Assembly: GCA_963804645.1 (NCBI GenBank)
Contig: CAWDRG010000006.1
Coordinates: 32,001-96,000, forward strand
Reading direction: 5' to 3'
Source of the DNA: an uncultured Bacillota bacterium
Lineage (GTDB): Bacteria > Sysuimicrobiota > Sysuimicrobiia > Sysuimicrobiales > Segetimicrobiaceae
Length of the DNA: 64,000 nucleotides
Shown: positions 1 to 64,000 of the stretch, in pieces
Layout of the letters: every line of letters begins with the position of its first letter
How positions within the stretch are numbered: position 1 is the first letter of the stretch
Notes under the pieces: model-generated
Databases searched by the model: none
What the model was told of the DNA's origin: nothing
The model's input: the letters and a program-made list of their open reading frames with translations, nothing else
Program-made: the position numbers and the translations under genes

Positions 1-2187
1 CTCCGGCTCGGGCGCGATCCGAGCCCCGCGGAGCTCGGCATGTTCGGCGTTATGTGGAGCGAGCACTGCGCGTACAAGCACAGCAAGGCGGCGCTGCGGC
101 GGTTCCCCTCGCGCGGGCACGGACTGCTGCGCGGCCCGGGGGAGAACGCGGGCGCCGTGTCCGTCGGCGACGGGTGGGCGGCCGTCTTCAAGATGGAGAG
201 CCACAACCACCCGAGCGCCGTCGCCCCGTTCCACGGGGCCGCGACGGGCGTCGGCGGCATCATCCGCGACATCCTCGCGATGGGCGCGCGCCCGATGGCG
301 CTGCTCGACTCGCTCAGATTCGGGCCGCCCGAGGACCGCGCCGTGGCGCCGATCCTGCACGGGGTGATTGCGGGGATCGCGGCGTACGGCAACAGCATCG
401 GGGTGCCCACGGTCGGCGGCGAGCTCGTCTGCGCGCCGTGCTACCGGCGGAACCCGCTCGTCAACGTCGCGTGCCTCGGTTTGGTGCGCGAGGACCGGAT
501 CGCCACCTCCCGGGCGTCCGGGCCCGGCAACGCGGTCGTGTACGTGGGGGCGCGGACGGGACGCGACGGCATGCAGGGCGCGGCGTTCGCATCGGCCGAA
601 CTCGCGGGCGACCCGAAGGACCGCTCGGCGGTGCAGATGGGCGATCCGTTCGCGGGCAAGCTCTTGATCGAGGCGACGCTCGAGGCGCTCGGCACCGGGG
701 CCGTCGTCGCGGTGCAGGACATGGGCGCCGCGGGGCTCACGTGCGCGCTCTCCGAGATGTCGGCGAAGGGCGGCGTCGGGATGGACGTGGATCTCTCGCT
801 CGTCCCCCGCCGCGAGGACCGGATGACGCCCGAAGAGGTGCTGCTCTCGGAGTCGCAGGAGCGCATGCTGCTGGTTGTGCAGCAGGGCCGGGAAGACGAC
901 GTGCTCGGCATCGCGCGCACGTGGGGGCTGTCCGCGGCCGTGATCGGCCGCGTCGTCGAGCCGTCGGTGCTCACGGTGCGGGACGGGGACCGGATCGTCG
1001 CGCACCTGAACCCCCAGTACCTGACCGAGGCGCCCGAGTACGCGCCCGAGGCGGTGGAGCCCGCGTACCTCCAGGAGACCCGGCGTGTGGATCTGTCGGC
1101 GCTGCCGGCGATTCCGCCCTCCGACGCGCTCCTCAGACTGCTCGCCTCCCCCGCGATCGCGCGCAAGCGGTGGGTGTTCCGGCAGTACGACCACATGGTC
1201 CAGACGAACACGGTCGTGCCCCCGGGCGCGGACGCGGCGGTGCTACGGGTGCCGGACGCCGCGCCCCGGGGTCTCGCGCTCGCGGTCGACGGCAACGGCC
1301 GGGCCTGCTACCTCGACCCGCTCGTGGGCGCGATGTGTGCGGTGCTTGAGGCCGCGCAGAACCTGGCGTGCGTCGGGGCGACGCCGGCCGCGGTGACCGA
1401 CTGCCTCAACTTCGCGAATCCCGAGCGCCCGGAGGTGTTCTGGACGTTCCGGCAGGCGGTCGAGGGGATCGCCCGCGCGTGCGAGGCGCTCGACGTGCCG
1501 GTGATCGGCGGCAACGTGAGCTTCTACAACGAGAGCGGGGAAGCGATCTACCCCACGCCGATCGTCGCGATGCTGGGGCGCCTCGACGACGTCCGGCGGC
1601 ACGCGACGCCCGGATGGGTGCGCGACGGCGATCTGATCGTGCTGCTCGGCGGCGCGCCGGCGTGGCTGGACGGCAGCGAGTACCTCGCCACGCTCCACGG
1701 GATGACCGCGGGGCGGCTGCGCGAGCCGGATCTGCTCGGGGTCGCGCGCGTGATCCGCTGTACGCGCGAGGCGGTGGCCGCGGGCCTCGTGGGGAGCGCC
1801 CACGACTGCGCCGACGGCGGCATCGCGGTGGCGCTGGCCGAGTGCTGCCTGCTCGGCGAGCGCGGCGCCCGGGTGGCGCTGCGCGAGGAGGTCGCCGCCC
1901 GCCGGTGCGAGGCGCTGTTCGGCGAGGGGATCGGACGGATCATCGTCTCGCTGCGCCCGGAGTCGGTGCCGGCGCTGGTGGAGCTCGCCCGGCGGCTGTC
2001 GGTGCCCGTGCAGGTGATTGGGATCGTCGGCGGCGAGCGTCTGACGATCGGCACGGACGGGACTCTGGATCAGGCCGGCGGCGTGGGCCGGGTGGGGAAG
2101 CCGACCGAGGCCGGCGGCCCGTGGGTGGATGTGGCGCTCGACCATCTCCGAACGGCCTGGGAGCCGAGTGAGGACGTGGCGCGATGA
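1..2187 (+). CDS. purL: Phosphoribosylformylglycinamidine synthase subunit PurL (5'-truncated by window edge)
   Basis: Frame open from base 1; motifs [41 protein letters not shown]. Confidence 0.97.
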
Positions 2188-3602
2188 TTCCGTGGGATAA
2201 GCTTCGCGAAGAATGCGGGGTGTTCGGCATCCGGACCCACGGGGTGCCGGCGGCCCCGTACGCCCACCTCGGGCTGTACGCGCTGCAGCACCGCGGCCAG
2301 GAGAGCGCGGGGATCGCGACATTCGACGGGCACGACACGCACCTCCACAAGGCGATGGGCCTCGTGGCGCAGGTGTTCTCGCCCGAGTCCCTCGCGGGGC
2401 TGACCGGGAGCATCGGGGTCGGCCACGTGCGGTACTCGACGATGGGCGGGGCGCGCCTGGAGAACGCCCAGCCGTTTCTCGAGCCGACGCGCTGGGGCAC
2501 CCTCGCGCTCGCGCACAACGGCAACCTGGTCAACGCGCCGATCCTGCGCGCGGAGCTCGAAGCGGGCGGCCACCGGTTTGCCGCGACGTCGGACACCGAG
2601 GTCATCACCAAGCTGATCGCGACGGCGCCGCTCGACACCCTGGAGGAGGCCGTCGCCTACTGCATGGCGCGGATCCAGGGCGCGTACACGGTCGTGGCGA
2701 TGGTCGGGGACCGCCTCCTGGCGTTCCGCGACGCGAACGGGATCCGTCCCCTCGAACTCGGGCGGCTCGGCGACGACGTCGTGTTCGCCTCCGAAACCTG
2801 CGCCTTCGACCACATCGGAGCCGAGCCGGTGCGCGAGGTCCGTCCGGGCGAGCTGCTCGTCGCGGACGAGAGCGGGCTGCGCGAGATCCACGTGCTGCCG
2901 ACGATCCAGCGCGCGTCGTGCGTGTTCGAGTACATCTACTTCGCGCGCCCGGACAGCGTCCTCGAGTCGCGCAGCGTCCATCACGTCCGACGCCGCATGG
3001 GGCGCGTGCTGGCGCGCGAGCATCCGGCGGCGGCGGACATCGTGATCGCCGTGCCCGACTCCGGGACGTCGGCCGCGATGGGATACGCCGAGGCCGCAGG
3101 GATCCCGCACGAAGTCGGGCTGATCAAGAACCGGTACATCGGCCGGACGTTCATTCAGCCCGACCCCGCGCTGCGGGACTTCGGCGTGCGCGTGAAGCTC
3201 AACCCGGTGGCCGACGTCATCGCCGGCCGCCACATCGTGCTGGTCGACGACTCGATCGTGCGGGGGACGACGAGCCGGCAGATCGTGCGCCTCTTGCGCC
3301 GCGCCGGCGCCCGCCAAGTGCACGTGCGCATCTCGTCGCCGCCGATCCGGAACGCCTGCTTCTACGGGATCGACACGAGCAACCGCGGGGAGCTCGTGGC
3401 GGCGCGCCTCGCGGTCGACGAGATCCGGGAAGAGATCGAGGCGGACAGCCTGGGCTATCTCAGCGTCGACGGGTTGGTCGAGGCGCTCGCGCTGCCGCGG
3501 CAGGACCTCTGCCTCGCGTGCCTGACCGGGCGGTACCCGACGGTGACGCCGACCGAGCTCACGGCGGGACGGTTCGCGCTCGAGGCGCCGCAGCGGCGAT
3601 GA
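2184..3602 (+). CDS. purF: Amidophosphoribosyltransferase
   Basis: EECGVFG N-terminus, [31 protein letters not shown] motif; ATGA overlap with purL. Confidence 0.97.
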
Positions 3603-4717
3603 CCCCCGTGCGCGGCGCGCGGCCGCTGCGGCTGCGGCGGACGCACGAGGCCCTCGGCGCCCCGCGCGGGAAGGCGGCACGCCGGATGACGTACCGGCTT
3701 GCCGGGGTCGACATCAGCGCCAAGGAGGCGATCCTCGCCGAAGCCGGCAGCCTGGTCCGGTCGACGTACCAGGACGGCGTCCTGAACGTCGGCGGCGAGT
3801 TCGCGGGGCTGTTCCGCCTCGGCCGCTACCGCGATCCCGTGCTGGTGAGCTCGGTCGACGGCGTCGGCACCAAGACGCTGCTCGCCGGGCTGCTCGACCG
3901 CTGGGACGTGATCGGCGCCGATATCGTGTCGCACGGCGCGAACGACGTGCTGTGCCACGGCGCCGCCCCGCTGTTCATGCTGGACTACGTGGCCTCGGAG
4001 CGCCTCGACGGCCGCGCCGTCACGGCGATCATCGAGGGGCTCGCCGCCGCGTGCCGCCGGATCGGGGTCGCGCTGCTCGGCGGGGAGACCGCGGAGATGC
4101 CGGGGATCTACCGGCCGCAGCAGATCGATGTGGTCGGGTGCACCGTCGGCGCCGTCGAGCGCGAGCGCCTGCTCACCGGGCGGGAGATCCAGCCGGGCGA
4201 TGCCGTGGTCGGGATCGCGAGCGACGGCCTCCACACGAACGGGTACTCGCTCGCCCGCGCCGTCCTGCTGCCGGCCGGCGGGACGGGGGCCGCGGCGCGC
4301 CGCGCGCTCGACCGCGTGCCGCCCGGCTTCTCCGAGCCGCTCGGCGACGTGCTGATGCGTCCGCACCGCTGCTACGCCCCGCCGGTGCTCGCTCTCCTCG
4401 AGCGCGTGCGGGTCCGGGGGATCGCCCACATCACGGGCGGCGGCATCGCCGGGAACCTGGTGCGCGTGCTGCCGCGGGGCTGCCGCGCCGTCGTCGCGCG
4501 GCGGTGGCCGGTGCCTCCGGTGTTCGCGCTGCTGCAGAGCCGGGGCGGGCTGACCGACGCCGAGATGTTTCGGACGTTCAACATGGGGATCGGCATGATG
4601 CTCGTCGTCGCGCGGGCGGACGCCGACGCGGCGGCGGCCGCCCTCGAGCGGTCGGGCGAGCAGGCGTGGGTGGTGGGGGAGATCCGGCGGGGGTCGCGGG
4701 GCGTCGAGATTGGCTAG
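3599..4717 (+). CDS. purM: Phosphoribosylaminoimidazole (AIR) synthetase; start may be 3686
   Basis: TYRLAGVDI, DGVGTK, GGETAEMPG, GLHTNGYSL, AHITGGG, RTFNMGIG. Confidence 0.95.
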   Translation: MTPVRGARPLRLRRTHEALGAPRGKAARRMTYRLAGVDISAKEAILAEAGSLVRSTYQDGVLNVGGEFAGLFRLGRYRDPVLVSSVDGVGTKTLLAGLLDRWDVIGADIVSHGANDVLCHGAAPLFMLDYVASERLDGRAVTAIIEGLAAACRRIGVALLGGETAEMPGIYRPQQIDVVGCTVGAVERERLLTGREIQPGDAVVGIASDGLHTNGYSLARAVLLPAGGTGAAARRALDRVPPGFSEPLGDVLMRPHRCYAPPVLALLERVRVRGIAHITGGGIAGNLVRVLPRGCRAVVARRWPVPPVFALLQSRGGLTDAEMFRTFNMGIGMMLVVARADADAAAAALERSGEQAWVVGEIRRGSRGVEIG

Positions 4718-5381
4718 CGCGCTGCGCGTCGGGGTGCTGGTCTCCGGCACGGGGACGACGCTGCAGGCCCTCATCGACGCGTGCCGGCGCGGCGAGGTGC
4801 CGGCCGAGATCGCGCTCGTCGCGAGCAACGTCCCGGGCGCGTACGCGCTCGAGCGCGCGCGCGGCGCCGGGATCCCGACCGTGGTGATCCCGCACCGCGG
4901 GTACGGCACGCCGGCGGCGTTCGAGGCCGCGCTGCGGGACGCGCTCACGGCGGCGCGGGTCGACCTCGTGTGTCTTGCGGGGTTTCTGCGGATCCTGTCG
5001 CCCACGTTTGTCGCGGCGTTCGCGGGCCGCCTGATCAACGTCCATCCGTCGCTGCTGCCGGCGTTCGGGGGCAAGGGGATGTACGGCGATCGCGTCCACG
5101 ACGCGGTGCTCAAGTCCGGCGCGCGCATCACGGGCTGCACGATCCATTTCGTGACGGACGTCCCGGACTCGGGGCCGATCATCGCGCAGGCCGCCGTGCC
5201 GGTCGAGGACGACGACACGACCGCGTCGCTCGCGGCGCGGGTGCGGCGGGAGGAGCTGCGGCTGTACCCCGACGCGGTGCGCCTCTTCGCCGAGGACCGC
5301 CTCCGGATCGAAGGCAACCGCGTGCGGATCCTCGAGGCCCGCACGTCCTCGGGCGCGCGTCAGACCCCGGGGCGTTCGTGA
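4710..5381 (+). CDS. purN: Phosphoribosylglycinamide formyltransferase
   Basis: VLVSGTGTTLQA, LAGFLRIL, NVHPSLLPAF, GCTIHFV, DSGPII. Confidence 0.96.
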   Translation: MASALRVGVLVSGTGTTLQALIDACRRGEVPAEIALVASNVPGAYALERARGAGIPTVVIPHRGYGTPAAFEAALRDALTAARVDLVCLAGFLRILSPTFVAAFAGRLINVHPSLLPAFGGKGMYGDRVHDAVLKSGARITGCTIHFVTDVPDSGPIIAQAAVPVEDDDTTASLAARVRREELRLYPDAVRLFAEDRLRIEGNRVRILEARTSSGARQTPGRS

Positions 5382-5427
5382 CCGGGGATTCCGGCCGCGG
5401 GCGCGGCCAGTCAAGCGAGGCGGGGCG

Positions 5428-6960
5428 ATGAACGTCAAGCGTGCACTGCTGAGCGTGGCCGACAAGCGCGGCATCGTCGAGTTCGCCGCGGGCCTGGCGG
5501 CGCTCGGGGCGGAGATCATTTCGACGGGCGGCACCGCGGCGGCCCTGCAGGCGGCCGAGGTGCCGGTGACCCCGCTCGCGGACGTGACCGGATTTCCGGA
5601 GATCCTCGGCGGGCGGGTCAAGACGCTGCATCCCGCGGTGCACGGCGGGCTGCTGGCCGTGCGCGGTGACGCCGCGCACGACGCGGATCTCGCGCGGCAC
5701 GCCATCCGTCCAATCGACCTGGTCGCCGTTACCCTGTATCCGTTCGAGGCGGCGCTCGCCCGCGGCGCGGGGCGCCCCGAGATGATCGAGGAGATCGACA
5801 TCGGGGGCGTGACGCTGCTGCGCGCGGCCGCGAAGAACGCCGATGGGGTCGCCGTCCTCAGCGATCCGGCGCAGTACGGCCCGGTCCTCGACGAGTTGCG
5901 CGAGACCGGGACCCTCGGGGACGAGACCCGGCGGCGGCTCGCGGCCGGCGCGTTCGCGCGCACGAGCGCCTACGATGCCGCGATCGCGCGGTACCTCGGC
6001 GGGGACGCGTTTCCGGAGCGGCTGGCGCTCGGGTTCGAGAAGGTCCAGGACTGCCGGTACGGGGAGAACCCGCATCAGCGCGGGGCGTTTTATCGTGAGC
6101 CCGGCGTCCGCGCCCCGTCGGTCGCCACGGCCCGGCAGCTCGGCGGGAAGGAACTGTCGTACAACAACATCTATGATCTCGACGCGGCCCTCGAGTTGGT
6201 GCGCGAGTTCCGCGATCCGACCGCGGTCGTCGTGAAGCACGGCATCCCGTGCGGCGTCGGCACCGGGGACGTGCTGCGCACCGCGTACCTGAACGCGCGC
6301 GAGGGCGACCCGATGTCCGCGTTCGGCGGGATCGTGGCGGTGAACCGCCCGGTCGACGCGGCGACGGCCGAGGCGCTGACGGAGACCTTTCTGGAGGCGG
6401 TAATCGCGCCCGGGTACGACGACGCGGCGCTCGCCGTGCTCGCCCGCAAGAAGAACTTGAGAGTCATGGAGGTCGGGCCACTCGATCGCACGGCGGAGCC
6501 CTGGGGGTTGGACCTGCGCCGCGTGCGGGGCGGCCTGCTGGTCCAGGACCGCGACCTGCTGGATCTCGACGAGTCGTTCCTGAAGGTCGTGACGTCCCGC
6601 GCGCCGACGCCGACCGAGTGGGCCGATCTCCGGTTTGCGTGGACGGTGTGCCGGTACGTCCGGTCGAACGCGATCGTGCTGGCGCGCGACCGCCAGGTCG
6701 TCGGCGTCGGCTCGGGCCAGATGAACCGGGTCGAGCCCGTCCGCCTCGCCACCAAACAGGCCGGCGATCGGGCTCGCGGGGCCGCGATGGCGTCGGAGGC
6801 GTTCTTCCCGTTTCCGGACGCGGTCGAAGTCGCGATCGCGGCGGGGGTGACCGCCGTCATGCACCCCGGCGGGTCGCTGCGGGACGCCGAGGTCGCCGCG
6901 GCCGCCGAGGCCGCGGGCATCGCGATGGTCACGACCGGGATCCGGCACTTCCGGCATTGA
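5428..6960 (+). CDS. purH: Bifunctional AICAR transformylase/IMP cyclohydrolase
   Basis: RALLSV, GRVKTLHP, RYGENPHQ, LSYNN, ends TGIRHFRH. Confidence 0.97.
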   Translation: MNVKRALLSVADKRGIVEFAAGLAALGAEIISTGGTAAALQAAEVPVTPLADVTGFPEILGGRVKTLHPAVHGGLLAVRGDAAHDADLARHAIRPIDLVAVTLYPFEAALARGAGRPEMIEEIDIGGVTLLRAAAKNADGVAVLSDPAQYGPVLDELRETGTLGDETRRRLAAGAFARTSAYDAAIARYLGGDAFPERLALGFEKVQDCRYGENPHQRGAFYREPGVRAPSVATARQLGGKELSYNNIYDLDAALELVREFRDPTAVVVKHGIPCGVGTGDVLRTAYLNAREGDPMSAFGGIVAVNRPVDAATAEALTETFLEAVIAPGYDDAALAVLARKKNLRVMEVGPLDRTAEPWGLDLRRVRGGLLVQDRDLLDLDESFLKVVTSRAPTPTEWADLRFAWTVCRYVRSNAIVLARDRQVVGVGSGQMNRVEPVRLATKQAGDRARGAAMASEAFFPFPDAVEVAIAAGVTAVMHPGGSLRDAEVAAAAEAAGIAMVTTGIRHFRH

Positions 6961-6979
6961 CCCCGGACGGTGTGCGCGC

Positions 6980-7906
6980 GTGGTGACCGTGACCGCCCGC
7001 GCGCTGATCGTCGCCGCCGGCGTGGGACGGCGGCTCGGTTCCCACACCCGGCGGCGCCCCAAGCCGCTGATCTACGTCGCGGGACGGCCGATCCTGGCCC
7101 ACCTGCTGGACCCGCTCCCCGCGGTCGGGATCACGGACGTGGTCGTTGTGGTCGGATATCTCCGCGAGCAGATCGAGGCGTACCTGCGCGCGCGGCCGGG
7201 GCCGCCGGCGCGGGTGGTCGTGCAGGAGGAGGCGCTCGGGAACGGGCACGCAGTGTACGCCGCGCGCGAGTGGCTGCGCGGCCCGCTCCTGATCCAATTC
7301 GGAGACACGATCCCGGCGCTGGACCTGTCCGGACTGATCGCGCAGCCGACGGCGGCGATCGGCGTGACCGAAGTGCAAGACCCGAGCGGCTACGGGATCG
7401 TCGACGTGGACGCCGGAGGCCGCGCGCGGCGGCTCTGGGAGAAGCCGGCGCATCCGCCGTCCAATCTCGCGGTCGCGGGGACGTTCTACTTTCCCGACGC
7501 CGCGCCCCTCGGCGAGGCGCTTGACCTCATGATTCGGACCGGCGCGTCGCGCGACGGCGAGTTCTGGCTGACCGATGCGGTGCAGGCGGTCATCGAGCGG
7601 GGCGGCGCGGTGCGGACGTTTCCGGTGGAGCGGTTCTACGACTGCGGGACAGTCGATCGGGTGCTCGTCGCCAATCGCGAGCTGCTGGACGCGAGCGGGT
7701 CGACCGCGAGCGTCCCGGGATCCACGGTCGTCCCGCCGTGCGCGATCGATCCTCGGGCCGTGATCCGCGACGCCTGGATCGGTCCCCACGTGACCGTGAC
7801 GGCCGGCGCGCGGATTTCCCGCGCGCGCGTGCGCGACGCGATCGTGCACCCCGGCGCCGTGGTGGAGAACGCCGACGTGACGCACGCGATCATCGACGAG
7901 CCGTAG
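6980..7906 (+). CDS. Sugar-phosphate nucleotidyltransferase (glucose-1-phosphate thymidylyltransferase-like)
   Basis: AAGVGRRL...RPKPL signature, EKP, GEFWLTDA, C-terminal hexapeptide-like region. Confidence 0.85.
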   Translation: MVTVTARALIVAAGVGRRLGSHTRRRPKPLIYVAGRPILAHLLDPLPAVGITDVVVVVGYLREQIEAYLRARPGPPARVVVQEEALGNGHAVYAAREWLRGPLLIQFGDTIPALDLSGLIAQPTAAIGVTEVQDPSGYGIVDVDAGGRARRLWEKPAHPPSNLAVAGTFYFPDAAPLGEALDLMIRTGASRDGEFWLTDAVQAVIERGGAVRTFPVERFYDCGTVDRVLVANRELLDASGSTASVPGSTVVPPCAIDPRAVIRDAWIGPHVTVTAGARISRARVRDAIVHPGAVVENADVTHAIIDEP

Positions 7907-7909
7907 CGG

Positions 7910-8614
7910 CTATCGCAGGGGGCGGAGCGCGCGCTTGAACATGGAGCGGAGCGGCAGGACGCGCGCGACCGTGCGCGCGCGATCGTAGTGAGATAGCGCG
8001 GCCAGCACGAGGACGTCCCGGAGGGATTTCTTCGCGGCCGAGGACTTGGTCGCGTACACGATCGAGTCCACGATGCCGAGTGCCGAGTACTGCGGGTCCC
8101 CGAACACCTTGCGGACGACCCGGGGCAGGTCGCCCTGGGTCGCGTCGTGGAATGCGACCACGCCGCCGTCGACCACCCACGGGGTGAACAGCGCGGCGTC
8201 CTGCAGCGCGCCCGCGTACGAGTGGTCGCCGTCGATCCACAGCAGGGCGATCGGCCGGGTCCAGCGGGCGCCGACGGCCGCGGAGAACTCGGGGATCTGG
8301 GTCACGAGATCGGCGACGCCGGCGCGCGCGATATTCTGCTCGAAAACCGGCAGGGTCGACGCACCCTCGTGGTGGGCGGCCTGGGTGTCCGTCTCGTGGG
8401 GATCGATCGCCGAGATCGGGATGCGCCGTCCCGCCTTCGAGCCCAGTCCGAGGCAGACCGTGGACTTTCCTTTGAACGAGCCGATCTCGACGATCTCGCC
8501 GGGGACGGCGCACGAGTGCGCGGCATGGTAGAGGAACGCCGCCTCTCGATCGGTGAGCCATCCCTCCACCGCATCGATCTGCGACTTGATCGAGTGATCC
8601 AGCGCGTCGGTCAT
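7910..8614 (-). CDS. Class I SAM-dependent methyltransferase (Methyltransf_24-like)
   Basis: VEIGSFKGKST, IDGDHSY, GGVVAFHD; extended -10 TGaTATAAT on minus strand at 8701-8709. Confidence 0.85.
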   Translation of the reverse strand: MTDALDHSIKSQIDAVEGWLTDREAAFLYHAAHSCAVPGEIVEIGSFKGKSTVCLGLGSKAGRRIPISAIDPHETDTQAAHHEGASTLPVFEQNIARAGVADLVTQIPEFSAAVGARWTRPIALLWIDGDHSYAGALQDAALFTPWVVDGGVVAFHDATQGDLPRVVRKVFGDPQYSALGIVDSIVYATKSSAAKKSLRDVLVLAALSHYDRARTVARVLPLRSMFKRALRPLR

Positions 8615-8946
8615 GCCAGCCACGGCCGTCGGGACACCCCTCGATGGCGATCGTTTGCAGCGTATCGGTGTCCGCTTCGGCGCGCACCGACACGTTCCCG
8701 ATTATATCAGGTGCCCGCGGGAGGCGGATTGACCGCGCGCCTCGACGGGCCCTTCGGAACCGGCTGCGCCGTGGGTGCGCGTTGAGGGCACCCGCGGCCG
8801 GCTGTGGGGTCATAACAGGTTGGATCAGTTGGATCAGTCAGCGATTTCGCAAAGGACCAGTAGCAAGTGACAGGCGCGCTCAATAGAATCAGCGGCGTTT
8901 CGTCAGATCGCCTGCCGCACGGCATTTTTGCATTTGCGGACGCGGC

Positions 8947-8975
8947 TTGCATTCCAACGAATCTTGTGCTATTAT
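8947..8975 (+). promoter_or_regulatory. IS-internal sigma70-type promoter for the small ORF
   Basis: TTGCAT-17 bp-TATTAT with TG extension; similar TTGCAT...TGCTA segment in copy 2 at 40012-40040. Confidence 0.55.
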
Positions 8976-8985
8976 ATTAAACAAG

Positions 8986-9375
8986 ATGACTCGAGGACGG
9001 CTGCGACTCGATTACAAGGCGCCGCAGGGCGAGGAGGCCGCGCGCCTGCGCCAGCGGAAGCGCGCCTTGGTCCAGCGGCAGTGTCACCTGCCCGAGACCC
9101 TCGACACCATGTTGCCCGGGTCCCTGACCTTGAGCCATGTGCGGTGCGGAAAACCGAACTGTCACTGTGCGACGGGCGACGGCCATCCCAACTGGACGCT
9201 CGGGTATATGCTCGACCGGAAGCCCCGCGTCCAGCACATCCCGCGCGCGTGGGCAGACGACATTCGGGCACGGGTGGACGCGGGGCGGGCATTTCAAGAT
9301 GCCGTGCGCGAGGTGTTGGCGACCAACGTGCAGTTGCTCGTCCTGGCGCGCAAGCAACGGCGGAAGGCCCCGTAG
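8986..9375 (+). CDS. IS accessory protein with CGKxxCHC motif (DUF6788-like)
   Basis: LPGSL...RCGKPNCHC..GDGHP.W.L; clear homolog at 40062-40451. Confidence 0.75.
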   Translation: MTRGRLRLDYKAPQGEEAARLRQRKRALVQRQCHLPETLDTMLPGSLTLSHVRCGKPNCHCATGDGHPNWTLGYMLDRKPRVQHIPRAWADDIRARVDAGRAFQDAVREVLATNVQLLVLARKQRRKAP

Positions 9376-9377
9376 CG

Positions 9378-10637
9378 GTGGGGCGGCACGAGATCGAGGC
9401 CTACGTCGAGAAAATCTTCGATTGGTCGGCGCTGCTGACCCGTCTGCCGGACGGGCGACGGCACCCGCAGCACTCGTGCCAGAAGGTCTTCGCCGCGGTG
9501 TTCTGGGGCGCGGTTGGGCGGATCCCGAGCTTCCATCAGTTGGAGTATGAGTGCAGAGCCGGGGGGCTGCGTCATCGCATTGGGCCGCTCAGTGAGGACA
9601 CGCTGCGCTACACCCTCGAGCGCGTGGCGCCTGAGGCAGTGTTCGCGCTGGGCTGCGAAGTCGCGCGACGGCTGAAGCGCAATGGGGTCCTGCGCACGGA
9701 TGCCGCGCAAGGCTTGATCGTGGCCGCAGTGGACGGGATCGAGCTTTGTCAGTCCTACGTCCGCTGCTGCGACAGGTGTCTGGAGCGGATGGTAGACCGC
9801 CTGGTCGATGGCGTGCAGCAGACGGCCGTGCAATATTATCACCGCATGGTGGCCGTCGTCATTGTGAGCACCGCGTTTCCGATTCCGCTGGGGATTCGCT
9901 TTCAGGCGCCGGGCGAAGGCGAAGTCCCGTGTGCGCATGCGCTGCTGGAGGAGCTCGTGGAGCGGCTGGGCCGGCGGTTCGTGGACGTGCTGGTGGGGGA
10001 TGCGCTCTATCTGGGCAAACCGTTCATCGACGCCATCGAAGCGCTCGGGCTCGATTGGGTGTGCAACATTAAAGACAATCAGGCCGAGTTGCTGGCGGAA
10101 CTGGAGCGCCGGGTGACGGGGGTGACGCCGGGCGAGGTGCGCACACCTGACGCCGCGACGCAGTGCTGGCATGTCCCCGATGTCTCATGGTTGGCGGGAG
10201 ACCGGTCCGTGCGCTGCCTCAAGGAGGTGCGGCAGGAGGCGCAGACGCGGCTGCGGGTCGAGGGCGAAGGGGGGCACCGGACGCGGCGCAAAACGGTGGT
10301 GTGGGAAGAGAGCATGAACCTGTACGCGAGCAACCTTGATGTGCTGGCGTGTTCCCCAACGGGGCTGGCGGCGCTGGGGCGCTCGCGGTGGCGCATTGAT
10401 ACTGAAGTCTTCCAGACGCTGACGAAAGAGTGCCAGCTCAAGCATCCGGCGGTGCACCAGCAGCACGATCAAGCCTTCATGGTGCTCACCATGATTCGCA
10501 TTCTGGCCTATACGCTGCTGCTGGTCTTCTTTCATCGCCAGGTGCTGAGTCACGCCCGCCACACGCCGCCGACTCTCTGCCAGGTTGCGACCCAAGTCGT
10601 CCCAGCGTTCGCCCAGGTGCACCCCGACTCGAGTTGA
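9378..10637 (+). CDS. DDE transposase (IS4/ISAs1-like RNase H fold)
   Basis: AAVDG, VGDALY, RSRWRIDTEVF catalytic-type motifs; lies within the IRs. Confidence 0.85.
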   Translation: MGRHEIEAYVEKIFDWSALLTRLPDGRRHPQHSCQKVFAAVFWGAVGRIPSFHQLEYECRAGGLRHRIGPLSEDTLRYTLERVAPEAVFALGCEVARRLKRNGVLRTDAAQGLIVAAVDGIELCQSYVRCCDRCLERMVDRLVDGVQQTAVQYYHRMVAVVIVSTAFPIPLGIRFQAPGEGEVPCAHALLEELVERLGRRFVDVLVGDALYLGKPFIDAIEALGLDWVCNIKDNQAELLAELERRVTGVTPGEVRTPDAATQCWHVPDVSWLAGDRSVRCLKEVRQEAQTRLRVEGEGGHRTRRKTVVWEESMNLYASNLDVLACSPTGLAALGRSRWRIDTEVFQTLTKECQLKHPAVHQQHDQAFMVLTMIRILAYTLLLVFFHRQVLSHARHTPPTLCQVATQVVPAFAQVHPDSS

Positions 10638-10850
10638 CCGGCAGCGCCGGGATGCCCATGGTCCGGAGTCGCGACTCGGACTCTTCGGTCCTCTCTCCGT
10701 CATCAGGTCCCACCGTTCCCGTTCGCTCACTCGTGCAGCTGCGAATCTACCGCAAGACTGTTCGATCGGCTTGTATGCCGCCCCGAGACCAGCAGGCGTC
10801 TGGCTTCCCCCTGTCCATTTGCGAAATCGCTGTTGGATCAGTGGAAGCGC

Positions 10851-10878
10851 TTGACATTGTGCAAGGATCGGGTATACT
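10851..10878 (+). promoter_or_regulatory. sigma70-type promoter
   Basis: TTGACA (10851-10856), 16 bp, TATACT (10873-10878). Confidence 0.75.
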
Positions 10879-10926
10879 GATGAAGACAGGATTCTGACCA
10901 GGCAAGTCCAATGGGGGACTGTCAAG

Positions 10927-22993: not shown

Positions 22994-24107
22994 TTATGTC
23001 AGAAGCTTCTCGAGCGGAACGTAGTCCAGGTGGTGGGCGTTCGCGACCGCCGCGTAGGTAACCTGGCCGTCTGCGGTGTTGACGCCCCGACCGAGAGCGG
23101 GATCGTCTATCGCCGCGCGGCGCCAGCCCTTCGCGGCCAACTCGAGCGCATAGCCAATCGTGACGTTTGTGAGGGCGAACGTCGACGTGCACGGAAGGGC
23201 GCCGGGCATGTTGGTCACGCCGTAATGCAGGACGCCGAACTTCACGACGATCGGATGCGTGTGCGTCGTCGGTTCCGTCGTCTCGATACACCCGTCCTGG
23301 TCCACCGCGACGTCGACGATGACGGACCCGGGCTTCATGGTCCGGACCATCGCTTCCGATACAAGGCGTGGGGCCCGCGCGCCGCGGATCAGGACGGCTC
23401 CGATCAGAAGATCCGCGTACGTGAGGGCCTGCTCGAGGGTCACGGGGTTGCTCATGATCGCCATTGCCCGCCCGTGCAGCACGTCGTCGAGATACGCCAT
23501 CCGACGAGGGCTTTTCTCCAGCACCACGACCTGCGCGCCCATGCCGGTCGCGACCTTCGCGGCGTGGGTGCCCACGACCCCGCCGCCGATGATCACGAAG
23601 TTGGCGGGTGCCACGCCGGTGACCCCGCCGAGCAGCGTCCCTTTGCCGCCGGCCGTCTTCTTCAAGTAGAACGCTCCCTCTTGCACCGCCATGCGGCCAG
23701 CGACCTCGCTCATCGGGGTCAGCAGGGGTAGTTCTCCATCCGGGAGCTGGACAGTCTCATACCCGATGCCGATCGTGCGGCTTCGCAGTAGCGCCCGCGT
23801 CAGCTCCGGTTCCGCGGCGAGGTGCAGATAGGTAAAGAGGATCAGCCCCGGTCGCAGATACGGGTACTCGCTCGCAAGCGGTTCCTTCACTTTCAGCACC
23901 ATCTCCGCATCCCAGGCGTCGGACGCGCCAGGGACGATCCGGGCTCCTCGCCGCTCGAACGTCGCGATCGGCGGTTCCGCTCTCTTCACCAGCGGTACTC
24001 TGGACGAGGACCGTATGACCCGCGGCTACAAGTTCGTGCACGCCCGCGAGCATGATGCCGACGCGACCCTCCTGGTCCTTGACCTCTTTGGGAACCCCGA
24101 CGCGCAT
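22994..24107 (-). pseudogene. ald: Alanine dehydrogenase, frameshifted near 23966 (pseudogene or sequencing error)
   Basis: N-terminus MRVGVPKEVKDQEGRVG in one frame; KVKEP, PMSEVAGR, GGGVVG in another; removing one base restores SGTADATFERRGA. Confidence 0.85.
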
Positions 24108-24131
24108 CCTCAGTCCTCGGTGCCCGCCGTG

Positions 24132-25502
24132 CTACGCGGCTCCGCCGATCCGCTCGAAGAATCGCATGACGGCGATCGTGCCCTTGTGGAAATGCTCGAG
24201 ATCCAGCTTTTCGTTGGGGCTGTGCGCGTTGGCATCGGGCGTCGACCAGCCGGTGATGACGGTCGGCAGTTTGACGCGCTCGATGAACGCCGAGACGATG
24301 GGGATGGACCCGCCCGTGCGGATGAAGACGGCCTCGTGACCGAACGCGTCCGCGAGCGCGGCCCGCGCCGCGGTGATCGCCGGCAGCGTGTGCGGCACCA
24401 CGACGGGCATCGCGCCGCGCGAGACGCGCACATTGACCTGTGTGCCGCGCGGGGTCAGCGAGCGGACGTGCGCTTCGAACAGGCGCCCGATCTCGGCGGG
24501 ATCTTGGTTCGCCACCAGGCGCATGCTGATCTTCGCCGAGGCGCGCGATGGGATCACGGTCTTCGATCCGGCCCCGATGAACCCGCCGGGCATGCCGTGG
24601 ATCTCAAACGTCGGGCGCGCCCAATTGCGCTCGAACACGCTGAATCCCGGCTCTCCCGTCAGCGCCGTCGAGCCGACTTCGTCTCGGAGGAACTCGGCTT
24701 CGTCGAACGGCAGCTTTGCCCACGCGTCCGTTTCGGCTTTCGGCGGCGGGACGACGCGATCGTAGAAGTGCGGGATCAGGATGCGTCCATCGGCATTCTT
24801 CAGGCCGGTAATGATCTCGGCCAGGGCCATGAACGGGTTCGGCGCGACGCCGCCATAGCCGCCCGAGTGGAGGTCGCGCGAGGGGCCGATGACTTCGATC
24901 TCCCCGCCGACGATCCCTCGGAGCCCCAGCGTGACTGCGGGAATCCCTGGGGCGTAGACGCCGGAGTCCAGGACGAGCGCCGCGTCCGCCCGCAGGCGGT
25001 CTCCGTTCGACTGGACATAGGCCGCGATCCCCTCGCCGCCGGACTCTTCCTCCCCCTCGATGATCAGCTTCACATTGACGGGAAGCTTCGTCCCCGTCTT
25101 CAGATAGGCGCGGACCGCGGCAGCCAGCGTGAACATCTGGCCCTTGTCGTCCGCGGCGCCGCGGGCATAGAGGCCGCCGTTGCGCACGGTCGGCTCGAAC
25201 GGCGGGGTTGTCCACAGGTCGAGCGGATCGGCGGGCTGCACGTCGTAGTGACCGTACCCGAGGACGGTGGGCCGACCGGGTGCGCCCATCCACTCGGCAT
25301 ACACGAGCGGGTGCCGCGCCACGGGGATGACCTCGACGGTCATTCCGATCTCCTTGAGGTGGTTGGCCACCCACTGGGCGGCGTGCTTGGTGTCTTCGCG
25401 ATGCGCCGGGAGGGTGCCGATGCTGGGGATGCGGAGGAGGTCGGACAGCTCCTGCTCGAACTGCGAGCGGTGTGCCTGGGCGTATTCAACCGGGGTCGGC
25501 AT
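24132..25502 (-). CDS. M20 family dipeptidase
   Basis: YGHYDVQP, ARGAADDKGQ, EGEEESG, DLHSG, HSPNEK; AGGAGG RBS. Confidence 0.92.
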   Translation of the reverse strand: MPTPVEYAQAHRSQFEQELSDLLRIPSIGTLPAHREDTKHAAQWVANHLKEIGMTVEVIPVARHPLVYAEWMGAPGRPTVLGYGHYDVQPADPLDLWTTPPFEPTVRNGGLYARGAADDKGQMFTLAAAVRAYLKTGTKLPVNVKLIIEGEEESGGEGIAAYVQSNGDRLRADAALVLDSGVYAPGIPAVTLGLRGIVGGEIEVIGPSRDLHSGGYGGVAPNPFMALAEIITGLKNADGRILIPHFYDRVVPPPKAETDAWAKLPFDEAEFLRDEVGSTALTGEPGFSVFERNWARPTFEIHGMPGGFIGAGSKTVIPSRASAKISMRLVANQDPAEIGRLFEAHVRSLTPRGTQVNVRVSRGAMPVVVPHTLPAITAARAALADAFGHEAVFIRTGGSIPIVSAFIERVKLPTVITGWSTPDANAHSPNEKLDLEHFHKGTIAVMRFFERIGGAA

Positions 25503-25589
25503 GGACAACCTCCTGATGGGACGATGCGACGGGAGGGTTCTCGGCGGTCCGGGCGGCTCCTGCTGTGCGCGTGACGGGGCATCGGCGCA

Positions 25590-25598
25590 TGCTATAAT
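25590..25598 (+). promoter_or_regulatory. Extended -10 promoter of tRNA-Met/tilS
   Basis: TGCTATAAT 10 nt before the tRNA. Confidence 0.7.
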
Positions 25599-25608
25599 GA
25601 ACGGCGTT

Positions 25609-25685
25609 GGCGGCGTAGCTCAGGTGGTCAGAGCACGCGGTTCATACCCGCGGTGTCGGGGGTTCGAGGCCCTCCGCCGCCACCA
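25609..25685 (+). tRNA. tRNA-Met(CAT), elongator type
   Basis: Acceptor GGCGGCG/CGCCGCC, anticodon arm CGCGG-TTCATAC-CCGCG, GGTTCGA, encoded CCA. Confidence 0.93.
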
Positions 25686-25812
25686 TTTCTCACCGGCCTA
25701 CCACAGACCATCCCGCTCGTGGCACGCATGTCGCGACCTCGGATCGTAGGGTGCACACGCCGAGCATCGTAGGTCGTAGGAACGGCCCGCCAGCCCGCCG
25801 AAGTGGCCGCGC

Positions 25813-26850
25813 GTGAAGGGGCCGGCCACGTTCGTGGCGCGCGCGCGTGACACAATCCGTCGGCACCGGATGCTGGCCGCCGGCGATGTCGTCGTGGCCG
25901 CGGTCTCCGGCGGCGCCGACTCTACGGCCCTGCTCCAGCTGCTCGCCGCGCTTCGCGAGGAACTGCGCCTCAAGATCCACGTCGCGCATTTCAATCATCT
26001 GCTCCGGGAGGATGCCGACGTCGACGCGGCCTTTGTCGCGGATATGGCCCGCGCGCTCGGCTTGACGTTCCATCAAGGAAGCGGGGATCCCCGGGCTCAC
26101 GTGGGGGCCGGCCGGTCGCTGGAGGACGCCGCGCGCCGCTTGCGCTACGCGTTCTTGACCGCGGTCGCGCGCGCCGAGGGGGCCCACGCGATCGCGACCG
26201 GCCACACGCTCGACGATCAGGCGGAGACGGTCCTGATGCGGCTGCTACGCGGCGCCGGCCCGTGGGGGCTGTCGGGGATCCCGCCCGTGCGCACGCACGC
26301 GGGCCTGCGGCTGATCCGCCCGCTGCTGGAGGTGCCGCGTACGGAGGTGGAGGCGTCGCTGCGCGCCGCGGGCCTCTCGTGGCGCGAGGACGCGACGAAC
26401 CGCGATCACGCGATGCTGCGCAATCGCGTGCGCGGCGTCCTCCTTCCAAGCCTGGCGGGGTATAATCCGCATGTCCGCCGGACGCTTGCGCGGCTCGCCG
26501 AGGTAATGCGAGACGAAACGCTGGCGCTGGATGTCCTGGCCGCGCGGCGCGTTAATGCGGTGCTGTCCGGTCGGGGTGCGACGGTGCGCATCGCCCTCGA
26601 GCCGTTTGCGCGGCTGCCGGCGGCGCTGCAGCGCCGCGCGCTGCGCGAGGCCGTGCGCCGCTGCCGCGGGAACATCGAGGGTGTGGGGTTCGTTCACTTA
26701 GAAGGAGCGAGGCGGATTGCGCTCGAGGGCCGCCCCGGGGCGATCGCGGAGCTGCCGGGCGGGCTGCGGGCCGTGCGGGTCGGACGGGCCCTCGAGGTGC
26801 GGGGCGGGCCGCGTGTTCAGAGACGACGCACGGCCGCGCGTGGACGTTAA
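25813..26850 (+). CDS. tilS: tRNA(Ile)-lysidine synthetase
   Basis: AVSGGADS PP-loop, ARRLRY, GHTLDDQAET, RNRVR. Confidence 0.95.
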   Translation: MKGPATFVARARDTIRRHRMLAAGDVVVAAVSGGADSTALLQLLAALREELRLKIHVAHFNHLLREDADVDAAFVADMARALGLTFHQGSGDPRAHVGAGRSLEDAARRLRYAFLTAVARAEGAHAIATGHTLDDQAETVLMRLLRGAGPWGLSGIPPVRTHAGLRLIRPLLEVPRTEVEASLRAAGLSWREDATNRDHAMLRNRVRGVLLPSLAGYNPHVRRTLARLAEVMRDETLALDVLAARRVNAVLSGRGATVRIALEPFARLPAALQRRALREAVRRCRGNIEGVGFVHLEGARRIALEGRPGAIAELPGGLRAVRVGRALEVRGGPRVQRRRTAARGR

Positions 26851-27151
26851 TGTAGGGGGCGCATCTACCCGGCGCTCCATCCCGAGATGGATGACGGCCA
26901 CGGGCCGCGCCCCGAAGATAGTCGTACATGGCCGCGTTGATGCGTGCCGGAGGAATGGATCGTGCGACGAACCGTGGCCAAAATAGGAGAGCGTCGGAAG
27001 CCGGAGCACGGCGCGGGCGTGCGCCGCGCCGCTGCGGGGAACGAGGTAGGCGCGCGAATGCGTATGTGCTATAATTCCGAAGTGCATTCGCCCCACTCGG
27101 CCCCCTGGCGCTCCGGACCCAGCGGTTGGTGCTTGCGAGGAGGTTCCCGGA

Positions 27152-29068
27152 GTGTTCAATAAGCATCTACGCACCTTTTTGATCTGGGCCATGATCCTGG
27201 TGGTAGTGGTGTATGTTGTGCTGCCGTATTACCACCAGCGGTCCCCGCGCGAGGAGATCTCCTACAGCGACTTCCTCGACAAGGCGCGCAACGGCGACAT
27301 CCTGTCGGTTACGGTCGGCAGCGAGGACGTGTCGGGACAGCTGCGGAGCGGTCAGGAGTTTCGCGCGTACGTGCCTGCGGGCGACACGTCCTACATCGGC
27401 ATTCTCGAGGCGAAGCACGTCACCATCACGGCGGAACCGCAGTCGCGGTCCGCGCTGTGGCCGACGATTCTGACGACCGCGCTGCCGCTCCTGCTGATCG
27501 TCGTCTTTTGGATGTTGGTGATGCGCCAAGCGCAGTCCGGGTCGAACCAGGCGATGTCGTTCGGCAAGAGCCGGGCGCGACTGCATACCGAGCCGAAGAC
27601 GAAGGTCACATTCGAGGACGTCGCCGGCGTCGAGGAGGCGAAAGAGGAGCTCGAGGAGATCATCGAGTTTCTTCGCCATCCCAAGAAATTCCAGGCGCTC
27701 GGGGCCAAGATCCCCCGGGGCGCGCTGCTGGTCGGTCCCCCGGGCAGCGGCAAGACGCTGCTCGCCAAGGCGATCGCCGGCGAGGCGGGCGTGCCGTTCT
27801 TCTCGATCTCGGGCAGCGAGTTCGTCGAGATGTTCGTCGGCGTGGGCGCGAGCCGGGTCCGGGACCTGTTCGACCAGGCCAAGAAGTCGGCGCCGTGCCT
27901 CGTCTTCATCGACGAGATCGACGCGGTGGGCCGCCAGCGGGGCGCCGGGCTCGGCGGCGGGCACGACGAACGTGAGCAGACGCTGAACCAGCTGCTGGTC
28001 GAGATGGATGGGTTCGATCCCAACTCCGGCATCATCGTGATCGCCGCGACCAACCGGCCGGACATTCTGGACCCGGCCCTGCTGCGTCCGGGGCGCTTCG
28101 ACCGCCGGATCGTCGTCGACAATCCCGACGCGAAGGGGCGGCGCGCCATTCTGGACGTGCACGTGCGCGGCAAGCCGATCGCCGAGGACGTGAACTTGGA
28201 CATCCTCGCGCGGCGGACGCCGGGGTTCAGCGGCGCGGATCTCGCGAACATGGTGAACGAGGCCGCGCTCCTGACGGCTCGACGGGGCAAGAAGCGCCTC
28301 GGCCGGTCCGAGTTCGACGAGGCGATCGAGCGGGTGATCGCGGGGCCGCAGCGCAAGAGCCGGATCCTCGGGGCGAAGGAGCGCGAGCTCACGGCGTACC
28401 ACGAGGGCGGGCACGCGCTGCTCGGCAAGCTGCTGCCGCACGCGTATCCGCCGCACAAGGTGACGATCCTGCCGCGCGGCATGGCGCTCGGGTACGTGCT
28501 GCCGCTGCCGCAGGAAGAGAAGTACACGCTGACCCGGGGCGAGATCCTCGCGAACATCACGGCGATGCTCGGCGGCCGGGTGTCGGAGGAGATCACGTTC
28601 GGGGAGATCACCACCGGCGCAGCCAACGACTTCGAGAAGGCGACCGATCTGGCACGGAAGATGGTGACCGAGTTCGGGATGTCCGACAAGCTGGGCCCCC
28701 TGACGCTGGGGAGCAAGCACGGGCCAGTGTTCCTCGGTCGGGATCTCGTCGAGAGCCGGAACTACTCGGACGAGATCGCCTACGAGATCGACAAAGAGGT
28801 CCGGCGGATCATCGACGAGTGCTACGGCCGCGCCAGGCAGGTTTTGGTCGAGCACAAAGAGCTGCTGGCGCGGATCGCGAACGCGCTGCTCGAGCGGGAG
28901 TCGCTCGACGGTGACGATCTCGATCTGCTGATCGCGGGGCAGCCGCTGCCGCCGGATGTGGTCGTCGCTCCGGCGCCCGCACAGCCCGCGCCGACCCAGG
29001 ACGTCACGACGTTCCCGCGGCCGGACACGACGCCCTCACCGGCCTTGTCGCCCAAGGTGACCGGCTGA
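27152..29068 (+). CDS. ftsH: ATP-dependent zinc metalloprotease FtsH
   Basis: Two TM segments, [28 protein letters not shown] at 27067-27075. Confidence 0.98.
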
Positions 29069-29265
29069 CCAGCGTCGCGGTACAAGCGCGGCACGTTGCG
29101 TAACCGGCCGAGGGGGGAGCAGACGCTCCTCCCTCGGCGGCACGTTCGGGGGATGCACGGCGCGCATGCGCGTGAGACGGCGGCGCGGCCGGGTGTTCGG
29201 GCCCGGGACGGTGCTATAATGGTGCAGCTCAGGCGGTCCGCCGCCCGCAGCGCAGGAGGACCGGA

Positions 29266-29845
29266 GTGCTGAAGATCGGCAGATTTGAGTTCGGGAAGTC
29301 CGCCGCGCCGTCGACGTCTGGTCCGGGGCACCGTCACCGGCCGCGGAAGACCGCGCGGCTCCTGAGAGACGCAGGGACGGACGATCCCGTGGGGGCACGC
29401 CGCGATCTACGCGGGGGTGGTGCTCGCGATCGCCGTCGCGGTCGGGCTGTGGCAGCATTCGTATGACGTCCAGCAGGCCGCGCTCGACGCGCCGCTCCCG
29501 CCGCCGACGCCGCAGGTGGCCGCGCAGCGGCTCGTGGAGTTGGGCGTGGTCGGACCGGGCAACGTCAGCAACGTCACGTGGGACCCAAAGACCGCCGCGC
29601 TCGAGATGACCGTACGGGACGTGCTGATCAAGCCGGGCCAGTCAGTCGCCGAGCAGCGGAAGAACGTGCAGGCCGAGGGGGATCTCGCCGTGCACGCGAT
29701 CCAGGGTGGATTTGCCGGCAGCAAGCTTGCGCCGCCCAAGGCGATCACGATCCATCTGACCCGCGGCACGAGCCCAGTCGCCACCACGTCGGTGGCGGCG
29801 GGGCAGACCGCGCCGACGACGGTGTTCGCCGGGGCCCTCCGATAG
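29266..29845 (+). CDS. Single-pass membrane protein, apparently frameshifted near 29365-29369
   Basis: TGCTATAAT at 29212-29220 and GGAGGA RBS lead into GTG 29266; TM segment and ectodomain lie in the +1 frame just after a TGA at 29363. Confidence 0.55.
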
Positions 29846-29862
29846 ACGCGCGGCGGTTCGGG

Positions 29863-29902
29863 CACGACGAAGGCCCGCCTGCGCAGGCGGGCCTTCGTCG
29901 TG
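29863..29902. terminator. Perfect 40-bp palindrome between convergent genes
   Basis: CACGACGAAGGCCCGCCTGC directly followed by its reverse complement. Confidence 0.75.
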
Positions 29903-29924
29903 GATCCGCGCTCCCCGAGCAGCC

Positions 29925-30641
29925 CTAGAAGGCGTAGACCGCGCGCACGCTGGCCGTGACCGACACCATACCCGGGAGCACCGGCGTCTCGACGCTCTGC
30001 GCCGCGGCAAAGGCGAGGCGCGGGGTCGGGGACGCCTCGCTGAGGACTTCCAGCCGCACGAGGCGCAGCGGGCCGACGCCCGCGGCCTGGGCGAGGATCG
30101 TGGCCGTGTCCTTCGCGTTCTGCACCGCGAGCCGCAGGGCGCGCGTCTGATCGGCCTTCGCGTCGCGGAGCCCGAAAGAGATGCCCGCCACCTCGTTCGC
30201 GCCCGCGCCGACGCCGGCGTCGATCACGCGGCCAGTGAGCCGCAGGTCGTTCACGGTCACGACGATCCGGTTCGTCGCGGTGTAGCCGGTGATTTGGCCG
30301 TTCCCCGGGCCGGGCCGCCGCTGCGGGTTGAGCTCGACGCCGGTCGTGCGCATCTGGTCGGCCGGAATGCCGACCGCCGCGATCTGCCGGATGATCTCCG
30401 TCATCGTAGCACTGTTCGCGTTCTGCGCGTCCTGCGCCGTGGTCTTGGTCGTTTCCACCCCGAGCGTGACGGAGGCCTGGTCCGGCGTGTCGTCGACGGA
30501 CCCCTGGCCGGCGACGACGATCGTGTGCGCGGCGTTCGCGGCGCCGGTCGACAGCGTCTCCTGGGCGTTGGACCACACGGGCATCGCCGTGATGGCCGCC
30601 GCCACCGCGAGCATGACCAGGATCCTCGTGTTCGTTCGCAT
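29925..30641 (-). CDS. SIMPL (DUF541) domain secreted protein
   Basis: Signal peptide; GQGSVDDTPDQASVTLGV, ITGYTATN, GAGANEVAGISF. Confidence 0.9.
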   Translation of the reverse strand: MRTNTRILVMLAVAAAITAMPVWSNAQETLSTGAANAAHTIVVAGQGSVDDTPDQASVTLGVETTKTTAQDAQNANSATMTEIIRQIAAVGIPADQMRTTGVELNPQRRPGPGNGQITGYTATNRIVVTVNDLRLTGRVIDAGVGAGANEVAGISFGLRDAKADQTRALRLAVQNAKDTATILAQAAGVGPLRLVRLEVLSEASPTPRLAFAAAQSVETPVLPGMVSVTASVRAVYAF

Positions 30642-30810
30642 CGATGTCCCCCCTCGGCGCGCCCGTGACTGTGCAGCCGTCCGGCGCCCGTTTCCCTGTT
30701 TCCAAACGCCGCCGGGGCGCGAATGGTTCCACGGCAGGGAAGGGTCGGCACCGGGACGAAACATCTGTCGGTTCGGCGGTCCGCAAGGCGGATCAGCCCC
30801 GGGAGGGTGC

Positions 30811-31170
30811 ATGTTCGCGCTCAACTTCTACTCCTCCCTGTTCGCGCACGCGCTGCGCGACGGGAGCAAGACGCTCACGATCCGGCTCGGCGACAAGCGG
30901 GACAAGTATCAGGCGGGCCAGCTGGTCTGGGTGACCGTCGGGCAGCGCTTCGGAACGCGGCAGCGGATCTTCACCGCGGTGATCGATCGGGTGGAGACGA
31001 AATCGGTCCGCGAGGTGTCCCCGCGGGAGATGGAGCGCGACAACGCGGCCGTGCGCGACCACGACAGCCTGATCGAGTTCCTCTCGAAGATCTACAGCCG
31101 GATGATCATCCCCGAGGACGTCGTCACCGTGATTCACTTCTCGCACGTCACCGACGCGCGCGACGACTGA
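30811..31170 (+). CDS. ASCH/PUA-like domain protein
   Basis: LRDGSKTLTIRLG (GxKxxTxR-type motif); GGGAGG RBS. Confidence 0.75.
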   Translation: MFALNFYSSLFAHALRDGSKTLTIRLGDKRDKYQAGQLVWVTVGQRFGTRQRIFTAVIDRVETKSVREVSPREMERDNAAVRDHDSLIEFLSKIYSRMIIPEDVVTVIHFSHVTDARDD

Positions 31171-32039
31171 CTGAGCCGCGGCTCTCGCTGCGCACGCCCC
31201 CGCCGCCGCTTCGCGTCGGACCCACGGTCCTTGAGTTCGGCCGCCGGACGTACGTGTGCGGCATCATCAACATGACGCCCGATTCGTTCGCCGGGGACGG
31301 CCTCGCCGGCGACGCCGGCGCCGCGGAGGCGCGGGGGCACGCGTGGCGCGCCGAGGGCGCGGACCTGCTCGACGTCGGCGGGCGCTCGACGCGGCCCGGG
31401 GCGCCGCCCGTGGACGTCGCGGAAGAGCTGCGTCGCACGATTCCCGCGATCCGCCGCCTCGCGTCGGTCGGGCTGCCCCTGAGCGTCGACACCTCGTCCG
31501 CCGAGGTCGCGCAGGCGGCGCTGGACGCCGGGGCCGCGATGATCAACGATGTGACCGCGCTGCGCGGGGATCCCGCGATGGGCGCTGTCGTCGCGCGCGC
31601 GGGCGTCCCGGTCGTGCTAATGGACGGGGACGACCGGACCGGCGTGCCGGATCCGGTGTCGGAGACAGTCCGGTTTCTCCGCGAGCGGATCGGCGCGGCC
31701 GCCGCGTGCGGGATCGACACGCGCCGCATCATCGTCGACCCGGGCTACGGGTTTGGGCTCGCCCTCTGGCAGAACATGGCGCTGCTCCGCCGTCTCGGCG
31801 AGCTGGGCGCGCTCGGCCGTCCCATCCTGGTCGGCACCTCGCGCAAAGGGAGCATCGGGAGAGTGTTGAACCTACCGGTCCATGATCGGGTGGAAGGGAC
31901 CGCGGCCACGGTCGCCGTGGCGATCGCGCACGGCGCCGACATCATCCGGGCGCACGACGTGCGTGCGATGGTGCGGGTCGCCCGCATGACCGACGCGATC
32001 GTGCGCGGCCGTGACGCGGCGCCCGGGGGCCCGGCGTGA
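31167..32039 (+). CDS. folP: Dihydropteroate synthase (start uncertain, possibly CTG)
   Basis: GIINMTPDSF, DVGGRSTRPG, DPGYGFG, GTSRKG, IIRAHDV. Confidence 0.95.
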   Translation: MTEPRLSLRTPPPPLRVGPTVLEFGRRTYVCGIINMTPDSFAGDGLAGDAGAAEARGHAWRAEGADLLDVGGRSTRPGAPPVDVAEELRRTIPAIRRLASVGLPLSVDTSSAEVAQAALDAGAAMINDVTALRGDPAMGAVVARAGVPVVLMDGDDRTGVPDPVSETVRFLRERIGAAAACGIDTRRIIVDPGYGFGLALWQNMALLRRLGELGALGRPILVGTSRKGSIGRVLNLPVHDRVEGTAATVAVAIAHGADIIRAHDVRAMVRVARMTDAIVRGRDAAPGGPA

Positions 32040-32401
32040 GCGACCGCATCGTGCTCGCGGAGATGGCCTTCCACGCCCATCACGGGGTGCTGCCCGACGA
32101 GCAGGAGGCGGGCCAGGTGTTCGTCGTCGACCTCGAGGTCGAGGCGGACCTGCACCGCGCCGGCCACACGGACGACCTCGCCGACACCCTGGACTACCGC
32201 GACCTCTACGCCCGTGTGCGCGAGGCGGTGACCGGCGACCGCTGCCGCCTGCTCGAGGCCGTCGCGGAGGCGGTGGCGCACCGCGTGCTCGAGATCGAGC
32301 GCGTCCAGGCGGTGACCGTTCGGGTGCGCAAGCCGCACGTCCGGCTCGGCGGGCCGCTCGGGCACGCCGCGGTTGAGGTGACACGGCGGCGGCGCGCATG
32401 A
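32036..32401 (+). CDS. folB: Dihydroneopterin aldolase
   Basis: FHAHHGV..EQEAGQ.F.VD, DDLADTLDY, VRVRKP. Confidence 0.95.
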   Translation: MSDRIVLAEMAFHAHHGVLPDEQEAGQVFVVDLEVEADLHRAGHTDDLADTLDYRDLYARVREAVTGDRCRLLEAVAEAVAHRVLEIERVQAVTVRVRKPHVRLGGPLGHAAVEVTRRRRA

Positions 32402-33546
32402 TCGACGCGGGCGGCCTGCGCGCGGCGCTGCGCCGCGCCGCGTGGCTGGAGATCGGCTCGCTGTTCTGGCTCCTCGTCATGGGCGCGGCGGCGGTCGCCG
32501 CGGGGCTCGCGTCGCGCAGCCTGTCGGTGACGGCGTTCGGCGTGGTCGGCCTGATCGAGATGCTGTCCGCCTCGGCCGTGTTGTGGCGGCTTTGGATCGA
32601 GACCCTGGTCGGCTCCGTGTCCGGGACCGCGGAACTCGTCGAGCAGGCCGAGCGGGGCGCGGTACGCTTCATCGCCGTGAGCTTCGGCGCGCTCGCGCTC
32701 CTCGTGGCCGCCGGCGCCGCCCGCGCGGTGGCGGAGCGCGCGGTGCCCGCGCCGGGGCTCGGGGACCTCGCGGTCGCGTGCGCGGCCGCGCTCGTCATGC
32801 CGGGCCTGTGGGCCCTCAAATCGCGCGCGGGGCGCGCGATCGGGAGCGCGGCGCTCGACGCGGACGCCGCCGGCAACCTGGCGTGCGCCGTCATGGCATG
32901 GGTGCTCCTCGCCGGCCTGCTGGCGCAGCGGGCGGGGCTGTGGTGGGCCGATCCCGCGGCGGCGCTCGTGATCGGCGCGCTGGTGGTCCGCGAGGCGTGG
33001 GGCACGTGGCAGTCGCGCTCCTGGGCGCCGCGCGATCCGGTGCGGGCGTTTCTGGGCCTGGGGTCGAACGTCGGCGACCGCGCCTACTGGCTCGCGGACG
33101 CGGCGGCGAAGCTTCAGGGGCCGGCGCTGAGCGTCGTCCGGCGCTCGCGCATCTACGAGACGCCGCCCTGGGGCAAGACCGATCAGCCGGCGTTCCTCAA
33201 CCAGGTCCTCGAGGTTGAGACGACGCTCGCGCCGAGCGCGCTGCTCGCGCGCTGCCAGGCGGTCGAGCGGGCCCTCGGCCGCGTGCGCGCGGAGCGGTGG
33301 GGCCCCCGGGTGATCGACGTGGACATCCTGCTCTACGGCGACGCGGTGATCCGGGCGCGCGGCCTCACGGTGCCGCACCCCGATCTGGACCGGCGCGCGT
33401 TCGTGCTGGTCCCGCTCCTGGAGCTGCGGCCGTCCCTGACGCTCCCGGACGGACGGACCGGGGCGGAGCTCCTGGCCGCGCTGCCGGACCGCACGGCGAT
33501 CGTGCCGTGGGGCGCGGACACGCGGGGCGGCGCCGCGCGGGTCTAG
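32398..33546 (+). CDS. folK: Fusion of a cation-efflux-like membrane domain with HPPK
   Basis: About 200 aa hydrophobic N-part (WADPAAALVI) continuous in frame with AFLGLGSNVG, FLNQV, RWGPRVIDVDIL, RRAFVLVPL. Confidence 0.88.
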   Translation: MIDAGGLRAALRRAAWLEIGSLFWLLVMGAAAVAAGLASRSLSVTAFGVVGLIEMLSASAVLWRLWIETLVGSVSGTAELVEQAERGAVRFIAVSFGALALLVAAGAARAVAERAVPAPGLGDLAVACAAALVMPGLWALKSRAGRAIGSAALDADAAGNLACAVMAWVLLAGLLAQRAGLWWADPAAALVIGALVVREAWGTWQSRSWAPRDPVRAFLGLGSNVGDRAYWLADAAAKLQGPALSVVRRSRIYETPPWGKTDQPAFLNQVLEVETTLAPSALLARCQAVERALGRVRAERWGPRVIDVDILLYGDAVIRARGLTVPHPDLDRRAFVLVPLLELRPSLTLPDGRTGAELLAALPDRTAIVPWGADTRGGAARV

Positions 33547-33582
33547 GATCCGCGCCGCGGGACGGAAGAAGGGAGACGTCGG

Positions 33583-34371
33583 ATGGAAGCCTACACGCGT
33601 GACGGCATCGCGGACCGGCTCGGCACGCGCGTGGTCGGCCGCCACGTGCGGTGGCACGATGTGCTGCCGTCGACGAACGAGCTGGCGATGCGCCTGGCCG
33701 AGATTCACGTGCCCGAGGGCACGGTCGTCGTCGCGGAGGAGCAGACCGCGGGGCGGGGCCGCCGCGGCCGCACGTGGGTGTCCCCGCGCGGGGGCATCTG
33801 GCTGTCCGTGATCCTCCGCCCACGCCTGCCGCTGGCCCAGCTCCCGCTCGTCGGCCTCGCGGTCGCGGTCGCCGCGGCGCGGGCGATTCGGGTCACTACG
33901 CGTCTCGCGGCCCGGGTGAAGTGGCCGAACGATGTCCTCGTCGACGGCGCCAAGGTCGCCGGCGTGCTGACCGAGGCCGGGCCCGACGGGGAGTGGATCG
34001 TCGTGGGGGTGGGCATCAACGCGAACGTGGAGCCCTCCGAGCTGCCCCACGATCTTCCGCAGCCGGCGCTGTCGCTGGCCGGCCGGTTGGGGGCGCCGGT
34101 GGACCGCGGCGAGCTCACGCGCCTCCTGCTGCGCGAGATCGACCATGCGTACGGGCAGCTCCAGGAGGCCGCGGGCGCCGCGCACGTCGTGCGGTCGTGG
34201 CGGGAGATGGCGGACACCCTCGGCCGCCCGGTGCGCGTGGAAGGCCAGGGCCGCGCGCTCGACGGGATCGCGGTGGACGTGGACGATCTGGGCGCGCTGC
34301 TGGTGCGAACCGCGGACGGCGCGGTCGAGCGCGTGGTGGCCGGCGAGGTGACGCTGCGGGGGCTCGAATGA
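33583..34371 (+). CDS. birA: Biotin--acetyl-CoA-carboxylase ligase
   Basis: STN, QTAGRGRRGRTW, KWPNDV, KVAGVL, GVGIN. Confidence 0.95.
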   Translation: MEAYTRDGIADRLGTRVVGRHVRWHDVLPSTNELAMRLAEIHVPEGTVVVAEEQTAGRGRRGRTWVSPRGGIWLSVILRPRLPLAQLPLVGLAVAVAAARAIRVTTRLAARVKWPNDVLVDGAKVAGVLTEAGPDGEWIVVGVGINANVEPSELPHDLPQPALSLAGRLGAPVDRGELTRLLLREIDHAYGQLQEAAGAAHVVRSWREMADTLGRPVRVEGQGRALDGIAVDVDDLGALLVRTADGAVERVVAGEVTLRGLE

Positions 34372-35360
34372 GGCCGTTCCCCGCGGGGCGCCTCACGGAC
34401 GTCCCCGGGCTCTCGGTGGGGCACGCGACCGATCTCGAGCACCTGACCGGGTGCACGGTCGTCCTCTGCGAGCGCGGGGCGGTGTGCGGCGCGGCGTCCC
34501 TCGGCGGCGCGCCGGGGACCCGTGAGACGGATCTGCTGCGGCCCGAGAACGTCGTTGATCGCGTCCACGCGATCGTGCTGGCCGGCGGCAGCGCGTTCGG
34601 GCTGGCGGCCGCCGATGGCGTGATGCGCTGGCTTGCGGGTCGCGGGGTGGGATTCGAGACGGCGGCCGCGCGCGTACCGATCGTGCCCGCCGCGGTCCTC
34701 TACGATCTCGGGATCGGCGGCGCTGCGGCGAGACCGGACGCCGCGATGGGCGAGCGGGCGTGCCGGGACGCCTCGGCCGGAGACGTGATGGAAGGGTGCG
34801 TCGGCGCCGGGACGGGTGCCACCGTCGGCAAGGTCTTCGGGCTCGCGGGGGCCATGAAGTCGGGGATCGGCACGTGCAGCGTGTCGGTCGCGGGCGGCGC
34901 GATCGTCGGGGCGCTGGTCGTGACCAACGCGTTCGGAGATGTGGTGGATCCCGCGACCGGCGCGATCGTCGCCGGGGCGCGCGATCCCGCGACGGGGACG
35001 ATGCCCGGCACGTCGGTGCGTTTGCGGAGCGCCGGCCGAGGCGCCGGGGCGGGACTCGGACCGGACCGGGCGCAGCACACCACCCTCGGCGTCGTCGCGA
35101 CCGACGCCGCGCTCACGGTGGCGGAGGCGACGCGGCTCGCGCTCGCCGCGCACACCGGGCTCGCCCGCGCGGTCCGCCCGTCGCACACGTCCGTCGACGG
35201 CGACACGATGTTCGCGCTCAGCACGGGCTCGTCCAGGGCCGACCTGCTCGTCCTGGAGGCGGCCGCCGCGGACGCCGTGGCCGAGGCGATCCTGCGCTCG
35301 GTGCGCGCGGCGCGCACGCTCGGGGGCGTGCCCGGGCTCGCGGGGGAGGGGTCGGGATGA
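34368..35360 (+). CDS. P1/S58 family peptidase (DmpA-like)
   Basis: LTDVPGLSVGHA, GGAPGTRETD, GGSAFGL, TTLGVVATDA, DGDTMFALS. Confidence 0.9.
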   Translation: MRPFPAGRLTDVPGLSVGHATDLEHLTGCTVVLCERGAVCGAASLGGAPGTRETDLLRPENVVDRVHAIVLAGGSAFGLAAADGVMRWLAGRGVGFETAAARVPIVPAAVLYDLGIGGAAARPDAAMGERACRDASAGDVMEGCVGAGTGATVGKVFGLAGAMKSGIGTCSVSVAGGAIVGALVVTNAFGDVVDPATGAIVAGARDPATGTMPGTSVRLRSAGRGAGAGLGPDRAQHTTLGVVATDAALTVAEATRLALAAHTGLARAVRPSHTSVDGDTMFALSTGSSRADLLVLEAAAADAVAEAILRSVRAARTLGGVPGLAGEGSG

Positions 35361-35659
35361 TCGTAGAGATCGCGATGCTGTCGGTGCGCCGTGGGGAGGA
35401 GGAGGCATTCGAAGCCGCCTTCGCCGAGGCGGCGCCGATCATCGCGTCGATGGCGGGGTACCTCGGACACGAGCTGCTCCGCTGCGTCGAGGCGCCGCAC
35501 CGGTACGCACTGCTCGTCCGGTGGCGGACCCTCGAGGACCACACGGTCGGGTTTCGCCAAGCCCCGGCGTACCAGGAGTGGCGGCGGCGGCTGCACCACT
35601 TCTACGAGCCGGCGCCGGTCGTCGAGCACTTCGCTCCGGTCTCGCCGACGCCGCGGTAA
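35357..35659 (+). CDS. Antibiotic biosynthesis monooxygenase (ABM) family protein
   Basis: EAFEAAF, YALLVRWRTLEDHTVGFR, LHHFYEP. Confidence 0.88.
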   Translation: MIVEIAMLSVRRGEEEAFEAAFAEAAPIIASMAGYLGHELLRCVEAPHRYALLVRWRTLEDHTVGFRQAPAYQEWRRRLHHFYEPAPVVEHFAPVSPTPR

Positions 35660-35824
35660 GGCGGCGGCCCGGTGTGCGGGCCCTGGCAAGCCATAAGTAA
35701 GTGTTACCAGGCCGGTCTTCCCCAATTGGCAGGAGCCCAGGGTCAAAAACGGAAATCCTGGCTTGCATGACTATCCTCCACTGTCTTGCAAATGAACTGT
35801 ATCTGGAACTTCTAGGATGAGAAC

Positions 35825-36244
35825 ATGAAAAAGTCGGGCGCGAACCAAGGCCAGTCGGCATCGGAGCTCATCTCGAAAAGAATCGCCGAACTCGGGGACT
35901 GGCGCGGGGAAACCCTCAGCAGAATGCGCAAGCGCATCAAGGAGGCAGACCCGGACGTTGTCGAGGAGTGGAAGTGGATGGGCACTCCGATTTGGTCGCA
36001 CGACGGCATCATCTGCACTGGCGAATCCTACAAGAATGTCGTGAAGCTTACCTTCTCCAAGGGCGCGTCTCTGAAAGATCCGTCCCGTCTCTTCAACTCG
36101 AGTCTCGACGGAAACGCACGCCGCGCGATCGACATCCACGAAGGAGAAGACGTTGACGAGTCCGCCTTCAAGGCGCTCGTTCGCCAAGCGGTCGCCCTCA
36201 ACAGTTCTGGCAAGTCGAAACCTTCGAAGAAAGCGAAGTCGTAA
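35825..36244 (+). CDS. DUF1801 (YdhG-like) protein, cargo of element C
   Basis: [41 protein letters not shown]. Confidence 0.85.
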
Positions 36245-36359
36245 GGGATTCCGCCCCTGAACAGGTCCGACATCGGGGTGGCGGAGGTGTCGTTCCGCCC
36301 GAGCGTACCCAGGTTGAAGATGGCCCCGACGGTCGCAAGGAGCGAATAGTGGGAATACC

Positions 36360-36803
36360 GGTTGAGGAGCGTCCCGGGTTTGGTGCGGCCGTAGAGGCGG
36401 CGGTTGAGATGCCGTTTCTTCTGGCCCAACCGGCGATCGATGGTGCGGGCACTGATGGTGCGGCGGGCCCGTTCCACATGCAGCGGGATGGTGAACCGCC
36501 GCTTCGCCCAGGGGAACCACAGCGGCAGCAGGGCCTTGAGCCGTATCGACCACGGATACCCGGCCGCCTCCCAAATGTGCATGAGGAGCGTCGGGGTCCG
36601 GGGCCCATAGGGCGAGGGGCGCCCCGACCGCCGGCGTGGCGGAGTGGTGCGGGGTGGCCGGGCGAACGCCCGAATGGCAGCCTTGCGATGATACTGCAGG
36701 GTGGCACAGGCATCGGTGCGCAATTGCGACTTCACCGCACGAGACGCGTGCACGTACCGATGCTGCATCGCCTGAAGGTCCTCGCGCTAGCCTTGGGGGT
36801 CAC
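36360..36803 (-). pseudogene. Truncated, frameshifted family 2 transposase (N-terminal part only)
   Basis: [20 protein letters not shown] and [13 protein letters not shown] match elements A and B; catalytic domain missing. Confidence 0.88.
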
Positions 36804-36905
36804 CGGGGTCTCCTGAGTCGCAAGATAGGGGCGTCGCTGGGTAACACAAATTTTGGCGCGACGATCCAATCCCCGGTAACGCTTTACCTGGCTTGATACG
36901 CGGGC

Positions 36906-36934
36906 TTGCCCCGGGCGGACGGGCCTGCTACGCT
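36906..36934 (+). promoter_or_regulatory. Putative coaX promoter
   Basis: TTGCCC, 17 bp, TACGCT with TG extension (TGcTACGCT). Confidence 0.55.
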
Positions 36935-37056
36935 ACGGATGGCCGATATCCCGCGCGGAATCGGACCGGCCGCTCCGGCTCGTCGCCTCCGCTCCCTGAT
37001 CCCCGAGCGAGACCGTCCGGTCCTGGCGGGCACCCTTGGAACGGAGGCGTCCTCCG

Positions 37057-37872
37057 ATGCTCCTCGCCGTCGACGTCGGCAACACGCTGATCAAGCTCGC
37101 CCTGTACCGCGGGGAGACGCGCGTGGCGCATTGGTCGATGGCCACCGATCGCGGGCGCACCGCCGACGAATACGCGATGCTCTGGCGGCAGTTCCTCGAG
37201 TTCGGCGGCTACCGGTTCGCGGACGTCTCCGCGGTCGCCGTCGCATGCGTCGTGCCCCAGCTCGCGGAGACGCTGCGGCGGCTGTGCCGCGACTACCTGG
37301 GCCAGACGCCGCTTGAAGTCGGGCCCGGAATCCGCACCGGGATGCGCATTCTGTACGACAACCCACGGGAAGTCGGCGCCGACCGCATCGCCAACGCGGT
37401 CGCGGCGTACGCCCGCTACGGCGGGCCCGTGATCGTCGTGGCGCTCGGCACCGCGACGGTCTTCACCGTCGTCTCGAAGGACGGGGAGTTCCTGGGGGGT
37501 GCCATCGCGCCGGGCATCGGGATCTCGGTCGAGGCGCTCGTGCAGCACGCCGCGCAGCTGCGCAAGGTCGAGCTCGTCCGTCCGAGCCAGGTGATCGCCC
37601 GCAACACGGTGGCCGCGATGCAGTCCGGCGTGCTGTACGGCGTCATCGGGCAGATCGAAGGCATCATCGCGCGGATGCGCGCGGAGCTGGGCGCGCCGGC
37701 GGCGGTGGTGGCGACGGGGGGCTACGCGGAGCTGGTCGGTGCGGCGTGCCGCTGCGTCGACCACGTGGACCCGCTCCTGTCGCTCGAGGGGCTGCGCCTC
37801 CTCCACGATCGTAACAGCGTGGCGCCGGGCGCAGGAGAGGCCCGCACGGAGGTCCAAGACACGGCGAGATGA
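37057..37872 (+). CDS. coaX: Type III pantothenate kinase
   Basis: LLAVDVGNT, EVGADRIAN, GGAIAPG, VVATGG; GGAGG RBS. Confidence 0.95.
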   Translation: MLLAVDVGNTLIKLALYRGETRVAHWSMATDRGRTADEYAMLWRQFLEFGGYRFADVSAVAVACVVPQLAETLRRLCRDYLGQTPLEVGPGIRTGMRILYDNPREVGADRIANAVAAYARYGGPVIVVALGTATVFTVVSKDGEFLGGAIAPGIGISVEALVQHAAQLRKVELVRPSQVIARNTVAAMQSGVLYGVIGQIEGIIARMRAELGAPAAVVATGGYAELVGAACRCVDHVDPLLSLEGLRLLHDRNSVAPGAGEARTEVQDTAR

Positions 37873-38786
37873 AGCGCGTCGTCAGCGTCAGCCTGGGCAG
37901 CAGCACGCGCGACAAGCGCGTCGAGACGGAGATCCTCGGGGAGCCGTTCGTGATCGAGCGGATCGGCACCGACGGGGACATGGGCCGGTTCCGCGACCTC
38001 GTCGAGGAGCTGGACGGGCACGTCGACGCGATCGGGATGGGCGGCATCGACCTGTATCTGCGGGCCGGAAACCGCCGCTATCAGATCCGGGATGCCGCGC
38101 GCCTGGTCGCGGGCGTCCACCGGACCCCGGTCGTGGACGGCGGCGGGATCAAGGGGTCGTGGGAGAAGTACCTGATCGAGACCTACCTGCCCCGGGAGGC
38201 CGGCGTATCGTTCCGGGGGCGCAAGGTGCTGCTGGTCAGCAGCGTGGACCGGTACGGCATGGCCGAGGCGTTCACGCAGGCCGGCGCCGAGACGGTGTTC
38301 GGGGACTTCTACTTCGCGCTCGGGCTCCCGATCCCGATGCGCCGGCTCGGGACCGTGCGCCTGCTCGCCGCGTGCATGCTGCCGGTGCTGACCAAGCTGC
38401 CGTTCCAGATGCTGTATCCGACCGGCTCGAAGCAGGAGCGCACCACCCCGAAGTACACGCACCTGTTCCGGTGGGCGGACGTGATCGCCGGGGACTTTCA
38501 CTTTATCCGGCGCTACATGCCGGACGACCTGCGGGGGAAGACGATCTTCACGCAGACGATCACGGAGGAGGACCGCAACGCGCTCGCGCGGCGCGGCGCG
38601 GCCATGCTGATCACCGCCGCGCCCGACATGGACGGCCGCTCGTTCGCGACGAACGTGCTCGAGGGGATCGTGGTGGCGCTCTCGGGGCGGACGAGCGACA
38701 CGCTCACCCCGGACGAGATCGTCCAGTGGCTGCTGCGCGCGGGGTTCCGGCCGCGCGTGGAGCGCCTCGCGGAGCCGGCCTCGTGA
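37869..38786 (+). CDS. Conserved protein of uncertain function
   Basis: MKRVVSVSLGSSTRD, AIGMGGIDLY, GRSFATNVLEG; coupled to both neighbours. Confidence 0.7.
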   Translation: MKRVVSVSLGSSTRDKRVETEILGEPFVIERIGTDGDMGRFRDLVEELDGHVDAIGMGGIDLYLRAGNRRYQIRDAARLVAGVHRTPVVDGGGIKGSWEKYLIETYLPREAGVSFRGRKVLLVSSVDRYGMAEAFTQAGAETVFGDFYFALGLPIPMRRLGTVRLLAACMLPVLTKLPFQMLYPTGSKQERTTPKYTHLFRWADVIAGDFHFIRRYMPDDLRGKTIFTQTITEEDRNALARRGAAMLITAAPDMDGRSFATNVLEGIVVALSGRTSDTLTPDEIVQWLLRAGFRPRVERLAEPAS

Positions 38787-39919
38787 GCGACGCGATCGGG
38801 CGGTTCGCGATCATCATCCACCCGCAGTCCGTCAGCGACTACACCAAGAAGTTTCCGTTCACGCGGCTCCTGCCGGCCGCGTTCGTCGAGCGCGCGTTCA
38901 CGATGGTCCCGCCGTTCGAGGCGTCGCACATCACCGGCATCGTGTCGGCGACCGGCGCCCGAGCCGAGGGGTGGTTCGTCGGACTGCCGTGGACGCCGCG
39001 CGTGTTGCTGGCGATGCCGCCCCAGGCGACGACCCGCCGCCTCGTGCAGGCCGGGCGGATCGCGGAGCGCCTCGGCGCGGGGATCGTCGGGTTGGCCGCG
39101 TTCACCAAGGTCGTGGGCGACCGGGGCGTCTCGGTCGCGCGGGAGCTCACGATCGGCGTGACCACGGGCAACAGCCTGACGGCGGCCACCGCGGTTGAGG
39201 GCGCCGCGCTCGCGGCGTCCCGGATGGGCGTGCCGATCGGCGCCGCACGGGTCGCCGTGGTCGGCGCCACGGGCTCGATCGGCGCCGCGTGCAGCCAGAT
39301 GCTCGCGCGGCAGGCCGGCGAACTCGTCCTGGTGGCGCGGAACCGCGAGCGCCTGGAGCGGCTCGCCGAGCGGCTCCGCGCCACCGCGGTCGGGCCCGTC
39401 TCGGTCACCTCCGACCTGCGCGCGGCGGTGAGGTCGGCCGACGTCGTGATCACCGTTAGCTCGGCGATCGACGTGCTGATCGAGCCGGAGGATCTGCGGC
39501 CCGGCACCGTCGTGTGCGACGTCGCGCGTCCGCGCAACGTCTCGCGCCTCGTCTACGAGCGGCGCCGGGACGTGCTCGTGATCGACGGCGGCGTGATCGA
39601 CGTGCCGGGCCCCGTCCAGTTCGGCTTGGACTTCGGGTTTCCGCCGGGGTCGTGCGAGGCGTGCATGGCCGAGACGATCCTGCTCGCGCTCGAGCACCGC
39701 TACGACGACTACACGGTCGGCGCGGACGTCGACCTCGCGAAAGTCGAGGAGATCCACGGGCTGATGCGCACGCACGGGTTTCGCCTCTCGGGGTTGCGCC
39801 GGTTCGAGCGGCGCATCTCCGACGACGAGGTCGAGGAGATTCGGCGCGCGGCGCGCGGCGCGCCGGCGCCGCCCGCGCGCGCCGCCGCGGTGCCACAGGA
39901 GTTTCGGAACCCGGGATAG
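38783..39919 (+). CDS. Rossmann-fold oxidoreductase (COG5322 / acyl-ACP reductase-like); last codons supplied by an IS
   Basis: TTGNSLT, VAVVGATGSIG, CDVARPRN, ACMAETILLALE. Confidence 0.8.
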   Translation: MSDAIGRFAIIIHPQSVSDYTKKFPFTRLLPAAFVERAFTMVPPFEASHITGIVSATGARAEGWFVGLPWTPRVLLAMPPQATTRRLVQAGRIAERLGAGIVGLAAFTKVVGDRGVSVARELTIGVTTGNSLTAATAVEGAALAASRMGVPIGAARVAVVGATGSIGAACSQMLARQAGELVLVARNRERLERLAERLRATAVGPVSVTSDLRAAVRSADVVITVSSAIDVLIEPEDLRPGTVVCDVARPRNVSRLVYERRRDVLVIDGGVIDVPGPVQFGLDFGFPPGSCEACMAETILLALEHRYDDYTVGADVDLAKVEEIHGLMRTHGFRLSGLRRFERRISDDEVEEIRRAARGAPAPPARAAAVPQEFRNPG

Positions 39920-40061
39920 CTGATCCACCGGGTCGCCCATAAAGAGGCCGATAAGGCGGCCGCTGCCAGCATCGTGGCAGGGGCCTCTATTTTCGCATTC
40001 GAACGGAGTACTTGCATTCACGAGTATCTTATGCTACTAATTACCATAGGATGAGGCGTCG

Positions 40062-40451
40062 ATGACAAAACCGACCCCGAAGTTGCGCGTGGACTTCACG
40101 GCGCCGCGCGGCCCGGTGGCGGCGCGGCTGCGGCAGCAGCAGCATGAGCTGTTGCGACGGTTTCGGTTGCCGGCGGAGTTGCTGGAGCAGTTGCCGGGAT
40201 CGTTGTCGTTGACTCATTTGCGGTGTGGGAAACCGACGTGCCACTGTGCGCGCGGTGAAGGACATCCGGCGTGGCATCTGACGTACACCGTCGGGGGGCG
40301 GAAACAGGTGCTGCACATTCCGACCGCGCTGGCGGAGGAGATCGGGCACCGGGTGGAGGCGGGGCATGCGGTGCAGGATGCGGTCCGCGACGTGCTGGCC
40401 GCTAACGCGCAGTTGTTGAAGTTGGCGCGTCAGCAGCAGCGGCGGCGATGA
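40062..40451 (+). CDS. IS accessory protein with CGKxxCHC motif (DUF6788-like)
   Basis: LPGSLSLTHLRCGKPTCHCARGEGHPAW; homolog of 8986-9375. Confidence 0.78.
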   Translation: MTKPTPKLRVDFTAPRGPVAARLRQQQHELLRRFRLPAELLEQLPGSLSLTHLRCGKPTCHCARGEGHPAWHLTYTVGGRKQVLHIPTALAEEIGHRVEAGHAVQDAVRDVLAANAQLLKLARQQQRRR

Positions 40452-41647
40452 GAGGGCCGACCCCGCGGCGTCTGTGGAAGTACGTCGTGCAGCGCTTACG
40501 CTTGGCCACCTACTTCGCGGCGCCTGGGGATGAGCGGCCCGCGCCGCAAATTCCGGCGCGGGCGATCTTGTGGGGGCTGGTGATCGGGCACATTCTGCGG
40601 GAAGACGCGTTTGCGGGGGTGGATGCCCTGGTCCGGGGCGCGGCCCGGGCGCTGGGCGTGGGCCGGCGGTTCAGTCACGATACGCTGGCATATGTGACCG
40701 CGCGGTTGGATCCGGGGCCGACGCGCGCGGCGTTGAGCGCGGTGGCACGCCGCGCGAAGCGGAATAAAGCCTTGGTGGGCAGTGGGTGGATTGGCCTCGC
40801 GGTGGATGGCACCGCGACCACCTGTCTCAGCAAGCCGGGGACCGACTGTCCGTACTGTCGACCGTTGCGCAAAGAGGATGGCACCCTGCTAGGGTATCGG
40901 CATGAGATGGCCGTGCTGAGCATCGTGAATGCGGGCGTGACGTTGCCGTGTGACCTGGAGCTCTACGGGCCGGGCGACAGTGAGTCGGCGGCGGGGCAGC
41001 GCGTGCTGCGGCGCGGGGTGGCGGCGTTGGGGCCGCGGTTCGCCGACTATGTCGTGGGCGACAGCAAATTCGCGACGGCACCCTTCCTGCATACGGCGGG
41101 GGACGTCGGCCTGCGGGTGGTGGCGCGCTTAAAGGACAATCTCCCGGAGCTCCATGCCGCGGCGCAGGCGCGGTTTGTGGGCCGCATGCCGACCGCGACG
41201 TTCACAGACGGTCGCGATCAGCTGGAGGTGTGGGATGCGAGCGATTTCGATCCGTGGGTGGGGCTGCGGTGGAAGACGGTACGCGTCCTGAAGTATCGGC
41301 AGACCAAGCCGAACGGCAAGATCATCGAAGCGTTCTGGTTGACCGATTGGCCGGTGAGTCTGGTGTCCAGTCACGCCTTGTACCGCATGGCCAAGAGCCG
41401 GTGGGAGATCGAGAATCAGATCTTCAATGTGGCGAAAACGTACCACGGATTGGAGCACGTCTGCCACCATCAAGGCACGAGCCTTGTGGCGAGTTGGCTC
41501 ATTACGCTGCTGGCGATCGCCATCGAAACGCTCTACCGTCTCCGCTTCTTGCATCGCGGCTCGCATCCCGTGCTCGCGGCGATCGACCTCTGCCGGCGCC
41601 TGCGGATGCAGCTCGCGTGCCGTCCCGCTAGCGCGGCCCCCGGCTAA
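40448..41647 (+). CDS. DDE transposase (IS4/ISAs1-like)
   Basis: LAVDG, VGDSKF, KSRWEIENQIFN; ATGA coupling to the accessory ORF. Confidence 0.87.
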   Translation: MRGPTPRRLWKYVVQRLRLATYFAAPGDERPAPQIPARAILWGLVIGHILREDAFAGVDALVRGAARALGVGRRFSHDTLAYVTARLDPGPTRAALSAVARRAKRNKALVGSGWIGLAVDGTATTCLSKPGTDCPYCRPLRKEDGTLLGYRHEMAVLSIVNAGVTLPCDLELYGPGDSESAAGQRVLRRGVAALGPRFADYVVGDSKFATAPFLHTAGDVGLRVVARLKDNLPELHAAAQARFVGRMPTATFTDGRDQLEVWDASDFDPWVGLRWKTVRVLKYRQTKPNGKIIEAFWLTDWPVSLVSSHALYRMAKSRWEIENQIFNVAKTYHGLEHVCHHQGTSLVASWLITLLAIAIETLYRLRFLHRGSHPVLAAIDLCRRLRMQLACRPASAAPG

Positions 41648-41853
41648 CCCCCAGGCAGCGTGTCGAGGACGCGACCTCTGGCTTGCGGCCTCTCGAAGCC
41701 GCCGGCCTCGTCTCCCTCCACCCCCCAACAGCCCTTGCGTCGATGCCGGTCGGATTGATTCGGGACGCAAACACGCGCTCGGGCCTCTATTTTCGCCTCT
41801 CTTGCGTCCCCCCCAACGCAGGTTGCGAAATTGCTGGCGGTGCCAGAGCGCCT

Positions 41854-41882
41854 TTGACAACCGTGGACCTCTCTTGTATACT
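41854..41882 (+). promoter_or_regulatory. greA sigma70-type promoter
   Basis: TTGACA (41854-41859), 17 bp, TATACT (41877-41882). Confidence 0.85.
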
Positions 41883-41969
41883 ACCTGAGAGTTCGAGGCT
41901 GAGGGCGGCTCCTCAGTCTCGTCTCCTGTTTCTATCGACATTTTCAATCCCCCAGGTGAGTTGACCGGT

Positions 41970-42443
41970 ATGGACGAGAAGGAAACGTTCCTGACGCCCG
42001 AAGGCCTGCGCAAGCTCGAAGAGGAACTGGACCACCTCAAGGCGGTCAAGCGGAAGGAAGTCGCCGAGCGCATCAAGCAGGCGAAAGACTTCGGCGACCT
42101 GTCGGAGAACTCGGAGTACGAGGATGCCAAGAATGAGCAGGCGTTTGTCGAGGGGCGGATTCTGACCCTCGAGGCGATGCTGCGCAGCGTGCGGGTGATC
42201 GACAACCACGACGCCCGCTCGGACGTCGTGACGATCGGCAGCACGGTCCGGGTGACCGACGAGACCGGCGAGGATGTCACCTACACGATCGTCGGGTCGG
42301 CCGAGGCGGACCCGGTCAACGACAAGATCAGCAACGAGTCTCCGGTCGGCCGGGCGCTGCTCGGCAAACGGAAGGGACAGGCCGTCACCGTGCAGGTGCC
42401 GGCGGGCACCATCCGGTACACCGTCAAGGCGATTAAGCGGTAG
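41970..42443 (+). CDS. greA: Transcription elongation factor GreA
   Basis: [27 protein letters not shown]. Confidence 0.97.
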
Positions 42444-42523
42444 CCGCCCGCCGCGGCGGGGTCCCCGCCGCCGGCCCCCCCGCGCCGCCCGGTGAGACGA
42501 CCCGGCGCCCCGGACGTTTCCTT

Positions 42524-42547
42524 TTATAGTACCGCTTATAGTACCGC
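42524..42547. repeat. 12-bp tandem direct repeat TTATAGTACCGC x2
   Basis: Exact duplication in the greA-clpC spacer. Confidence 0.8.
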
Positions 42548-42937
42548 TGCACGCACCTCGTGACCGTCCCGTTGACGCACCCCGCCGCGCATGCCGCGGC
42601 ATCCACACCCCAGGGGCCGCCCAGCCCGAGGCGCGGGCGTGTGCGCGGCGGCGCCGCGTTCGGAGGCCGGGTTCCGCCCGGCAACGGCAGGAGTCTTGGG
42701 ACCCGCGAAGAAAGAGCGTGGGGCGGTCATCGTGGGGTGCCGCGGGAATGTGCCGCGGACGCTGAGCGTAACTCTAGTCGGGAACATGTTTCTCTGCCGG
42801 GCTCCGAGAGCCGGAACGAAGGGCTCCGGGCGAGCGAACGCGATCACAGCAGGATTCGTACCAACAGGTAGCGGCTGCAGATGCGGTAGCTGGGTTCGTG
42901 GCGCAGGTGCCCTGGCAGAGAGGAGGTTACTCTCGAG

Positions 42938-45397
42938 ATGTTTGAACGATTCACCGAACGTGCCCGCCGCGTGATCATCCTCGCCCAAGAGGAGGCGAAG
43001 CGACTCAACCACAGCGCGGTGGGGACCGAGCACATCCTCCTCGGGATCATTCGCGAAGGCGAAGGGGTCGCCAGCAAGGTGCTGGAGTCTTTGAACATCA
43101 ACCCCGAGCGCGTCCGGGCGGAGATCGAGAGTGCGATCGGCCGCGGGGAACGGACGCCGTACGAGGAAGTGGCGTTCACGCCTCGGGCGAAGAAGGTGCT
43201 GGAACTCGCGCTGGATGAGGCGCGGCGGCTTGGGCACAACTACATCGGCACCGAGCACCTCCTGCTCGGCCTGATCCGCGAGGGGGAGGGGGTCGCCGCC
43301 CGCGTGCTGGAAGCGATGGGCGCGGATCTCGAGCGCGTCCGCTCGCAGGTCGTGTACCTGCTCGGCGAAGAGGGGACGACGTCCTACACCAAGCAGGCGA
43401 GCAAGACCCCCACGCTCGACGAGTTCGGGCGCGACCTGACGAAGCACGCGCGCGACGGCAAGCTCGACCCCGTGATCGGGCGCGACCGTGAGATCGAGCG
43501 CGTGATCCAGGTGCTTTCCCGCCGCACCAAGAACAACCCGGCCCTGATCGGGGAGCCGGGCGTCGGCAAGACCGCGATCACCGAGGGCCTCGCGCAGCGG
43601 ATCGTCCGCGGCGACGTCCCCGAGGTGCTGCGGTCGAAGCGCGTGGTGCAGCTGGATCTGGCCGCGCTGGTCGCCGGCACGAAGTACCGCGGCGAGTTCG
43701 AAGAGCGCATGAAGAAAGTGATGGAGGAGATCCGCAAGGCGCAGGGCGAGGTCATCCTCTTCGTCGATGAGCTGCACACGCTCGTCGGCGCCGGCGCGGC
43801 GGAGGGCGCGATCGACGCGAGCAACATCCTCAAGCCGTCGCTGTCCCGCGGCGAGCTGCAGTGCATCGGCGCGACCACGCTCGACGAGTACCGGAAGTAT
43901 GTGGAGCGGGACGCCGCGCTCGAGCGGCGGTTTGCCCCGATCCTCGTCGCGGAGCCGACGGTGGAGCAGAGCATCGAGATTCTGCGCGGGCTCCGGGAGC
44001 GGTACGAGGCGCACCACGGCGTCAAGATCAGCGACGAGGCGCTCGTCGCGGCGGCGACGCTGGCCGACAAGTACATCTCGGACCGGTTCCTGCCGGACAA
44101 GGCGATCGACCTGATGGACGAGGCGTCGAGCAAGATCCGGCTGCAGGCGAGCTTCCTGCCGCAGGAAGTGCGTCAGGCGCTCGAAAAGGCCGACCGCGTC
44201 CGCCGCGAAAAGGAAGAGGCGATCAAGGGCCAGGACTTCGAGAAGGCCGCCAACCTCCGCGACAAGGAGAAGGTGCTGCGGCAGAAGCTCGAGGAGCTGG
44301 AGAGCTCCTGGAAGACGGACAAGGGACGCGACATCACGACCGTCACGGCCGACGACATCGCCGACATCGTGTCGAGCTGGACCGGCATTCCGGTGATGCG
44401 CCTCGTCGAGGAAGAGACCGAGAAGCTCCTCCGCATGGAAGATTCGCTCCACGGGCGGATCGTCGGGCAGGAGGAGGCGGTGCGGGCGGTGTCCCGCGCG
44501 GTGCGCCGGGCGCGGGCCGGGCTCAAAGACGCGCGCCGTCCGATCGGGTCGTTCATCTTCCTCGGACCGACGGGCGTCGGGAAGACGGAGCTGACGCTCG
44601 CGCTCGCGGAGTTCCTGTTCGGGGACGAGGGCGCGGTGATCCGGATCGACATGTCGGAGTACACCGAGCGGCACACGGTGTCGCGGCTCGTCGGCGCGCC
44701 CCCGGGGTACGTCGGGTACGAGGAGGGCGGCCAGCTCACCGAGCAGGTCCGCCGCCGTCCGTATTCGGTGGTGCTGCTGGACGAGATCGAGAAGGCGCAC
44801 CCGGAGATCTTCAACGTGCTCCTCCAGATCCTGGAGGACGGCCGGCTCACGGACGCCCAGGGCCGGACCGTCGACTTCAAGAACTGTGTCGTGATCATGA
44901 CCAGCAACGTCGGCGCGCCGCAGATCCAGCGGGACAGCGGGTTCGGGTTCCGCGGCCCTGACAACGAGGCGGCCGAGGCGCAGCGGACGTACGACCGGAT
45001 GAAGTCGCACGTGATGGACGAGCTGCGCCGGACGTTCCGGCCGGAGTTCCTGAACCGCGTGGACGAGATCATCGTGTTCCGGTCGCTCACGCGCGAGCAG
45101 ATCTCCGCGATCGTCGACATTCTGATGGAGCGGGTGCGCCGCGAGATCCGCGGGCAGGGCATGGGGCTCGTGCTGACCCAGGCCGCGCGCGACCTGCTCG
45201 CGGTCGAAGGCTTCGATCCGCAGTACGGGGCACGCCCCCTGCGGCGCGCGATCCAACGGCTCGTCGAGGATCCGCTGTCGGACGACATGCTGCGCGGGAA
45301 GTTCAGTGCCGGCGACGAGATCATCCTGGACGCGCGCGACGGACGCGTGGTGTTCGAGAAGAAGCGGGAGCCCGTGCCCGCCGATACGGTGTCGTAG
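42938..45397 (+). CDS. clpC: Clp protease ATP-binding subunit ClpC
   Basis: MFERFTERA, two Clp_N repeats, [19 protein letters not shown] coiled coil. Confidence 0.98.
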
Positions 45398-45488
45398 CGA
45401 GACGGACGCACGCAGCAGCGTGGCGACGGCCCGGGCGATCCGCCCGGGCCGTCGCCCGTACTCGGGACGGACGCGGAGGGAGCGCGCA

Positions 45489-46886
45489 GTGGCGAAGACC
45501 GGAAGCGAGGCGGGATCGCGGCGGGTCGTCTACGTGTGCCAGGCGTGCGGGTACGAGTCGTCCAAGTGGCTCGGCCGCTGTCCAAACTGTGCGGGATGGA
45601 ACACGCTCGTGGAAGAGGTCCTCGCCGGCGCCCCTCGGGGCGGCGGCGCCCGGGCGCGCCCCGCGGCCGCCGGGCGGACGGCGCCGGCGACCCCGATTAC
45701 CGAGGTCGCGCTCGGGGACGAGCCGCGCGTGCCGGTGGAGATCGGCGAGGTGGACCGCGTGCTCGGGGGCGGGCTCGTGCCCGGCTCGCTGGTGCTGATC
45801 GGCGGCGATCCCGGCGTCGGGAAGTCCACGCTCGCGCTGGCGATCGCCCACCGGATCGCCGAGTCGCGTACCGTGCTGTACATCTCGGGCGAGGAGTCGG
45901 CGCGTCAGACGAAGATGCGGGCGGCGCGCCTCGGGGTCGACGCGCCGCGCCTGCTGGTGCTCGCCGAGACCGATCTCGCGCAGATGATCGCCCAGATCGA
46001 CGCGGCGCAGCCCGCGCTCGTCGTGGTCGATTCGATCCAGACGATGTACCGCCCGGACCTGCCCGGTGCGCCCGGCAGCGTCGGGCAGATCCGGGAGTGC
46101 ACCGGCGACCTGCTGCGCGTCGCGAAGGCCGAGGGCGGTCCGGCGATCCTGATCGTCGGGCACGTCACCAAGGACGGAGCGATCGCGGGGCCGCGCGTGC
46201 TGGAGCACATGGTGGACACGGTGCTGTACTTCGAGGGGGAGCGGCACCACGCGTACCGCGTGCTGCGCGCGACGAAGAACCGGTTCGGCTCGACGAACGA
46301 GATCGGCGTGTTCTCGATGGGCGGGCGCGGCCTCGTGCCCGTCCCGGATCCGTCGGCGCTGTTTCTGGCCGAGCGGCCGGCGGACGCCTCGGGCTCCGCG
46401 GTCGTGTGTGCGATCGAGGGCACCCGGCCGATCTTGCTCGAGGTGCAGGCGCTCGTCACGCGCACGCCGTTCGGGATGCCGCGCCGCACCGCCTCGGGCG
46501 TGGACTACAACCGCGTGCTGCTGCTGCTCGCGGTGCTCGAGAAGCGCGCCGGGCTCCACCTCGGCGCGTGCGACGTGTACGTCAGCGTGGCCGGAGGCGT
46601 GCGGGCCGACGAGCCCGCGGTCGACCTGGGCGTGGCGTGCGCCGTCGCCGGCAGCCACCGGGACCGTCCCGTCGATGCGCAGACCGCGGTCGTCGGAGAG
46701 GTCGGGCTCGGCGGCGAGGTGCGCGCGGTGAGCCAGATCGGGCGGCGCGTCGCCGAGGCGGCGAAGCTCGGGTTCCGGCGGGTCGTGGTGCCGCGGGCGA
46801 ATCTCGGGGGGCTGGACGAGACGTCCGGGATCGAGCTGGTGGGCGTGGAGCGCATCGGCGAGGCCCTCGACCTGCTCCTCGCCTGA
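45489..46886 (+). CDS. radA: DNA repair protein RadA/Sms
   Basis: CQACG...CPNC zinc finger, GDPGVGKST, KNRFG. Confidence 0.97.
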   Translation: MAKTGSEAGSRRVVYVCQACGYESSKWLGRCPNCAGWNTLVEEVLAGAPRGGGARARPAAAGRTAPATPITEVALGDEPRVPVEIGEVDRVLGGGLVPGSLVLIGGDPGVGKSTLALAIAHRIAESRTVLYISGEESARQTKMRAARLGVDAPRLLVLAETDLAQMIAQIDAAQPALVVVDSIQTMYRPDLPGAPGSVGQIRECTGDLLRVAKAEGGPAILIVGHVTKDGAIAGPRVLEHMVDTVLYFEGERHHAYRVLRATKNRFGSTNEIGVFSMGGRGLVPVPDPSALFLAERPADASGSAVVCAIEGTRPILLEVQALVTRTPFGMPRRTASGVDYNRVLLLLAVLEKRAGLHLGACDVYVSVAGGVRADEPAVDLGVACAVAGSHRDRPVDAQTAVVGEVGLGGEVRAVSQIGRRVAEAAKLGFRRVVVPRANLGGLDETSGIELVGVERIGEALDLLLA

Positions 46887-46902
46887 GCCGGGCGGCCGAA
46901 CG

Positions 46903-47295
46903 CTACTTCAGGTTGAAGATGCCGAGGCTCTTGATCCGGCTGTGCTCCTTCTTTTGGATCGTGTCGAGATCGAGGTTGAGGACGCTGCACAGCGCGGCGG
47001 TGTAGAACAGCGCGGAGCCGATCTCGGTCTCGACCGCCTCGCGGCAGCGCTCGCACAGGGTCCCCCCGACATGGTTGTCGAGATGGGCGCGGATCTCGGC
47101 GAGGCTGATCTCGGTCGGAAACTGCTGCTTCGCGGCGGTCACCGTGACGCAGCCGCAGCTGGTGACGGCCTTGCTGAAGGCGCGGTTGGTGCGGGCGGTG
47201 GCTTCCTGCAACTTGCTGAGGACGTCGAGGACGCTGCGGTGGCGGATCAGATACTCATCGACTTGGTCCTGAAAGCGCGCCCTGGTCTCTTTCAT
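46903..47295 (-). CDS. Conserved hypothetical protein with Cys motifs (MazG-like helical fold possible)
   Basis: IRHRSVLDVLSK, KAVTSCGC, LCERCRE; AAGGGA RBS and TATAAT upstream on minus strand. Confidence 0.7.
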   Translation of the reverse strand: MKETRARFQDQVDEYLIRHRSVLDVLSKLQEATARTNRAFSKAVTSCGCVTVTAAKQQFPTEISLAEIRAHLDNHVGGTLCERCREAVETEIGSALFYTAALCSVLNLDLDTIQKKEHSRIKSLGIFNLK

Positions 47296-47482
47296 CGGTC
47301 ACGTCCCTTCTCGGATGAACGGCCCCATTATAGAAATGCCGCCGCATCAGTGTCAAGGTGAGGATCGACGCCTTCCGGCGCGCGCGCGCGTGCGGTATGC
47401 TGAGGGCAGGCGTAGGCCGGCGCGGCGTCACGCCCCGCGCGACTCGGCGGGGCGGCGCGTTCGGCCGTGGAGGTGATCGCTC

Positions 47483-48229
47483 GTGAGCCAGCAGGAAGAG
47501 GGCCGCGCTCGTTCGGAGACGGCGGTGCTGCCGGCATTTCGCGGAGATCCCGACGATCTCGCGGCACGGATCGAGCACACGCTCCTGCGTCCGGAGAGTA
47601 CGTTGCAGGACGTCGACGCCGCAGCGCAGCAGGCCCGCGCGTGGAGGGTGCGCGCGCTCGTGGTGAAGCCGTGTTACGTGGGTGCCGCCGCGGCCCTGCT
47701 CCGGGGGACCGAGATTCGTCCCGTGACCGTCATCGGATTCCCGCACGGCGGACAGACGCCGGAGGTGAAGGCCTACGAGGCCCGCGACGCCGTCGCGCGC
47801 GGGGCGGCGGAGGTCGACATGGTCATCAACGTCGGGGCTCTGCGCGCGGGGCGCGCCGATCTCGTCTCGGACGAGATGCGCGCGGTGGCCGAGGCGGCGG
47901 CCGGGCATCCGCTGAAGGTGATCATCGAGACGGCGTACTTGACCGACGCCGAGAAGGCGCTCGCCGCGGAACTCGCGGCGCGCGCGGGCGCGGCGTACGT
48001 CAAGACGAGCACGGGGTTCGCCCCGACGGGCGCCGCGGTCGCGGACATCGTCCTCATCCGCCGGGTCGTCGGTCGCGCGCTCGGGATCAAGGCGTCGGGC
48101 GGGATTCGCACCTACGCCGAGGCCCGGGCCCTGCTCGAGGCCGGGGCGGATCTCCTCGGGGTGAGCCAGACCGCCGCGATCCTCGCGGGGGCCGCGGGCG
48201 ACGGCCCGACGGCTCGAGTTCGGGGGTAG
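47483..48229 (+). CDS. deoC: Deoxyribose-phosphate aldolase
   Basis: EHTLL, VIGFPHG, EVDMVIN, LKVIIET, VKTSTGF, IKASGGIRT. Confidence 0.95.
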   Translation: MSQQEEGRARSETAVLPAFRGDPDDLAARIEHTLLRPESTLQDVDAAAQQARAWRVRALVVKPCYVGAAAALLRGTEIRPVTVIGFPHGGQTPEVKAYEARDAVARGAAEVDMVINVGALRAGRADLVSDEMRAVAEAAAGHPLKVIIETAYLTDAEKALAAELAARAGAAYVKTSTGFAPTGAAVADIVLIRRVVGRALGIKASGGIRTYAEARALLEAGADLLGVSQTAAILAGAAGDGPTARVRG

Positions 48230-48394
48230 CGCGGTCCCGGGCGCGGCGTCGATCACGACCCGCGTGTTATAATTGGGGTCGTGCAGCTCATCCTCGCGGT
48301 GGTACTGGCCTCAGATCTCGCAGGATTCCGTTGATATGATCGAACGGCGCAAGTGCGTCGGCGGGTCGACGCCGGGGCGGTGGGGGTGCGGGCC

Positions 48395-49591
48395 GTGACG
48401 ATTCCCCACGGTCCCGTCGGGGTCATCGTGCCGGCCGCCGGCCGCGGTGAGCGCCTGCGGGGCGAGCTCCCGAAGTCCCTCGCGCCGCTCGACGGCCGCC
48501 CCCTCGTACAGTACGCTCTCGAGACGCTCGCCGGGGTCGACGAGGTGCAGACGATCGTGGTGGTCGCGCCCGCCGACTATCTGGAGTCGGTGCGCGAGCT
48601 CACCGTCCGCGCGCGGCTCGAGAAGATCGCGGCCGTCGTCCCGGGCGGCGCCGACCGCCAGGCGTCGGTCGCGCTCGGCCTCGCGGTGCTGCCGCCGGCC
48701 GTCCAGCTGGTGCTGGTGCACGACGGTGCTCGTCCGTGCGTGAGCGCGTCGCTGATCCGGGCGGTCGCGGCCGCCGCGGCGCGAGACGGCGCCGCCACCG
48801 CGGCGGTGCCGGTCGAAGAGACGATCAAGGCGGGCCGGGACGGGTGGGTTGCGCGCACGCTCGATCGCTCCGAACTTTACCGCATTCAGACGCCGCAGGG
48901 ATTTCACCGGGCCCTCCTGGCGCGCGCGCACCGCGACGCCGAGCGCACCGGCTTTCACGGGACGGACGACGCGGCGCTCGTGGAGCGCCTCGGGCATCCG
49001 GTCCGGCTTGTGCCCGGGGAGGCGTCAAATTTGAAGGTGACCGTGCCCGCGGATCTTGAGGTGGCGGAGGCCCTGCTGCGGCGCCCGGGTCCGCCGCTCC
49101 GCGTGGGGCTCGGGTTTGACACGCACCGGTTTGTCGACGGGCGCCCGCTGATCCTTGGGGGCGTCGAGATCCCGCACCCGCGCGGGCTCGCCGGCTGGTC
49201 GGACGCCGACGTCGTGCTGCACGCGATCATGGACGCGCTGCTCGGCGCGGCCGGCTGCGCCGACATCGGCCATCAGTTTCCGCCGGGCGATCCGGCGTAC
49301 GCGGGGGCGCGCAGCCTCGACCTGCTCGCGCGGGTCCGCGCGCTCTTGACCGAGCATCGGTGGCGGGCCGCGCAGGTCGACGCCGTCGTCATGGCCGAGG
49401 CGCCTCGGCTCGCGCCGTACATCGGGGCGATGCGCGACGCGATCGCGGGCGTGCTGGGCCTGCCGTCTGACGCGGTCAACGTCAAGGCGACGACGCTGGA
49501 GGGGATGGGCGCGTTGGGCCGCGAAGAGGGGATCGCCGCGCAGGCGGTCGCGACGCTCGAGGCGCTGCGTCCGGGCGGGGCCTCCCGGTGA
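48395..49591 (+). CDS. ispDF: Bifunctional IspD/IspF
   Basis: PAAGRGERL, VHDGARP, IQTPQGF, TDDA; RVGLGFDTH, SDADVVLHA, NVKATT. Confidence 0.95.
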   Translation: MTIPHGPVGVIVPAAGRGERLRGELPKSLAPLDGRPLVQYALETLAGVDEVQTIVVVAPADYLESVRELTVRARLEKIAAVVPGGADRQASVALGLAVLPPAVQLVLVHDGARPCVSASLIRAVAAAAARDGAATAAVPVEETIKAGRDGWVARTLDRSELYRIQTPQGFHRALLARAHRDAERTGFHGTDDAALVERLGHPVRLVPGEASNLKVTVPADLEVAEALLRRPGPPLRVGLGFDTHRFVDGRPLILGGVEIPHPRGLAGWSDADVVLHAIMDALLGAAGCADIGHQFPPGDPAYAGARSLDLLARVRALLTEHRWRAAQVDAVVMAEAPRLAPYIGAMRDAIAGVLGLPSDAVNVKATTLEGMGALGREEGIAAQAVATLEALRPGGASR

Positions 49592-49962
49592 CGCCCGAGG
49601 CACGGTCCGACCGCGGCGCGTCCGCGCGCGCGGGCGTCCCGCGCGGGCGGGCCGCGCGGGACGCGTATCTGCTGCTCATCGAGCGCCGGGTGGTGTGCGA
49701 ACCCGTGGCGGTCGAGCTCGAGGCGGGCGGCGGGCGGCCGCGCCCGGTCGGATTCTGGCGCGGGACCACGTTTCACCGGGTGATCCGCGTGCTGGAGCGG
49801 CGGACGGAGATCGGCACGGCGTACATGCGGTTGCTGACGGACCGCGGCTGCTGCGACCTGCGGCGCGTGACCACCGTGGACCCCTGGACGTGGCGGTCCG
49901 AGAGCCGGTGGGAGCTGATCGCCGAGCTCACCGCGATGCCGCTCGCCCGGCACGCGCAGTAA
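49588..49962 (+). CDS. Hypothetical protein
   Basis: GTGA overlap with ispDF; fills the gap before cysS; P..F.WRG..F.V pattern. Confidence 0.55.
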   Translation: MTPEARSDRGASARAGVPRGRAARDAYLLLIERRVVCEPVAVELEAGGGRPRPVGFWRGTTFHRVIRVLERRTEIGTAYMRLLTDRGCCDLRRVTTVDPWTWRSESRWELIAELTAMPLARHAQ

Positions 49963-49976
49963 GCGGGGAGGCTGCG

Positions 49977-51596
49977 ATGGCGCTTCGGGTCCACAACACG
50001 CTGAGCCGCCGGACCGAGGAGTTCGTCCCCCTGGTGCCCGGCCGGGTCACGATGTACGTCTGCGGGCCGAACCTCTACGGCCCGTCGCACGTCGGGCACG
50101 CGATGTCGTACCTGACCTTCGACATCATCCACCGCTACCTCGAATACCGCGGGTACCGCGTGACCCACGTCCAGAACTTCACCGACATCGAGGACCGCAT
50201 CATCGAGACCGCGCGGGCGGAAGGCACGACGATCCAGGCGCTCGCGGCGCGCTACGCCGAGCGGTTCCTCCGCGAGATGGACGGGCTCGGGGTGCGGCGG
50301 GCGGACCACTATCCCCGCGCGACCGAGACGATCCCGAAGATGATCGAGATCATCCAGGGGCTCGAGCGGAAGGGGCTCGCGTACGCCGTGGACGGAGATG
50401 TGTTCTTCCGCGTCACGGCGTTCCCGACGTACGGGCAACTGTCCGGCCGGACGCTCGACGAGATGCAGGCGGGTGCGCGGATCGAGGTCGATCCGCGCAA
50501 GGAGCATCCGATGGACTTCGTGCTGTGGAAGGCCGCGAAGCCCGACGAGCCGCAGTGGGACAGCCCCTGGGGCCGGGGCCGGCCGGGCTGGCACATCGAG
50601 TGCTCGGCGATGTCGATCTCGCTGCTCGGCGAGCAACTCGACATCCACGGCGGCGGCCAGGACGTGGTGTTCCCGCACCACGAGAACGAGGTGGCCCAGT
50701 CGGAGGGCTACACCGGGAAGCGGCCGTTCGTCCGCTACTGGGTGCACAACGGTCTCCTGCGGCTCACCGCGGGCGAAGAGAAGATGACCCGCCACCTGGG
50801 CAACATCGTGACGATCCGGGAGGCGCTCGCGCGGTTTCATCCCGACACGATCCGCGTCTTCGTCTTGTCCTCGCAGTATCGCAGTCCCGCCACCTGGAGC
50901 GACGACGCGCTCGACGCGGCGGCGCGCGGCGCCGAGCGCCTCCGGACCGCCCTCGAGAACCTCGACGCGCTACTGGCCGCCGCGCCCGGCGAGACGCGCC
51001 GCGGCGGCGCCCCCGAACTGGAGCGGGCGACCGCGGACCTCGAGCCGCTGCTCGGGGCCGGTCCCGCGGGGATCCGGACGCGGTTCGACGCGTCGATGGA
51101 CGACGACTTCGGCGGTCCGGGGGCGCTCGCGGCGCTGTTCGATCTCGCGAGTGCGCTCAACCGCGTCGTCGACGCCGCCTCGAAGCGCCGCGGGGCGCTC
51201 GCCGGCGAGCGCCGGGAGGTCCTGGCGCGCGGGGCGGTGCTCCTGCGGGAGCTCGGCGGCGTGCTCGGCCTCAAGCTCGTCGCGGTGATCACGCCGGCGC
51301 AGGTGGCGGGGCTCCGCCGGCTGGCGCGCGAGCTGGCCGCCGAGCGGCCGGATCTGTTCGATCCCGCGCGGCTCCCCGCGGACGCGGCGGCGGCCGACGA
51401 CGGCGCCGCGCGCGAGGACGGGGCGCCGCCCGACGCGTCGTCGCTGGCGCCGCTCGTGGAGCTGATCGCGGACGGCCGGGCGCAGGCCCGGCGCGCGAAG
51501 GATTGGGCCACCGGCGACCGCGTGCGCGCGCGCCTGGCGGAGCTCGGCGTGCTGCTCGAGGACTCGCCGAGCGGCGTCACCTGGAGGCTGCGCTGA
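49977..51596 (+). CDS. cysS: Cysteine--tRNA ligase
   Basis: MYVCGP, HVGH, PGWHIECSAMS, DIHGGG.D..FPHHENE. Confidence 0.96.
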   Translation: MALRVHNTLSRRTEEFVPLVPGRVTMYVCGPNLYGPSHVGHAMSYLTFDIIHRYLEYRGYRVTHVQNFTDIEDRIIETARAEGTTIQALAARYAERFLREMDGLGVRRADHYPRATETIPKMIEIIQGLERKGLAYAVDGDVFFRVTAFPTYGQLSGRTLDEMQAGARIEVDPRKEHPMDFVLWKAAKPDEPQWDSPWGRGRPGWHIECSAMSISLLGEQLDIHGGGQDVVFPHHENEVAQSEGYTGKRPFVRYWVHNGLLRLTAGEEKMTRHLGNIVTIREALARFHPDTIRVFVLSSQYRSPATWSDDALDAAARGAERLRTALENLDALLAAAPGETRRGGAPELERATADLEPLLGAGPAGIRTRFDASMDDDFGGPGALAALFDLASALNRVVDAASKRRGALAGERREVLARGAVLLRELGGVLGLKLVAVITPAQVAGLRRLARELAAERPDLFDPARLPADAAAADDGAAREDGAPPDASSLAPLVELIADGRAQARRAKDWATGDRVRARLAELGVLLEDSPSGVTWRLR

Positions 51597-52414
51597 CGCG
51601 CGAGCCGGACGACCGCACCGTGGTGCTCGGCCGCCGGGCCGTGCTCGAGGCGGTGCGGGCGGGACAGCGGATCGCCCGTGTGCTCCTCTCCCGGGGTGCG
51701 CACGTGCACGGGCCGCTGGAAGAGATCGCGCGCGAGGCGCGGGTGCGCGGGATCCCGGTCGAGACGGTCGACCCGCGCCGGCTCGACGCGCTCGGCGGGG
51801 GCGTCCCGCACCAGGGCGTCGTCGCGATCGCCCAGGCCCAACCCCTCGTCACGCTCGATGCGCTGCGCAGCATGCTGCGCGCGCGCCGCGAGGCGCCGTT
51901 TCTGATCGCGCTCGACGGGGTCGAGGATCCGCGCAACCTCGGCGCGGTGATCCGGACGGCCGAGGCCGCGGGCGCGCACGGGGTGATCATCCCGCACCGC
52001 CGCGCCGCAGGGCTCGGGCCCACGGTCGTGCGTGCGGCGGCCGGCGCGACGGCGTACCTGCCGATCGTGGGCGTCACGAATCTCGTCGCGGCGCTCGAGC
52101 GGCTCAAGTCCGACGGCGTGTGGGTGATCGGCGCGGACGCGGGCGCCTCCGAGCGGTACGACGCGGGCGCGCTCGTCCCGCCGGTCGCGCTGGTCGTGGG
52201 CGGCGAGGGCCGCGGACTGCACCGCCTCGTGCGGGAGCGCTGTGATCGGATCGTGAGCATTCCGCTGTGGGGCCGCGTGGCATCGCTCAACGTGTCCGTC
52301 GCCGCAGCACTCCTCTTGTACGAGGTGGCGCGGCGCCGCGAGGCGGCCGGCGCGGCGGGCCCGACGCCCGTGCGCGCTCCCGGCGCGCGCAAAGCCAGTA
52401 TTGACTTGGCCTAG
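51593..52414 (+). CDS. rlmB: 23S rRNA Gm2251 methyltransferase (start uncertain, possibly CTG)
   Basis: HQGVVA, DGVEDPRNLGAVIR, GGEGRGL, SLNVSVAA. Confidence 0.93.
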   Translation: MTREPDDRTVVLGRRAVLEAVRAGQRIARVLLSRGAHVHGPLEEIAREARVRGIPVETVDPRRLDALGGGVPHQGVVAIAQAQPLVTLDALRSMLRARREAPFLIALDGVEDPRNLGAVIRTAEAAGAHGVIIPHRRAAGLGPTVVRAAAGATAYLPIVGVTNLVAALERLKSDGVWVIGADAGASERYDAGALVPPVALVVGGEGRGLHRLVRERCDRIVSIPLWGRVASLNVSVAAALLLYEVARRREAAGAAGPTPVRAPGARKASIDLA

Positions 52415-52429
52415 AGGCGTTCGTATAAT
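52401..52429 (+). promoter_or_regulatory. sigH sigma70-type promoter
   Basis: TTGACT, 17 bp, TATAAT. Confidence 0.8.
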
Positions 52430-52569
52430 ACGCATGACGCGAAGACAGCCGCAAGCGGCGCCTAGAGGGCGGTCCAGGTTTCCGCAACCAAGTTCGAGCG
52501 ATCCGAGCAGGGCGTGGTGGGTCGCGGTACGACATCGACAGGGCGAGCCCCGGGGCGGAGGCGACAGGC

Positions 52570-53214
52570 GTGGTAGTTGCGCGTAGGCCGGTGGTGGTTC
52601 AATCGTACCAGGAAATGGGTGACGAACAGATCGTCGACTGCGCCAAGAGTGGAGATGAGTTCGCCGCAGAGTTCTTGATCAACAAATACAGGAATTTCGT
52701 CCGCGTCAAAGCCAAGGCGTACTTCCTCATCGGGGCCGACCGCGAAGATATCATTCAAGAAGGGATGATCGGCCTCTACAAGGCGATCCGCGACTTCCGG
52801 CGGGAGAAGCTGTCGTCCTTCCGCGCGTTCGCCGAGCTGTGTATCACCCGCCAGATCATCACCGCGATCAAGACCGCCACCCGACAGAAGCACATCCCGC
52901 TCAACTCGTACATCTCGCTCAACAAGCCGATCTATGACGAGGACTCCGACCGGACGCTGCTCGATGTGATCAGCAGCATCAAGGTGTCGGACCCCGAGGA
53001 GCTGGTGATCAATCAGGAAGCCTCCCAGACCATGCGGGAGCGCATCCGGAAGAACCTGAGCGACCTCGAATGCCGCGTGCTGACCGCCTACCTGGAGGGG
53101 AAGTCGTACCAGGAGATGGCGACCGAGCTGCACCGCCACGTGAAGTCGATCGACAACGCACTGCAGCGCGTGAAGCGGAAGCTCGAGCGGAACCTCGAGG
53201 GCGAGGAAGAGTAG
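52570..53214 (+). CDS. sigH: RNA polymerase sigma-H (Spo0H-type) factor
   Basis: YFLIGADREDIIQEGMIGLYKAIRDF, TATRQKHIPLNSYISL, KSIDNALQRVKRK. Confidence 0.95.
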   Translation: MVVARRPVVVQSYQEMGDEQIVDCAKSGDEFAAEFLINKYRNFVRVKAKAYFLIGADREDIIQEGMIGLYKAIRDFRREKLSSFRAFAELCITRQIITAIKTATRQKHIPLNSYISLNKPIYDEDSDRTLLDVISSIKVSDPEELVINQEASQTMRERIRKNLSDLECRVLTAYLEGKSYQEMATELHRHVKSIDNALQRVKRKLERNLEGEEE

Positions 53215-53286
53215 CGCCACTCGCGCGAAGACCACAGACCCGGGGGGCCGCGACGCGGCCCCCCGGCGCGTTTCACGCGGATCGCG

Positions 53287-54225
53287 TCAGGGCCGCGCGT
53301 CCTGCCGAAACGCCTCGCGCAGGGCGCGCGCCGAGTCGTCAATGATCTCCCACGCCTTCGCCGTGATGCTCGGCATGCGGTGCGCGCCGTGGATCATCCC
53401 CTCGTAGTGGCGGTGCGCCGTGGGGACGCCGGCCTCCGCGAGGCGCCGGGCATAGTCGGCCGCCTCGTCGAGGAGCGGATCGTACTCGTAGGTCAGGACT
53501 GCGGCCGGCGCCACCCCCCGGAGATCCTTGGCGCGCAGCGGGGAGGCGTCGGGGTGGCTGCGCTGCGCGACGTCGGGGACGTACTGGTCCCAGTACCACC
53601 GCATCCCCTCACGGGTGAGGCCGTACCCCTGCGCGAGGCGCTCGTAGGAGGGGCGCGTAAAGTCGTGGTCGAGGACCGGGCAGATCAGCAGCTGCAGGCG
53701 GAGCGGCGGTCCCCCGCGGTCGCGCGCCCGCAGGCCCATGACCGCCGCGAGGTTGCCGCCCGCGCTGTCGCCGCCCACGGCGAGGCGACCGTCTCCGCCG
53801 ATCTCGCGCGCGTGCGCCGCAGCCCACGTGGTCACGGCCCACGCGTCGTCCACGGCGGCGGGGAAGGGGTGCTCCGGGGCCGAGCGAAAATCGACCGCCG
53901 CCACCACGCACGGCGTCCGCTTGGCGAAGGACCGGCACAGGCCGTCGTGGGTGTCCAGATTTCCGGTGACCCAGCCGCCGCCGTGGAAGAAGACGAGCAC
54001 CGGCTGCGGGCCCGCGGCCGCGGGGGTGTAGACGCGGGTGCGAACCGGTCCGGCCGGCCCAGGGACGGTGAGATCCCGCACCGCTGCGACGTCCTCGACG
54101 GCCGCGTACTGGAGCGGCGCGCGCTCGACCGCGAGGCGTCTCGCCTCTTCGGCCGACATCTCGTAAATTGGTGTGGCGCCGGCCTGCGCGTCCAGATAGG
54201 TGCGGAGGTCACGATCGAGGGGCAT
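53287..54225 (-). CDS. Alpha/beta hydrolase (HSL-family esterase)
   Basis: FFHGGGW, GGDSAGG, YDPL, HG. Confidence 0.92.
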   Translation of the reverse strand: MPLDRDLRTYLDAQAGATPIYEMSAEEARRLAVERAPLQYAAVEDVAAVRDLTVPGPAGPVRTRVYTPAAAGPQPVLVFFHGGGWVTGNLDTHDGLCRSFAKRTPCVVAAVDFRSAPEHPFPAAVDDAWAVTTWAAAHAREIGGDGRLAVGGDSAGGNLAAVMGLRARDRGGPPLRLQLLICPVLDHDFTRPSYERLAQGYGLTREGMRWYWDQYVPDVAQRSHPDASPLRAKDLRGVAPAAVLTYEYDPLLDEAADYARRLAEAGVPTAHRHYEGMIHGAHRMPSITAKAWEIIDDSARALREAFRQDARP

Positions 54226-54441
54226 CCGCGTTCCTCCCGTGTCTAGAAGATCGGCCGCGGGGACCGGCGGCCTCTGCTTATCAATCCAGGTTCGCGTCGG
54301 GACGCCCGGGTCCCCGTCGCCGCCGTCATGCGCTGACGGCCGGGCGCGCGGCACACGCAGGGGAGTCTCGCGGGTCGTCTCAGGTACGGCGGGTGGAACT
54401 GGCAGACTCGGGCGGAACGGTGAGGGGGACGCTCGCGAGAC

Positions 54442-55416
54442 TCAGCCGCCGATCTGGGACATGATGCGCTGGACGGGAATCACGTTTTGGGCGAGGCCGT
54501 GGCCCCAGGGCTTCTTGAAGGCCGCGGCGCGGAACCGTTCCCGGATCTCCTCGTATGTGGCGCCCGACCGCAGCGGCGTCCTGAGATCGGCCTCGTCGTC
54601 GCGCAGGAGGCACAGGCGCAGCCGGCCCTCCGCGGTGAGCCGCAGCCGCCCGCACTGCGCGCAGAACGGCTCGCTCACCGAGCTGATGAAGCCCAGCGTG
54701 CCGGGCGCGCCCTCGAAGCGGTAGGTGCGCGCCGGGTCATAGCCGCTGATATCGAGCGGGACCAGCGGCCCGATCGCCGCCTCGATCTTCGCCATCGTCT
54801 CGGCGCTCGGGACGTACGCGCTGGTCTGGAATCCCGCGACGCTGCCGAACGGCATCATCTCGATAAACCGGACGGTCCAGTCGCGGGTCGTGGTCAGGCG
54901 CGCGAGCTCGACGACGTCATCCTCGTTGAAGCCGCGCACGACGACGGCGTTCAGTTTGATCGGCTTGAGGCCCGCCGCGCGCGCGGCGTCGAGGCCGTTC
55001 AGCACTTGGTCGAGGTCGCCCCACCGGGTGATCCTGCGGAACTTGTCGCGGTCGAGGCTGTCGAGGCTGACGTTGACGCGGCGGAGGCCGGCCTCCGCGA
55101 GCCCCTGCGCGAGCCCCGCCAAGCGGATCCCGTTAGTCGTCATGCCGAGGTCGATGATCCCGGGCACCGCGGCGATCCGCCGGGTCAGCTCGACCAGGCC
55201 GGGCCGCACTGTGGGCTCGCCCCCGGTCAGCCGGATCTTCCGCACGCCGAGTTCGGCCGCCGCGCGCACGACCGTGAGGATCTCGTCGTCGGTCAGCATC
55301 TCCGCGCGCGGCTTGAAGACCATCTCCTCCGGCATGCAGTACACGCACCGGAGGTTGCAGCGGTCCGTGAGCGAGATGCGGAGGTCCCTGATCTCCCGAC
55401 CATACTGATCTTGCAC
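54442..55416 (-). CDS. moaA: GTP 3',8-cyclase
   Basis: LRISLTDRCNLRCVYCMP, TGGEP, FCAQCGRLRLT...LCL, ends MSQIGG. Confidence 0.97.
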   Translation of the reverse strand: MQDQYGREIRDLRISLTDRCNLRCVYCMPEEMVFKPRAEMLTDDEILTVVRAAAELGVRKIRLTGGEPTVRPGLVELTRRIAAVPGIIDLGMTTNGIRLAGLAQGLAEAGLRRVNVSLDSLDRDKFRRITRWGDLDQVLNGLDAARAAGLKPIKLNAVVVRGFNEDDVVELARLTTTRDWTVRFIEMMPFGSVAGFQTSAYVPSAETMAKIEAAIGPLVPLDISGYDPARTYRFEGAPGTLGFISSVSEPFCAQCGRLRLTAEGRLRLCLLRDDEADLRTPLRSGATYEEIRERFRAAAFKKPWGHGLAQNVIPVQRIMSQIGG

Positions 55417-55567
55417 GTGGTCACTCCCGACGCCGAGCGGTCCAAGCGGCGCTCAAGTAAAGTATAGCACGTGTAAAGTATAACACCCGGGGGAAGCGCG
55501 AATTCCTGACTTTTCCGCGTGGAGGAGCCAGCGTGCGGGGCCCGCCTTGCTGGGCGGTTTCGGGCTC

Positions 55568-55576
55568 TGCTAGACT
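55568..55576 (+). promoter_or_regulatory. Extended -10 promoter of tRNA-Thr
   Basis: TGcTAGACT ending 18 nt before the tRNA. Confidence 0.6.
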
Positions 55577-55594
55577 ACAGGGGAACCGTCGCGG

Positions 55595-55671
55595 GCCCTC
55601 GTAGCTCAATTCGGCAGAGCACCTCACTTGTAATGAGGTGGTTACCGGTTCAAGTCCGGTCGAGGGCTCCA
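55595..55671 (+). tRNA. tRNA-Thr(TGT)
   Basis: Acceptor GCCCTCG/CGAGGGC, anticodon arm CCTCA-CTTGTAA-TGAGG, GGTTCAA, encoded CCA. Confidence 0.96.
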
Positions 55672-55979
55672 GTCACGTCCTCCAGGCTGCAGCCGAGTGC
55701 GCCGATGCAGGCTGTCGCGGGCTGCGGCACGTTCGTGGAGCCGGAGCCAGTAGGACCCGACGTGCTAGGGACGGACGTTGACCGTGACACGCCTCGGGCG
55801 CGTGGTGCACGTCGTGGCGACCCAAAGGCTCAGCATCGCGCGCGGTCGTCGCGACCGTGGTACGCAGGTAGTGAGAGACGTGACCGTTGCCGTGTCGGCG
55901 CTCACAAACGATGACGAGTTGTGCGCGCTGCGCGGCCGGATCAGCCGGCCGCGCAGCGAGATCGAAGGAGACGGTCAAC

Positions 55980-58900
55980 ATGGCGTTCGTGGCCTGGCAC
56001 AACCAAACCCTGACCGACCACCTCGGCCTTACGAAGCAATACGAGGCCCAGGGTTACGGCTTCATCTCGCTGAGCGTCTATGGATCAACATCGTCGCCGT
56101 ACTATGCCGCCGTGATGGTGCAACCATCGCCGGCCGCGCAGCATCACTATCCCGCCGTACCGGTGAATCAGTGGCAGCAGCTGTTCAATCAGGAAGCCGG
56201 ACAAGGCTATGGGCCGACGATGGTCGCCGCCACCGGCTCGGCGGTGAGCCCACTGTACGCTGCAGTCTTCGAACCGCAAGACCCAATTCCGCTGACGATC
56301 AACGGCATCGGCCTGCCCATCCAAGGCTGGCAGGCGCAGACACTCAACAACAACGGAAAGACCGGCGGCCCGTCCGCCGCGGGCGGCCTCTTCGTCAGCG
56401 TCTACAACGATCAGCAGCACTTTGCGTATCTCGACGGGAGCGGCAACATCCAGGATGCGTGGTACAGCGGCGACGAGTGGCAGCTCCAGCAGATCAATAA
56501 CGGCGGAAAGACCAAAGGGCCGGCCGCTGCCGGCAGTCTCTTCGTCAGCGTCTACAACAATCAGCAGCATTTCACCTACGTCGATACCGGGGGCAACATT
56601 CACGACGCCTGGTACGGTAACGGCGGCTGGCAGATCCAGCAGCTCAACAACGGCGGAACGGTCGATGGCCCGGCCGCCGTCGGCGGTCTCTTCGTCAGCG
56701 TCTACAACGACCAGCAACACTTCACCTATCTCGACGGCCTCGGCAACATCCAGGACGCCTGGTACGGCAACGACGGCTGGCACACCCAGCGGCTCAACAA
56801 CGGCCACGGCGGACAAACCGACGGCCCGGACGCGGTCGGCGGCCTCTTCGTCAGCGTCTACAATGATCAGCAGCACTTCACTTACCTCGATGACGGCGAT
56901 AACCTCCAGGACATTTGGTATGGCAGCGACGGCTGGCACGTCCAGCGGCTTAACAACGGCCACGGCGGCAAGACCGACGGCCCGGCCGCGGCCGGCGGTC
57001 CGTTCGTCAGTGTCTACAACGACCAGCAGCACTTTGCGTATCTCGACGGACTCGGTAACCTCCAGGACATCTGGTACGGCAACGACGGCTGGCACGTCCA
57101 GCAGCTCAACAACGGGCACGGCGGCAAGACCGACGGCCCGGCCGCGGTCGGCGGCCCGTTCGTCTGCGTGTATGACGATCAGCAGCACTTCGCCTACCTC
57201 GACGGCCAGGGCAACCTCCAGGACGCCTGGTACGGTAACGGAGGCTGGCACGTCCAGCAGCTCAACAACGGCCACGGCGGCAAGACCGACGCCCCGGCCG
57301 CGGTCGGCGGCCCATTCGTCTGCGTGTATGGCGATCAGCAGCACTTCGCCTACCTCGACGGCGGCGGTAACGTCCAGGACGTCTGGTACAGCACGTACGT
57401 CCAGACCCTTGCGGTACTGAATGCGCTGGCGAAGAGCCAGGGGCTGATCCTGCGGTGGGCCGCGTCGTATGGTGATTCGATGGGTCGGGCCTTTGTCGCG
57501 ATCTGGATCCCCAATTCCGGCCAGACACTTTGGAATAACGACGGGGTCTCCGATAGCGCCAGCGGCTATCAGGCCCGCTTTGACGCGGAGGCCTCCGGGT
57601 GGTGCCGACCCGCGTTCGTCACCCTGAATACGAATTTGGAATATCTCTCAATCTTCGTGGATAACCAGATCGGTCCGTTGTGGGCGAACCACGAACTGAC
57701 ATCGGCCCAGTACCAGTCCGCGTCCGACACGTTGGTGCAACAAGGCTTTTTCCCCATCTGCGTACAGGCCGCCGGACCGGATCCGGATTTCGCGACGTTT
57801 TCCGCGATCTTCGCGAAGAGCCAGCAGGTCGTCGGGAAGCAGTTCAGCGCGACGGGGCCGGTGGCCAATGCCCAGATCGACGCGGTCATCGCACCGTTGA
57901 TGCAGACCTATGGCGTACGTCATGCCGCACTGGCCATCGTGCACGACCGGCAGCTCGTGTATGCGCGGGCGTACACGCTGGCCGAGCCCGACTGGCCGGT
58001 CGCGCAGCCGACCACCTGCTTCCGCCTGGCGAGCGTGTCCAAGGTGCCGACCGCCGTGGCCATTTATCAACTGATCCAGGCGGGGACGCTCAAGCTGGGG
58101 GACTCGCTCCAGGGCATTCTGCAGCTCACGACACCCTCCGGCGGACCGCCCGTGGATTTACGGTTCAACCAAATTACCATCCAACAGCTGCTCGAACACA
58201 AGAGCGGACTGATTCCCGACGGGCCCACTTCCGGCGCGTTCGATGATGGTGTGGCTGTGGCGAAAGCGTTTCCGACGGCGACGCTGCCCGTGAGCGCCCC
58301 GATGACGGACTCGTACATTGCCAGCCTTCGCCTCCAGAGCAACCCGGGCGCCACGCAAGTGTACAACAACTGCGGCTACTATCTGTTGGCGCGTGTCGTC
58401 GCAAAGCTGCGCGGTCAAAGCCGTCCGATCGACGCGTACCAGCAGTATTTGTTCAATCCGCTGTCGATCACGCGCATCCGCCGCGCGGTGAGCTTGGTCG
58501 CCGACCAGCCGCCGGACGAAGCGCGGTACCAGGACTACGATCTCATCGTGGATGCGAGTCAAATGTCCGAGCCACAACCGCTGGTCCCCGACATGTACGG
58601 CGACCTCCAACTCGAGATCATGGAAGGGTCGGGCGGGCTGACCGGGGCCGTTCCCGACGTGGCGCGGCTGATCGCGATCCTCATTTCGCAGCAGGACAAT
58701 CCCGCCAGCACGCGGGCGACGCTGGTGAATATGCTGTCGGCTGGAGCGGCGCTGAGCACCGCTGGCTTCGCGCGCGCGGGGTATGGGTTTGACTTCGTCA
58801 GCAGCTTGGGCGGCGGCCAGTTCGACGCCCAGAAAGGCGGCTTGTGGGACAGCTCGTCCAGCATCCTATCACTCAACGGGGAGTGGGGATTTACGATGCT

Positions 58901-59036
58901 GTGGGGTAGTGGACGGCCTGGTCAACTCCCGAACCAGCCGTGGGCGTCAAATTTCCCCGCGGTCATGAACATCGCTACGAGTACCAACTGGGGCTCCGAC
59001 GATCTCTTCCCGCAATTCGGCATGCCGTCGCTGTGA
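55980..59036 (+). CDS. Serine hydrolase (beta-lactamase family) with tandem-repeat domains and an inserted 7-repeat propeller
   Basis: AAGGAG RBS; FRLASVSK (SxxK), LLEHKSG, YNN; seven 50-52 aa repeats. Confidence 0.85.
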   Translation: MAFVAWHNQTLTDHLGLTKQYEAQGYGFISLSVYGSTSSPYYAAVMVQPSPAAQHHYPAVPVNQWQQLFNQEAGQGYGPTMVAATGSAVSPLYAAVFEPQDPIPLTINGIGLPIQGWQAQTLNNNGKTGGPSAAGGLFVSVYNDQQHFAYLDGSGNIQDAWYSGDEWQLQQINNGGKTKGPAAAGSLFVSVYNNQQHFTYVDTGGNIHDAWYGNGGWQIQQLNNGGTVDGPAAVGGLFVSVYNDQQHFTYLDGLGNIQDAWYGNDGWHTQRLNNGHGGQTDGPDAVGGLFVSVYNDQQHFTYLDDGDNLQDIWYGSDGWHVQRLNNGHGGKTDGPAAAGGPFVSVYNDQQHFAYLDGLGNLQDIWYGNDGWHVQQLNNGHGGKTDGPAAVGGPFVCVYDDQQHFAYLDGQGNLQDAWYGNGGWHVQQLNNGHGGKTDAPAAVGGPFVCVYGDQQHFAYLDGGGNVQDVWYSTYVQTLAVLNALAKSQGLILRWAASYGDSMGRAFVAIWIPNSGQTLWNNDGVSDSASGYQARFDAEASGWCRPAFVTLNTNLEYLSIFVDNQIGPLWANHELTSAQYQSASDTLVQQGFFPICVQAAGPDPDFATFSAIFAKSQQVVGKQFSATGPVANAQIDAVIAPLMQTYGVRHAALAIVHDRQLVYARAYTLAEPDWPVAQPTTCFRLASVSKVPTAVAIYQLIQAGTLKLGDSLQGILQLTTPSGGPPVDLRFNQITIQQLLEHKSGLIPDGPTSGAFDDGVAVAKAFPTATLPVSAPMTDSYIASLRLQSNPGATQVYNNCGYYLLARVVAKLRGQSRPIDAYQQYLFNPLSITRIRRAVSLVADQPPDEARYQDYDLIVDASQMSEPQPLVPDMYGDLQLEIMEGSGGLTGAVPDVARLIAILISQQDNPASTRATLVNMLSAGAALSTAGFARAGYGFDFVSSLGGGQFDAQKGGLWDSSSSILSLNGEWGFTMLWGSGRPGQLPNQPWASNFPAVMNIATSTNWGSDDLFPQFGMPSL
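56328..57392 (+). repeat. Seven intragenic tandem repeats of 150-156 bp
   Basis: Unit W.xQ.LNNG..KTDGP.A.GG.FV.VY.DQQHF.YLDG.GN.QD.WY. Confidence 0.95.
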
Positions 59037-59109
59037 CGGCGGCGCGGCCCGTGGGCGCGGCGCGCCGTTCCGCAAGGCGCGCTGATAGACTCCCGATGGC
59101 TCGCCGTGG

Positions 59110-59187
59110 ACCCTCGCAGCCTAGTTCGACCGGACATCTCACTTGTAATGAGGGTGGTTACCGGTTCAAGTCCGGTCGAGGGCTCCA
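59110..59187 (+). repeat. Degenerate full-length tRNA-Thr copy (att-like repeat 1)
   Basis: 3' part 59138-59187 identical to the tRNA except one inserted G; 5' part matches 18/28. Confidence 0.88.
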
Positions 59188-59480
59188 GATTTTGCTAGGG
59201 GTTGCGGTCGTCTGCGTGATCATCGGGGAGATACTGCGCGCGCGAGTCGCCGACGGTCGTGATTTTGAGAAGGACCGCATGCGCGAGCGGCAGATACACT
59301 CGCCGGCGGTCGAGTTCGACAGGCGCGGCGGCCTCAAGGGAGACGAAGACGAGGGCCGCTGAACGGTGAGCGGCGGAGCGGAAACCACTCGCCAGAACGA
59401 CCGCATCGCGCAGGTGGGCGTGCACACGCCCAGGAACTGGGCAGAACCAGCGCTCACGGCTCGACATGGAGGAGACGGCC

Positions 59481-60743
59481 ATGAAGCGACGCGTGTTCGC
59501 GCTCGTCCTCGGCATCCTCGTCGCAGGGTTGCTGGCGGGACCCAGGCCCGCGACGGGAGACACCGCCGACGCTGGCTTGGTGCTCGCGGCGTTGAACGTC
59601 TTGGAGCAGCGGTACGCGAAGCCCGTCCAGCCGGTGGCGTTGTTAAACGCCGCAATTGAATCTCTTGGACAAGCGGGCAATGTGGACCTCACGGCCATTC
59701 CCGATGGTACGCTCGAGGCACAGGCACAGGGGGCGTTCCGCCAAGACTTCGCCAAAGCTGTGCAGACGGGCGCGGCGAAGGAGGAGGACCTCGCCTATCA
59801 AGCCACGCGGGCGATGCTGGCGTCGCTTCATGACAGCCACACCCTCTACATTGATCCGGCGCACTGGGCGGCCCGGCAGGTTCAGGTAGGCGGGAAGCCC
59901 GGTTTTGTCGGCATAGGATTCATCAGCGTGTCCATCAAGGACGACGCAGGCCAGTCCGTGCTGTATGCTGCGGTAGTATTTCCTGGCGCGCCCGCGGCCG
60001 CAGCAGGTCTCTAGGTGCTCGACCAGTTCACCGGAGGCGCGCCTGCCGCAGGCCCCGCCGGATCGACCGTTACATTTACCGTGCAGCGCAAGGGGCAGCC
60101 GGTCACTCTCACGGCGACGAGGCAAGCCATCCAAACGCCTATCGTTGTTGCGGTACCGATGGTCCGTCCCGGGATTGCGTACATTAACTTCCTGGGGTTC
60201 GCCCAGGGTGCCAATGACGCGGTCCGGACCGCGTTGAAGACAGCCCAGGCCCAGGGTCCGCTTCGCGGCGTGATTCTTGACCTGCGACAAAATGGCGGAG
60301 GTCAAATTGACGAGTTGGAGGGCATCGCCGGAGCGCTGCTGCCCCCGCGGACGCTCCTTGCGCATACGGTCAGCCGACAGCAGGGATCGTCTGAGTTTCT
60401 GGTGACCGGGGCACCGCTTCTGCCTCAAACTCCGCTTGTCGTCCTGACGAGTGGGCGCAGCGAGTCAGCCGCTGAAATACTGAGCCTTGCGCTCCACGAC
60501 GCGCATCGAGCGACCCTGATTGGTGAGAAGACGGCCGGTGCGTATCAGAACAACAACGTGGTCCCGCTGCCCGCCGGGGGGATGTCCGTCACCGTGCGTG
60601 AGATCTCCGGCCCTCAATATGAGCAAGTGGAGGGGATCGGGATCACGCCTGACCAGGTAGTCCCGCTGACCGTCGACGACGTGTTGAACGGGACGGATAG
60701 TCAGCTCGATGCGGCGCTCAAAGCACTCGGCGCCGGGAACTAG
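59481..60743 (+). pseudogene. S41 (C-terminal processing) peptidase with in-frame TAG at 60012-60014
   Basis: Signal peptide, MLASLHDSHT, ILDLRQNGGG, SESAAEI, GEKTAG, EGIGITPD; both ORFs in one frame. Confidence 0.85.
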
Positions 60744-60936
60744 GAGATGCGCCCTAAACGGTATCCCTTGCCGGTGGGTAAGCCACGGGAACTTGCGATT
60801 CCTTTGCAATTGCGCGGAGCCGGGATCTGAGGGATTGGGCCGTGGTAGGAAAGGAAGTCGAAGGCGGACAGCCTGTTGAAATAGTGCTCAAAGAAGCTGA
60901 GACGTGCGAAGCATCGAACTGCAAAGGGAGTAGGTT

Positions 60937-62044
<1,108 letters not shown>

Positions 62045-62106
62045 TCAGCTTTGTTGGGTGGCAGATGGAACCCTGGCCAGTGTGACCGACTCAAGACTGC
62101 CAGAAT

Positions 62107-62155
62107 CTCACTGGTAATGAGGTGGTTACCGGTTCAAGTCCGGTCGAGGGCGCCA
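62107..62155 (+). repeat. tRNA-Thr 3' fragment (att-like repeat 3; anticodon reads GGT)
   Basis: 47/49 identical to 55623-55671. Confidence 0.93.
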
Positions 62156-62416
62156 GATCGTACTAGGGGTGCGGTTCTCCCTTCCGCCACGCGGTGCTCG
62201 AGATGGAGGCGATTGGATTCCAACTCGCTCGTGGGGCGTCAGCCCGTCGCTCCCCCGGCGGGCGCGGCGCTCGGCCGTGGCGGGCCATACGCGACGCGTC
62301 TGTCTGCTTGTTCTGGCGACCCTCGTTTCCTGGCGCACGAGGAGAGATCATCGCTGAGCCCGGTGCGACGCAGTCATCTCCCCGCTGTCTCCGTCCCTCG
62401 GGGTGTCCGAGCGATA

Positions 62417-63370
62417 CTAGCGTTCAAGCGAGATCTCCAGCCGGAACGTCGTCGACGTGTCTCCCACGGGGACATTCGGGATGGCGAGCACCAACGTTTT
62501 CGTACCCACGGGTACCGGATCGAACGCGATCTGCCCGGTCTGTGACGACTTGCCGGGGACGGCGTCCGGCAGTTGAGTCTGCATGAACCGCACGTTGTAG
62601 GTGTGGCTCAGGTCATCGGTGAGCGTGGCAGCGGACGCCGCCAGCACGAGGTTGACGGGCGCATCGTTGCTGTTGTCGGCGGTGATTCGCACGGTGGTGT
62701 AGTCCTTCTCGAACGTCACTTCGGATATACGAAGCGTCAGTCCGTTTTCGGACGCTTCGGCGTTTGCCGCGAGGCGCGTTCCCGACTCCTGAGTGGGCAA
62801 CTTCGCCATCGCCGCGACCATGTCGTCGGGGAGGGCGAGCCTCCACACGGCTCCGTCTCTGACGGCCACGAACGTCATGAGATTTTCGGCGACGGCGTGT
62901 CCACCGATCGGCATTGGGGCACAATACGTTGCGGTCGCCAAGCACGCAACGGTGACCAGCGTCGTCAGGATCGAGAATCCGGCGTTTTCTGTGGTCGTTG
63001 TCGTGACGTCTGCGGTGACGACGGCCTGATCCTGTGTCTCATTGTAGGCGGGCTCGCCGATCGTGTAGGTGATCGTTCTGGAGAATCCGACCCGTGTGCC
63101 TTGCGATCCAACCTGTTTCCAGTACGCAATGAATTGATCTGCAGCGACCCGCACCCGCGTGCGGTTGAGCAGATTCTCGTCGTAGAAACTCCGCAGCACG
63201 CCGTCCGCAGGCGGCTGTCCCCTCTCCGCGGGGACGGCGATCGTGTTGAGAAAGAGCGCGACGAGGTCTTGCGGGGCGGCGGTGCCGGACGACGACTGGG
63301 CCGAGCCCGGCGTCGCCAATGACAGACTCAGCACCGTGACAGTTGCCGCGAGCGCTACGAACTTCACCAT
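62417..63370 (-). CDS. Secreted or membrane-anchored protein with C-terminal Ig-like (DUF4352-like) domain
   Basis: GGAGGG RBS, signal peptide MVKFVALAA, C-terminal LTDDL..TY...PG.S..GQIAF. Confidence 0.65.
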   Translation of the reverse strand: MVKFVALAATVTVLSLSLATPGSAQSSSGTAAPQDLVALFLNTIAVPAERGQPPADGVLRSFYDENLLNRTRVRVAADQFIAYWKQVGSQGTRVGFSRTITYTIGEPAYNETQDQAVVTADVTTTTTENAGFSILTTLVTVACLATATYCAPMPIGGHAVAENLMTFVAVRDGAVWRLALPDDMVAAMAKLPTQESGTRLAANAEASENGLTLRISEVTFEKDYTTVRITADNSNDAPVNLVLAASAATLTDDLSHTYNVRFMQTQLPDAVPGKSSQTGQIAFDPVPVGTKTLVLAIPNVPVGDTSTTFRLEISLER

Positions 63371-63907
63371 ATGCCCCCCTCCATTCTGGGTGAACGCGCT
63401 AGTAGACCTGGATCCAGAAGCACAGGATTCGCTCCACGCCGTCCTCAGAGGTGCGATCCCCGACGATGCCCCTTGCGGGGCTGCCACCCGTACTCGCCCA
63501 CAAGACATCTCGCATGGCCACCACACCCCTGGCTCGCGGGCTGACCCGAACCTCGAGTGGGCCCTTGCCCCCGTACGCAGTCTTCCGATCTCCGCATCGC
63601 ATCCGCTCATATCATGCACGACGCGTAGGTTGTCCGAATCGGTCGAAGGGCCCAGGGAACGGGGGTGTGGCGCGGATAAGGGGCTGAAACCAGTCTGGCG
63701 CGCTCGGCTCGCTTTACACGTTCTGAGAAGACTGTCTCCTCAGAAGGCCGAGGCGTGTTGCGCGTTGTGAACTTCAGCGGCGGCACGTCCTCACTCCTGG
63801 TGTCCATCGTGCCGCAGGACTCGTTACGGCAGCCCCAAAGATACGTTCGCAGGTCATCAGCGGTTACTCGCGAACCCGCAAATGGCATAGGCTAGTGAGC
63901 GTGCCGC

Positions 63908-63956
63908 CCCACTTGTAATGAGGGGGTTACCGGTTCAAGTCCGGCCGAGGGCTCCA
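63908..63956 (+). repeat. tRNA-Thr 3' fragment (att-like repeat 4)
   Basis: 46/49 identical to 55623-55671. Confidence 0.93.
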
Positions 63957-64000
63957 GATTTTGCGTGGGTTGGGGTTAGTTCGGTCCCCTCGTTCGTTGT

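What the first reader, a model, noticed from the sequence alone, without database searches (positions are those of the whole stretch)
8829..41882. All five IS copies sit just upstream of a host -35 box: candidate promoter-targeted transposition
Seen: four insertion sites and five elements from two unrelated DDE families. Each right-hand target duplication is followed by a -35/-10 promoter at a family-specific distance: 8 bp for family 1 (promoters at 10851 and 41854) and 0 bp for family 2 (16125 and 36906). Orientation is fixed within each family, and the duplicated targets share no consensus. The -35 lies outside the element, so this is not the usual IS-supplied hybrid promoter. Known analogues: IS1202-group elements insert beside XerCD sites and yeast Ty3 beside Pol III promoters. 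Inference: insertion is guided by promoter-bound RNA polymerase/sigma or by the -35 motif, which spares the core promoter and downstream gene. Caveat: only two sites per family.
Basis: partly seen in the sequence, partly recalled or inferred. Interest (0 to 1): 0.92.

Follow-up and report, generated by a model that had tools for sequence, protein, structure and literature searches.

The report
Jumping genes that home to promoters
Two unrelated kinds of bacterial jumping gene in this genome land, always in the same orientation, at a fixed number of bases upstream of ordinary gene promoters, a habit already known from other transposon families but not from these two.

Summary
Family 1 has a Tn5/IS4-like DDE transposase with an N-terminal DUF6788 domain. 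It is about 2 kb and makes a 9-10 bp TSD. Its transposase-3' end faces a promoter, and the TSD ends 8 bp before the -35. Family 2 is an ISNCY/IS1202-like rve transposase element of about 1.42 kb with a 5 bp TSD. Its transposase-5' end faces the promoter, and the TSD abuts the -35.

Family 2: across 36 distinct sites, TTG lies at offset 5 in 28, and TAnnnT lies at offset 28/29 in 31. Family 1: across 36 TSD-confirmed sites from several phyla, 24 have a -35-like hexamer and 28 a -10 in register. The opposite IS end, used as control, has a -10 in register in 3 of 49.

IS-free orthologous sites with the same conserved promoters exist for all four window sites. Metagenome contigs show empty alleles for two of them.

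So this is promoter-targeted transposition. Whether RNA polymerase/sigma or the DNA motif guides it is unresolved. Earlier notes of this scan also report promoter-homing IS on other DNA. What is new here is the two transposase families and the 0-bp register.

The parts
8829..8838 (.). Left copy of the 10-bp target duplication of F1A (TTGGATCAGT). A further tandem TTGGATCAG lies at 8820-8828.
   Evidence: Sequence. Empty alleles with two or one copy in metagenome contigs.
8839..10832 (+). F1A, family-1 IS (1994 bp). Inverted repeats CAGCGATTTCGCAAA / TTTGCGAAATCGCTG. Transposase ORF 8928-10637 (569 aa).
   Evidence: (DDE_Tnp_1, 38.9 bits). Tn5-like fold.
10833..10842 (.). Right copy of the F1A target duplication.
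10851..10878 (+). Host promoter: TTGACA 10851-10856, 16-nt spacer, TATACT 10873-10878.
   Evidence: Conserved and IS-free in the same-genus genome G004.
10885..10962 (+). Small transcription unit driven by that promoter, ending in an intrinsic-terminator hairpin plus U run. Conserved about 1 kb upstream of the 16S gene in 5 of 5 same-genus genomes. The start coordinate is approximate.
   Evidence: No Rfam match.
13264..14680 (-). F2a, family-2 IS (1417 bp). Transposase 13313-14659 (448 aa). ATGTA at 13259-13263 and 14681-14685.
14686..16119 (-). F2b, family-2 IS (1434 bp, about 70% DNA identity to F2a). Transposase about 14740-16098. ATGTA at 14681-14685 and 16120-16124.
16125..16153 (+). rRNA operon promoter P1: TTGACA 16125-16130 and TACAGT 16148-16153. 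A second promoter-like pair is TTGACA 16313-16318 and TATAAA 16336-16341. 16S starts at 16487.
   Evidence: IS-free in G004 ('ACGTA TTGACA'). Contig joint 13258>16120.
35682..36900 (-). F2c, decayed family-2 copy (1219 bp, broken transposase). TSD CGGGC at 35677-35681 and 36901-36905.
36906..36934 (+). Host promoter of the type III pantothenate kinase gene (37036-37872): TTGCCC and TACGCT.
   Evidence: Conserved and IS-free in G004 and G002.
39896..41836 (+). F1B, family-1 IS (1941 bp). ORFs 40062-40451 (DUF6788 domain) and 40448-41647 (DDE). TSD GCGGTGCCA at 39887-39895 and 41837-41845. An identical copy lies on contig C19.
41854..41882 (+). Host promoter of greA (41961-42443): TTGACA 41854-41859 and TATACT 41877-41882.
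   Evidence: Conserved and IS-free in G004, G001 and G006.

Best explanation
Both IS families carry out oriented, promoter-targeted transposition. Strand transfer happens at a fixed register upstream of the -35 element of housekeeping (sigmaA/sigma70-type) promoters. The core promoter and the gene stay intact, and the element sits in a safe place.

Family 1 cuts so that its 9- or 10-bp duplication ends 8 bp upstream of the -35, and its transposase-3' end (IRR) faces the promoter. Family 2 cuts so that its 5-bp duplication abuts the -35, and its transposase-5' end faces the promoter. A later arrival inserts at the same register and pushes the older copy outwards, which produces the tandem arrays.

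Shown: the register, the orientation, the host origin of the promoters, and recent mobility. Inferred: the transpososome docks on the promoter-bound RNA polymerase holoenzyme (the sigma region 4 / alpha-CTD side), as proposed for TnGBS, with some direct base preference at the first bases of the -35. For family 1, the extra N-terminal DUF6788 domain is the candidate targeting module.
For: **Register**
- Family 2, n=36 distinct sites: T at offset 5 in 35, TTG in 28, TAnnnT at offset 28/29 in 31. All other offsets are at most 11%.
- Family 1, 36 TSD-confirmed sites (this genome and its same-phylum relatives; among named records mainly Acidobacteriota, also Planctomycetota, Verrucomicrobiota and others): a hexamer matching TTGACA at 4 or more of 6 positions at offset 17/18 in 24, TAnnnT at 40-42 in 28. 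The opposite-end controls have both boxes in 1 of 49 and a -10 in 3 of 49.
- The -35 offset equals TSD length + 8.

**Host promoters**
- The orthologous IS-free sites in G004 keep the boxes for all 4 window sites.
- Contig joints 8827>10832, 8829>10844 and 13258>16120 show empty alleles.
- Downstream lie the rRNA operon, tRNA-His (starting 50 nt from the IS tip), greA, rimP, rsmI, coaX, mrp and others.
- A TGn extended -10 is present in 20 of 32 family-2 targets.

**A functional promoter rather than the hexamer alone**
- Sites with poor -35 hexamers (GCACAT, TGGTTC, GTGCTT, GTGTGA, GCGCTC) still have the -10 in register.
- 8 of 10 weak -35 family-2 sites carry TGn.

**Pile-ups at one promoter, by different families**
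- F2a/F2b in the window.
- An F1B-like plus an F1A-like element on C2.
- A third DUF6788 lineage plus an IS256-family element on C13 and C15.

**Precedent**
- An RNAP-docking model has been proposed for TnGBS/ISLre2/ISKra4 (PMC3942029, passages).
Against: - No transcription start data exist. The promoters are predicted from sequence, conservation and gene context only.
- The docking step is not shown.
- Near-invariance of T at offset 5 (35 of 36) and of TTG in the 10-bp-TSD group of family 1 (T 84%, T 100%, G 95% of 19) exceeds what I recall for promoters in general. That fits direct base readout.
- The extended -10 enrichment among weak -35 sites is not significant (8 of 10 vs 12 of 22, Fisher p 0.25; family 1: 5 of 14 vs 8 of 20, p 1.0).
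- Exceptions exist.
  - 4 of 36 family-2 sites lack a TAnnnT at offsets 27-30 (L049, L052, L064, C19:125k).
  - The C19:125k copy sits in a nest of family-2 relics with no recognisable promoter.
  - Only 18 of 36 family-1 sites pass both strict box criteria.
  - A 30%-identical Bryobacterales group shows both boxes in 1 of 13 and a -10 in 6 of 13.
  - One distant element (L016) has the promoter-like flank at the other end and no TSD.
- Three rhizobial ISNCY relatives (3 looked at, of 273 matching records) show no TTGACA next to the same tip.
- One loose contig end (X1 at 14685) reads 5 further letters before TTGACA. It is unexplained.
Confidence: 0.5

Rival explanations
1. Targeting is real but purely DNA-guided. 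A DNA-binding domain of each transposase reads the TTG(AC) of the -35 hexamer beside the cut site. The -10 in register is there only because insertions next to non-promoter TTGAC (mostly inside genes) are lost by selection.
For: - T at offset 5 in 35 of 36 and TTG in 28 of 36 family-2 sites.
- TTG near-invariant in 19 family-1 sites with a 10-bp TSD.
- Among strong -35 sites, the -35 position is fixed while the -10 floats over offsets 40-42.
- Family-2 distal tips themselves carry TTGACA 2 bp from the end, so the transposase may well bind such a motif.
Against: - Sites with 0-3 of 6 matches to TTGACA still have a -10 in register. Family 2: GCACAT, TGGTTC, TGGAAC. Family 1: GTGCTT, GTGTGA, GCGCTC.
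- Two structurally unrelated transposases, plus an IS256-type element, use the same landmarks.
- 31 of 36 sites with a -10 at spacer 17-18, and TGn in 20 of 32, is a lot to ask of survivorship alone.
Confidence: 0.35
2. There is no targeting. Insertions are random or AT-biased, and only those just upstream of promoters survive because they break nothing.
For: Intergenic survivorship is a general bias of IS. All sites are intergenic or at gene ends.
Against: - Selection cannot give a single-base register (offset 5; offsets 17/18), strict orientation, or identical TSDs in tandem arrays.
- The opposite IS end shows background levels: both boxes in 1 of 49.
- Copies are near-identical (99.8-100%) and polymorphic in the population, so they are recent.
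Confidence: 0.03
3. The IS brings the promoter (outward or hybrid promoter), or the boxes belong to a longer mobile unit.
For: Many IS create hybrid promoters. The -35 lies close to the IS tip.
Against: - The boxes lie beyond the target duplication.
- Spacer sequences differ at every site.
- The same promoters stand without any IS in G004, G001, G002 and G006 and in empty-allele contigs.
Confidence: 0.01
4. Part of the pattern, namely the tandem arrays and the C19:125k nest, comes from elements inserting next to the ends of resident relatives (IS-end targeting, as known for IS30/IS21) and not next to promoters.
For: At C19:125k, F2b lies 5 bp from a relic family-2 tip and 5 bp from another element's TGTCAT end, with no promoter in view. 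In every tandem both cues coincide.
Against: Most sites are single insertions whose other flank is ordinary host DNA. Arrays also mix unrelated families whose ends differ, for example IS256-type next to a DUF6788-type element.
Confidence: 0.08

Closest known systems
TnGBS conjugative transposons, ISLre2 family and ISKra4 group (prokaryotic Mutator-like DDE transposases; Brochet 2009 and Guerillot 2013 as cited in, and Guerillot 2014 = PMC3942029, passages read)
   Same: Oriented insertion at a fixed short distance upstream of the -35 of sigmaA promoters, with IRR next to the promoter. Family 1 has almost the same geometry: 17-18 nt from IS tip to -35, against the published 15-17 (13-17). The 'avoid genes' rationale is the same, and so is the proposed docking on the RNA polymerase initiation complex.
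   Different: The transposases differ. Family 1 has a Tn5-like fold (1muh, E 1.4e-9; the IS256-type ISCth4 only 8e-4). Family 2 is retroviral-integrase/IstA-like. The ISLre2 and ISKra4 HMMs do not match these loci. Family 2 uses a 0-bp gap with a 5-bp TSD, and its transposase-5' end faces the promoter.
ISAba32/ISAjo2 subgroup of the IS1202 family (Siguier et al. bioRxiv 10.1101/2022.12.17.520857, abstract, Results and Discussion read; Harmer et al. PMC10132070, passages)
   Same: Family 2 shares the size (about 1.4 kb), a single 400-500 aa transposase and a 5-bp duplication. It also shares the transposase-proximal end sitting exactly 5 bp from the target, a fixed orientation, and tandem arrays separated by the same 5 bp. 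It is 40% identical to transposases annotated 'ISNCY family'.
   Different: The target is a promoter, not a XerC/XerD recombination site. The tips are C[G/C]...CG and not TGT...ACA. The C-terminal roughly 70 residues of the rhizobial relatives are missing. The word 'promoter' does not occur in PMC10132070.
Tn5/IS50 and the IS4 family
   Same: Family 1 shares the catalytic fold, a Pfam DDE_Tnp_1 match and a 9-10 bp duplication.
   Different: It scores below NCBIfam's IS4 cut-off (48.9 vs 115 bits). It has an extra N-terminal DUF6788 domain and strict promoter targeting. From memory, Tn5 and Tn10 have only weak target consensus.
Yeast Ty3 (Pol III start sites), Ty1, and Tn7 at attTn7 (recalled; Ty3 also named in PMC3942029)
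   Same: Host-machinery or landmark-guided insertion into a safe site next to essential, conserved genes. rRNA and tRNA promoters are among the targets here.
   Different: Different enzymes, hosts and landmarks. This is an analogy only.

Membership tests
IS1202 family, ISAba32 subgroup (for family 2) | IS of 1.3-2.0 kb with one transposase ORF of 400-500 aa | tested here: met
   1417 and 1434 bp; 448 aa and about 452-463 aa.
IS1202 family, ISAba32 subgroup (for family 2) | 5-6 bp target duplication, transposase-proximal end 5 bp from the target, fixed orientation | tested here: met
   14 elements with an exact 5-bp TSD. The proximal tip faces the target in 36 of 36 sites by construction of the set, and the boxes are seen only there.
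IS1202 family, ISAba32 subgroup (for family 2) | Target is a XerC/XerD site (xrs/dif) | tested here: not met
   The flanks show TTGACA-N17/18-TAnnnT with unconserved spacers, upstream of rRNA, tRNA and protein genes. No dif-like 11-6-11 pattern was seen by eye; no formal xrs model was run.
IS1202 family, ISAba32 subgroup (for family 2) | Outer ends 5'-TGT ... ACA-3' | tested here: not met
   Tips read CG/CC ... CG.
IS1202 family, ISAba32 subgroup (for family 2) | DDE with two extra conserved D residues, and Q seven residues after the E | tested here: inconclusive
   Alignment A2 has invariant D191, D212, D250, D252 and E288. The residue at E+7 is V (R at E+8). The assignment of the catalytic residues is my reading, and no ISfinder reference sequence was available.
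IS1202 family, ISAba32 subgroup (for family 2) | Sequence relationship to annotated members | tested here: met
   About 40% identity over about 90% of the length to 'ISNCY family transposase' genes of rhizobial plasmids (273 records matched).
IS481 family (for family 2) | Match to the curated IS481 model | tested here: not met
   NF033577: 43.9-44.6 bits against a cut-off of 224.
IS4 family / Tn5-like (for family 1) | DDE_Tnp_1 domain and Tn5-type fold | tested here: met
   PF01609: 38.9 and 26.4 bits (cut-off 23). Foldseek top hits are Tn5 transposase 1muh/3ecp/4dm0, E 1.4e-9 to 2.6e-9.
IS4 family / Tn5-like (for family 1) | Curated IS4 equivalog score | tested here: not met
   NF033592: 48.9 bits against 115. 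This is a distant branch.
Promoter-targeting Mutator-like groups (TnGBS/ISLre2, ISKra4) | Transposase belongs to p-MULT 3 or 4 | tested here: not met
   NF033529 (ISLre2): no match in the genome. NF033572 (ISKra4): one weak match (33.5 bits), at C15:175529-176338, which lies inside the IS256-type element and not in family 1 or 2.
Promoter-targeting Mutator-like groups (TnGBS/ISLre2, ISKra4) | [quoted passage not shown] | tested here: met
   This is a likeness of behaviour, not of family.

The most novel reading that the evidence does not exclude
The promoter-bound RNA polymerase holoenzyme is a general docking platform. At least three structurally unrelated transposase folds have learned to use it independently: Tn5-like with a DUF6788 add-on domain, IS1202/integrase-like, and Mutator-like, here even including an IS256-family element. 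Within the IS1202 lineage, a protein-guided target module was switched between XerCD-dif complexes and RNAP-promoter complexes while the 5-bp geometry was kept. If so, these elements are natural, portable 'insert just upstream of an active promoter' devices. Their flanks would also be a ready-made promoter map for uncultured phyla.
Probability: 0.35. Interest if true: 0.8.

Novelty: new variant of a known kind. Interest (0 to 1): 0.62.

Why it matters
1. It extends promoter-homing from the Mutator-like transposons to a Tn5-like and an IS1202-like lineage. These are widespread in soil phyla, notably Acidobacteriota, so the strategy is convergent and common rather than a streptococcal curiosity.
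2. Within one family, the IS1202 group, the same 5-bp docking geometry is used on two quite different landmarks (XerCD sites and promoters). That makes the unsolved question of how that family chooses its target directly testable by domain swaps.
3. The flanks of such IS give base-precise promoter predictions in organisms with no cultures and no transcriptomes. Here they show TTGACA/TAnnnT with frequent TGn.
4. Stacked arrays at rRNA, tRNA and greA promoters show that strong housekeeping promoters act as IS sinks. This matters for genome stability and for reading such arrays in assemblies.

Tried and rejected
- **Complex prediction** of the F2a transposase (alignment A3) with sigmaA region 4 (A4): 'no answer', score 0.00, controls not run. 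It says nothing either way.
- **RNA evidence**: no RNA holder listed for window 10833-12400, so no TSS test was possible.
- **Rfam**: nothing for the small RNA at 10840-11090 at E up to 1.
- **Relaxed Pfam scans of the transposase N- and C-terminal parts**: only noise (HTH_20 E 0.028; no sigma-like domain), and nothing beyond DUF6788 in the F1B N-terminal ORF.
- **N-terminal 148 residues of F1A**: modelled at pLDDT below 50, so the DUF6788 fold could not be searched.
- **Generic IR+TSD finder for family 2**: swamped by false pairs in this GC-rich DNA. It was replaced by a tip motif plus TSD and a tip PWM.
- **'Extended -10 compensates weak -35'**: a trend only (p 0.25).
- **ISKra4 or ISLre2 membership**: rejected by HMM.
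- **Plasmid collection**: no relative of family 1.
- **Paralogous IS-free sites**: none in the own genome.
- **Rows dropped before counts**:
  - Family 2: L045 (contig ends 1 nt after the tip); L062 (no end found); F2a in the window (its flank is F2b, so it counts as one site with F2b); truncated copies on C11 and C20.
  - Family 1: L009, L018, L020 and L025 (truncated or at a contig end); L010, L011, L014, L015 and L016 (no TSD pair found); and the genome-contig loci without a TSD-confirmed pair. 39 of the 80 genome-contig loci are in the set, which holds 49 elements once 9 from the genome search and the window's F1A are added.
- **Literature**: searches for IS4- or IS1202-type promoter targeting found none. 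The library lacks most subscription journals, and I did not see the supplementary tables of PMC3942029.

Full report
**What is in the window**

The window is contig C6, 32001-96000, of a 5.3-Mb, 69% G+C genome in 22 contigs. Five IS copies occupy four sites.

Family 1:
- F1A (8839-10832) has a single 569-aa ORF with a DDE_Tnp_1 domain.
- F1B (39896-41836) has the same architecture split into a 129-aa DUF6788 ORF and a 399-aa DDE ORF.
- The ends are CAGCGATTTCGCAAA-type inverted repeats.
- The duplications are 10 bp for F1A (TTGGATCAGT) and 9 bp for F1B (GCGGTGCCA).

Family 2:
- F2a (13264-14680) and F2b (14686-16119) encode 448- and roughly 452-463-aa proteins on the minus strand with a weak rve match. 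F2c (35682-36900) is decayed.
- The duplications are 5 bp. ATGTA stands at all three junctions of the F2a-F2b tandem, and CGGGC flanks F2c.

- After 8 bp: TTGACA 10851 / TATACT 10873, and TTGACA 41854 / TATACT 41877.
- After 0 bp: TTGACA 16125 / TACAGT 16148, and TTGCCC 36906 / TACGCT 36929.

The 16125 promoter is P1 of the rRNA operon; 16S starts at 16487. The others precede a small terminated RNA, coaX and greA.

**Are the promoters host DNA?**

Yes. In the same-genus genome G004, all four sites are IS-free and keep the boxes.
- 'cgcgcgcACGTA TTGACAacgcgcgtggggcgcgaTACAGT' before the rRNA operon.
- 'gcgcTTGACAtttggcaatgatcgagTATACT' before the small RNA.
- 'gcgccTTTGACAaccatggggacctcttgTATACT' before greA.
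- 'CGGGC TTGCCCgaggcggacgcgcctgcTACCCT' before coaX. G001, G002 and G006 agree where they align.

Public peat-metagenome contigs give the same answer. One joins 8827 to 10832 with 11 letters fitting either side (runs X3, X4). Another joins 8829 to 10844 (X1, X3). Both are empty F1A alleles. A third joins 13258 to 16120 (X4, 38 letters on the short side, 4 shared) and lacks both F2 copies. The insertions are therefore precise, recent and polymorphic.

**Genome-wide and beyond**

In the genome, all 7 evaluable family-1 sites have TAnnnT at offset 40-42: TATACT five times, plus TAGTCT and TACTCT. Four have a good -35 at offset 17/18. Of 9 family-2 sites, 8 have the boxes in register.

For family 2, I searched the 94 genomes held for the class. 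32 carry it. I set the tips with a 26-nt PWM built from TSD-confirmed ends. This gave 36 distinct sites.
- T at offset 5 in 35, TTG in 28.
- A match of 4 or more of 6 to TTGACA in 24.
- TAnnnT at offset 28 in 18 and at offset 29 in 13.
- No other offset exceeds 11%.
- The combined signature is present in 26 of 36, against a background of 1.4e-4 per genome position (p 7e-93).

One of the 36 sites (L043) comes from a genome flagged unpublished (G078).

For family 1, a profile scan of one genome per species returned 80 loci, mostly Acidobacteriota, also Planctomycetota, Verrucomicrobiota, Actinomycetota and others. Together with the earlier loci, 48 elements had matching inverted repeats and a 9/10-bp TSD with at most one mismatch. 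The window's F1A makes 49.

| Set | n | -35-like at 17/18 | -10 at 40-42 | Both boxes |
|---|---|---|---|---|
| Main set, transposase-3' flank | 36 | 24 | 28 | 18 |
| Bryobacterales group (30% identity) | 13 | not tallied (0.23 at offset 17) | 6 | 1 |
| Opposite end, outward flank (control) | 49 | not tallied | 3 | 1 |

Fisher tests of all 49 IRR flanks against the 49 controls give p 5.6e-6 for both boxes and 4.4e-11 for the -10. The -35 offset is TSD length + 8. Logos show no other conserved position.

**What the targets are**

Downstream lie the rRNA operon, tRNA-His (starting 50 nt from the IS tip), the small RNA, greA, rimP, rsmI, coaX, an Mrp/ApbC ATPase, methylmalonyl-CoA mutase, an ABC permease and hicA. 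tRNA genes also follow the sites in L053, L059, L060 and L065 (read from the sequences). A TGn extended -10 occurs in 20 of 32 family-2 and 13 of 34 family-1 targets. These are the hallmarks of genuine sigmaA-type promoters. No transcript data could be had.

**Pile-ups**

- F2b lies between F2a and rRNA P1 with the same ATGTA.
- On C2, an F1B-like copy is followed, after CGCGGCCCGG, by an F1A-like copy and then CCCGGCCCGG + 8 bp + TTGCGG...TATACT.
- A third, distant DUF6788 lineage ('1C', 7 copies at 6 sites) shows the same 9 + 8 register at TTGACG/TATTAT, TTGACA/TATAAT (twice) and TGTATC/TATAAT.
- Its two apparent exceptions are explained by a 1297-bp IS256-family element (NF033543, 302.9 bits). 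That element is inserted between the 1C copy and a perfect promoter: TTGACA-N16-TATAAT on C15 and TTGCGT-N18-TATAAT on C13. The duplications overlap.

Such stacks are what targeting by a cue on the promoter side predicts. The same reading was given for tandem ISKpn21 at dif (preprint).

**What the families are**

Family 1's core folds like Tn5 transposase (1muh, E 1.4e-9, TM 0.56 on the target). It scores below the curated IS4 cut-off and carries DUF6788. No paper in the library mentions DUF6788.

Family 2's core is retroviral-integrase/IstA-like. It is about 40% identical to 'ISNCY family' transposases of rhizobial plasmids and fails the IS481 model. Its anatomy matches the ISAba32 subgroup of the IS1202 family: 5-bp duplication, transposase-proximal end 5 bp from the target, fixed orientation, and tandems with one shared duplication. 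The target differs, since those elements sit beside XerCD sites, and so do the tips. Three rhizobial relatives that I looked at have no TTGACA at that place.

**Prior art**

Oriented DDE transposition 15-17 bp upstream of the -35 of sigmaA promoters is established for TnGBS, the ISLre2 family and the ISKra4 group. Those authors proposed contact with the RNA polymerase initiation complex and drew the analogy to Ty3. They found IS256 insertions to be random (PMC3942029, passages). Neither the ISLre2 nor the ISKra4 model matches families 1 or 2. Earlier notes of this scan also describe promoter-homing IS on other DNA, several of them rve-type and 5 bp from the -35. None shares sequence with these two families.

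**Mechanism**

Shown: the register, the orientation, the host promoters and the mobility.

Not shown: what reads the promoter.
- For RNA polymerase docking:
  - the -10 stays in register at sites with almost no -35;
  - TGn is frequent there (8 of 10);
  - unrelated enzymes use the same landmark.
- For direct readout:
  - the first T, or TTG, is near-invariant;
  - among strong sites the anchor is the -35 and not the -10.
- The TGn contrast between weak and strong -35 sites is not significant (p 0.25).
- A co-fold of the F2a transposase with sigma region 4 gave no answer.

I put docking at about 0.5 and pure DNA readout at about 0.35.

**Verdict**

The novelty is reduced to new transposase families and a new register for a known behaviour.

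Noticed in passing
G000 contigs C17 (~488-490k, ~396-398k), C13 (~50.6-55.0k, two in tandem), C9 (~1.176M), C1 (~168-170k), C15 (~173-175k): A third, distant lineage of the DUF6788 + DDE IS: about 2.09 kb, 9-bp TSD, 23-26% identity to F1A in the DDE part. It sits at the same register (TSD + 8 bp + -35) at 6 of 6 sites, once a nested IS256-type element is read through.
   Followed up: partly
G000 C13:54999-56295, C15:175231-176528 and about 6 further copies (C17, C4, C2, C1 twice, C9): An IS256-family element (1297 bp, ends GGTAGTGT...ACACTACC, 8-9 bp TSD) lies 7 bp upstream of a -35. TAnnnT is in register at 5 of 7 evaluable copies and absent at 2. The published survey found IS256 insertions to be random.
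   Followed up: partly
window 8820-8838 and contig joints: The empty F1A site occurs as two alleles, one with two tandem TTGGATCAG and one with a single copy. The extra 9-mer, followed by 8 bp and TTGACA, looks like the footprint of an earlier 9-bp-TSD insertion at the same promoter that was later lost.
   Followed up: partly
G000 C19:125300-127100: The one family-2 copy with no promoter beside it lies in a nest. In order: a relic tip (GGCACTTCG), cactc, a roughly 140-bp MITE-like derivative (TGTCATAGC...GAGTTGATTCG), gactc, F2b, gactc, then another TGTCATAGC end. This is unexplained and may be IS-end targeting.
   Followed up: partly
window 10885-10962: A roughly 75-nt RNA with a strong terminator hairpin. 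It is conserved about 1 kb upstream of the 16S gene in 5 of 5 same-genus genomes and has no Rfam family.
   Followed up: partly
window 10965-12502: A 1.5-kb stretch of lower G+C (55-59%) carrying a DUF4386 gene and a second ORF. It is absent from the orthologous place in G004, so it is probably an insertion between the small RNA and the gene upstream of the rRNA operon.
   Followed up: no
window 20365-20613: A group I intron (Rfam RF00028, 68.5 bits) inside the 23S rRNA gene.
   Followed up: no
window 55595-55671 and 59141, 60939, 62109, 63910: tRNA-Thr(TGT) followed by four dispersed copies of its 3' half (72-84% identical). This looks like the scars of serial integration of elements at this tRNA gene.
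   Followed up: no
window 56325-57428: About seven tandem copies of a 150-156-bp unit (63-83% identical), probably a repeat-domain coding region.
   Followed up: no
window 40448-40451: In F1B the DUF6788 ORF and the DDE ORF overlap by 4 nt, whereas F1A has one fused ORF. The two identical F1B copies suggest that the split form is functional, either as two proteins or by frameshifting.
   Followed up: no
window 14659-14680 and 16098-16119: The family-2 transposase start lies only about 21 nt inside the tip, behind an inward TAAAAT. A complete promoter cannot fit inside the element. The distal tip carries an outward TTGACA, as in IS that form a junction promoter in a circular intermediate, but the spacing with a 5-bp junction would be 21 nt.
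   Followed up: no
window 14685 (run X1): One contig runs through the F2a tip and ATGTA, then continues CTGCTTTGACACGACC... That places TTGACA 10 nt from the tip, not 5. It is unexplained.
   Followed up: no

What the first reader, a model, noticed from the sequence alone, without database searches (positions are those of the whole stretch)
35677..36934. Family 2 IS: 5-bp target duplication directly abuts the -35 hexamer at both sites
Seen: element B ends GATTCG-ATGTA-TTGACA-17-TACAGT (rrn P1). Element C ends GATACG-CGGGC-TTGCCC-17-TACGCT with a TG extension (upstream of coaX). The transposase points away from the promoter in both. Ends carry repeated ~22-bp motifs and make 5-bp TSDs, an architecture that recalls Tn7/Mu/IS21/IS1202-type elements, but no separate target-selector gene is present. 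The second promoter is a weaker match, so that site is less certain.
Basis: partly seen in the sequence, partly recalled or inferred. Interest (0 to 1): 0.85.

Follow-up and report, generated by a model that had tools for sequence, protein, structure and literature searches.

The report
Jumping genes that land beside promoters
A widespread family of small bacterial jumping genes inserts, always in the same orientation, exactly at the upstream edge of ordinary gene promoters, which gives a second, simpler system for asking how a transposon can find the cell's transcription start signals.

Summary
Element C (window 35682-36900) and the tandem pair A/B (13264-16119) are copies of a 1.4-kb single-gene IS. 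Each makes a 5-bp target duplication that touches a -35-like hexamer, with the transposase 5' end facing the promoter.

- **Other copies:** 6 of 7 further sites in this genome follow the rule.
- **Wider survey:** across 77 independent sites in several phyla, T/T/G occupy +6/+7/+8 in 65/51/58 sites. Exact TTG occurs in 43 of 77 (background 1.5%).
- **-10 box:** a TAnnnT box lies 16-18 bp on in 60 of 77 (background 1.3%), including 24 of 34 sites without TTG. The opposite flank shows 0 of 76 and 1 of 76.
- **Empty sites:** a same-genus genome has both window sites empty, with the promoters intact.
- **Downstream genes:** targets include rRNA and tRNA genes.

So the target is a whole sigma-70-type promoter, not just TTG.

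The most likely mechanism is docking on promoter-bound RNA polymerase, which is inferred, not shown. Direct DNA read-out is the main rival.

Promoter targeting is already known for Mutator-type elements (TnGBS, ISLre2, ISKra4), which land 15-17 bp upstream. This family has an rve-type transposase, is not IS1202 or IS481 by sequence, and its alphaproteobacterial 'ISNCY' sister clade does not target promoters.

The parts
13259..13263 (.). Leftmost copy of the 5-bp target duplication ATGTA (left of element A)
   Evidence: ATGTA occurs three times: at 13259, 14686 and 16120.
13264..14685 (-). Element A, an intact 1422-bp IS (type A)
   Evidence: Four more copies at 99.8-100% identity lie elsewhere in the genome, each with its own 5-bp duplication.
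13313..14659 (-). Transposase ORF of A. It is 448 aa from the first ATG; the conserved start is probably the GTG at 14587, giving 424 aa.
   Evidence: Pfam rve 24 bits (below the cut-off of 32.6) and NCBIfam IS481 44 bits (cut-off 224); invariant D191, D252 and E288. The start codon is my own reading.
14686..14690 (.). Middle ATGTA copy between A and B
   Evidence: It is the signature of two successive insertions at the same position.
14691..16119 (-). Element B, an intact 1429-bp IS (type B, about 70% nucleotide identity to A)
   Evidence: a 100% identical copy lies at C19:125419-126847..
14740..16023 (-). Transposase of B, taken from the conserved GTG start. The listed ORF runs on to 16131, outside the element.
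   Evidence: The start is my own reading.
16120..16124 (.). Right ATGTA copy, abutting the -35 box
16125..16153 (+). rrn P1 promoter: TTGACA (16125-16130), 17-nt spacer, TACAGT (16148-16153)
   Evidence: The empty orthologous site in G004 carries the same promoter. RNA-library contigs cover 16177-16517.
35677..35681 (.). Left CGGGC copy of element C's target duplication
   Evidence: The empty site in G004 has one CGGGC.
35682..36900 (-). Element C, a 1219-bp defective derivative of a D-type element. Both tips are kept; the catalytic part of the transposase is replaced.
   Evidence: 87% identity to the C5 element over C positions 681-1211..
35825..36244 (+). Passenger ORF, DUF1801 domain, 139 aa
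   Evidence: PF08818, 77 bits; the same gene at 90-92% nucleotide identity sits in two genomes of another genus without IS ends.
36355..36900 (-). Transposase N-terminal remnant (matches residues 5-185 of the B query, one TAG inside), overlapping element C's right end with its two repeats
   Evidence: C6:68355-68900..
36901..36905 (.). Right CGGGC copy, abutting the -35 box
36906..36934 (+). coaX promoter: TTGCCC, 17-nt spacer with a TGn extension, TACGCT
   Evidence: The boxes are conserved in G004, G002 and G011.
37057..37872 (+). Downstream gene, coaX-like. It is context, not part of the element.
   Evidence: The name rests on my own recognition of the N-terminal sequence, not on a family search.

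Best explanation
Elements A, B and C belong to a clade of ~1.42-1.49-kb insertion sequences. Each has one rve-type DDE transposase of about 425 aa and two ~25-bp transposase-binding repeats at each end.

They insert orientation-specifically at the upstream edge of sigma-70 (sigma-A) type promoters. The 5-bp staggered cut falls in the five base pairs just upstream of the -35 hexamer. The duplication therefore touches the hexamer, and the transposase-proximal end faces the promoter. I rate this targeting as about 95% certain.

The most likely way the site is found is that the transposase-DNA complex docks on a promoter already occupied by RNA polymerase holoenzyme. Contact would be with sigma region 4 or the neighbouring alpha C-terminal domain, plus the bent DNA at the -35 edge. 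The polymerase would act as the target selector, as TFIIIB does for Ty3 and as proposed for TnGBS. This step is inferred.

Movement is probably copy-out/paste-in through a circle. The left tip carries an outward TTGAC, and the right end carries an inward TAnnnT 14 nt from its tip. Abutted ends would therefore form a promoter for the transposase. This too is inferred.
For: **Targeting**
- Own genome: 7 of 8 sites have a -35-like hexamer right after the duplication, with a -10-like box 17-18 bp on.
- 77 unique sites (69 of 80 loci from other genomes, plus those 8):
  - T at +6 in 65, T at +7 in 51, G at +8 in 58.
  - T at +29 in 50, A at +30 in 51, T at +34 in 46.
  - Exact TTG in 43 of 77; TAnnnT at a 16-18 spacer in 60 of 77.
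  - Left-flank control: 0 of 76 and 1 of 76.
  - Random flank positions: 1.5% and 1.3%.
- No two flanks are more than 51% alike.
- A perfect 5-bp duplication was called automatically in 36 of 69 loci.

**The promoters are real**
- Downstream features include 16S rRNA, and tRNA genes starting at +41, +46, +50 and +60.
- The longest open frame faces away from the IS in 44 of 58 sites.
- Both window sites are empty in G004, with the promoters kept.
- A TGn extension is present in 21 of 63 sites that have a -10.

**Polymerase rather than plain sequence**
- 24 of the 34 sites without TTG still carry TAnnnT at the right distance (P about 3e-38).
- TTG stays at +6 while the -10 moves between +29, +30 and +31 (42, 17 and 8 occurrences).
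- The duplicated 5 bp carry no information.

**Repeated hits on one promoter**
- The A-B tandem shares one duplication.
- An ~85-bp relic with its own duplication sits at the orthologous rrn P1 of G002.
- Two further tandems were found.

**Split promoter**
- Of 37 end-pair types, 31 have the outward TTGAC and 29 the inward TAnnnT.
- 24 have both, with a spacer of 16+n.
- Only 2 of 37 have a TAnnnT at the matching place in the left end.
Against: - No direct evidence of a transposase-polymerase contact exists.
- 17 of 77 sites lack the -10 pattern and 34 of 77 lack exact TTG. Some of these are miscalled ends (L061, L066), a tandem (L085) or sites in other mobile DNA.
- One own-genome copy (C19:125419-126847) sits between tips of another element with no recognisable promoter.
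- 33 of 69 loci had no perfect automatic duplication call.
- The crude frame test pointed the other way in 14 of 58 sites.
- TGn extensions are no commoner at sites without TTG (9 of 25 against 12 of 38, P 0.46). That expected signature of weak -35 promoters is therefore absent.
- The left tip of the element itself contains TTGAC, so the transposase may read such a sequence directly.
- Survivorship could enrich real promoters among old insertions.
- No transcription start site has been mapped at any site.
Confidence: 0.55

Rival explanations
1. Direct DNA read-out. The transposase itself recognises the -35-like sequence, and perhaps the -10, on naked DNA. One route would be the same helix-turn-helix that binds its own ends, since the left tip reads CTTGAC on the other strand. 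The -10 boxes would be over-represented because TTGAC-type hexamers that survive in intergenic DNA are mostly real promoters.
For: - The left tip contains TTGAC in 31 of 37 end types.
- T/T/G at +6..+8 are the most informative flank positions.
- IS911 and IS30 are known to target sequences resembling their own ends (recalled, not checked here).
Against: - 24 of 34 sites without TTG still have TAnnnT at the right distance.
- The conserved letters are exactly those read by sigma (TTG, TAnnnT) and nothing else.
- Positions +1..+5 show no likeness to the GGC that precedes TTGAC in the end motif.
- The other three binding repeats of the element do not contain TTGAC.
Confidence: 0.25
2. Insertion is not targeted. 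It lands more or less at random, and selection keeps only copies in harmless places upstream of promoters.
For: Intergenic survivorship is a general feature of IS elements (established knowledge).
Against: - Selection cannot give single-base precision: TTG at +6 in 43 sites against 4 at +5 and none at +7.
- Selection cannot give one fixed orientation: the left-flank control shows 0 of 76.
- Selection cannot explain repeated hits on the same five base pairs.
Confidence: 0.03
3. The promoter is part of the element. On this view the element is a mobile promoter whose true end lies beyond the -10 box, so nothing is targeted.
For: The promoter-like motif always accompanies the right end.
Against: - The empty sites in G004 carry the same promoters, one copy of the 5 bp and no IS.
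- Spacers and downstream DNA differ at every site.
- The duplications bracket the element inside the promoter.
Confidence: 0.02

Closest known systems
TnGBS conjugative elements, the ISLre2 family and the ISKra4 group. [quoted passage not shown] 2014, PMC3942029; passages read).
   Same: They insert upstream of sigma-A promoters at a fixed distance and mostly in one orientation, with one particular end next to the promoter. There is no separate selector protein. Asymmetry of the two ends is thought to set the orientation, and contact with the polymerase initiation complex was proposed by analogy with Ty3.
   Different: - The transposase superfamily differs: Mutator/IS256-like there, rve (retroviral-integrase-like) here.
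- They land 15-17 bp upstream of the -35. Here the element end is 5 bp away and the duplication touches the hexamer.
- The duplication length differs.
- Their hosts are mainly Firmicutes. Here they are mainly Acidobacteriota and other soil phyla.
IS1202 family, ISAjo2/ISAba32 subgroup, the dif-site hunters (Harmer et al. 2023, PMC10132070: abstract and sections 11 and 17 read. Siguier et al. 2022 preprint, 10.1101/2022.12.17.520857: abstract and sections 7 and 8 read).
   Same: - About 1.5 kb with one transposase of about 450 aa.
- 5-bp duplication.
- A second internal copy of the binding site near each end.
- The transposase-proximal end lies 5 bp from a protein-binding site, in a fixed orientation.
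- No selector gene; the transposase was proposed to contact the bound protein (XerC).
- Domain order: HTH, RNaseH fold, beta element, C-terminal helices.
   Different: - The target is a dif-like XerC/D site, not a promoter.
- Termini are TGT...ACA, against C(C/G)YGTC...GAT(A/T)CG here.
- There is no detectable sequence relation: hhalign of the family profile against the ISAba32 transposase gave probability 1%.
- At E+7 they have Q; here it is V with R at +8.
Alphaproteobacterial elements whose transposase NCBI names 'ISNCY family transposase', for example the one on Mesorhizobium japonicum pMLa, 504 aa
   Same: They are the closest named relatives by sequence: 41% identity over 386 columns, hhalign E about 1e-61. 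Domain order is the same.
   Different: - About 1.77 kb, with a longer C-terminal tail.
- Ends of the ...GATTGTCGCGCTACA type.
- 0 of 33 unique flanks hold a TTG-N16-18-TAnnnT motif within 65 nt, against 43 of 77 here. They therefore do not appear to target promoters.
- The invariant [11 protein letters not shown] linker of the window clade is not conserved in them.
IS481 and IS3 families
   Same: They share the rve catalytic core, and they are the only NCBIfam hits. Junction promoters on circles are typical of the copy-out/paste-in families (established knowledge).
   Different: The score is far below the family cut-off (44 against 224 bits). The termini are not TGT...ACA, the protein is larger with extra C-terminal domains, and each end has two binding sites.
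Ty3 retrotransposon of yeast, and Tn7 with TnsD
   Same: The principle is the same: the integration machinery is guided by a DNA-bound host protein to a safe place just outside a gene.
   Different: Ty3 is a eukaryotic retroelement that uses TFIIIB at Pol III genes. Tn7 needs separate TnsC and TnsD proteins and has a single attachment site.

Membership tests
IS1202 family (ISAjo2/ISAba32 subgroup) | Transposase related in sequence to IS1202-family transposases | tested here: not met
   the profile of 40 family members against the ISAba32 transposase (pD36-4) gave probability 1%, with only 23 columns aligned.
IS1202 family (ISAjo2/ISAba32 subgroup) | Outer ends 5'-TGT ... ACA-3' | tested here: not met
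   left ends read C(C/G)YGTCAAGCC and right ends ...GGCGCGAT(A/T)CG.
IS1202 family (ISAjo2/ISAba32 subgroup) | 5-bp target duplication and a second internal binding-site copy at each end | tested here: met
IS1202 family (ISAjo2/ISAba32 subgroup) | Target is a dif-like XerC/XerD site 5 bp from the transposase-proximal end | tested here: not met
   the flank logo is TTG...TAnnnT, a promoter. The geometry (5 bp, same end, one orientation) is the same.
IS1202 family (ISAjo2/ISAba32 subgroup) | Q seven residues after the catalytic E | tested here: not met
   E288 is followed by QKNWTHVR, so +7 is V295 (invariant) and +8 is R296.
IS481 family | Reaches NCBIfam's IS481 model cut-off | tested here: not met
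   43.9 and 44.6 bits against a cut-off of 224.
Promoter-targeting Mutator-like elements (TnGBS / ISLre2 / ISKra4) | Mutator/IS256-type transposase | tested here: not met
   the only Pfam hit is rve; the best structural matches are IstA, retroviral intasomes, CAST TnsB and MuA.
Promoter-targeting Mutator-like elements (TnGBS / ISLre2 / ISKra4) | Insertion 15-17 bp upstream of the -35 box | tested here: not met
   the hexamer begins at +6 from the element end.
Promoter-targeting Mutator-like elements (TnGBS / ISLre2 / ISKra4) | Oriented insertion upstream of sigma-A promoters | tested here: met
   60 of 77 against 1 of 76 on the other flank.
'ISNCY' relatives of Alphaproteobacteria (an NCBI product name, not a defined family) | Clear sequence homology of the transposase | tested here: met
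   probability 100%, 41% identity. Which ISfinder group these belong to could not be looked up.
Sigma-70-type promoter (the target) | -35 TTGnnn, 17+/-1 spacer, -10 TAnnnT, with the gene downstream in the same direction | tested here: met
Sigma-70-type promoter (the target) | Mapped transcription start 6-8 nt after the -10 box | tested here: inconclusive
   RNA-library contigs of four runs from one study cover 16177-16517, upstream of P2. Contigs cannot show a start. The tRNA genes beginning at +41 to +60 fit.

The most novel reading that the evidence does not exclude
RNA polymerase holoenzyme sitting on a promoter is the target selector of a one-protein rve-type IS. This would be a second, independent invention of polymerase-guided transposition in bacteria.

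The cut would fall right at the edge of sigma region 4. It might be mediated by the invariant, predicted-disordered [11 protein letters not shown] linker that the non-targeting sister clade lacks.

The thousands of natural copies would then be a ready-made map of active promoters in uncultured soil phyla.
Probability: 0.5. Interest if true: 0.8.

Novelty: new variant of a known kind. Interest (0 to 1): 0.7.

Why it matters
Bacterial transposons that find promoters have been known since TnGBS, but how they do it is unsolved, and the known cases all belong to one transposase superfamily. Here an unrelated type of transposase shows the same habit.

- **A simpler system.** The geometry is sharper: the cut touches the -35 box. 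The element is tiny, with one protein. A close sister clade lacks the habit, which gives a natural comparison for finding the responsible part of the protein.
- **A testable hypothesis.** The proposed transposase-polymerase contact can be tested directly.
- **A promoter map.** The family is abundant: 504 loci were confirmed in one scan, and 7992 of the 8000 protein clusters scored were related. Its flanks therefore mark real promoters in Acidobacteriota and other poorly studied phyla.
- **A strong promoter tolerates it.** Even the P1 promoter of the only assembled rRNA operon carries two such insertions at its upstream edge.

Tried and rejected
- **Complex prediction.** The transposase (alignment A1) was folded with sigma-A region 4 of this genome. 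The result was 'no answer' (score 0.00). It counts neither for nor against binding.
- **RNA contigs.** No contig covers 15900-16176, which holds the IS end and P1. As a gap in contigs of one study, this is not used as evidence for a start at P1.
- **TGn extension.** I tested whether TGn is commoner at sites without TTG. It is not: 9 of 25 against 12 of 38, P 0.46.
- **Divergent element at C15:383361-384497 (39% identity).** It has TTGCGC-18-TACGCT close to a plausible right tip. I could not fix its left end or its duplication, so it is not counted.
- **Rhizobial plasmid copies.** Few flanks were independent and no duplications were seen. They were replaced by the wider scan.
- **Fetching an IS1202-family record by accession.** CP010351, CP058810 and CP012956 are not in the collection. 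NZ_CP012956 worked after a coordinate slip.
- **Solved structures by sequence.** Only weak matches to retroviral integrase cores were found.
- **Transposase promoter from target DNA.** I asked whether a transposase promoter forms from the right end plus the target DNA. The -35 position would read TCAANN (my reading), so I rejected it.
- **Literature.** In eight answered searches (and passages of PMC9208149) I found no description of promoter targeting by an rve-type or ISNCY-type element. ISfinder itself could not be consulted.

Full report
**What is in the window.** Three related elements are present.

- A (13264-14685) and B (14691-16119) lie head to tail on the minus strand. ATGTA stands before A, between A and B, and after B.
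- Directly after the last ATGTA come TTGACA, 17 nt and TACAGT, about 335 bp upstream of the 16S rRNA gene.
- C (35682-36900) is flanked by CGGGC on both sides. TTGCCC, 17 nt (with TG two bases before the -10) and TACGCT follow, upstream of a coaX-like gene.
- A and B each hold one reading frame. It gives a weak Pfam rve match and a weak NCBIfam IS481 match, far under the cut-off.
- C is defective. It keeps both tips and the first ~180 codons of the transposase (one stop inside). The rest is replaced by a lower-GC DUF1801 gene on the other strand.
- That DUF1801 gene occurs at 90-92% nucleotide identity in two genomes of another genus without IS ends. C is therefore a chimeric, non-autonomous derivative. 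Because it is bracketed by a clean duplication, it most simply moved as a unit.

**Other copies in the same genome.** The assembly holds four more type-A copies, one more type-B copy, a truncated B, a full-length relative of C on contig 5, and more distant relics. In the orientation of the window, the DNA after the right end reads as follows:

| Duplication | -35-like hexamer | What follows |
|---|---|---|
| TTTCA | TTGACA | 18 nt, then TAAGGT, then a tRNA-His gene from +50 |
| ATCGG | TTGACA | 18 nt, then TAAGGT |
| CCGGA | TTCCCC | 18 nt, then TATAGT, then a GTG-started frame at +42 |
| TGACA | TTGCGG | 18 nt, then TATCGT |
| TATCC | TTGACG | 17 nt, then TAGGCT |

With the two window sites, that makes 7 of 8 sites. 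The exception is the B copy on contig 19. It lies between tips of another mobile element, beside a 12-nt relic of an A-type right end, and has no recognisable promoter.

**Other genomes.** A scan of one genome per species found 504 loci encoding relatives. The best 80 were fetched (48-78% identity). They come mostly from Acidobacteriota, and also from Chloroflexota, Nitrospirota, Planctomycetota, Elusimicrobiota and others.

- Copies within one genome gave exact ends.
- A weight matrix of the last and first 24 nt, built from stored sequences, called the ends in the rest.
- Eleven of the 80 loci were dropped. Ten had a right-end score under 20, mostly contigs cut inside the element. One had a flank under 60 nt.
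- The remaining 69 plus the 8 own-genome sites give 77 flanks. No two are more than 51% alike beyond the hexamer.

**The flank signal.**

- Positions +1 to +5, the duplication, carry no information.
- +6/+7/+8 are T/T/G in 65/51/58 of 77 sites. +9 is A or C in 64.
- +29/+30/+34 are T/A/T in 50/51/46 sites.
- Exact TTG at +6 occurs in 43 of 77 sites. TAnnnT after a 16-18 spacer occurs in 60 of 77.
- At 200,000 random positions of the same loci the rates are 1.5% and 1.3%.
- On the other flank of the same elements they are 0 of 76 and 1 of 76.
- TTG starts at +6 in 43 sites, at +5 in 4, and never at +7. The -10 starts at +29, +30 or +31 in 42, 17 and 8 occurrences.
- The insertion point is therefore locked to the -35 position, while the spacer varies as in ordinary promoters.

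**These are real promoters.**

- Downstream lie the rRNA operon, tRNA genes beginning at +41, +46, +50 and +60, and protein genes. The longest open frame near the element runs away from it in 44 of 58 sites, a crude measure.
- A TGn extension precedes the -10 in 21 of 63 sites that have one.
- A same-genus genome (G004) has both window sites empty. The coaX site has one CGGGC followed by TTGCCC-17-TACCCT. The rrn site has ACGTA followed by TTGACA-17-TACAGT, joined to the same left-hand genes.
- The two coaX boxes are kept in two further genomes, while the spacer differs.
- RNA-library contigs of four runs from one study cover 16177-16517, upstream of the second rrn promoter. This fits use of P1 but cannot show a start.
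- The assembly has one rrn operon.

**Repeated hits.** The A-B tandem with one shared duplication is what a second insertion at the same five base pairs gives. It shows that only the promoter side matters. At the orthologous rrn P1 of another same-genus genome (G002), an ~85-bp relic of such an element sits with its own duplication against TTGACA. Two more tandems are in the survey.

**The element and its transposase.**

- Each end has an outer (1-27) and an inner (about 38-63) copy of one motif. The two outer copies differ at the tip...YGTC on the left...WATC on the right. That asymmetry could set the orientation.
- The AlphaFold model (mean pLDDT 70) shows N-terminal helices (27-154), an RNaseH-type core (187-328), two long strands (331-348) and C-terminal helices (354-403). 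A low-confidence linker at 157-179 holds the invariant [11 protein letters not shown].
- The best structural matches are IstA of IS21, retroviral intasomes, CAST TnsB and MuA.
- By sequence the family is not IS1202 and does not reach the IS481 model.
- Its nearest named relatives are alphaproteobacterial 'ISNCY family' transposases.
- In that sister clade the ends are of the TGT...ACA type. None of 33 unique flanks holds a promoter motif, against 43 of 77 here by the same test. Promoter targeting is thus a trait of this clade, and the pipeline does not create the signal.

**How it most likely works.**

- What is shown: the anatomy, the precise and oriented position, and that the targets are promoters.
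- What is inferred: how the site is recognised.
- I favour docking on promoter-bound RNA polymerase holoenzyme, for three reasons.
  - The conserved letters are exactly those that sigma reads.
  - The -10 pattern is present in 24 of 34 sites without TTG.
  - Nothing else in the flank is conserved.
- From textbook knowledge, sigma region 4 holds the -35 box and bends the DNA, and the alpha C-terminal domain sits just upstream. A 5-bp staggered cut at that edge is where a transposase contacting either would act.
- The main rival is direct read-out by the transposase, whose own left tip contains TTGAC.
- The left tip's outward TTGAC and the right end's inward TAnnnT, 14 nt from the tip, would form a promoter with a spacer of 16+n when the ends abut. 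This is the hallmark of copy-out/paste-in elements. It holds for 24 of 37 end types, against 2 of 37 for the control position.

**Comparison with what is known.**

- Oriented insertion upstream of sigma-A promoters is published for TnGBS, ISLre2 and ISKra4 elements. These have Mutator-type transposases and land 15-17 bp from the -35.
- The IS1202-family dif hunters share the architecture and the '5 bp from a bound protein' geometry, but not the sequence, termini or target.
- I found no paper describing this habit for an rve-type element (searches listed under Tried and rejected). ISfinder could not be consulted.
Another note (e1-1522883) led me to the Mutator literature.

**Verdict.** The observation and reading are confirmed. 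This is a new variant of a known kind of behaviour, with an open mechanism.

Noticed in passing
window 18313-22323: The 23S rRNA gene spans 4011 nt against a model of 2925. It holds a group I intron match at 20365-20613 (68.5 bits). About 1.1 kb of extra sequence is unexplained.
   Followed up: no
window 55595-64000: A tRNA-Thr gene (55595-55671) is followed by four repeats of its 3' part, at about 59141, 60939, 62109 and 63910. This looks like several integrated elements stacked at one tRNA gene.
   Followed up: no
window 56325-57428: Seven tandem copies of a 150-156-bp unit, 63-83% alike.
   Followed up: no
window 16313-16341: A second rrn promoter-like site (TTGACA, 17 nt, TATAAA) lies between P1 and the 16S gene.
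   Followed up: partly
G000 contig 19, 125100-127400: The second type-B copy sits between two tips of another, unidentified element (tip begins TGTCATAGC; only two copies in the genome). Next to it lie a ~150-bp miniature of that element and a 12-nt relic of a type-A right end. It is the only own-genome copy without a promoter beside it.
   Followed up: partly
G000 contig 13, 23561-25489: This type-A copy carries an insertion of about 500 bp some 60 nt from its left end.
   Followed up: no
L107 (G002), upstream of the rrn leader: An ~85-bp miniature relic of the family, with its own 5-bp duplication, lies against the orthologous rrn P1 -35 box.
   Followed up: partly
G000 contig 9, right of 315298: The frame after the targeted promoter starts with GTG at +42, right where transcription should begin. 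This suggests a leaderless mRNA.
   Followed up: no
window 35825-36244; L129, L130: The DUF1801 gene inside element C is 90-92% identical in DNA to genes of two genomes of another genus, where it lies without IS ends. This suggests recent horizontal spread.
   Followed up: partly
G000 contig 15, 383000-384900: A relative at 39% protein identity has TTGCGC, 18 nt and TACGCT close to a plausible right tip. Its left end and duplication could not be fixed.
   Followed up: partly

What the first reader, a model, noticed from the sequence alone, without database searches (positions are those of the whole stretch)
39887..41882. Family 1 IS: target duplication ends exactly 8 bp before TTGACA in both diverged copies
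Seen: copy 1 reads IR-TTGGATCAGT-ggaagcgc-TTGACA-16-TATACT (10833-10878). Copy 2 reads IR-GCGGTGCCA-gagcgcct-TTGACA-17-TATACT (41837-41882, greA promoter). The TSDs differ in sequence and length (10 vs 9 bp), yet the promoter-proximal cut is at the same offset, and both elements are co-directional with the promoter. The two transposases are clearly diverged, so these are independent events. Both spacers also contain AGCGC, which could be part of a DNA-level target motif.
Basis: seen in the sequence. Interest (0 to 1): 0.85.

Follow-up and report, generated by a model that had tools for sequence, protein, structure and literature searches.

The report
Tn5-like jumping genes that target promoters
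Both elements belong to a widespread, unnamed group of two-gene jumping genes that almost always land, in one orientation, at the same spot just upstream of a working bacterial promoter, a habit known until now only from an unrelated group of jumping genes.

Summary
Both window elements (IS 8839-10832 and 39896-41836) are complete two-gene insertion sequences, a DUF6788 gene plus a Tn5-like DDE transposase gene. Each has a 10- or 9-bp target duplication whose promoter-side edge lies exactly 8 bp before TTGACA-N16/17-TATACT.

- **This genome:** three diverged lineages occupy 13 promoters, and all 13 follow the rule.
- **Other organisms:** 62 T1-like flanks have the -35 logo at +19. 63 T2-like flanks have it at +18. 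Left flanks show nothing.
- **Empty site:** a peat metagenome holds the unoccupied greA site with a single copy of the duplication.
- **AGCGC idea:** not supported, 1 of 62 and 1 of 63.

Promoter targeting at this geometry is already published for Mutator-type elements: TnGBS, ISLre2 and the ISKra4 group (PMC3942029). This transposase is Tn5/IS4-like instead. My seven literature searches found no report of promoter targeting for this family.

The most likely mechanism is docking on promoter-bound RNA polymerase. That is inferred, not shown.

The scan had noted archaeal TATA-box-targeting transposons before, but not this family.

The parts
8820..8828 (.). Extra 9-bp tandem copy of the target (TTGGATCAG) left of copy 1. 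Possibly the footprint of an earlier 9-bp-TSD insertion that later excised at the same promoter.
   Evidence: Read. The footprint reading is inference.
8829..8838 (.). Left target-site duplication of copy 1 (TTGGATCAGT).
8839..10832 (+). Copy 1 (lineage T1), a complete IS of 1994 bp. IRL is CAGCGATTTCGCAAA; IRR ends ...TTTGCGAAATCGCTG.
   Evidence: Four more T1 copies lie in the genome.
8986..9375 (+). Copy 1 orfA, a DUF6788 protein of 129 aa with a CCCH zinc-knuckle motif.
   Evidence: Pfam PF20586, 56.4 bits against a cut-off of 27.2. Alignments A2 and A4.
9378..10637 (+). Copy 1 DDE transposase, 419 aa.
   Evidence: Pfam DDE_Tnp_1, 40 bits against a cut-off of 23. NCBIfam IS4 gives 50.3 bits, below its cut-off of 115.
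10833..10842 (.). Right target-site duplication of copy 1.
10843..10850 (.). 8-bp spacer between the TSD and the -35 hexamer (GGAAGCGC).
10851..10878 (+). Host promoter TTGACA-16-TATACT next to copy 1.
   Evidence: Consensus scan, 11 of 12 matches.
39887..39895 (.). Left target-site duplication of copy 2 (GCGGTGCCA).
   Evidence: The empty site in run X1 holds one copy.
39896..41836 (+). Copy 2 (lineage T2), a complete IS of 1941 bp. IRL is CAGGAGTTTCGGAA; IRR ends ...TTGCGAAATTGCTG.
   Evidence: A metagenome contig skips 39887-41836, 1950 bp, which equals the IS plus one TSD.
40012..40040 (+). Probable promoter of the element itself (TTGCAT-17-TACTAA) in front of orfA.
   Evidence: Read. It falls below the threshold of the scan, so it is inference.
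40062..40451 (+). Copy 2 orfA, a DUF6788 protein of 129 aa.
   Evidence: Pfam PF20586, 54.4 bits. Model with pLDDT 92.
40448..41647 (+). Copy 2 DDE transposase, 399 aa, with a Tn5-like fold.
   Evidence: Pfam DDE_Tnp_1, 26.4 bits against a cut-off of 23. Model with pLDDT 85. Foldseek top hit is Tn5 transposase 1muh_A, E 3.7e-11.
41837..41845 (.). Right target-site duplication of copy 2.
41846..41853 (.). 8-bp spacer between the TSD and the -35 hexamer (GAGCGCCT).
41854..41882 (+). greA promoter TTGACA-17-TATACT.
   Evidence: Consensus scan, 11 of 12 matches.
41961..42443 (+). greA, the gene served by the targeted promoter.
   Evidence: Pfam GreA_GreB_N and GreA_GreB.

Best explanation
Both elements belong to an unnamed family of about 1.9-2.0 kb insertion sequences. 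Each encodes a small DUF6788 zinc-knuckle protein and a Tn5/IS4-like DDE transposase.

Shown:
- The family chooses primary-sigma (sigma-A/sigma-70) promoters as its target.
- It inserts in one orientation, with the right end and the direction of its own genes facing the promoter.
- The promoter-side strand-transfer point lies 8 bp upstream of the -35 hexamer.
- The other cut lies 9 bp (lineages T2, T3) or 10 bp (T1) further upstream. The right inverted repeat therefore ends 17 or 18 bp before the -35.
- The core promoter and the gene stay intact.

Inferred:
- The landmark is not a DNA word but the promoter occupied by RNA polymerase holoenzyme.
- The transposition complex docks beside sigma region 4 and the alpha C-terminal domains, or uses the DNA distortion that the polymerase makes there.
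- The asymmetry of that docking fixes the orientation.
- Whether the transposase or DUF6788 makes the contact is open.
For: **Fixed offset and orientation**
- 13 of 13 occupied promoters in this genome follow the rule, across three lineages whose transposases share 25-30% identity.
- 62 T1-like flanks from other genomes: T/T/G in 50/44/48 of 62 at +19 to +21, and TAnnnT at +41 to +43 in 43 of 62.
- 63 T2-like flanks from metagenomes: T/T/G in 53/45/50 of 63 at +18 to +20, and TAnnnT at +40 to +42 in 50 of 63.
- Best-promoter histograms peak sharply at +19 (33.8 of 45 scored) and +18 (31.2 of 40 scored).
- Mirrored left flanks: TTG in 2 of 33 and -10 in 0 of 33.
- Two T3-like copies in a related genome also comply.

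**Real promoters, not a TTG word**
- A -10 stands at the right spacing in 27 of 36 TTG sites, against 1.4% after a background TTG.
- It also stands there in 16 of 26 sites that lack TTG.
- In this genome the sites with poor -35 hexamers (GTGCTT, GTGTGA, TGTATC) keep good -10 hexamers.
- A TPP riboswitch starts just after one targeted promoter.
- Downstream lie greA, rimP-, rplJ-, hpt- and lexA-like ORFs (named by eye, except greA) and a tRNA-like gene.

**No DNA motif in the target itself**
- No column of the TSD or of the 8-bp spacer is conserved.

**The site is re-used, as expected if position is measured from the promoter**
- There are tandem stacks at the lexA and TPP promoters, in L024 and in L134.

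**Real, recent mobility**
- An empty greA site with one TSD copy is present in a DNA run.
- Elements with 100% identical transposase sit at other promoters.

**Same geometry in unrelated transposases**
- Published Mutator-type elements insert 15-17 bp from IRr to the -35 (PMC3942029, sections 12 and 16 read).
- An IS256-family element in this genome sits 15-16 bp from the -35.
- This points to a host-imposed landmark. The authors of PMC3942029 likewise proposed contact with the polymerase initiation complex.
Against: - No experiment and no structure links either protein to RNA polymerase.
- The TTG of the -35 is the strongest and most sharply placed signal. Direct reading of the -35 DNA by an element protein therefore cannot be excluded.
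- Roughly a fifth to a quarter of flanks show no clear promoter at the offset. Some of these are tandem insertions or a mis-called end (L024, L080, L134), but not all were explained.
- DUF6788 also occurs beside an IS1380-family transposase in this genome. According to an earlier untested scan note it also occurs in a tRNA-targeting element, so it may not be the targeting factor.
- Sites in sequenced genomes have passed through selection, so the raw insertion spectrum is unknown.
Confidence: 0.65

Rival explanations
1. Element-encoded proteins read promoter DNA directly, chiefly the TTG of the -35, without RNA polymerase. The -10 signal arises only because good -35 hexamers tend to sit in real promoters.
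For: TTG is the most conserved and most sharply positioned feature: 36 of 62 and 35 of 63 exact, with T at the first position in 50 of 62 and 53 of 63. The offset is measured from the -35, while the -10 floats by 1-2 bp. The transposase has a helical N-terminal region that could bind DNA.
Against: After a background TTG a -10 follows at the right spacing in only 1.4% of cases, but in 27 of 36 at insertion sites. 16 of 26 sites without TTG still carry the -10. In this genome three targeted promoters have 2-3 of 6 matches in the -35 but 3-6 of 6 in the -10. Neutral intergenic TTG sites without a -10 should have been retained if TTG alone were read.
Confidence: 0.2
2. Insertion is essentially random or only regionally biased. 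Selection has kept the copies that happen to lie just upstream of promoters, where they do no harm or provide a benefit.
For: All sites seen are survivors in genomes. Insertion upstream of an intact core promoter is plausibly harmless.
Against: Selection for harmlessness cannot produce single-base precision (peaks at +19 and +18). It also cannot produce a strict orientation (left flanks 0 of 33), or the same rule in three lineages and several phyla. Many other intergenic positions would be equally harmless.
Confidence: 0.03
3. The two window cases are a coincidence of two promoters lying near two IS ends.
For: Only two cases were in the finding.
Against: 13 of 13 promoters in the genome comply, against a background of 0.56%. 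Binomial P is about 2e-49 and 1e-65 for the 62 T1-like flanks.
Confidence: 0.01

Closest known systems
[quoted passage not shown] 2014, PMC3942029, abstract and sections 11, 12, 15, 16 read)
   Same: - Insertion upstream of sigma-A promoters at a fixed distance: published 15-17 bp, peak 16, from IR-right to the -35; here 17-18 bp.
- Oriented with IR-right next to the promoter.
- Short target duplication: published 8-9 bp; here 9-10 bp. The promoter-side cut is therefore 7-8 bp from the -35 in both.
- The proposed mechanism, contact with the polymerase initiation complex, is the same.
   Different: - The transposase superfamily differs. Here it is DDE_Tnp_1 with a Tn5-like fold.
- There was no Transposase_mut, ISLre2 or ISKra4 hit at E 0.01 or better.
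- The solved IS256-type enzyme ISCth4 is only a marginal fold match, rank 25, E 6.8e-3.
- A separate DUF6788 gene precedes the transposase.
- Hosts here are mainly soil and peat Acidobacteriota and other uncultured bacteria, not Firmicutes.
IS4 family, Tn5/IS50 type (solved structure 1MUH)
   Same: - DDE_Tnp_1 domain.
- Best structural match over about 390 columns.
- A 9-10 bp target duplication is usual for IS4-family elements (recalled).
   Different: - Scores are far below the curated IS4, IS701, IS1634 and IS1380 cut-offs.
- The element has two genes.
- It has strict promoter targeting and orientation. Tn5 and Tn10 have only weak target consensus (recalled).
Yeast Ty3 retrotransposon, which integrates at Pol III start sites through TFIIIB (cited as the analogy in PMC3942029, section 16)
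   Same: It uses a bound transcription-initiation complex as a base-pair-precise landmark. For the present family this is inferred.
   Different: Ty3 is a eukaryotic retroelement with an integrase and a different polymerase. No homology is implied.
IS256-family element of this same genome (ends GGTAGTGT...)
   Same: - It sits 15-16 bp upstream of the -35 position, with an 8-9 bp duplication, at 6 of the 9 copies with both ends.
- It shares the lexA and tRNA promoters with the DUF6788 elements, and a decayed copy lies in the TPP stack.
   Different: - It has a Mutator-type transposase (NF033543 302.9 bits, PF00872 284.1 bits).
- It has a single gene.
- It is found in either orientation.

Membership tests
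Sigma-A-promoter-targeting Mutator-like elements (TnGBS / ISLre2 / ISKra4 group) | Insertion at a fixed short distance upstream of the -35 of sigma-A promoters | tested here: met
   The -35 logo stands at +19 (T1-like, 62 flanks) and +18 (T2-like, 63 flanks). 13 of 13 promoters in the own genome comply.
Sigma-A-promoter-targeting Mutator-like elements (TnGBS / ISLre2 / ISKra4 group) | IR-right faces the promoter (oriented insertion) | tested here: met
   Right flanks carry the promoter. Mirrored left flanks show TTG in 2 of 33 and a -10 in 0 of 33.
Sigma-A-promoter-targeting Mutator-like elements (TnGBS / ISLre2 / ISKra4 group) | Mutator-like (p-MULT) transposase | tested here: not met
   Pfam gives DDE_Tnp_1 only. 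NCBIfam gives weak IS4 and IS701 hits and no ISLre2, ISKra4 or IS256 hit at E 0.01 or better. The fold is closest to Tn5; ISCth4 is rank 25, E 6.8e-3, TMq 0.36.
Sigma-A-promoter-targeting Mutator-like elements (TnGBS / ISLre2 / ISKra4 group) | Transposase sequence signature between domains N1 and N2 that the authors tie to promoter targeting | not testable with these tools
   The motif is given only as a figure logo in PMC3942029 (section 15 legend read). The figure is not held.
IS4 family (ISfinder / NCBIfam) | DDE_Tnp_1 catalytic domain with a Tn5-like fold | tested here: met
   PF01609 gives 40 and 26.4 bits against a cut-off of 23. 1muh_A gives E 3.7e-11, TMq 0.56.
IS4 family (ISfinder / NCBIfam) | Score above the curated family cut-off | tested here: not met
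   NF033592 gives 50.3 and 21.9 bits against a cut-off of 115. The T3 transposase gives 29-30 bits against cut-offs of 115-152.
IS4 family (ISfinder / NCBIfam) | Target duplication of about 9-12 bp (recalled family trait) | tested here: met
   10 bp in 32 of the 33 T1-like loci with both ends (9 bp in L046) and 9 bp in 11 of 11 T2-like loci with both ends. 9-10 bp in the own genome.
IS701 family | Score above the curated family cut-off | tested here: not met
   NF033540 gives 31 and 29.7 bits against a cut-off of 150.
DUF6788 (Pfam PF20586) | Match above the gathering score | tested here: met
   56.4, 54.4 and 64.9 bits against a cut-off of 27.2 for the T1, T2 and T3 orfA. C55, C60, C62 and H68 are invariant in 41 sequences.

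The most novel reading that the evidence does not exclude
A Tn5-like transposase with a dedicated small zinc-knuckle partner (DUF6788) has independently evolved to use promoter-bound RNA polymerase holoenzyme as a base-pair-precise docking landmark. It reaches the same cut position, 7-8 bp upstream of the -35, as the unrelated Mutator-type elements. That position would then mark a structural feature of the bacterial initiation complex that any transpososome can exploit. DUF6788 would be the adaptor that reads it.
Probability: 0.3. Interest if true: 0.8.

Novelty: new variant of a known kind. Interest (0 to 1): 0.62.

Why it matters
- **Convergence.** It shows that landing just upstream of a live promoter is a strategy reached by unrelated transposase superfamilies, not a quirk of one. 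This strengthens the idea that the polymerase-promoter complex itself is the landmark.
- **A second system for the open question.** What the transposase touches has not been settled since it was first proposed for TnGBS. This family is abundant: more than 3,000 relatives at E 1e-10 or better. It has a separate small protein that can be deleted or swapped.
- **Practical use.** The right ends of these elements point at real promoters in uncultured Acidobacteriota and other soil bacteria, for which promoter maps hardly exist.
- **Effect on regulation.** An insertion at -44 cuts a promoter off from any upstream activator site, so these elements may rewire regulation while sparing the gene.

Tried and rejected
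- **Complex prediction.** A job with transposase (A5), DUF6788 (A4) and sigma-A residues 296-382 as partner gave no answer: score 0.01 against a mark of 0.32, and the controls were not run. It says nothing either way.
- **Fold of DUF6788.** Foldseek against PDB gave no match at E 0.001 or better. The VIA-align wide search gave only single long-helix matches at Z about 5, covering residues 86-129. No fold assignment follows.
- **Profile search of PDB sequences** with the transposase alignment: none at E 1 or better.
- **Plasmid collection.** No tblastn match to the T1 transposase.
- **Rfam.** Apart from the TPP riboswitch, no family reached its threshold downstream of the targeted promoters.
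- **T3 lineage in 60 related genomes.** Found in 2 only, so its wider logo could not be built. The two right ends found comply.
- **AGCGC target motif:** rejected.
- **An A/T-rich UP-like target:** rejected. TSD and spacer are 60-67% G+C.
- **RNA run X17.** One contig is identical to 41230-41481. This is too little to claim expression.
- **Run contigs through the IS with a foreign left flank** (loose end at 39896) were set aside as assembly joins across identical IS copies.
- **Earlier scan notes.** None on this family by sequence or place.
- **Two loose ends not resolved.** The truncated T2 copy on C22 has no right end and was not counted. A solitary IRR-like end at C9:54972 without a promoter was seen and not followed.
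Full report
**1. What is there**

The window holds two complete insertion sequences.

Copy 1 (lineage T1):
- It spans 8839-10832 (1994 bp) and is flanked by TTGGATCAGT at 8829-8838 and 10833-10842.
- After the right duplication come 8 bp (GGAAGCGC), then TTGACA (10851-10856), 16 bp, and TATACT (10873-10878).

Copy 2 (lineage T2):
- It spans 39896-41836 (1941 bp) and is flanked by GCGGTGCCA at 39887-39895 and 41837-41845.
- After the right duplication come 8 bp (GAGCGCCT), then TTGACA (41854-41859), 17 bp, and TATACT (41877-41882).
- greA follows at 41961-42443.

A separate consensus scan returns exactly these two promoters, each matching 11 of 12 positions. Shuffles give 0.2-0.3 per region.

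Each element carries a 129-aa DUF6788 gene overlapping or abutting a DDE_Tnp_1 transposase gene. The two transposases are 27-28% identical and the two DUF6788 proteins 56% identical. These are therefore old, separate lineages, and the two insertions are independent.

**2. The rule holds throughout this genome**

tblastn over the 22 contigs finds:
- five T1-type copies;
- four T2-type copies, one of them truncated;
- a third lineage, T3, with a 9-bp duplication and ends CAGCCCTGAAG... / ...CCTCACCGTTG. Its transposase is 25-30% identical to T1 and T2, and it has seven copies.

Fifteen copies with a right end occupy 13 promoters.
- At all 13, a TAnnnT hexamer lies 16-18 bp after a hexamer that starts 8 bp from the duplication.
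- Ten of the 13 hexamers start with TTG.
- The genome background for the -10 rule is 0.56%.

Two of the 13 need reading through a later insertion of an IS256-family element, at the promoters of a lexA-like gene and of a tRNA-like gene.

The targeted promoters serve, among others (only greA and the riboswitch were tested against a family library, the other names are my reading of the translated ORFs):
- greA
- a rimP-like gene
- an rplJ-like gene
- an hpt-like gene
- a lexA-like gene
- a gene that reads as tRNA-Met by eye
- a TPP riboswitch

Sites are re-used:
- The TPP promoter carries a decayed T2 copy followed by a decayed T1 copy in the same target. The T2 offset there is ambiguous by 1 bp.
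- The lexA promoter carries T3b, T3a and the IS256-family element in a row.

Left of copy 1 there is an extra 9-bp copy of the target (8820-8828). This is what an earlier 9-bp-duplication insertion followed by excision would leave; that reading is inference.

**3. The rule holds in other organisms**

*T1-like set.* A scan of one genome per species with the transposase alignment gave 80 loci at 41-67% identity to T1. Most are Acidobacteriota MAGs, with a few labelled Firmicutes, Armatimonadota and others.
- A right end was found by its terminal 14 bases in 62 of 80. The 18 misses are contig ends or divergent ends.
- All 62 flanks are different.
- The logo is flat through the 10-bp duplication and the 8-bp spacer.
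- It then reads T T G a C a at +19 to +24 (T 50, T 44, G 48 of 62) and T A a n A T at +42 to +47.
- Exact TTG stands at +19 in 36 of 62, and TAnnnT at +41 to +43 in 43 of 62.

*T2-like set.* A metagenome scan gave 80 T2-like loci.
- A right end was found in 64 of 80, giving 63 unique flanks.
- T/T/G stand in 53/45/50 of 63 at +18 to +20.
- TTG stands at +18 in 35 of 63, and TAnnnT at +40 to +42 in 50 of 63.

*Duplication length.* Where both ends were present, the duplication was 10 bp in 32 of the 33 T1-like loci (9 bp in one, L046) and 9 bp in 11 of 11 T2-like loci. The one-base shift of the logo therefore equals the one-base difference in the duplication. The promoter-side cut is fixed and the far cut moves.

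*Free search.* A search for the best promoter anywhere in the first 40 bases peaks at +19 (33.8 of 45 flanks scoring 8 of 12 or more) and at +18 (31.2 of 40).

*Controls.*
- Mirrored left flanks show TTG in 2 of 33 and a -10 in 0 of 33.
- In 371,288 background positions of the same loci, TTG occurs at 1.49% and the -10 rule at 1.35%.
- Binomial P is about 2e-49 and 1e-65.

Some non-conforming flanks are tandem insertions (L024, L134) or a mis-called end (L080). I did not remove them from the counts.

**4. It is a live element**

In a peat-metagenome DNA run, a 177-base contig with three base differences joins 39886 to 41837. It skips 1950 bases, which is the 1941-bp element plus one 9-bp duplication. 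A close strain therefore has the empty greA promoter.

Elements with a 100% identical transposase sit at another promoter of this genome (the rimP-like gene) and at two further promoter-like sites on metagenome contigs.

**5. What kind of element**

- The transposases pass Pfam DDE_Tnp_1.
- They fall far below every curated NCBIfam IS-family cut-off: IS4 50.3 against 115, and IS701 31 against 150. The T3 enzyme is weaker still.
- A model of the T2 enzyme (pLDDT 85) matches Tn5 transposase best: 1muh_A, E 3.7e-11, TMq 0.56, 391 columns. piggyBac comes next.
- The solved IS256-type enzyme ISCth4 appears only at rank 25, E 6.8e-3.
- More than 3,000 relatives at E 1e-10 or better exist in the protein collection. 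They are named only 'transposase' or 'hypothetical protein'.

DUF6788:
- It models confidently (pLDDT 92).
- The fold is two short helices, a three-stranded sheet carrying the invariant C-x4-C-x-C-x5-H knuckle, and a 40-residue C-terminal helix.
- No solved structure resembles the whole of it.
- The word DUF6788 occurs in no paper of the held library.

**6. Comparison with what is known**

An earlier scan note pointed me to the TnGBS literature. Guerillot et al. 2014 (PMC3942029; abstract and sections 11, 12, 15, 16 read) report the following:
- TnGBS, the ISLre2 family and 13 ISKra4-group elements are all Mutator-like.
- They insert 15-17 bp (peak 16) upstream of the -35 of sigma-A promoters.
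- They have 8-9 bp repeats, with IR-right next to the promoter.
- By analogy with Ty3, the authors propose contact with the polymerase initiation complex.

The present family behaves the same way, but it fails the defining feature of that group, the Mutator-like transposase. It works like those elements without being one of them.

Searches for promoter-targeting insertion sequences of other families found none in the held library (passages of PMC9208149 read). ISfinder and TnPedia could not be searched. Subscription papers, including Brochet 2009, were not seen.

**7. Mechanism**

Shown: target choice at base-pair precision relative to the -35, strict orientation, and no sequence requirement in the duplicated or spacer bases.

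Inferred: the landmark is the promoter bound by holoenzyme.

The main argument is that the sites are whole promoters.
- A -10 follows in 27 of 36 TTG sites, against 1.4% in the background.
- It also follows in 16 of 26 sites without TTG.
- Promoters with 2-3 of 6 matches in the -35 are still hit in this genome.

With the -35 hexamer at -35 to -30, the spacer covers -43 to -36 and the duplication about -53 to -44. From textbook knowledge (recalled, not tested here), this is the upstream edge of the polymerase footprint, where the alpha C-terminal domains lie next to sigma region 4.

Three unrelated transposase types cut 7-8 bp from the -35: this family, the published Mutator-like families, and the IS256-family element of this genome. 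That fits a host-imposed landmark. The landmark could be a contact surface or a polymerase-induced distortion of the DNA.

Which protein reads it is open. DUF6788 also accompanies an IS1380-family transposase here. According to an untested scan note it also accompanies a tRNA-targeting element.

**8. Verdict**

The phenomenon is known; this family, and its convergence on the same geometry, appears not to be.

Noticed in passing
G000 contigs C13:54999-56295, C15:175231-176528, C2:218036-219324, C4:98502-99795, C17:490839-492132, C1:148172-151149; L010 4490-5689 is the gene: A true IS256-family element (NF033543 302.9 bits, PF00872 284.1 bits) with GGTAGTGT ends. One end lies 15-16 bp before the -35 position of a promoter (8-9 bp duplication plus 7 bp, with -10 TATAAT or TATACT at the right distance) at 6 of the 9 copies with both ends, in either orientation; a decayed copy on C2 also abuts the T2/T1 stack at the TPP promoter. 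PMC3942029 reports no positional enrichment for the IS256 family as a whole, so this may be a promoter-targeting lineage inside it.
   Followed up: partly
window 8820-8828: An extra 9-bp tandem copy of the target stands left of copy 1. It is consistent with an earlier 9-bp-duplication insertion and excision at the same promoter.
   Followed up: partly
window 18313-22323, intron hit 20365-20613: The 23S rRNA match spans 4011 bases and contains a group I intron hit (RF00028, 68.5 bits).
   Followed up: no
window 41894-41921: A 12-pair hairpin followed by a T-rich tail sits in the greA leader, between the targeted promoter and the greA start. It is a possible attenuator.
   Followed up: no
window 10879-10970: The copy 1 promoter is followed by a stretch of about 90 bases that ends in a hairpin plus T-run, before the DUF4386 gene (11087-11779). 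No Rfam family reached its threshold, so this is a possible small RNA or leader.
   Followed up: no
L014 (G000:C9:199500-203200), orfA 760-1077: A DUF6788 gene also precedes a frameshifted IS1380-family transposase (NF033539 284.9 bits). No promoter was obvious beyond its probable right end. It is a single copy and its ends are not secure.
   Followed up: partly
G000:C10, about 360 bases beyond the T1_C10 right end (194702): The promoter targeted by this T1 copy precedes a long hairpin and an ORF that looks like an IS605-type OrfB/TnpB. This reading is by eye from the translation and was not scanned.
   Followed up: no
G000:C9:54972 (minus strand): A solitary sequence resembling the T1 right end (...CGCGAAATCGCTG) has no promoter-like flank. 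It could be a decayed end or a chance match.
   Followed up: no

What the first reader, a model, noticed from the sequence alone, without database searches (positions are those of the whole stretch)
55595..63956. Integron-like array of single-gene cargo segments punctuated by tRNA-Thr 3' halves
Seen: the last 49 nt of tRNA-Thr (anticodon arm to CCA) recur as direct repeats at 59138, 60937, 62107 and 63908, with spacings of 3515, 1799, 1170 and 1801 bp. Each interval holds one gene: repeat serine hydrolase, S41 peptidase, aldo/keto reductase, secreted Ig-like protein. No integrase, phage or conjugation gene is visible, and the array may continue past the window. Established: tRNA 3' duplications mark integrase att sites, normally around much larger elements. 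Inference: either minimal cassettes mobilised in trans by one recombinase, or remnants of serial island insertions reduced to single genes.
Basis: partly seen in the sequence, partly recalled or inferred. Interest (0 to 1): 0.82.

Follow-up and report, generated by a model that had tools for sequence, protein, structure and literature searches.

The report
Integrase-less gene modules stacked at tRNA-Thr
Behind a threonine tRNA gene of an uncultured peat bacterium lies a row of small foreign gene modules, each ending in a spare copy of the tRNA's back half; this is the known footprint of mobile DNA inserting again and again at one spot, here unusually dense, without any recombinase gene, and still varying between close strains.

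Summary
The last 49 nt of tRNA-Thr(UGU) recur as direct repeats at the stated places. Two further decayed copies lie beyond the window, giving 6-7 repeats over 18 kb.

The repeats start in the anticodon stem, as att cores of tyrosine integrases do. The DNA between them has lower G+C than the flanks, and other species of the genus lack it. No integrase is detectable on the whole contig.

Relatives show where such DNA comes from. One metagenome contig has an integrase gene abutting this tRNA. A sister species and another genus keep integrase stumps at the same position.

Three metagenome contigs 95-98% identical to this genome carry an extra 1182-bp one-gene module. It is inserted exactly at a core, once behind an internal core and once behind the intact tRNA. 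Four modules with unrelated cargo share a ~140-nt arm before the core.

Best reading: a tandem accretion array of integrase-less, CIME-like modules at a tRNA hot spot, still turning over by recombination between cores. It is not an integron. Mobilisation of the modules in trans stays possible (about 0.3).

This kind is known, and this scan has noted it on other DNA, including another tRNA of this genome.

The parts
55595..55671 (+). Intact tRNA-Thr(UGU) gene, the anchor of the array. Its last 49 nt (55623-55671) are the att core.
   Evidence: ARAGORN. Rfam tRNA, 70.1 bits. The upstream region (MoaA-like radical SAM gene) is syntenic in 5 same-genus genomes.
55672..59078 (+). Module 1. It holds one gene, 55887-59036, of 1049 aa: tandem BTRD1 (polyglycine-hydrolase-like) repeats plus a beta-lactamase-fold serine hydrolase domain.
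   Evidence: Pfam PF00144 E 8.9e-35 and PF17660 E 1.2e-26. 150-156-nt tandem repeats. G+C 0.63-0.65, against 0.69-0.71 in the flank. No DNA match to this module outside G000 in the 94 genomes of the order.
59079..59137 (+). Decayed copy of the tRNA promoter region and tRNA 5' half. It is the arm in front of core 2.
   Evidence: 72% alike to 55564-55638 (family D4). Together with core 2 it scores as a full-length tRNA, 30.9 bits.
59138..59187 (+). Core copy 2 (50 nt, one inserted base). It is followed by a ~28-nt trailer like the one behind the tRNA of sister species G013.
59466..60743 (+). Module 2 cargo: an S41 peptidase frame broken by an in-frame TAG at 60012-60014.
   Evidence: PF03572 E 9.6e-32 on the distal part. 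Read-through translation.
60791..60936 (+). Conserved arm ('P arm') in front of core 3. Homologous arms precede two cores of G013 and the right-hand core of the metagenome 'S' module.
   Evidence: blastn 78-85%. Alignment A3. Arm identity 64-87% against core identity 94-100%. Found in 2 of 94 genomes of the class.
60937..60985 (+). Core copy 3, identical to the tRNA (49/49).
61008..62012 (+). Module 3 cargo: an aldo/keto reductase of 334 aa. It starts 22 nt after core 3 and ends 94 nt before core 4.
   Evidence: PF00248 E 3.9e-75. Sequence read.
62107..62155 (+). Core copy 4 (2 mismatches). With the 31 nt before it, it scores as a full-length decayed tRNA.
   Evidence: Rfam 29.2 bits at L007:8076-8152.
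62417..63619 (-). Module 4 cargo: a protein with no family match. The ORF has 400 aa; the likely start is at 63370 (317 aa), which gives an N-terminal hydrophobic segment that I judged by eye to look like a signal peptide.
   Evidence: No Pfam hit at E<=1. Atlas scores are under 0.9. The same gene is 94.7% and 98.6% alike in metagenome contigs L022 and L025.
63908..63956 (+). Core copy 5 (2 mismatches). In L022 and L025 an extra 1182-bp module is inserted exactly after its CCA.

Best explanation
This is an integration hot spot at the 3' half of tRNA-Thr(UGU). It holds a tandem accretion array of at least six integrase-less, mostly one-gene modules, comparable to CIMEs.

Proposed mechanism. A tyrosine integrase recombines an element's attP with the tRNA gene, crossing over in or near the anticodon loop. 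The element supplies a new 3' half, so the tRNA stays intact. The former 3' half ends up behind the element, preceded by the element's own arm. Repetition pushes older units outwards. The integrase genes are no longer present; they were either deleted or were never carried by the smallest units. The 49-nt cores now serve as sites at which whole modules are gained or lost, through an integrase supplied in trans or through homologous recombination.

Shown:
- the repeats and their register;
- foreign base composition of the DNA between them;
- absence of this DNA from other species of the genus;
- an integrase gene or integrase stumps at this tRNA in relatives;
- module-precise differences between close strains.

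Inferred:
- the crossover point;
- the order of events;
- how the integrases were lost;
- which enzyme drives today's turnover.
For: Register of the repeats.
- All copies begin in the anticodon stem and run to CCA.
- I recall this as the anticodon-loop class of tRNA att sites (Williams 2002; paper not seen here).

Foreign DNA.
- G+C is 0.60-0.65 in the array and 0.69-0.71 in the flank.
- GC3 is about 0.72-0.82 in array genes and above 0.9 in core genes.

Locus comparison.
- Upstream synteny is kept in 5 of 5 same-genus genomes compared.
- The gap between the tRNA and the conserved downstream block is about 4 kb in G008 and G010, 24.6 kb here and about 66 kb in G013.

Integrases at this site in relatives.
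- Contig L026 has a PF00589 gene (E 4.3e-12) ending about 70 nt behind the tRNA.
- G013 keeps a ~58-aa C-terminal stump directly behind its tRNA (tblastn E 3.3e-6). Its matches elsewhere coincide with PF00589 ORFs.
- L028, from another genus, has a 54-aa stump 71 nt from its tRNA-Thr.

Decay.
- There is an in-frame stop in the S41 gene and a frame change in the SBP gene.
- The outer cores are the most decayed: 84% for copy 6, and E 0.038 for copy 7.

Turnover.
- L022 and L025 (94.7% and 98.6% alike) carry an extra 1182-bp module exactly at core 5.
- In L020 (98.2% alike) the same module start follows the intact tRNA, 72/72 nt identical.

Cores compared with arms.
- Cores are 94-100% alike while the adjoining arms are 64-87% alike.
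- This fits cores being renewed from the live tRNA at each event.

The same footprint at other tRNAs of this genome.
- 17 of 102 tRNA-half queries have extra copies.
Against: - No integrase remnant is detectable in any of the six modules of this genome. The PF00589 six-frame search gives nothing at E<=1 on the contig. tblastn with 10 integrase ORFs of this genome gives a best E of 0.14, and the L026 integrase gives a best E of 2.1.
- The ORF lying where an integrase would be, L007:5198-5755(-), is not integrase-like.
- The cores of modules 1-4 are almost perfect and module 3 has only 22 + 94 non-coding bases. Complete and tidy loss of five or six integrase genes by random deletion is therefore not an easy fit.
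- No intact integrase of the genome sits at a tRNA-Thr-like site. The core occurs nowhere else in the genome.
- The order of the modules rests on one assembly; the public contigs break at the cores.
- The frame change in the SBP gene could be an assembly error.
Confidence: 0.6

Rival explanations
1. This is a true cassette system. The modules are minimal mobile units (arm + 49-nt core + short trailer + one gene) that never carried an integrase. A tyrosine integrase encoded elsewhere, on a visiting element or an unassembled replicon, excises, inserts and shuffles them at any core of the array. The array would then be a tRNA-anchored analogue of an integron array.
For: - Six modules show no integrase trace although their cores are nearly perfect.
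- The modules are compact: module 3 is 1121 nt for a 1005-nt gene, and the S module is 1182 bp from core to core.
- The S module is seen behind two different cores, and this genome lacks it.
- Four modules with unrelated cargo end in a homologous ~140-nt arm.
- A shared ~21-nt trailer follows cores 2, 4, 5 and 6, the G013 tRNA and G013 core C, although the DNA after it differs.
- The S cargo with its 167-nt leader is 95.9% alike to a non-tRNA locus of G013, a species only about 85% alike in core DNA. The homology starts at the first base after the core.
- Integrases for this tRNA do circulate in related organisms (L026).
Against: - No candidate integrase was found in this genome or in the five same-genus genomes on the tRNA-Thr contigs (42 PF00589 matches listed, none on those contigs).
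- No circle junction (arm-core-own trailer) occurs among the 9 metagenome loci holding the core, and there is no hit in viral contigs.
- Every strain difference seen can also be produced by deletion between direct repeats from a longer ancestral array.
- The arm needs no selection to be 64-87% alike if the elements share descent.
- Integrase stumps in G013 and L028, and a weak 28-aa integrase-like piece inside the S module (E 0.028), show that reduction of integrase-bearing elements does happen here.
- Two cargo genes are broken.
Confidence: 0.3
2. The array is made and remodelled by homologous recombination alone. Circles or fragments carrying a copy of the tRNA region from related strains would enter by Campbell-type crossover in the 49-130 nt of shared tRNA sequence and leave by the reverse event. 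No site-specific recombinase would be involved.
For: - Copies 2 and 6, and the second copy in G011, include decayed promoter and 5'-half sequence. The shared segment can therefore exceed 100 nt.
- Cargo genes are paralogues of ordinary genes of this clade: SBP 79% to C9 of this genome, AKR 72-74% to relatives, S41 69%.
- Direct repeats of 49 nt allow RecA-dependent deletion (established knowledge; not tested here).
Against: - The sharp 5' limit of identity in the anticodon stem in copies 3, 4 and 5 and in the G013 copies is the signature of site-specific crossover, not of homology-length-dependent exchange.
- Integrase genes or stumps sit at this very site in relatives.
- Homologous recombination does not explain how the first copy of each foreign module acquired a tRNA half.
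Confidence: 0.07
3. The array is an assembly artefact. Alternative single insertions of co-existing strains would have been threaded in series through the shared repeat.
For: - The locus is polymorphic in the same kind of samples.
- Public unitigs break at every core, so none confirms the order of modules 2-5.
- Contigs of many relatives end at this tRNA.
Against: - Independent assemblies join module 4, a core and the S module (L022, L025), and L022 runs through two cores.
- G013 also has several cores on one 331-kb contig.
- The cores differ from one another by private changes (the indel in copy 2, the changes in copies 4 and 5). They are therefore distinct places, not one collapsed repeat.
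Confidence: 0.03

Closest known systems
Additive flexible genomic islands at tRNA/tmRNA genes (Alteromonas; Lopez-Perez et al., PMC4898812; passages read)
   Same: Both are a hot spot next to a tRNA gene where gene 'cassettes' of varying number and kind accumulate. [quoted passage not shown] Close strains differ by whole cassettes.
   Different: Here the modules are much smaller (1.1-3.6 kb, one gene each) and nearly every one is still bounded by a 49-nt core. The host is an uncultured peat bacterium. In the passages I read, that paper names no recombinase for the cassettes, and 'integrase' occurs 0 times in its main text.
CIMEs (cis-mobilizable elements) and tandem accretion of ICESt1-type elements (definition read in PMC5704250; the primary papers Pavlovic 2004 and Bellanger 2011 were seen only as references)
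   Same: Both are units bounded by attL and attR that lack integration and transfer genes, stacked in tandem at the 3' end of a target gene.
   Different: CIMEs are defined as decay products of ICEs or IMEs and move when an ICE integrates beside them. Here no ICE, relaxase or conjugation gene was seen, the units hold a single gene, and their descent from larger elements is shown only for relatives.
Tycheposon islands of Prochlorococcus (bioRxiv 10.1101/2020.12.28.424599; passages read)
   Same: Both integrate at tRNA genes. Neighbouring elements are separated only by a partial tRNA copy, new arrivals push older ones into the island, and remnants and further partial tRNAs are scattered in the islands.
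   Different: Tycheposons are defined by their own recombinase and replication modules. None is present here. There is no sign of relatedness to them, and their hallmark genes were not found by the Pfam scan of the array ORFs.
Integrons
   Same: Both are an ordered row of mostly one-gene units, each ending in a recombination site and without a recombinase of its own.
   Different: There is no intI, attI or common promoter next to the array. The repeated site is a direct copy of a tRNA 3' half plus an arm, not an attC element. The modules carry genes on either strand.

Membership tests
tRNA-gene integration site of tyrosine integrases, tandem accretion | Intact tRNA gene at one end and direct repeats of its 3' part at the far end of each inserted unit | tested here: met
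   one intact gene plus 5 clear copies and 1 weak copy, all in the same orientation.
tRNA-gene integration site of tyrosine integrases, tandem accretion | Identity block with a sharp limit inside the tRNA (anticodon stem or loop) running to the 3' end | tested here: met
   Alignments A1 and A2: identity starts at tRNA position 28-30 in all copies. That this is a class of att sites is recalled, not read here.
tRNA-gene integration site of tyrosine integrases, tandem accretion | A PF00589 integrase gene inside the inserted unit, next to an att site | tested here: not met
   None on contig C6 at E<=1; tblastn best E 0.14. The feature is met only in relatives: L026 (E 4.3e-12), and stumps in G013 and L028.
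tRNA-gene integration site of tyrosine integrases, tandem accretion | Inserted DNA is foreign and absent from the same site in relatives | tested here: met
   G+C and GC3. The site is about 4 kb in G008 and G010 against 24.6 kb here.
CIME (cis-mobilizable element) | Bounded by att sites on both sides and lacking integration and transfer genes | tested here: met
   Cores on both sides of modules 1-5. No PF00589 or PF00239 on the contig. No transfer gene among the 30 ORFs scanned; conjugation families were not searched by name.
CIME (cis-mobilizable element) | Derived from an ICE or IME by deletion, and mobilised when an ICE integrates beside it | tested here: inconclusive
   Integrase stumps were seen in G013 and L028, not here. 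No ICE was seen. Mobilisation is not testable with these tools.
Integron | intI integrase gene with attI and a promoter at the head of the array | tested here: not met
   Upstream of the tRNA lies a MoaA-type radical SAM gene. No PF00589 on the contig.
Integron | Cassettes end in attC sites | tested here: not met
   The repeated site is the tRNA 3' half with an arm. Rfam finds only tRNA there (5 matches, all tRNA).
Tycheposon | Own tyrosine or large serine recombinase plus a replication module | tested here: not met

The most novel reading that the evidence does not exclude
The tRNA-Thr locus would be a working gene-capture platform. One-gene units that carry only a complete attachment site (a decayed tRNA 5' half or ~140-nt arm, the 49-nt core and a ~21-nt trailer) would be cut out, inserted at any core and exchanged between species by a tyrosine integrase supplied in trans. 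This would be an integron-like system built on a tRNA gene. It may be widespread, since this genome shows the same footprint at other tRNAs and the scan has noted similar arrays in other phyla.
Probability: 0.3. Interest if true: 0.75.

Novelty: new member of a known kind. Interest (0 to 1): 0.48.

Why it matters
The locus shows in unusually clean form how a soil or peat bacterium collects single foreign genes at one tRNA gene. It has six or seven near-perfect att cores in 18 kb and no recombinase, and close strains differ by exactly one module.

This gives a concrete test of an open question about 'additive' genomic islands: are integrase-less modules dead remnants, or do they still move by borrowing an integrase? 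The 1182-bp S module, seen behind two different cores and missing from this genome, is the natural object for that test.

There is also a practical point. The spare tRNA halves and decayed full-length copies can be mis-annotated as tRNA genes. Two of them reach Rfam's tRNA threshold.

Tried and rejected
- Sequencing runs. 17 runs were listed and 12 hold part of the stretch, all peat, bioreactor or soil metagenomes kept as contigs.
- Laying four of these runs on L007:5000-11000. Only short unitigs were obtained, and they stop at the cores. No joint falls at a repeat boundary. The joints listed lie inside the AKR gene, plus one 2767-nt skip with a 25-nt side; I take them for other organisms' genes. 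Circles, empty sites and module order could therefore not be read.
- Viral contigs. 0 matches to the core.
- Rfam at E<=0.1 on L007, L022 and L010. Only tRNA matches; no known RNA family in the arm.
- The arm as a DNA query over the 94 genomes of the class. Found only in G000 and G013.
- The IS110-family genes at the far end of the array as a possible recombinase for the array. Rejected: they belong to a multi-copy IS (23 matches in the genome), and the same pair with the same spacing occurs on C19. G013 has its copies on other contigs.
- 'Gene X', the ~480-aa gene that abuts cores 6 and 7, as a possible new recombinase. Rejected: the N-terminus is hydrophobic, only a BNR-like trace was found at E 0.19, and it looks like an exported protein.
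- ORF L007:5198-5755(-) as an integrase stump. No support.
- Search for relatives of the L026 integrase in genome contigs. 512 of 601 candidates were confirmed and 80 kept; only 1 of those 80 loci (L028) holds this tRNA. No intact element with both att sites was recovered.
- Protein atlas for the module-4 protein. All scores are under 0.9, so it gives leads only.
- Taxon. I did not determine the phylum. The named relatives are only 'bacterium isolate' MAGs.


Full report
**Observation**

- The window is G000:C6:32001-96000.
- ARAGORN finds tRNA-Thr(tgt) at 55595-55671.
- Its last 49 nt, from the 5' strand of the anticodon stem to CCA, recur as direct repeats:
  - 59138-59187 (one inserted base);
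  - 60937-60985 (49/49);
  - 62107-62155 (2 mismatches);
  - 63908-63956 (2 mismatches).
- A 47-mer with up to 3 mismatches hits 4 times in the window, against 0 hits in 100 shuffles.
- In the whole 5.3-Mb genome the core occurs only on this contig and only on the + strand: 6 matches, and 0 for the reversed control.
- The array continues beyond the window:
  - a full-length but decayed tRNA copy at C6:99525-99599 (84% over 75 nt);
  - a weak last remnant at C6:105719-105743 (nhmmer E 0.038; also seen by eye).
- The array spans about 18.1 kb, C6:87672-105743.

**Contents of the array** (Pfam; frames)

- Module 1 (3.5 kb): a 1049-aa protein with BTRD1 repeats and a beta-lactamase-fold hydrolase domain.
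- Module 2 (1.8 kb): an S41 peptidase frame with an in-frame TAG.
- Module 3 (1.17 kb): an aldo/keto reductase. It starts 22 nt after the core and ends 94 nt before the next core.
- Module 4 (1.8 kb): a minus-strand protein without any family match.
- Module 5 (3.6 kb, outside the window): a family-5 solute-binding protein gene whose frame changes. The module also holds a ~480-aa protein with a hydrophobic N-terminus ('gene X').
- Module 6 (6.2 kb): a STAND/LuxR regulator, a zinc-ribbon protein, a DinB-family protein and a second, frame-shifted copy of gene X that is 85% alike to the first.
- After module 6 come two IS110-family genes. They belong to a multi-copy IS of this genome: 23 matches, and the same pair occurs on C19.
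- G+C is 0.60-0.65 in modules 1-4, against 0.69-0.71 in the upstream flank.
- GC3 of array genes is about 0.72-0.82, against more than 0.9 in core genes.
- Several cargo genes are paralogues of ordinary genes of this clade at 69-79% DNA identity.

**No recombinase in the array**

- PF00589 gives 13 matches at E<=1 in the genome, none on C6.
- PF00239 gives 4 matches, none on C6.
- tblastn with ten integrase ORFs of this genome finds nothing better than E 0.14 in C6:87000-107000. The L026 integrase finds nothing better than E 2.1 there.
- The minus-strand ORF that lies where an integrase would be expected in module 2 is not integrase-like.
- Among the PF00589 matches next to tRNA genes in this genome, the two that abut tRNA-Pro genes are short fragments; the three near tRNA-Arg(tcg) include a 332-aa open frame. 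None lies near tRNA-Thr.

**Relatives**

- Over the 94 species genomes of the order, 50 have the tRNA-Thr 3' pattern. Only G000 and the sister species G013 have more than two copies on one contig. The tally includes the unpublished G047.
- In the family, 17 of 23 genomes match the core. G000 has 5 copies, G013 has 3, and G011 and G014 have 2 each.
- Upstream synteny is kept in all five same-genus genomes compared.
- The conserved downstream block begins about 4 kb after the tRNA in G008 and G010, 24.6 kb after it here and about 66 kb after it in G013.
- G013 has, in this order:
  - the tRNA;
  - a 21.6-kb metabolic island;
  - a core;
  - an 887-bp unit with one 203-aa gene;
  - a core;
  - two further decayed cores (E 2e-8 and E 0.035);
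  - the orthologue of gene X with a last decayed remnant, then core DNA.
- G010 has a 34-nt remnant about 700 nt behind its tRNA.
- None of the 42 PF00589 matches listed for five same-genus genomes lies on a tRNA-Thr contig.

**Where the integrases are**

- Metagenome contig L026 carries an intact tRNA-Thr. A minus-strand PF00589 gene (partial, 223 aa, E 4.3e-12) has its 3' end about 70 nt behind the tRNA.
- In G013, the DNA directly behind the tRNA still encodes about 58 residues of an integrase C-terminus, including the region of the catalytic tyrosine. The evidence:
  - tblastn E 3.3e-6;
  - its matches in other genomes coincide with PF00589 ORFs;
  - on its own it has no Pfam hit.
- A genome of another genus (L028) has a 54-aa stump, 83% alike to the L026 protein, 71 nt from its tRNA-Thr. 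It is the only one of 80 loci kept that holds this tRNA.
- Integrase-bearing elements therefore use this site, and integrase genes get truncated there.

**The sides of the cores**

- Before the cores:
  - Copies 2 and 6 are preceded by decayed copies of the tRNA promoter region and 5' half.
  - Copies 2 and 4 reach the Rfam tRNA threshold as full-length matches, at 30.9 and 29.2 bits.
  - Copy 3 is preceded by a ~140-nt arm. Homologous arms precede two G013 cores and one metagenome core, each time behind unrelated cargo.
  - Across these four, the arms are 64-87% alike while the 47 core columns are 94-100% alike. Given the arm's divergence, so few core mismatches have binomial probabilities from 1e-1 down to 9e-9 for the six pairs.
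  - This fits cores being copied afresh from the live tRNA at each event. It would also fit selection or gene conversion.
- Behind the cores:
  - Copies 2, 4, 5 and 6, the G013 tRNA and G013 core C share a ~21-nt trailer, after which the sequences differ.
  - In G013 this trailer is the end of the integrase stump.
  - Whether it marks integrase ends in the other modules or is part of the att site itself stays open.

**Variation between close strains**

A scan of the metagenome collection for the core gave 9 loci (10 rows).

- L022 is 94.7% alike to module 4 plus core 5, and L025 is 98.6% alike. Exactly after the CCA, both carry an extra module: a 167-nt leader, a 206-aa gene with an N-terminal hydrophobic stretch, about 150 nt, and an arm of the shared family.
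- In L022 this module is followed by a second core and then by the trailer that follows core 5 in this genome (78 nt, 94.9%). The two cores lie 1182 bp apart.
- L020 is 98.2% alike over 3173 nt to the upstream flank and the intact tRNA. After the tRNA it continues with 72 nt that are identical to the start of that same module.
- The same module therefore stands behind an internal core in two assemblies and behind the live tRNA in a third, and it is missing from this genome.
It can come from insertion at two cores, or from deletions between direct repeats in a longer ancestral array. The data cannot tell which.
- The cargo of this module with its leader (837 nt) is 95.9% alike to a non-tRNA locus of G013. 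The homology begins at the first base after the core. Core DNA of the two species is only about 85% alike.

**Not tested**

- Circular junctions could not be tested.
- The only runs that hold the stretch are kept as contigs. These are short, low-depth unitigs that end at each core.
- The order of modules 1-6 therefore rests on the G000 assembly alone.
- Two observations argue against a threading artefact: L022 runs through two cores, and the cores carry private differences.

**The rest of the genome**

- 17 of 102 tRNA-half queries (51 tRNAs) have extra copies outside tRNA genes.
- These include rows at tRNA-Lys (3 extra copies) and tRNA-Met (4), and very short units at tRNA-Pro(ggg) (824 bp) and tRNA-Ile.
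My scan sees an extra copy there too.
- The scan has also noted integrase-less module arrays at tRNA genes in at least 19 other genomes. I did not check those notes.

**Comparison with what is known**

- tRNA-linked 'additive' flexible islands. In these, cassettes accumulate, some are still marked by a partial tRNA repeat, and close strains differ by cassettes. They are described for Alteromonas (PMC4898812, passages).
- CIMEs. These are att-bounded units without integration or transfer genes, stacked by accretion (PMC5704250, passage).
- Tycheposon islands. These show neighbouring elements separated by partial tRNAs, and remnants with fragmented integrases (bioRxiv 10.1101/2020.12.28.424599, passages).
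- Partial tRNA genes as attR sites are discussed in PMC9897764 (passages).
- The present locus is a member of this kind. It stands out by density, by single-gene size and by the complete lack of integrase traces.
- It is not an integron: there is no intI, attI or attC.
- My literature searches turned up no paper that describes arrays of single-gene integrase-less modules at tRNA genes as a trans-mobilised system. These were four searches of an open-access library only, so this is not proof that none exists.

**Verdict**

- Best explanation: a tandem accretion array of integrase-less modules at a tRNA-Thr integration hot spot, still turning over at its cores (0.6).
- The bolder reading, a working trans-mobilised cassette platform, is not excluded (about 0.3).

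Noticed in passing
whole genome G000, e.g. C9:482398-498090 (tRNA-Lys), C15:176605-244729 (tRNA-Met), C19:293996-294859 (tRNA-Pro ggg), C18:27605-33572 (tRNA-Ile): Spare copies of tRNA 3' halves are common in this genome: 17 of 102 tRNA-half queries have extra copies outside tRNA genes. They include rows of 3-4 copies and units of only 0.4-0.8 kb.
   Followed up: partly
C6:97980-99477 and C6:104193-105698 (beyond the window; window 65980-67477 and 72193-73698): Two copies, 85% alike, of a ~480-aa gene with a hydrophobic N-terminus and no family match. Each is read towards a decayed tRNA-Thr copy that abuts its 5' end. The G013 orthologue shows the same arrangement.
   Followed up: partly
G013:C4:74164-74999 (L125:10164-10999): The cargo of the metagenome 'S' module, with its leader, is 95.9% alike to this non-tRNA locus of the sister species. 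The homology starts at the first base after the att core. The 15 nt before it faintly resemble the tRNA T-arm.
   Followed up: partly
window 56325-57428: Seven tandem 150-156-nt repeats, 63-83% alike, encode BTRD1 (polyglycine-hydrolase-like) repeats in front of a beta-lactamase-fold domain in a 1049-aa protein. This is an unusual bacterial architecture.
   Followed up: no
C6:106454-108948 and C19:113188-115681: A pair of IS110-family genes in opposite orientation occurs twice in the genome with the same spacing (2066 and 2065 nt) and identical scores. This suggests a composite repeated unit.
   Followed up: no
relatives: G007:C139:190, G014:C62:424, G017:C77:128, G022:C249:786, G025:C90:14, G028:C59:292, G030:C31:96, G042:C336:468, G047:C600:251: In many MAGs of the order the tRNA-Thr lies within a few hundred bases of a contig end. 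Assemblies seem to break at this hot spot. G047 is flagged unpublished.
   Followed up: no
G006:C111:24894-34726: This region of G006 holds six matches to the S-module cargo protein (E from 3.7e-41 to 7.6e-4). Three of them, at 45-49% identity, stand in tandem at 32795-34726; the others are weaker.
   Followed up: no
G011:C103:14881-14953 (L015:6881-6953): G011 has a second, nearly full-length tRNA-Thr copy (92% alike) with a promoter-like upstream region similar to that of the real gene. It lies on another contig. The duplicated segment can therefore include the whole gene and its promoter.
   Followed up: no
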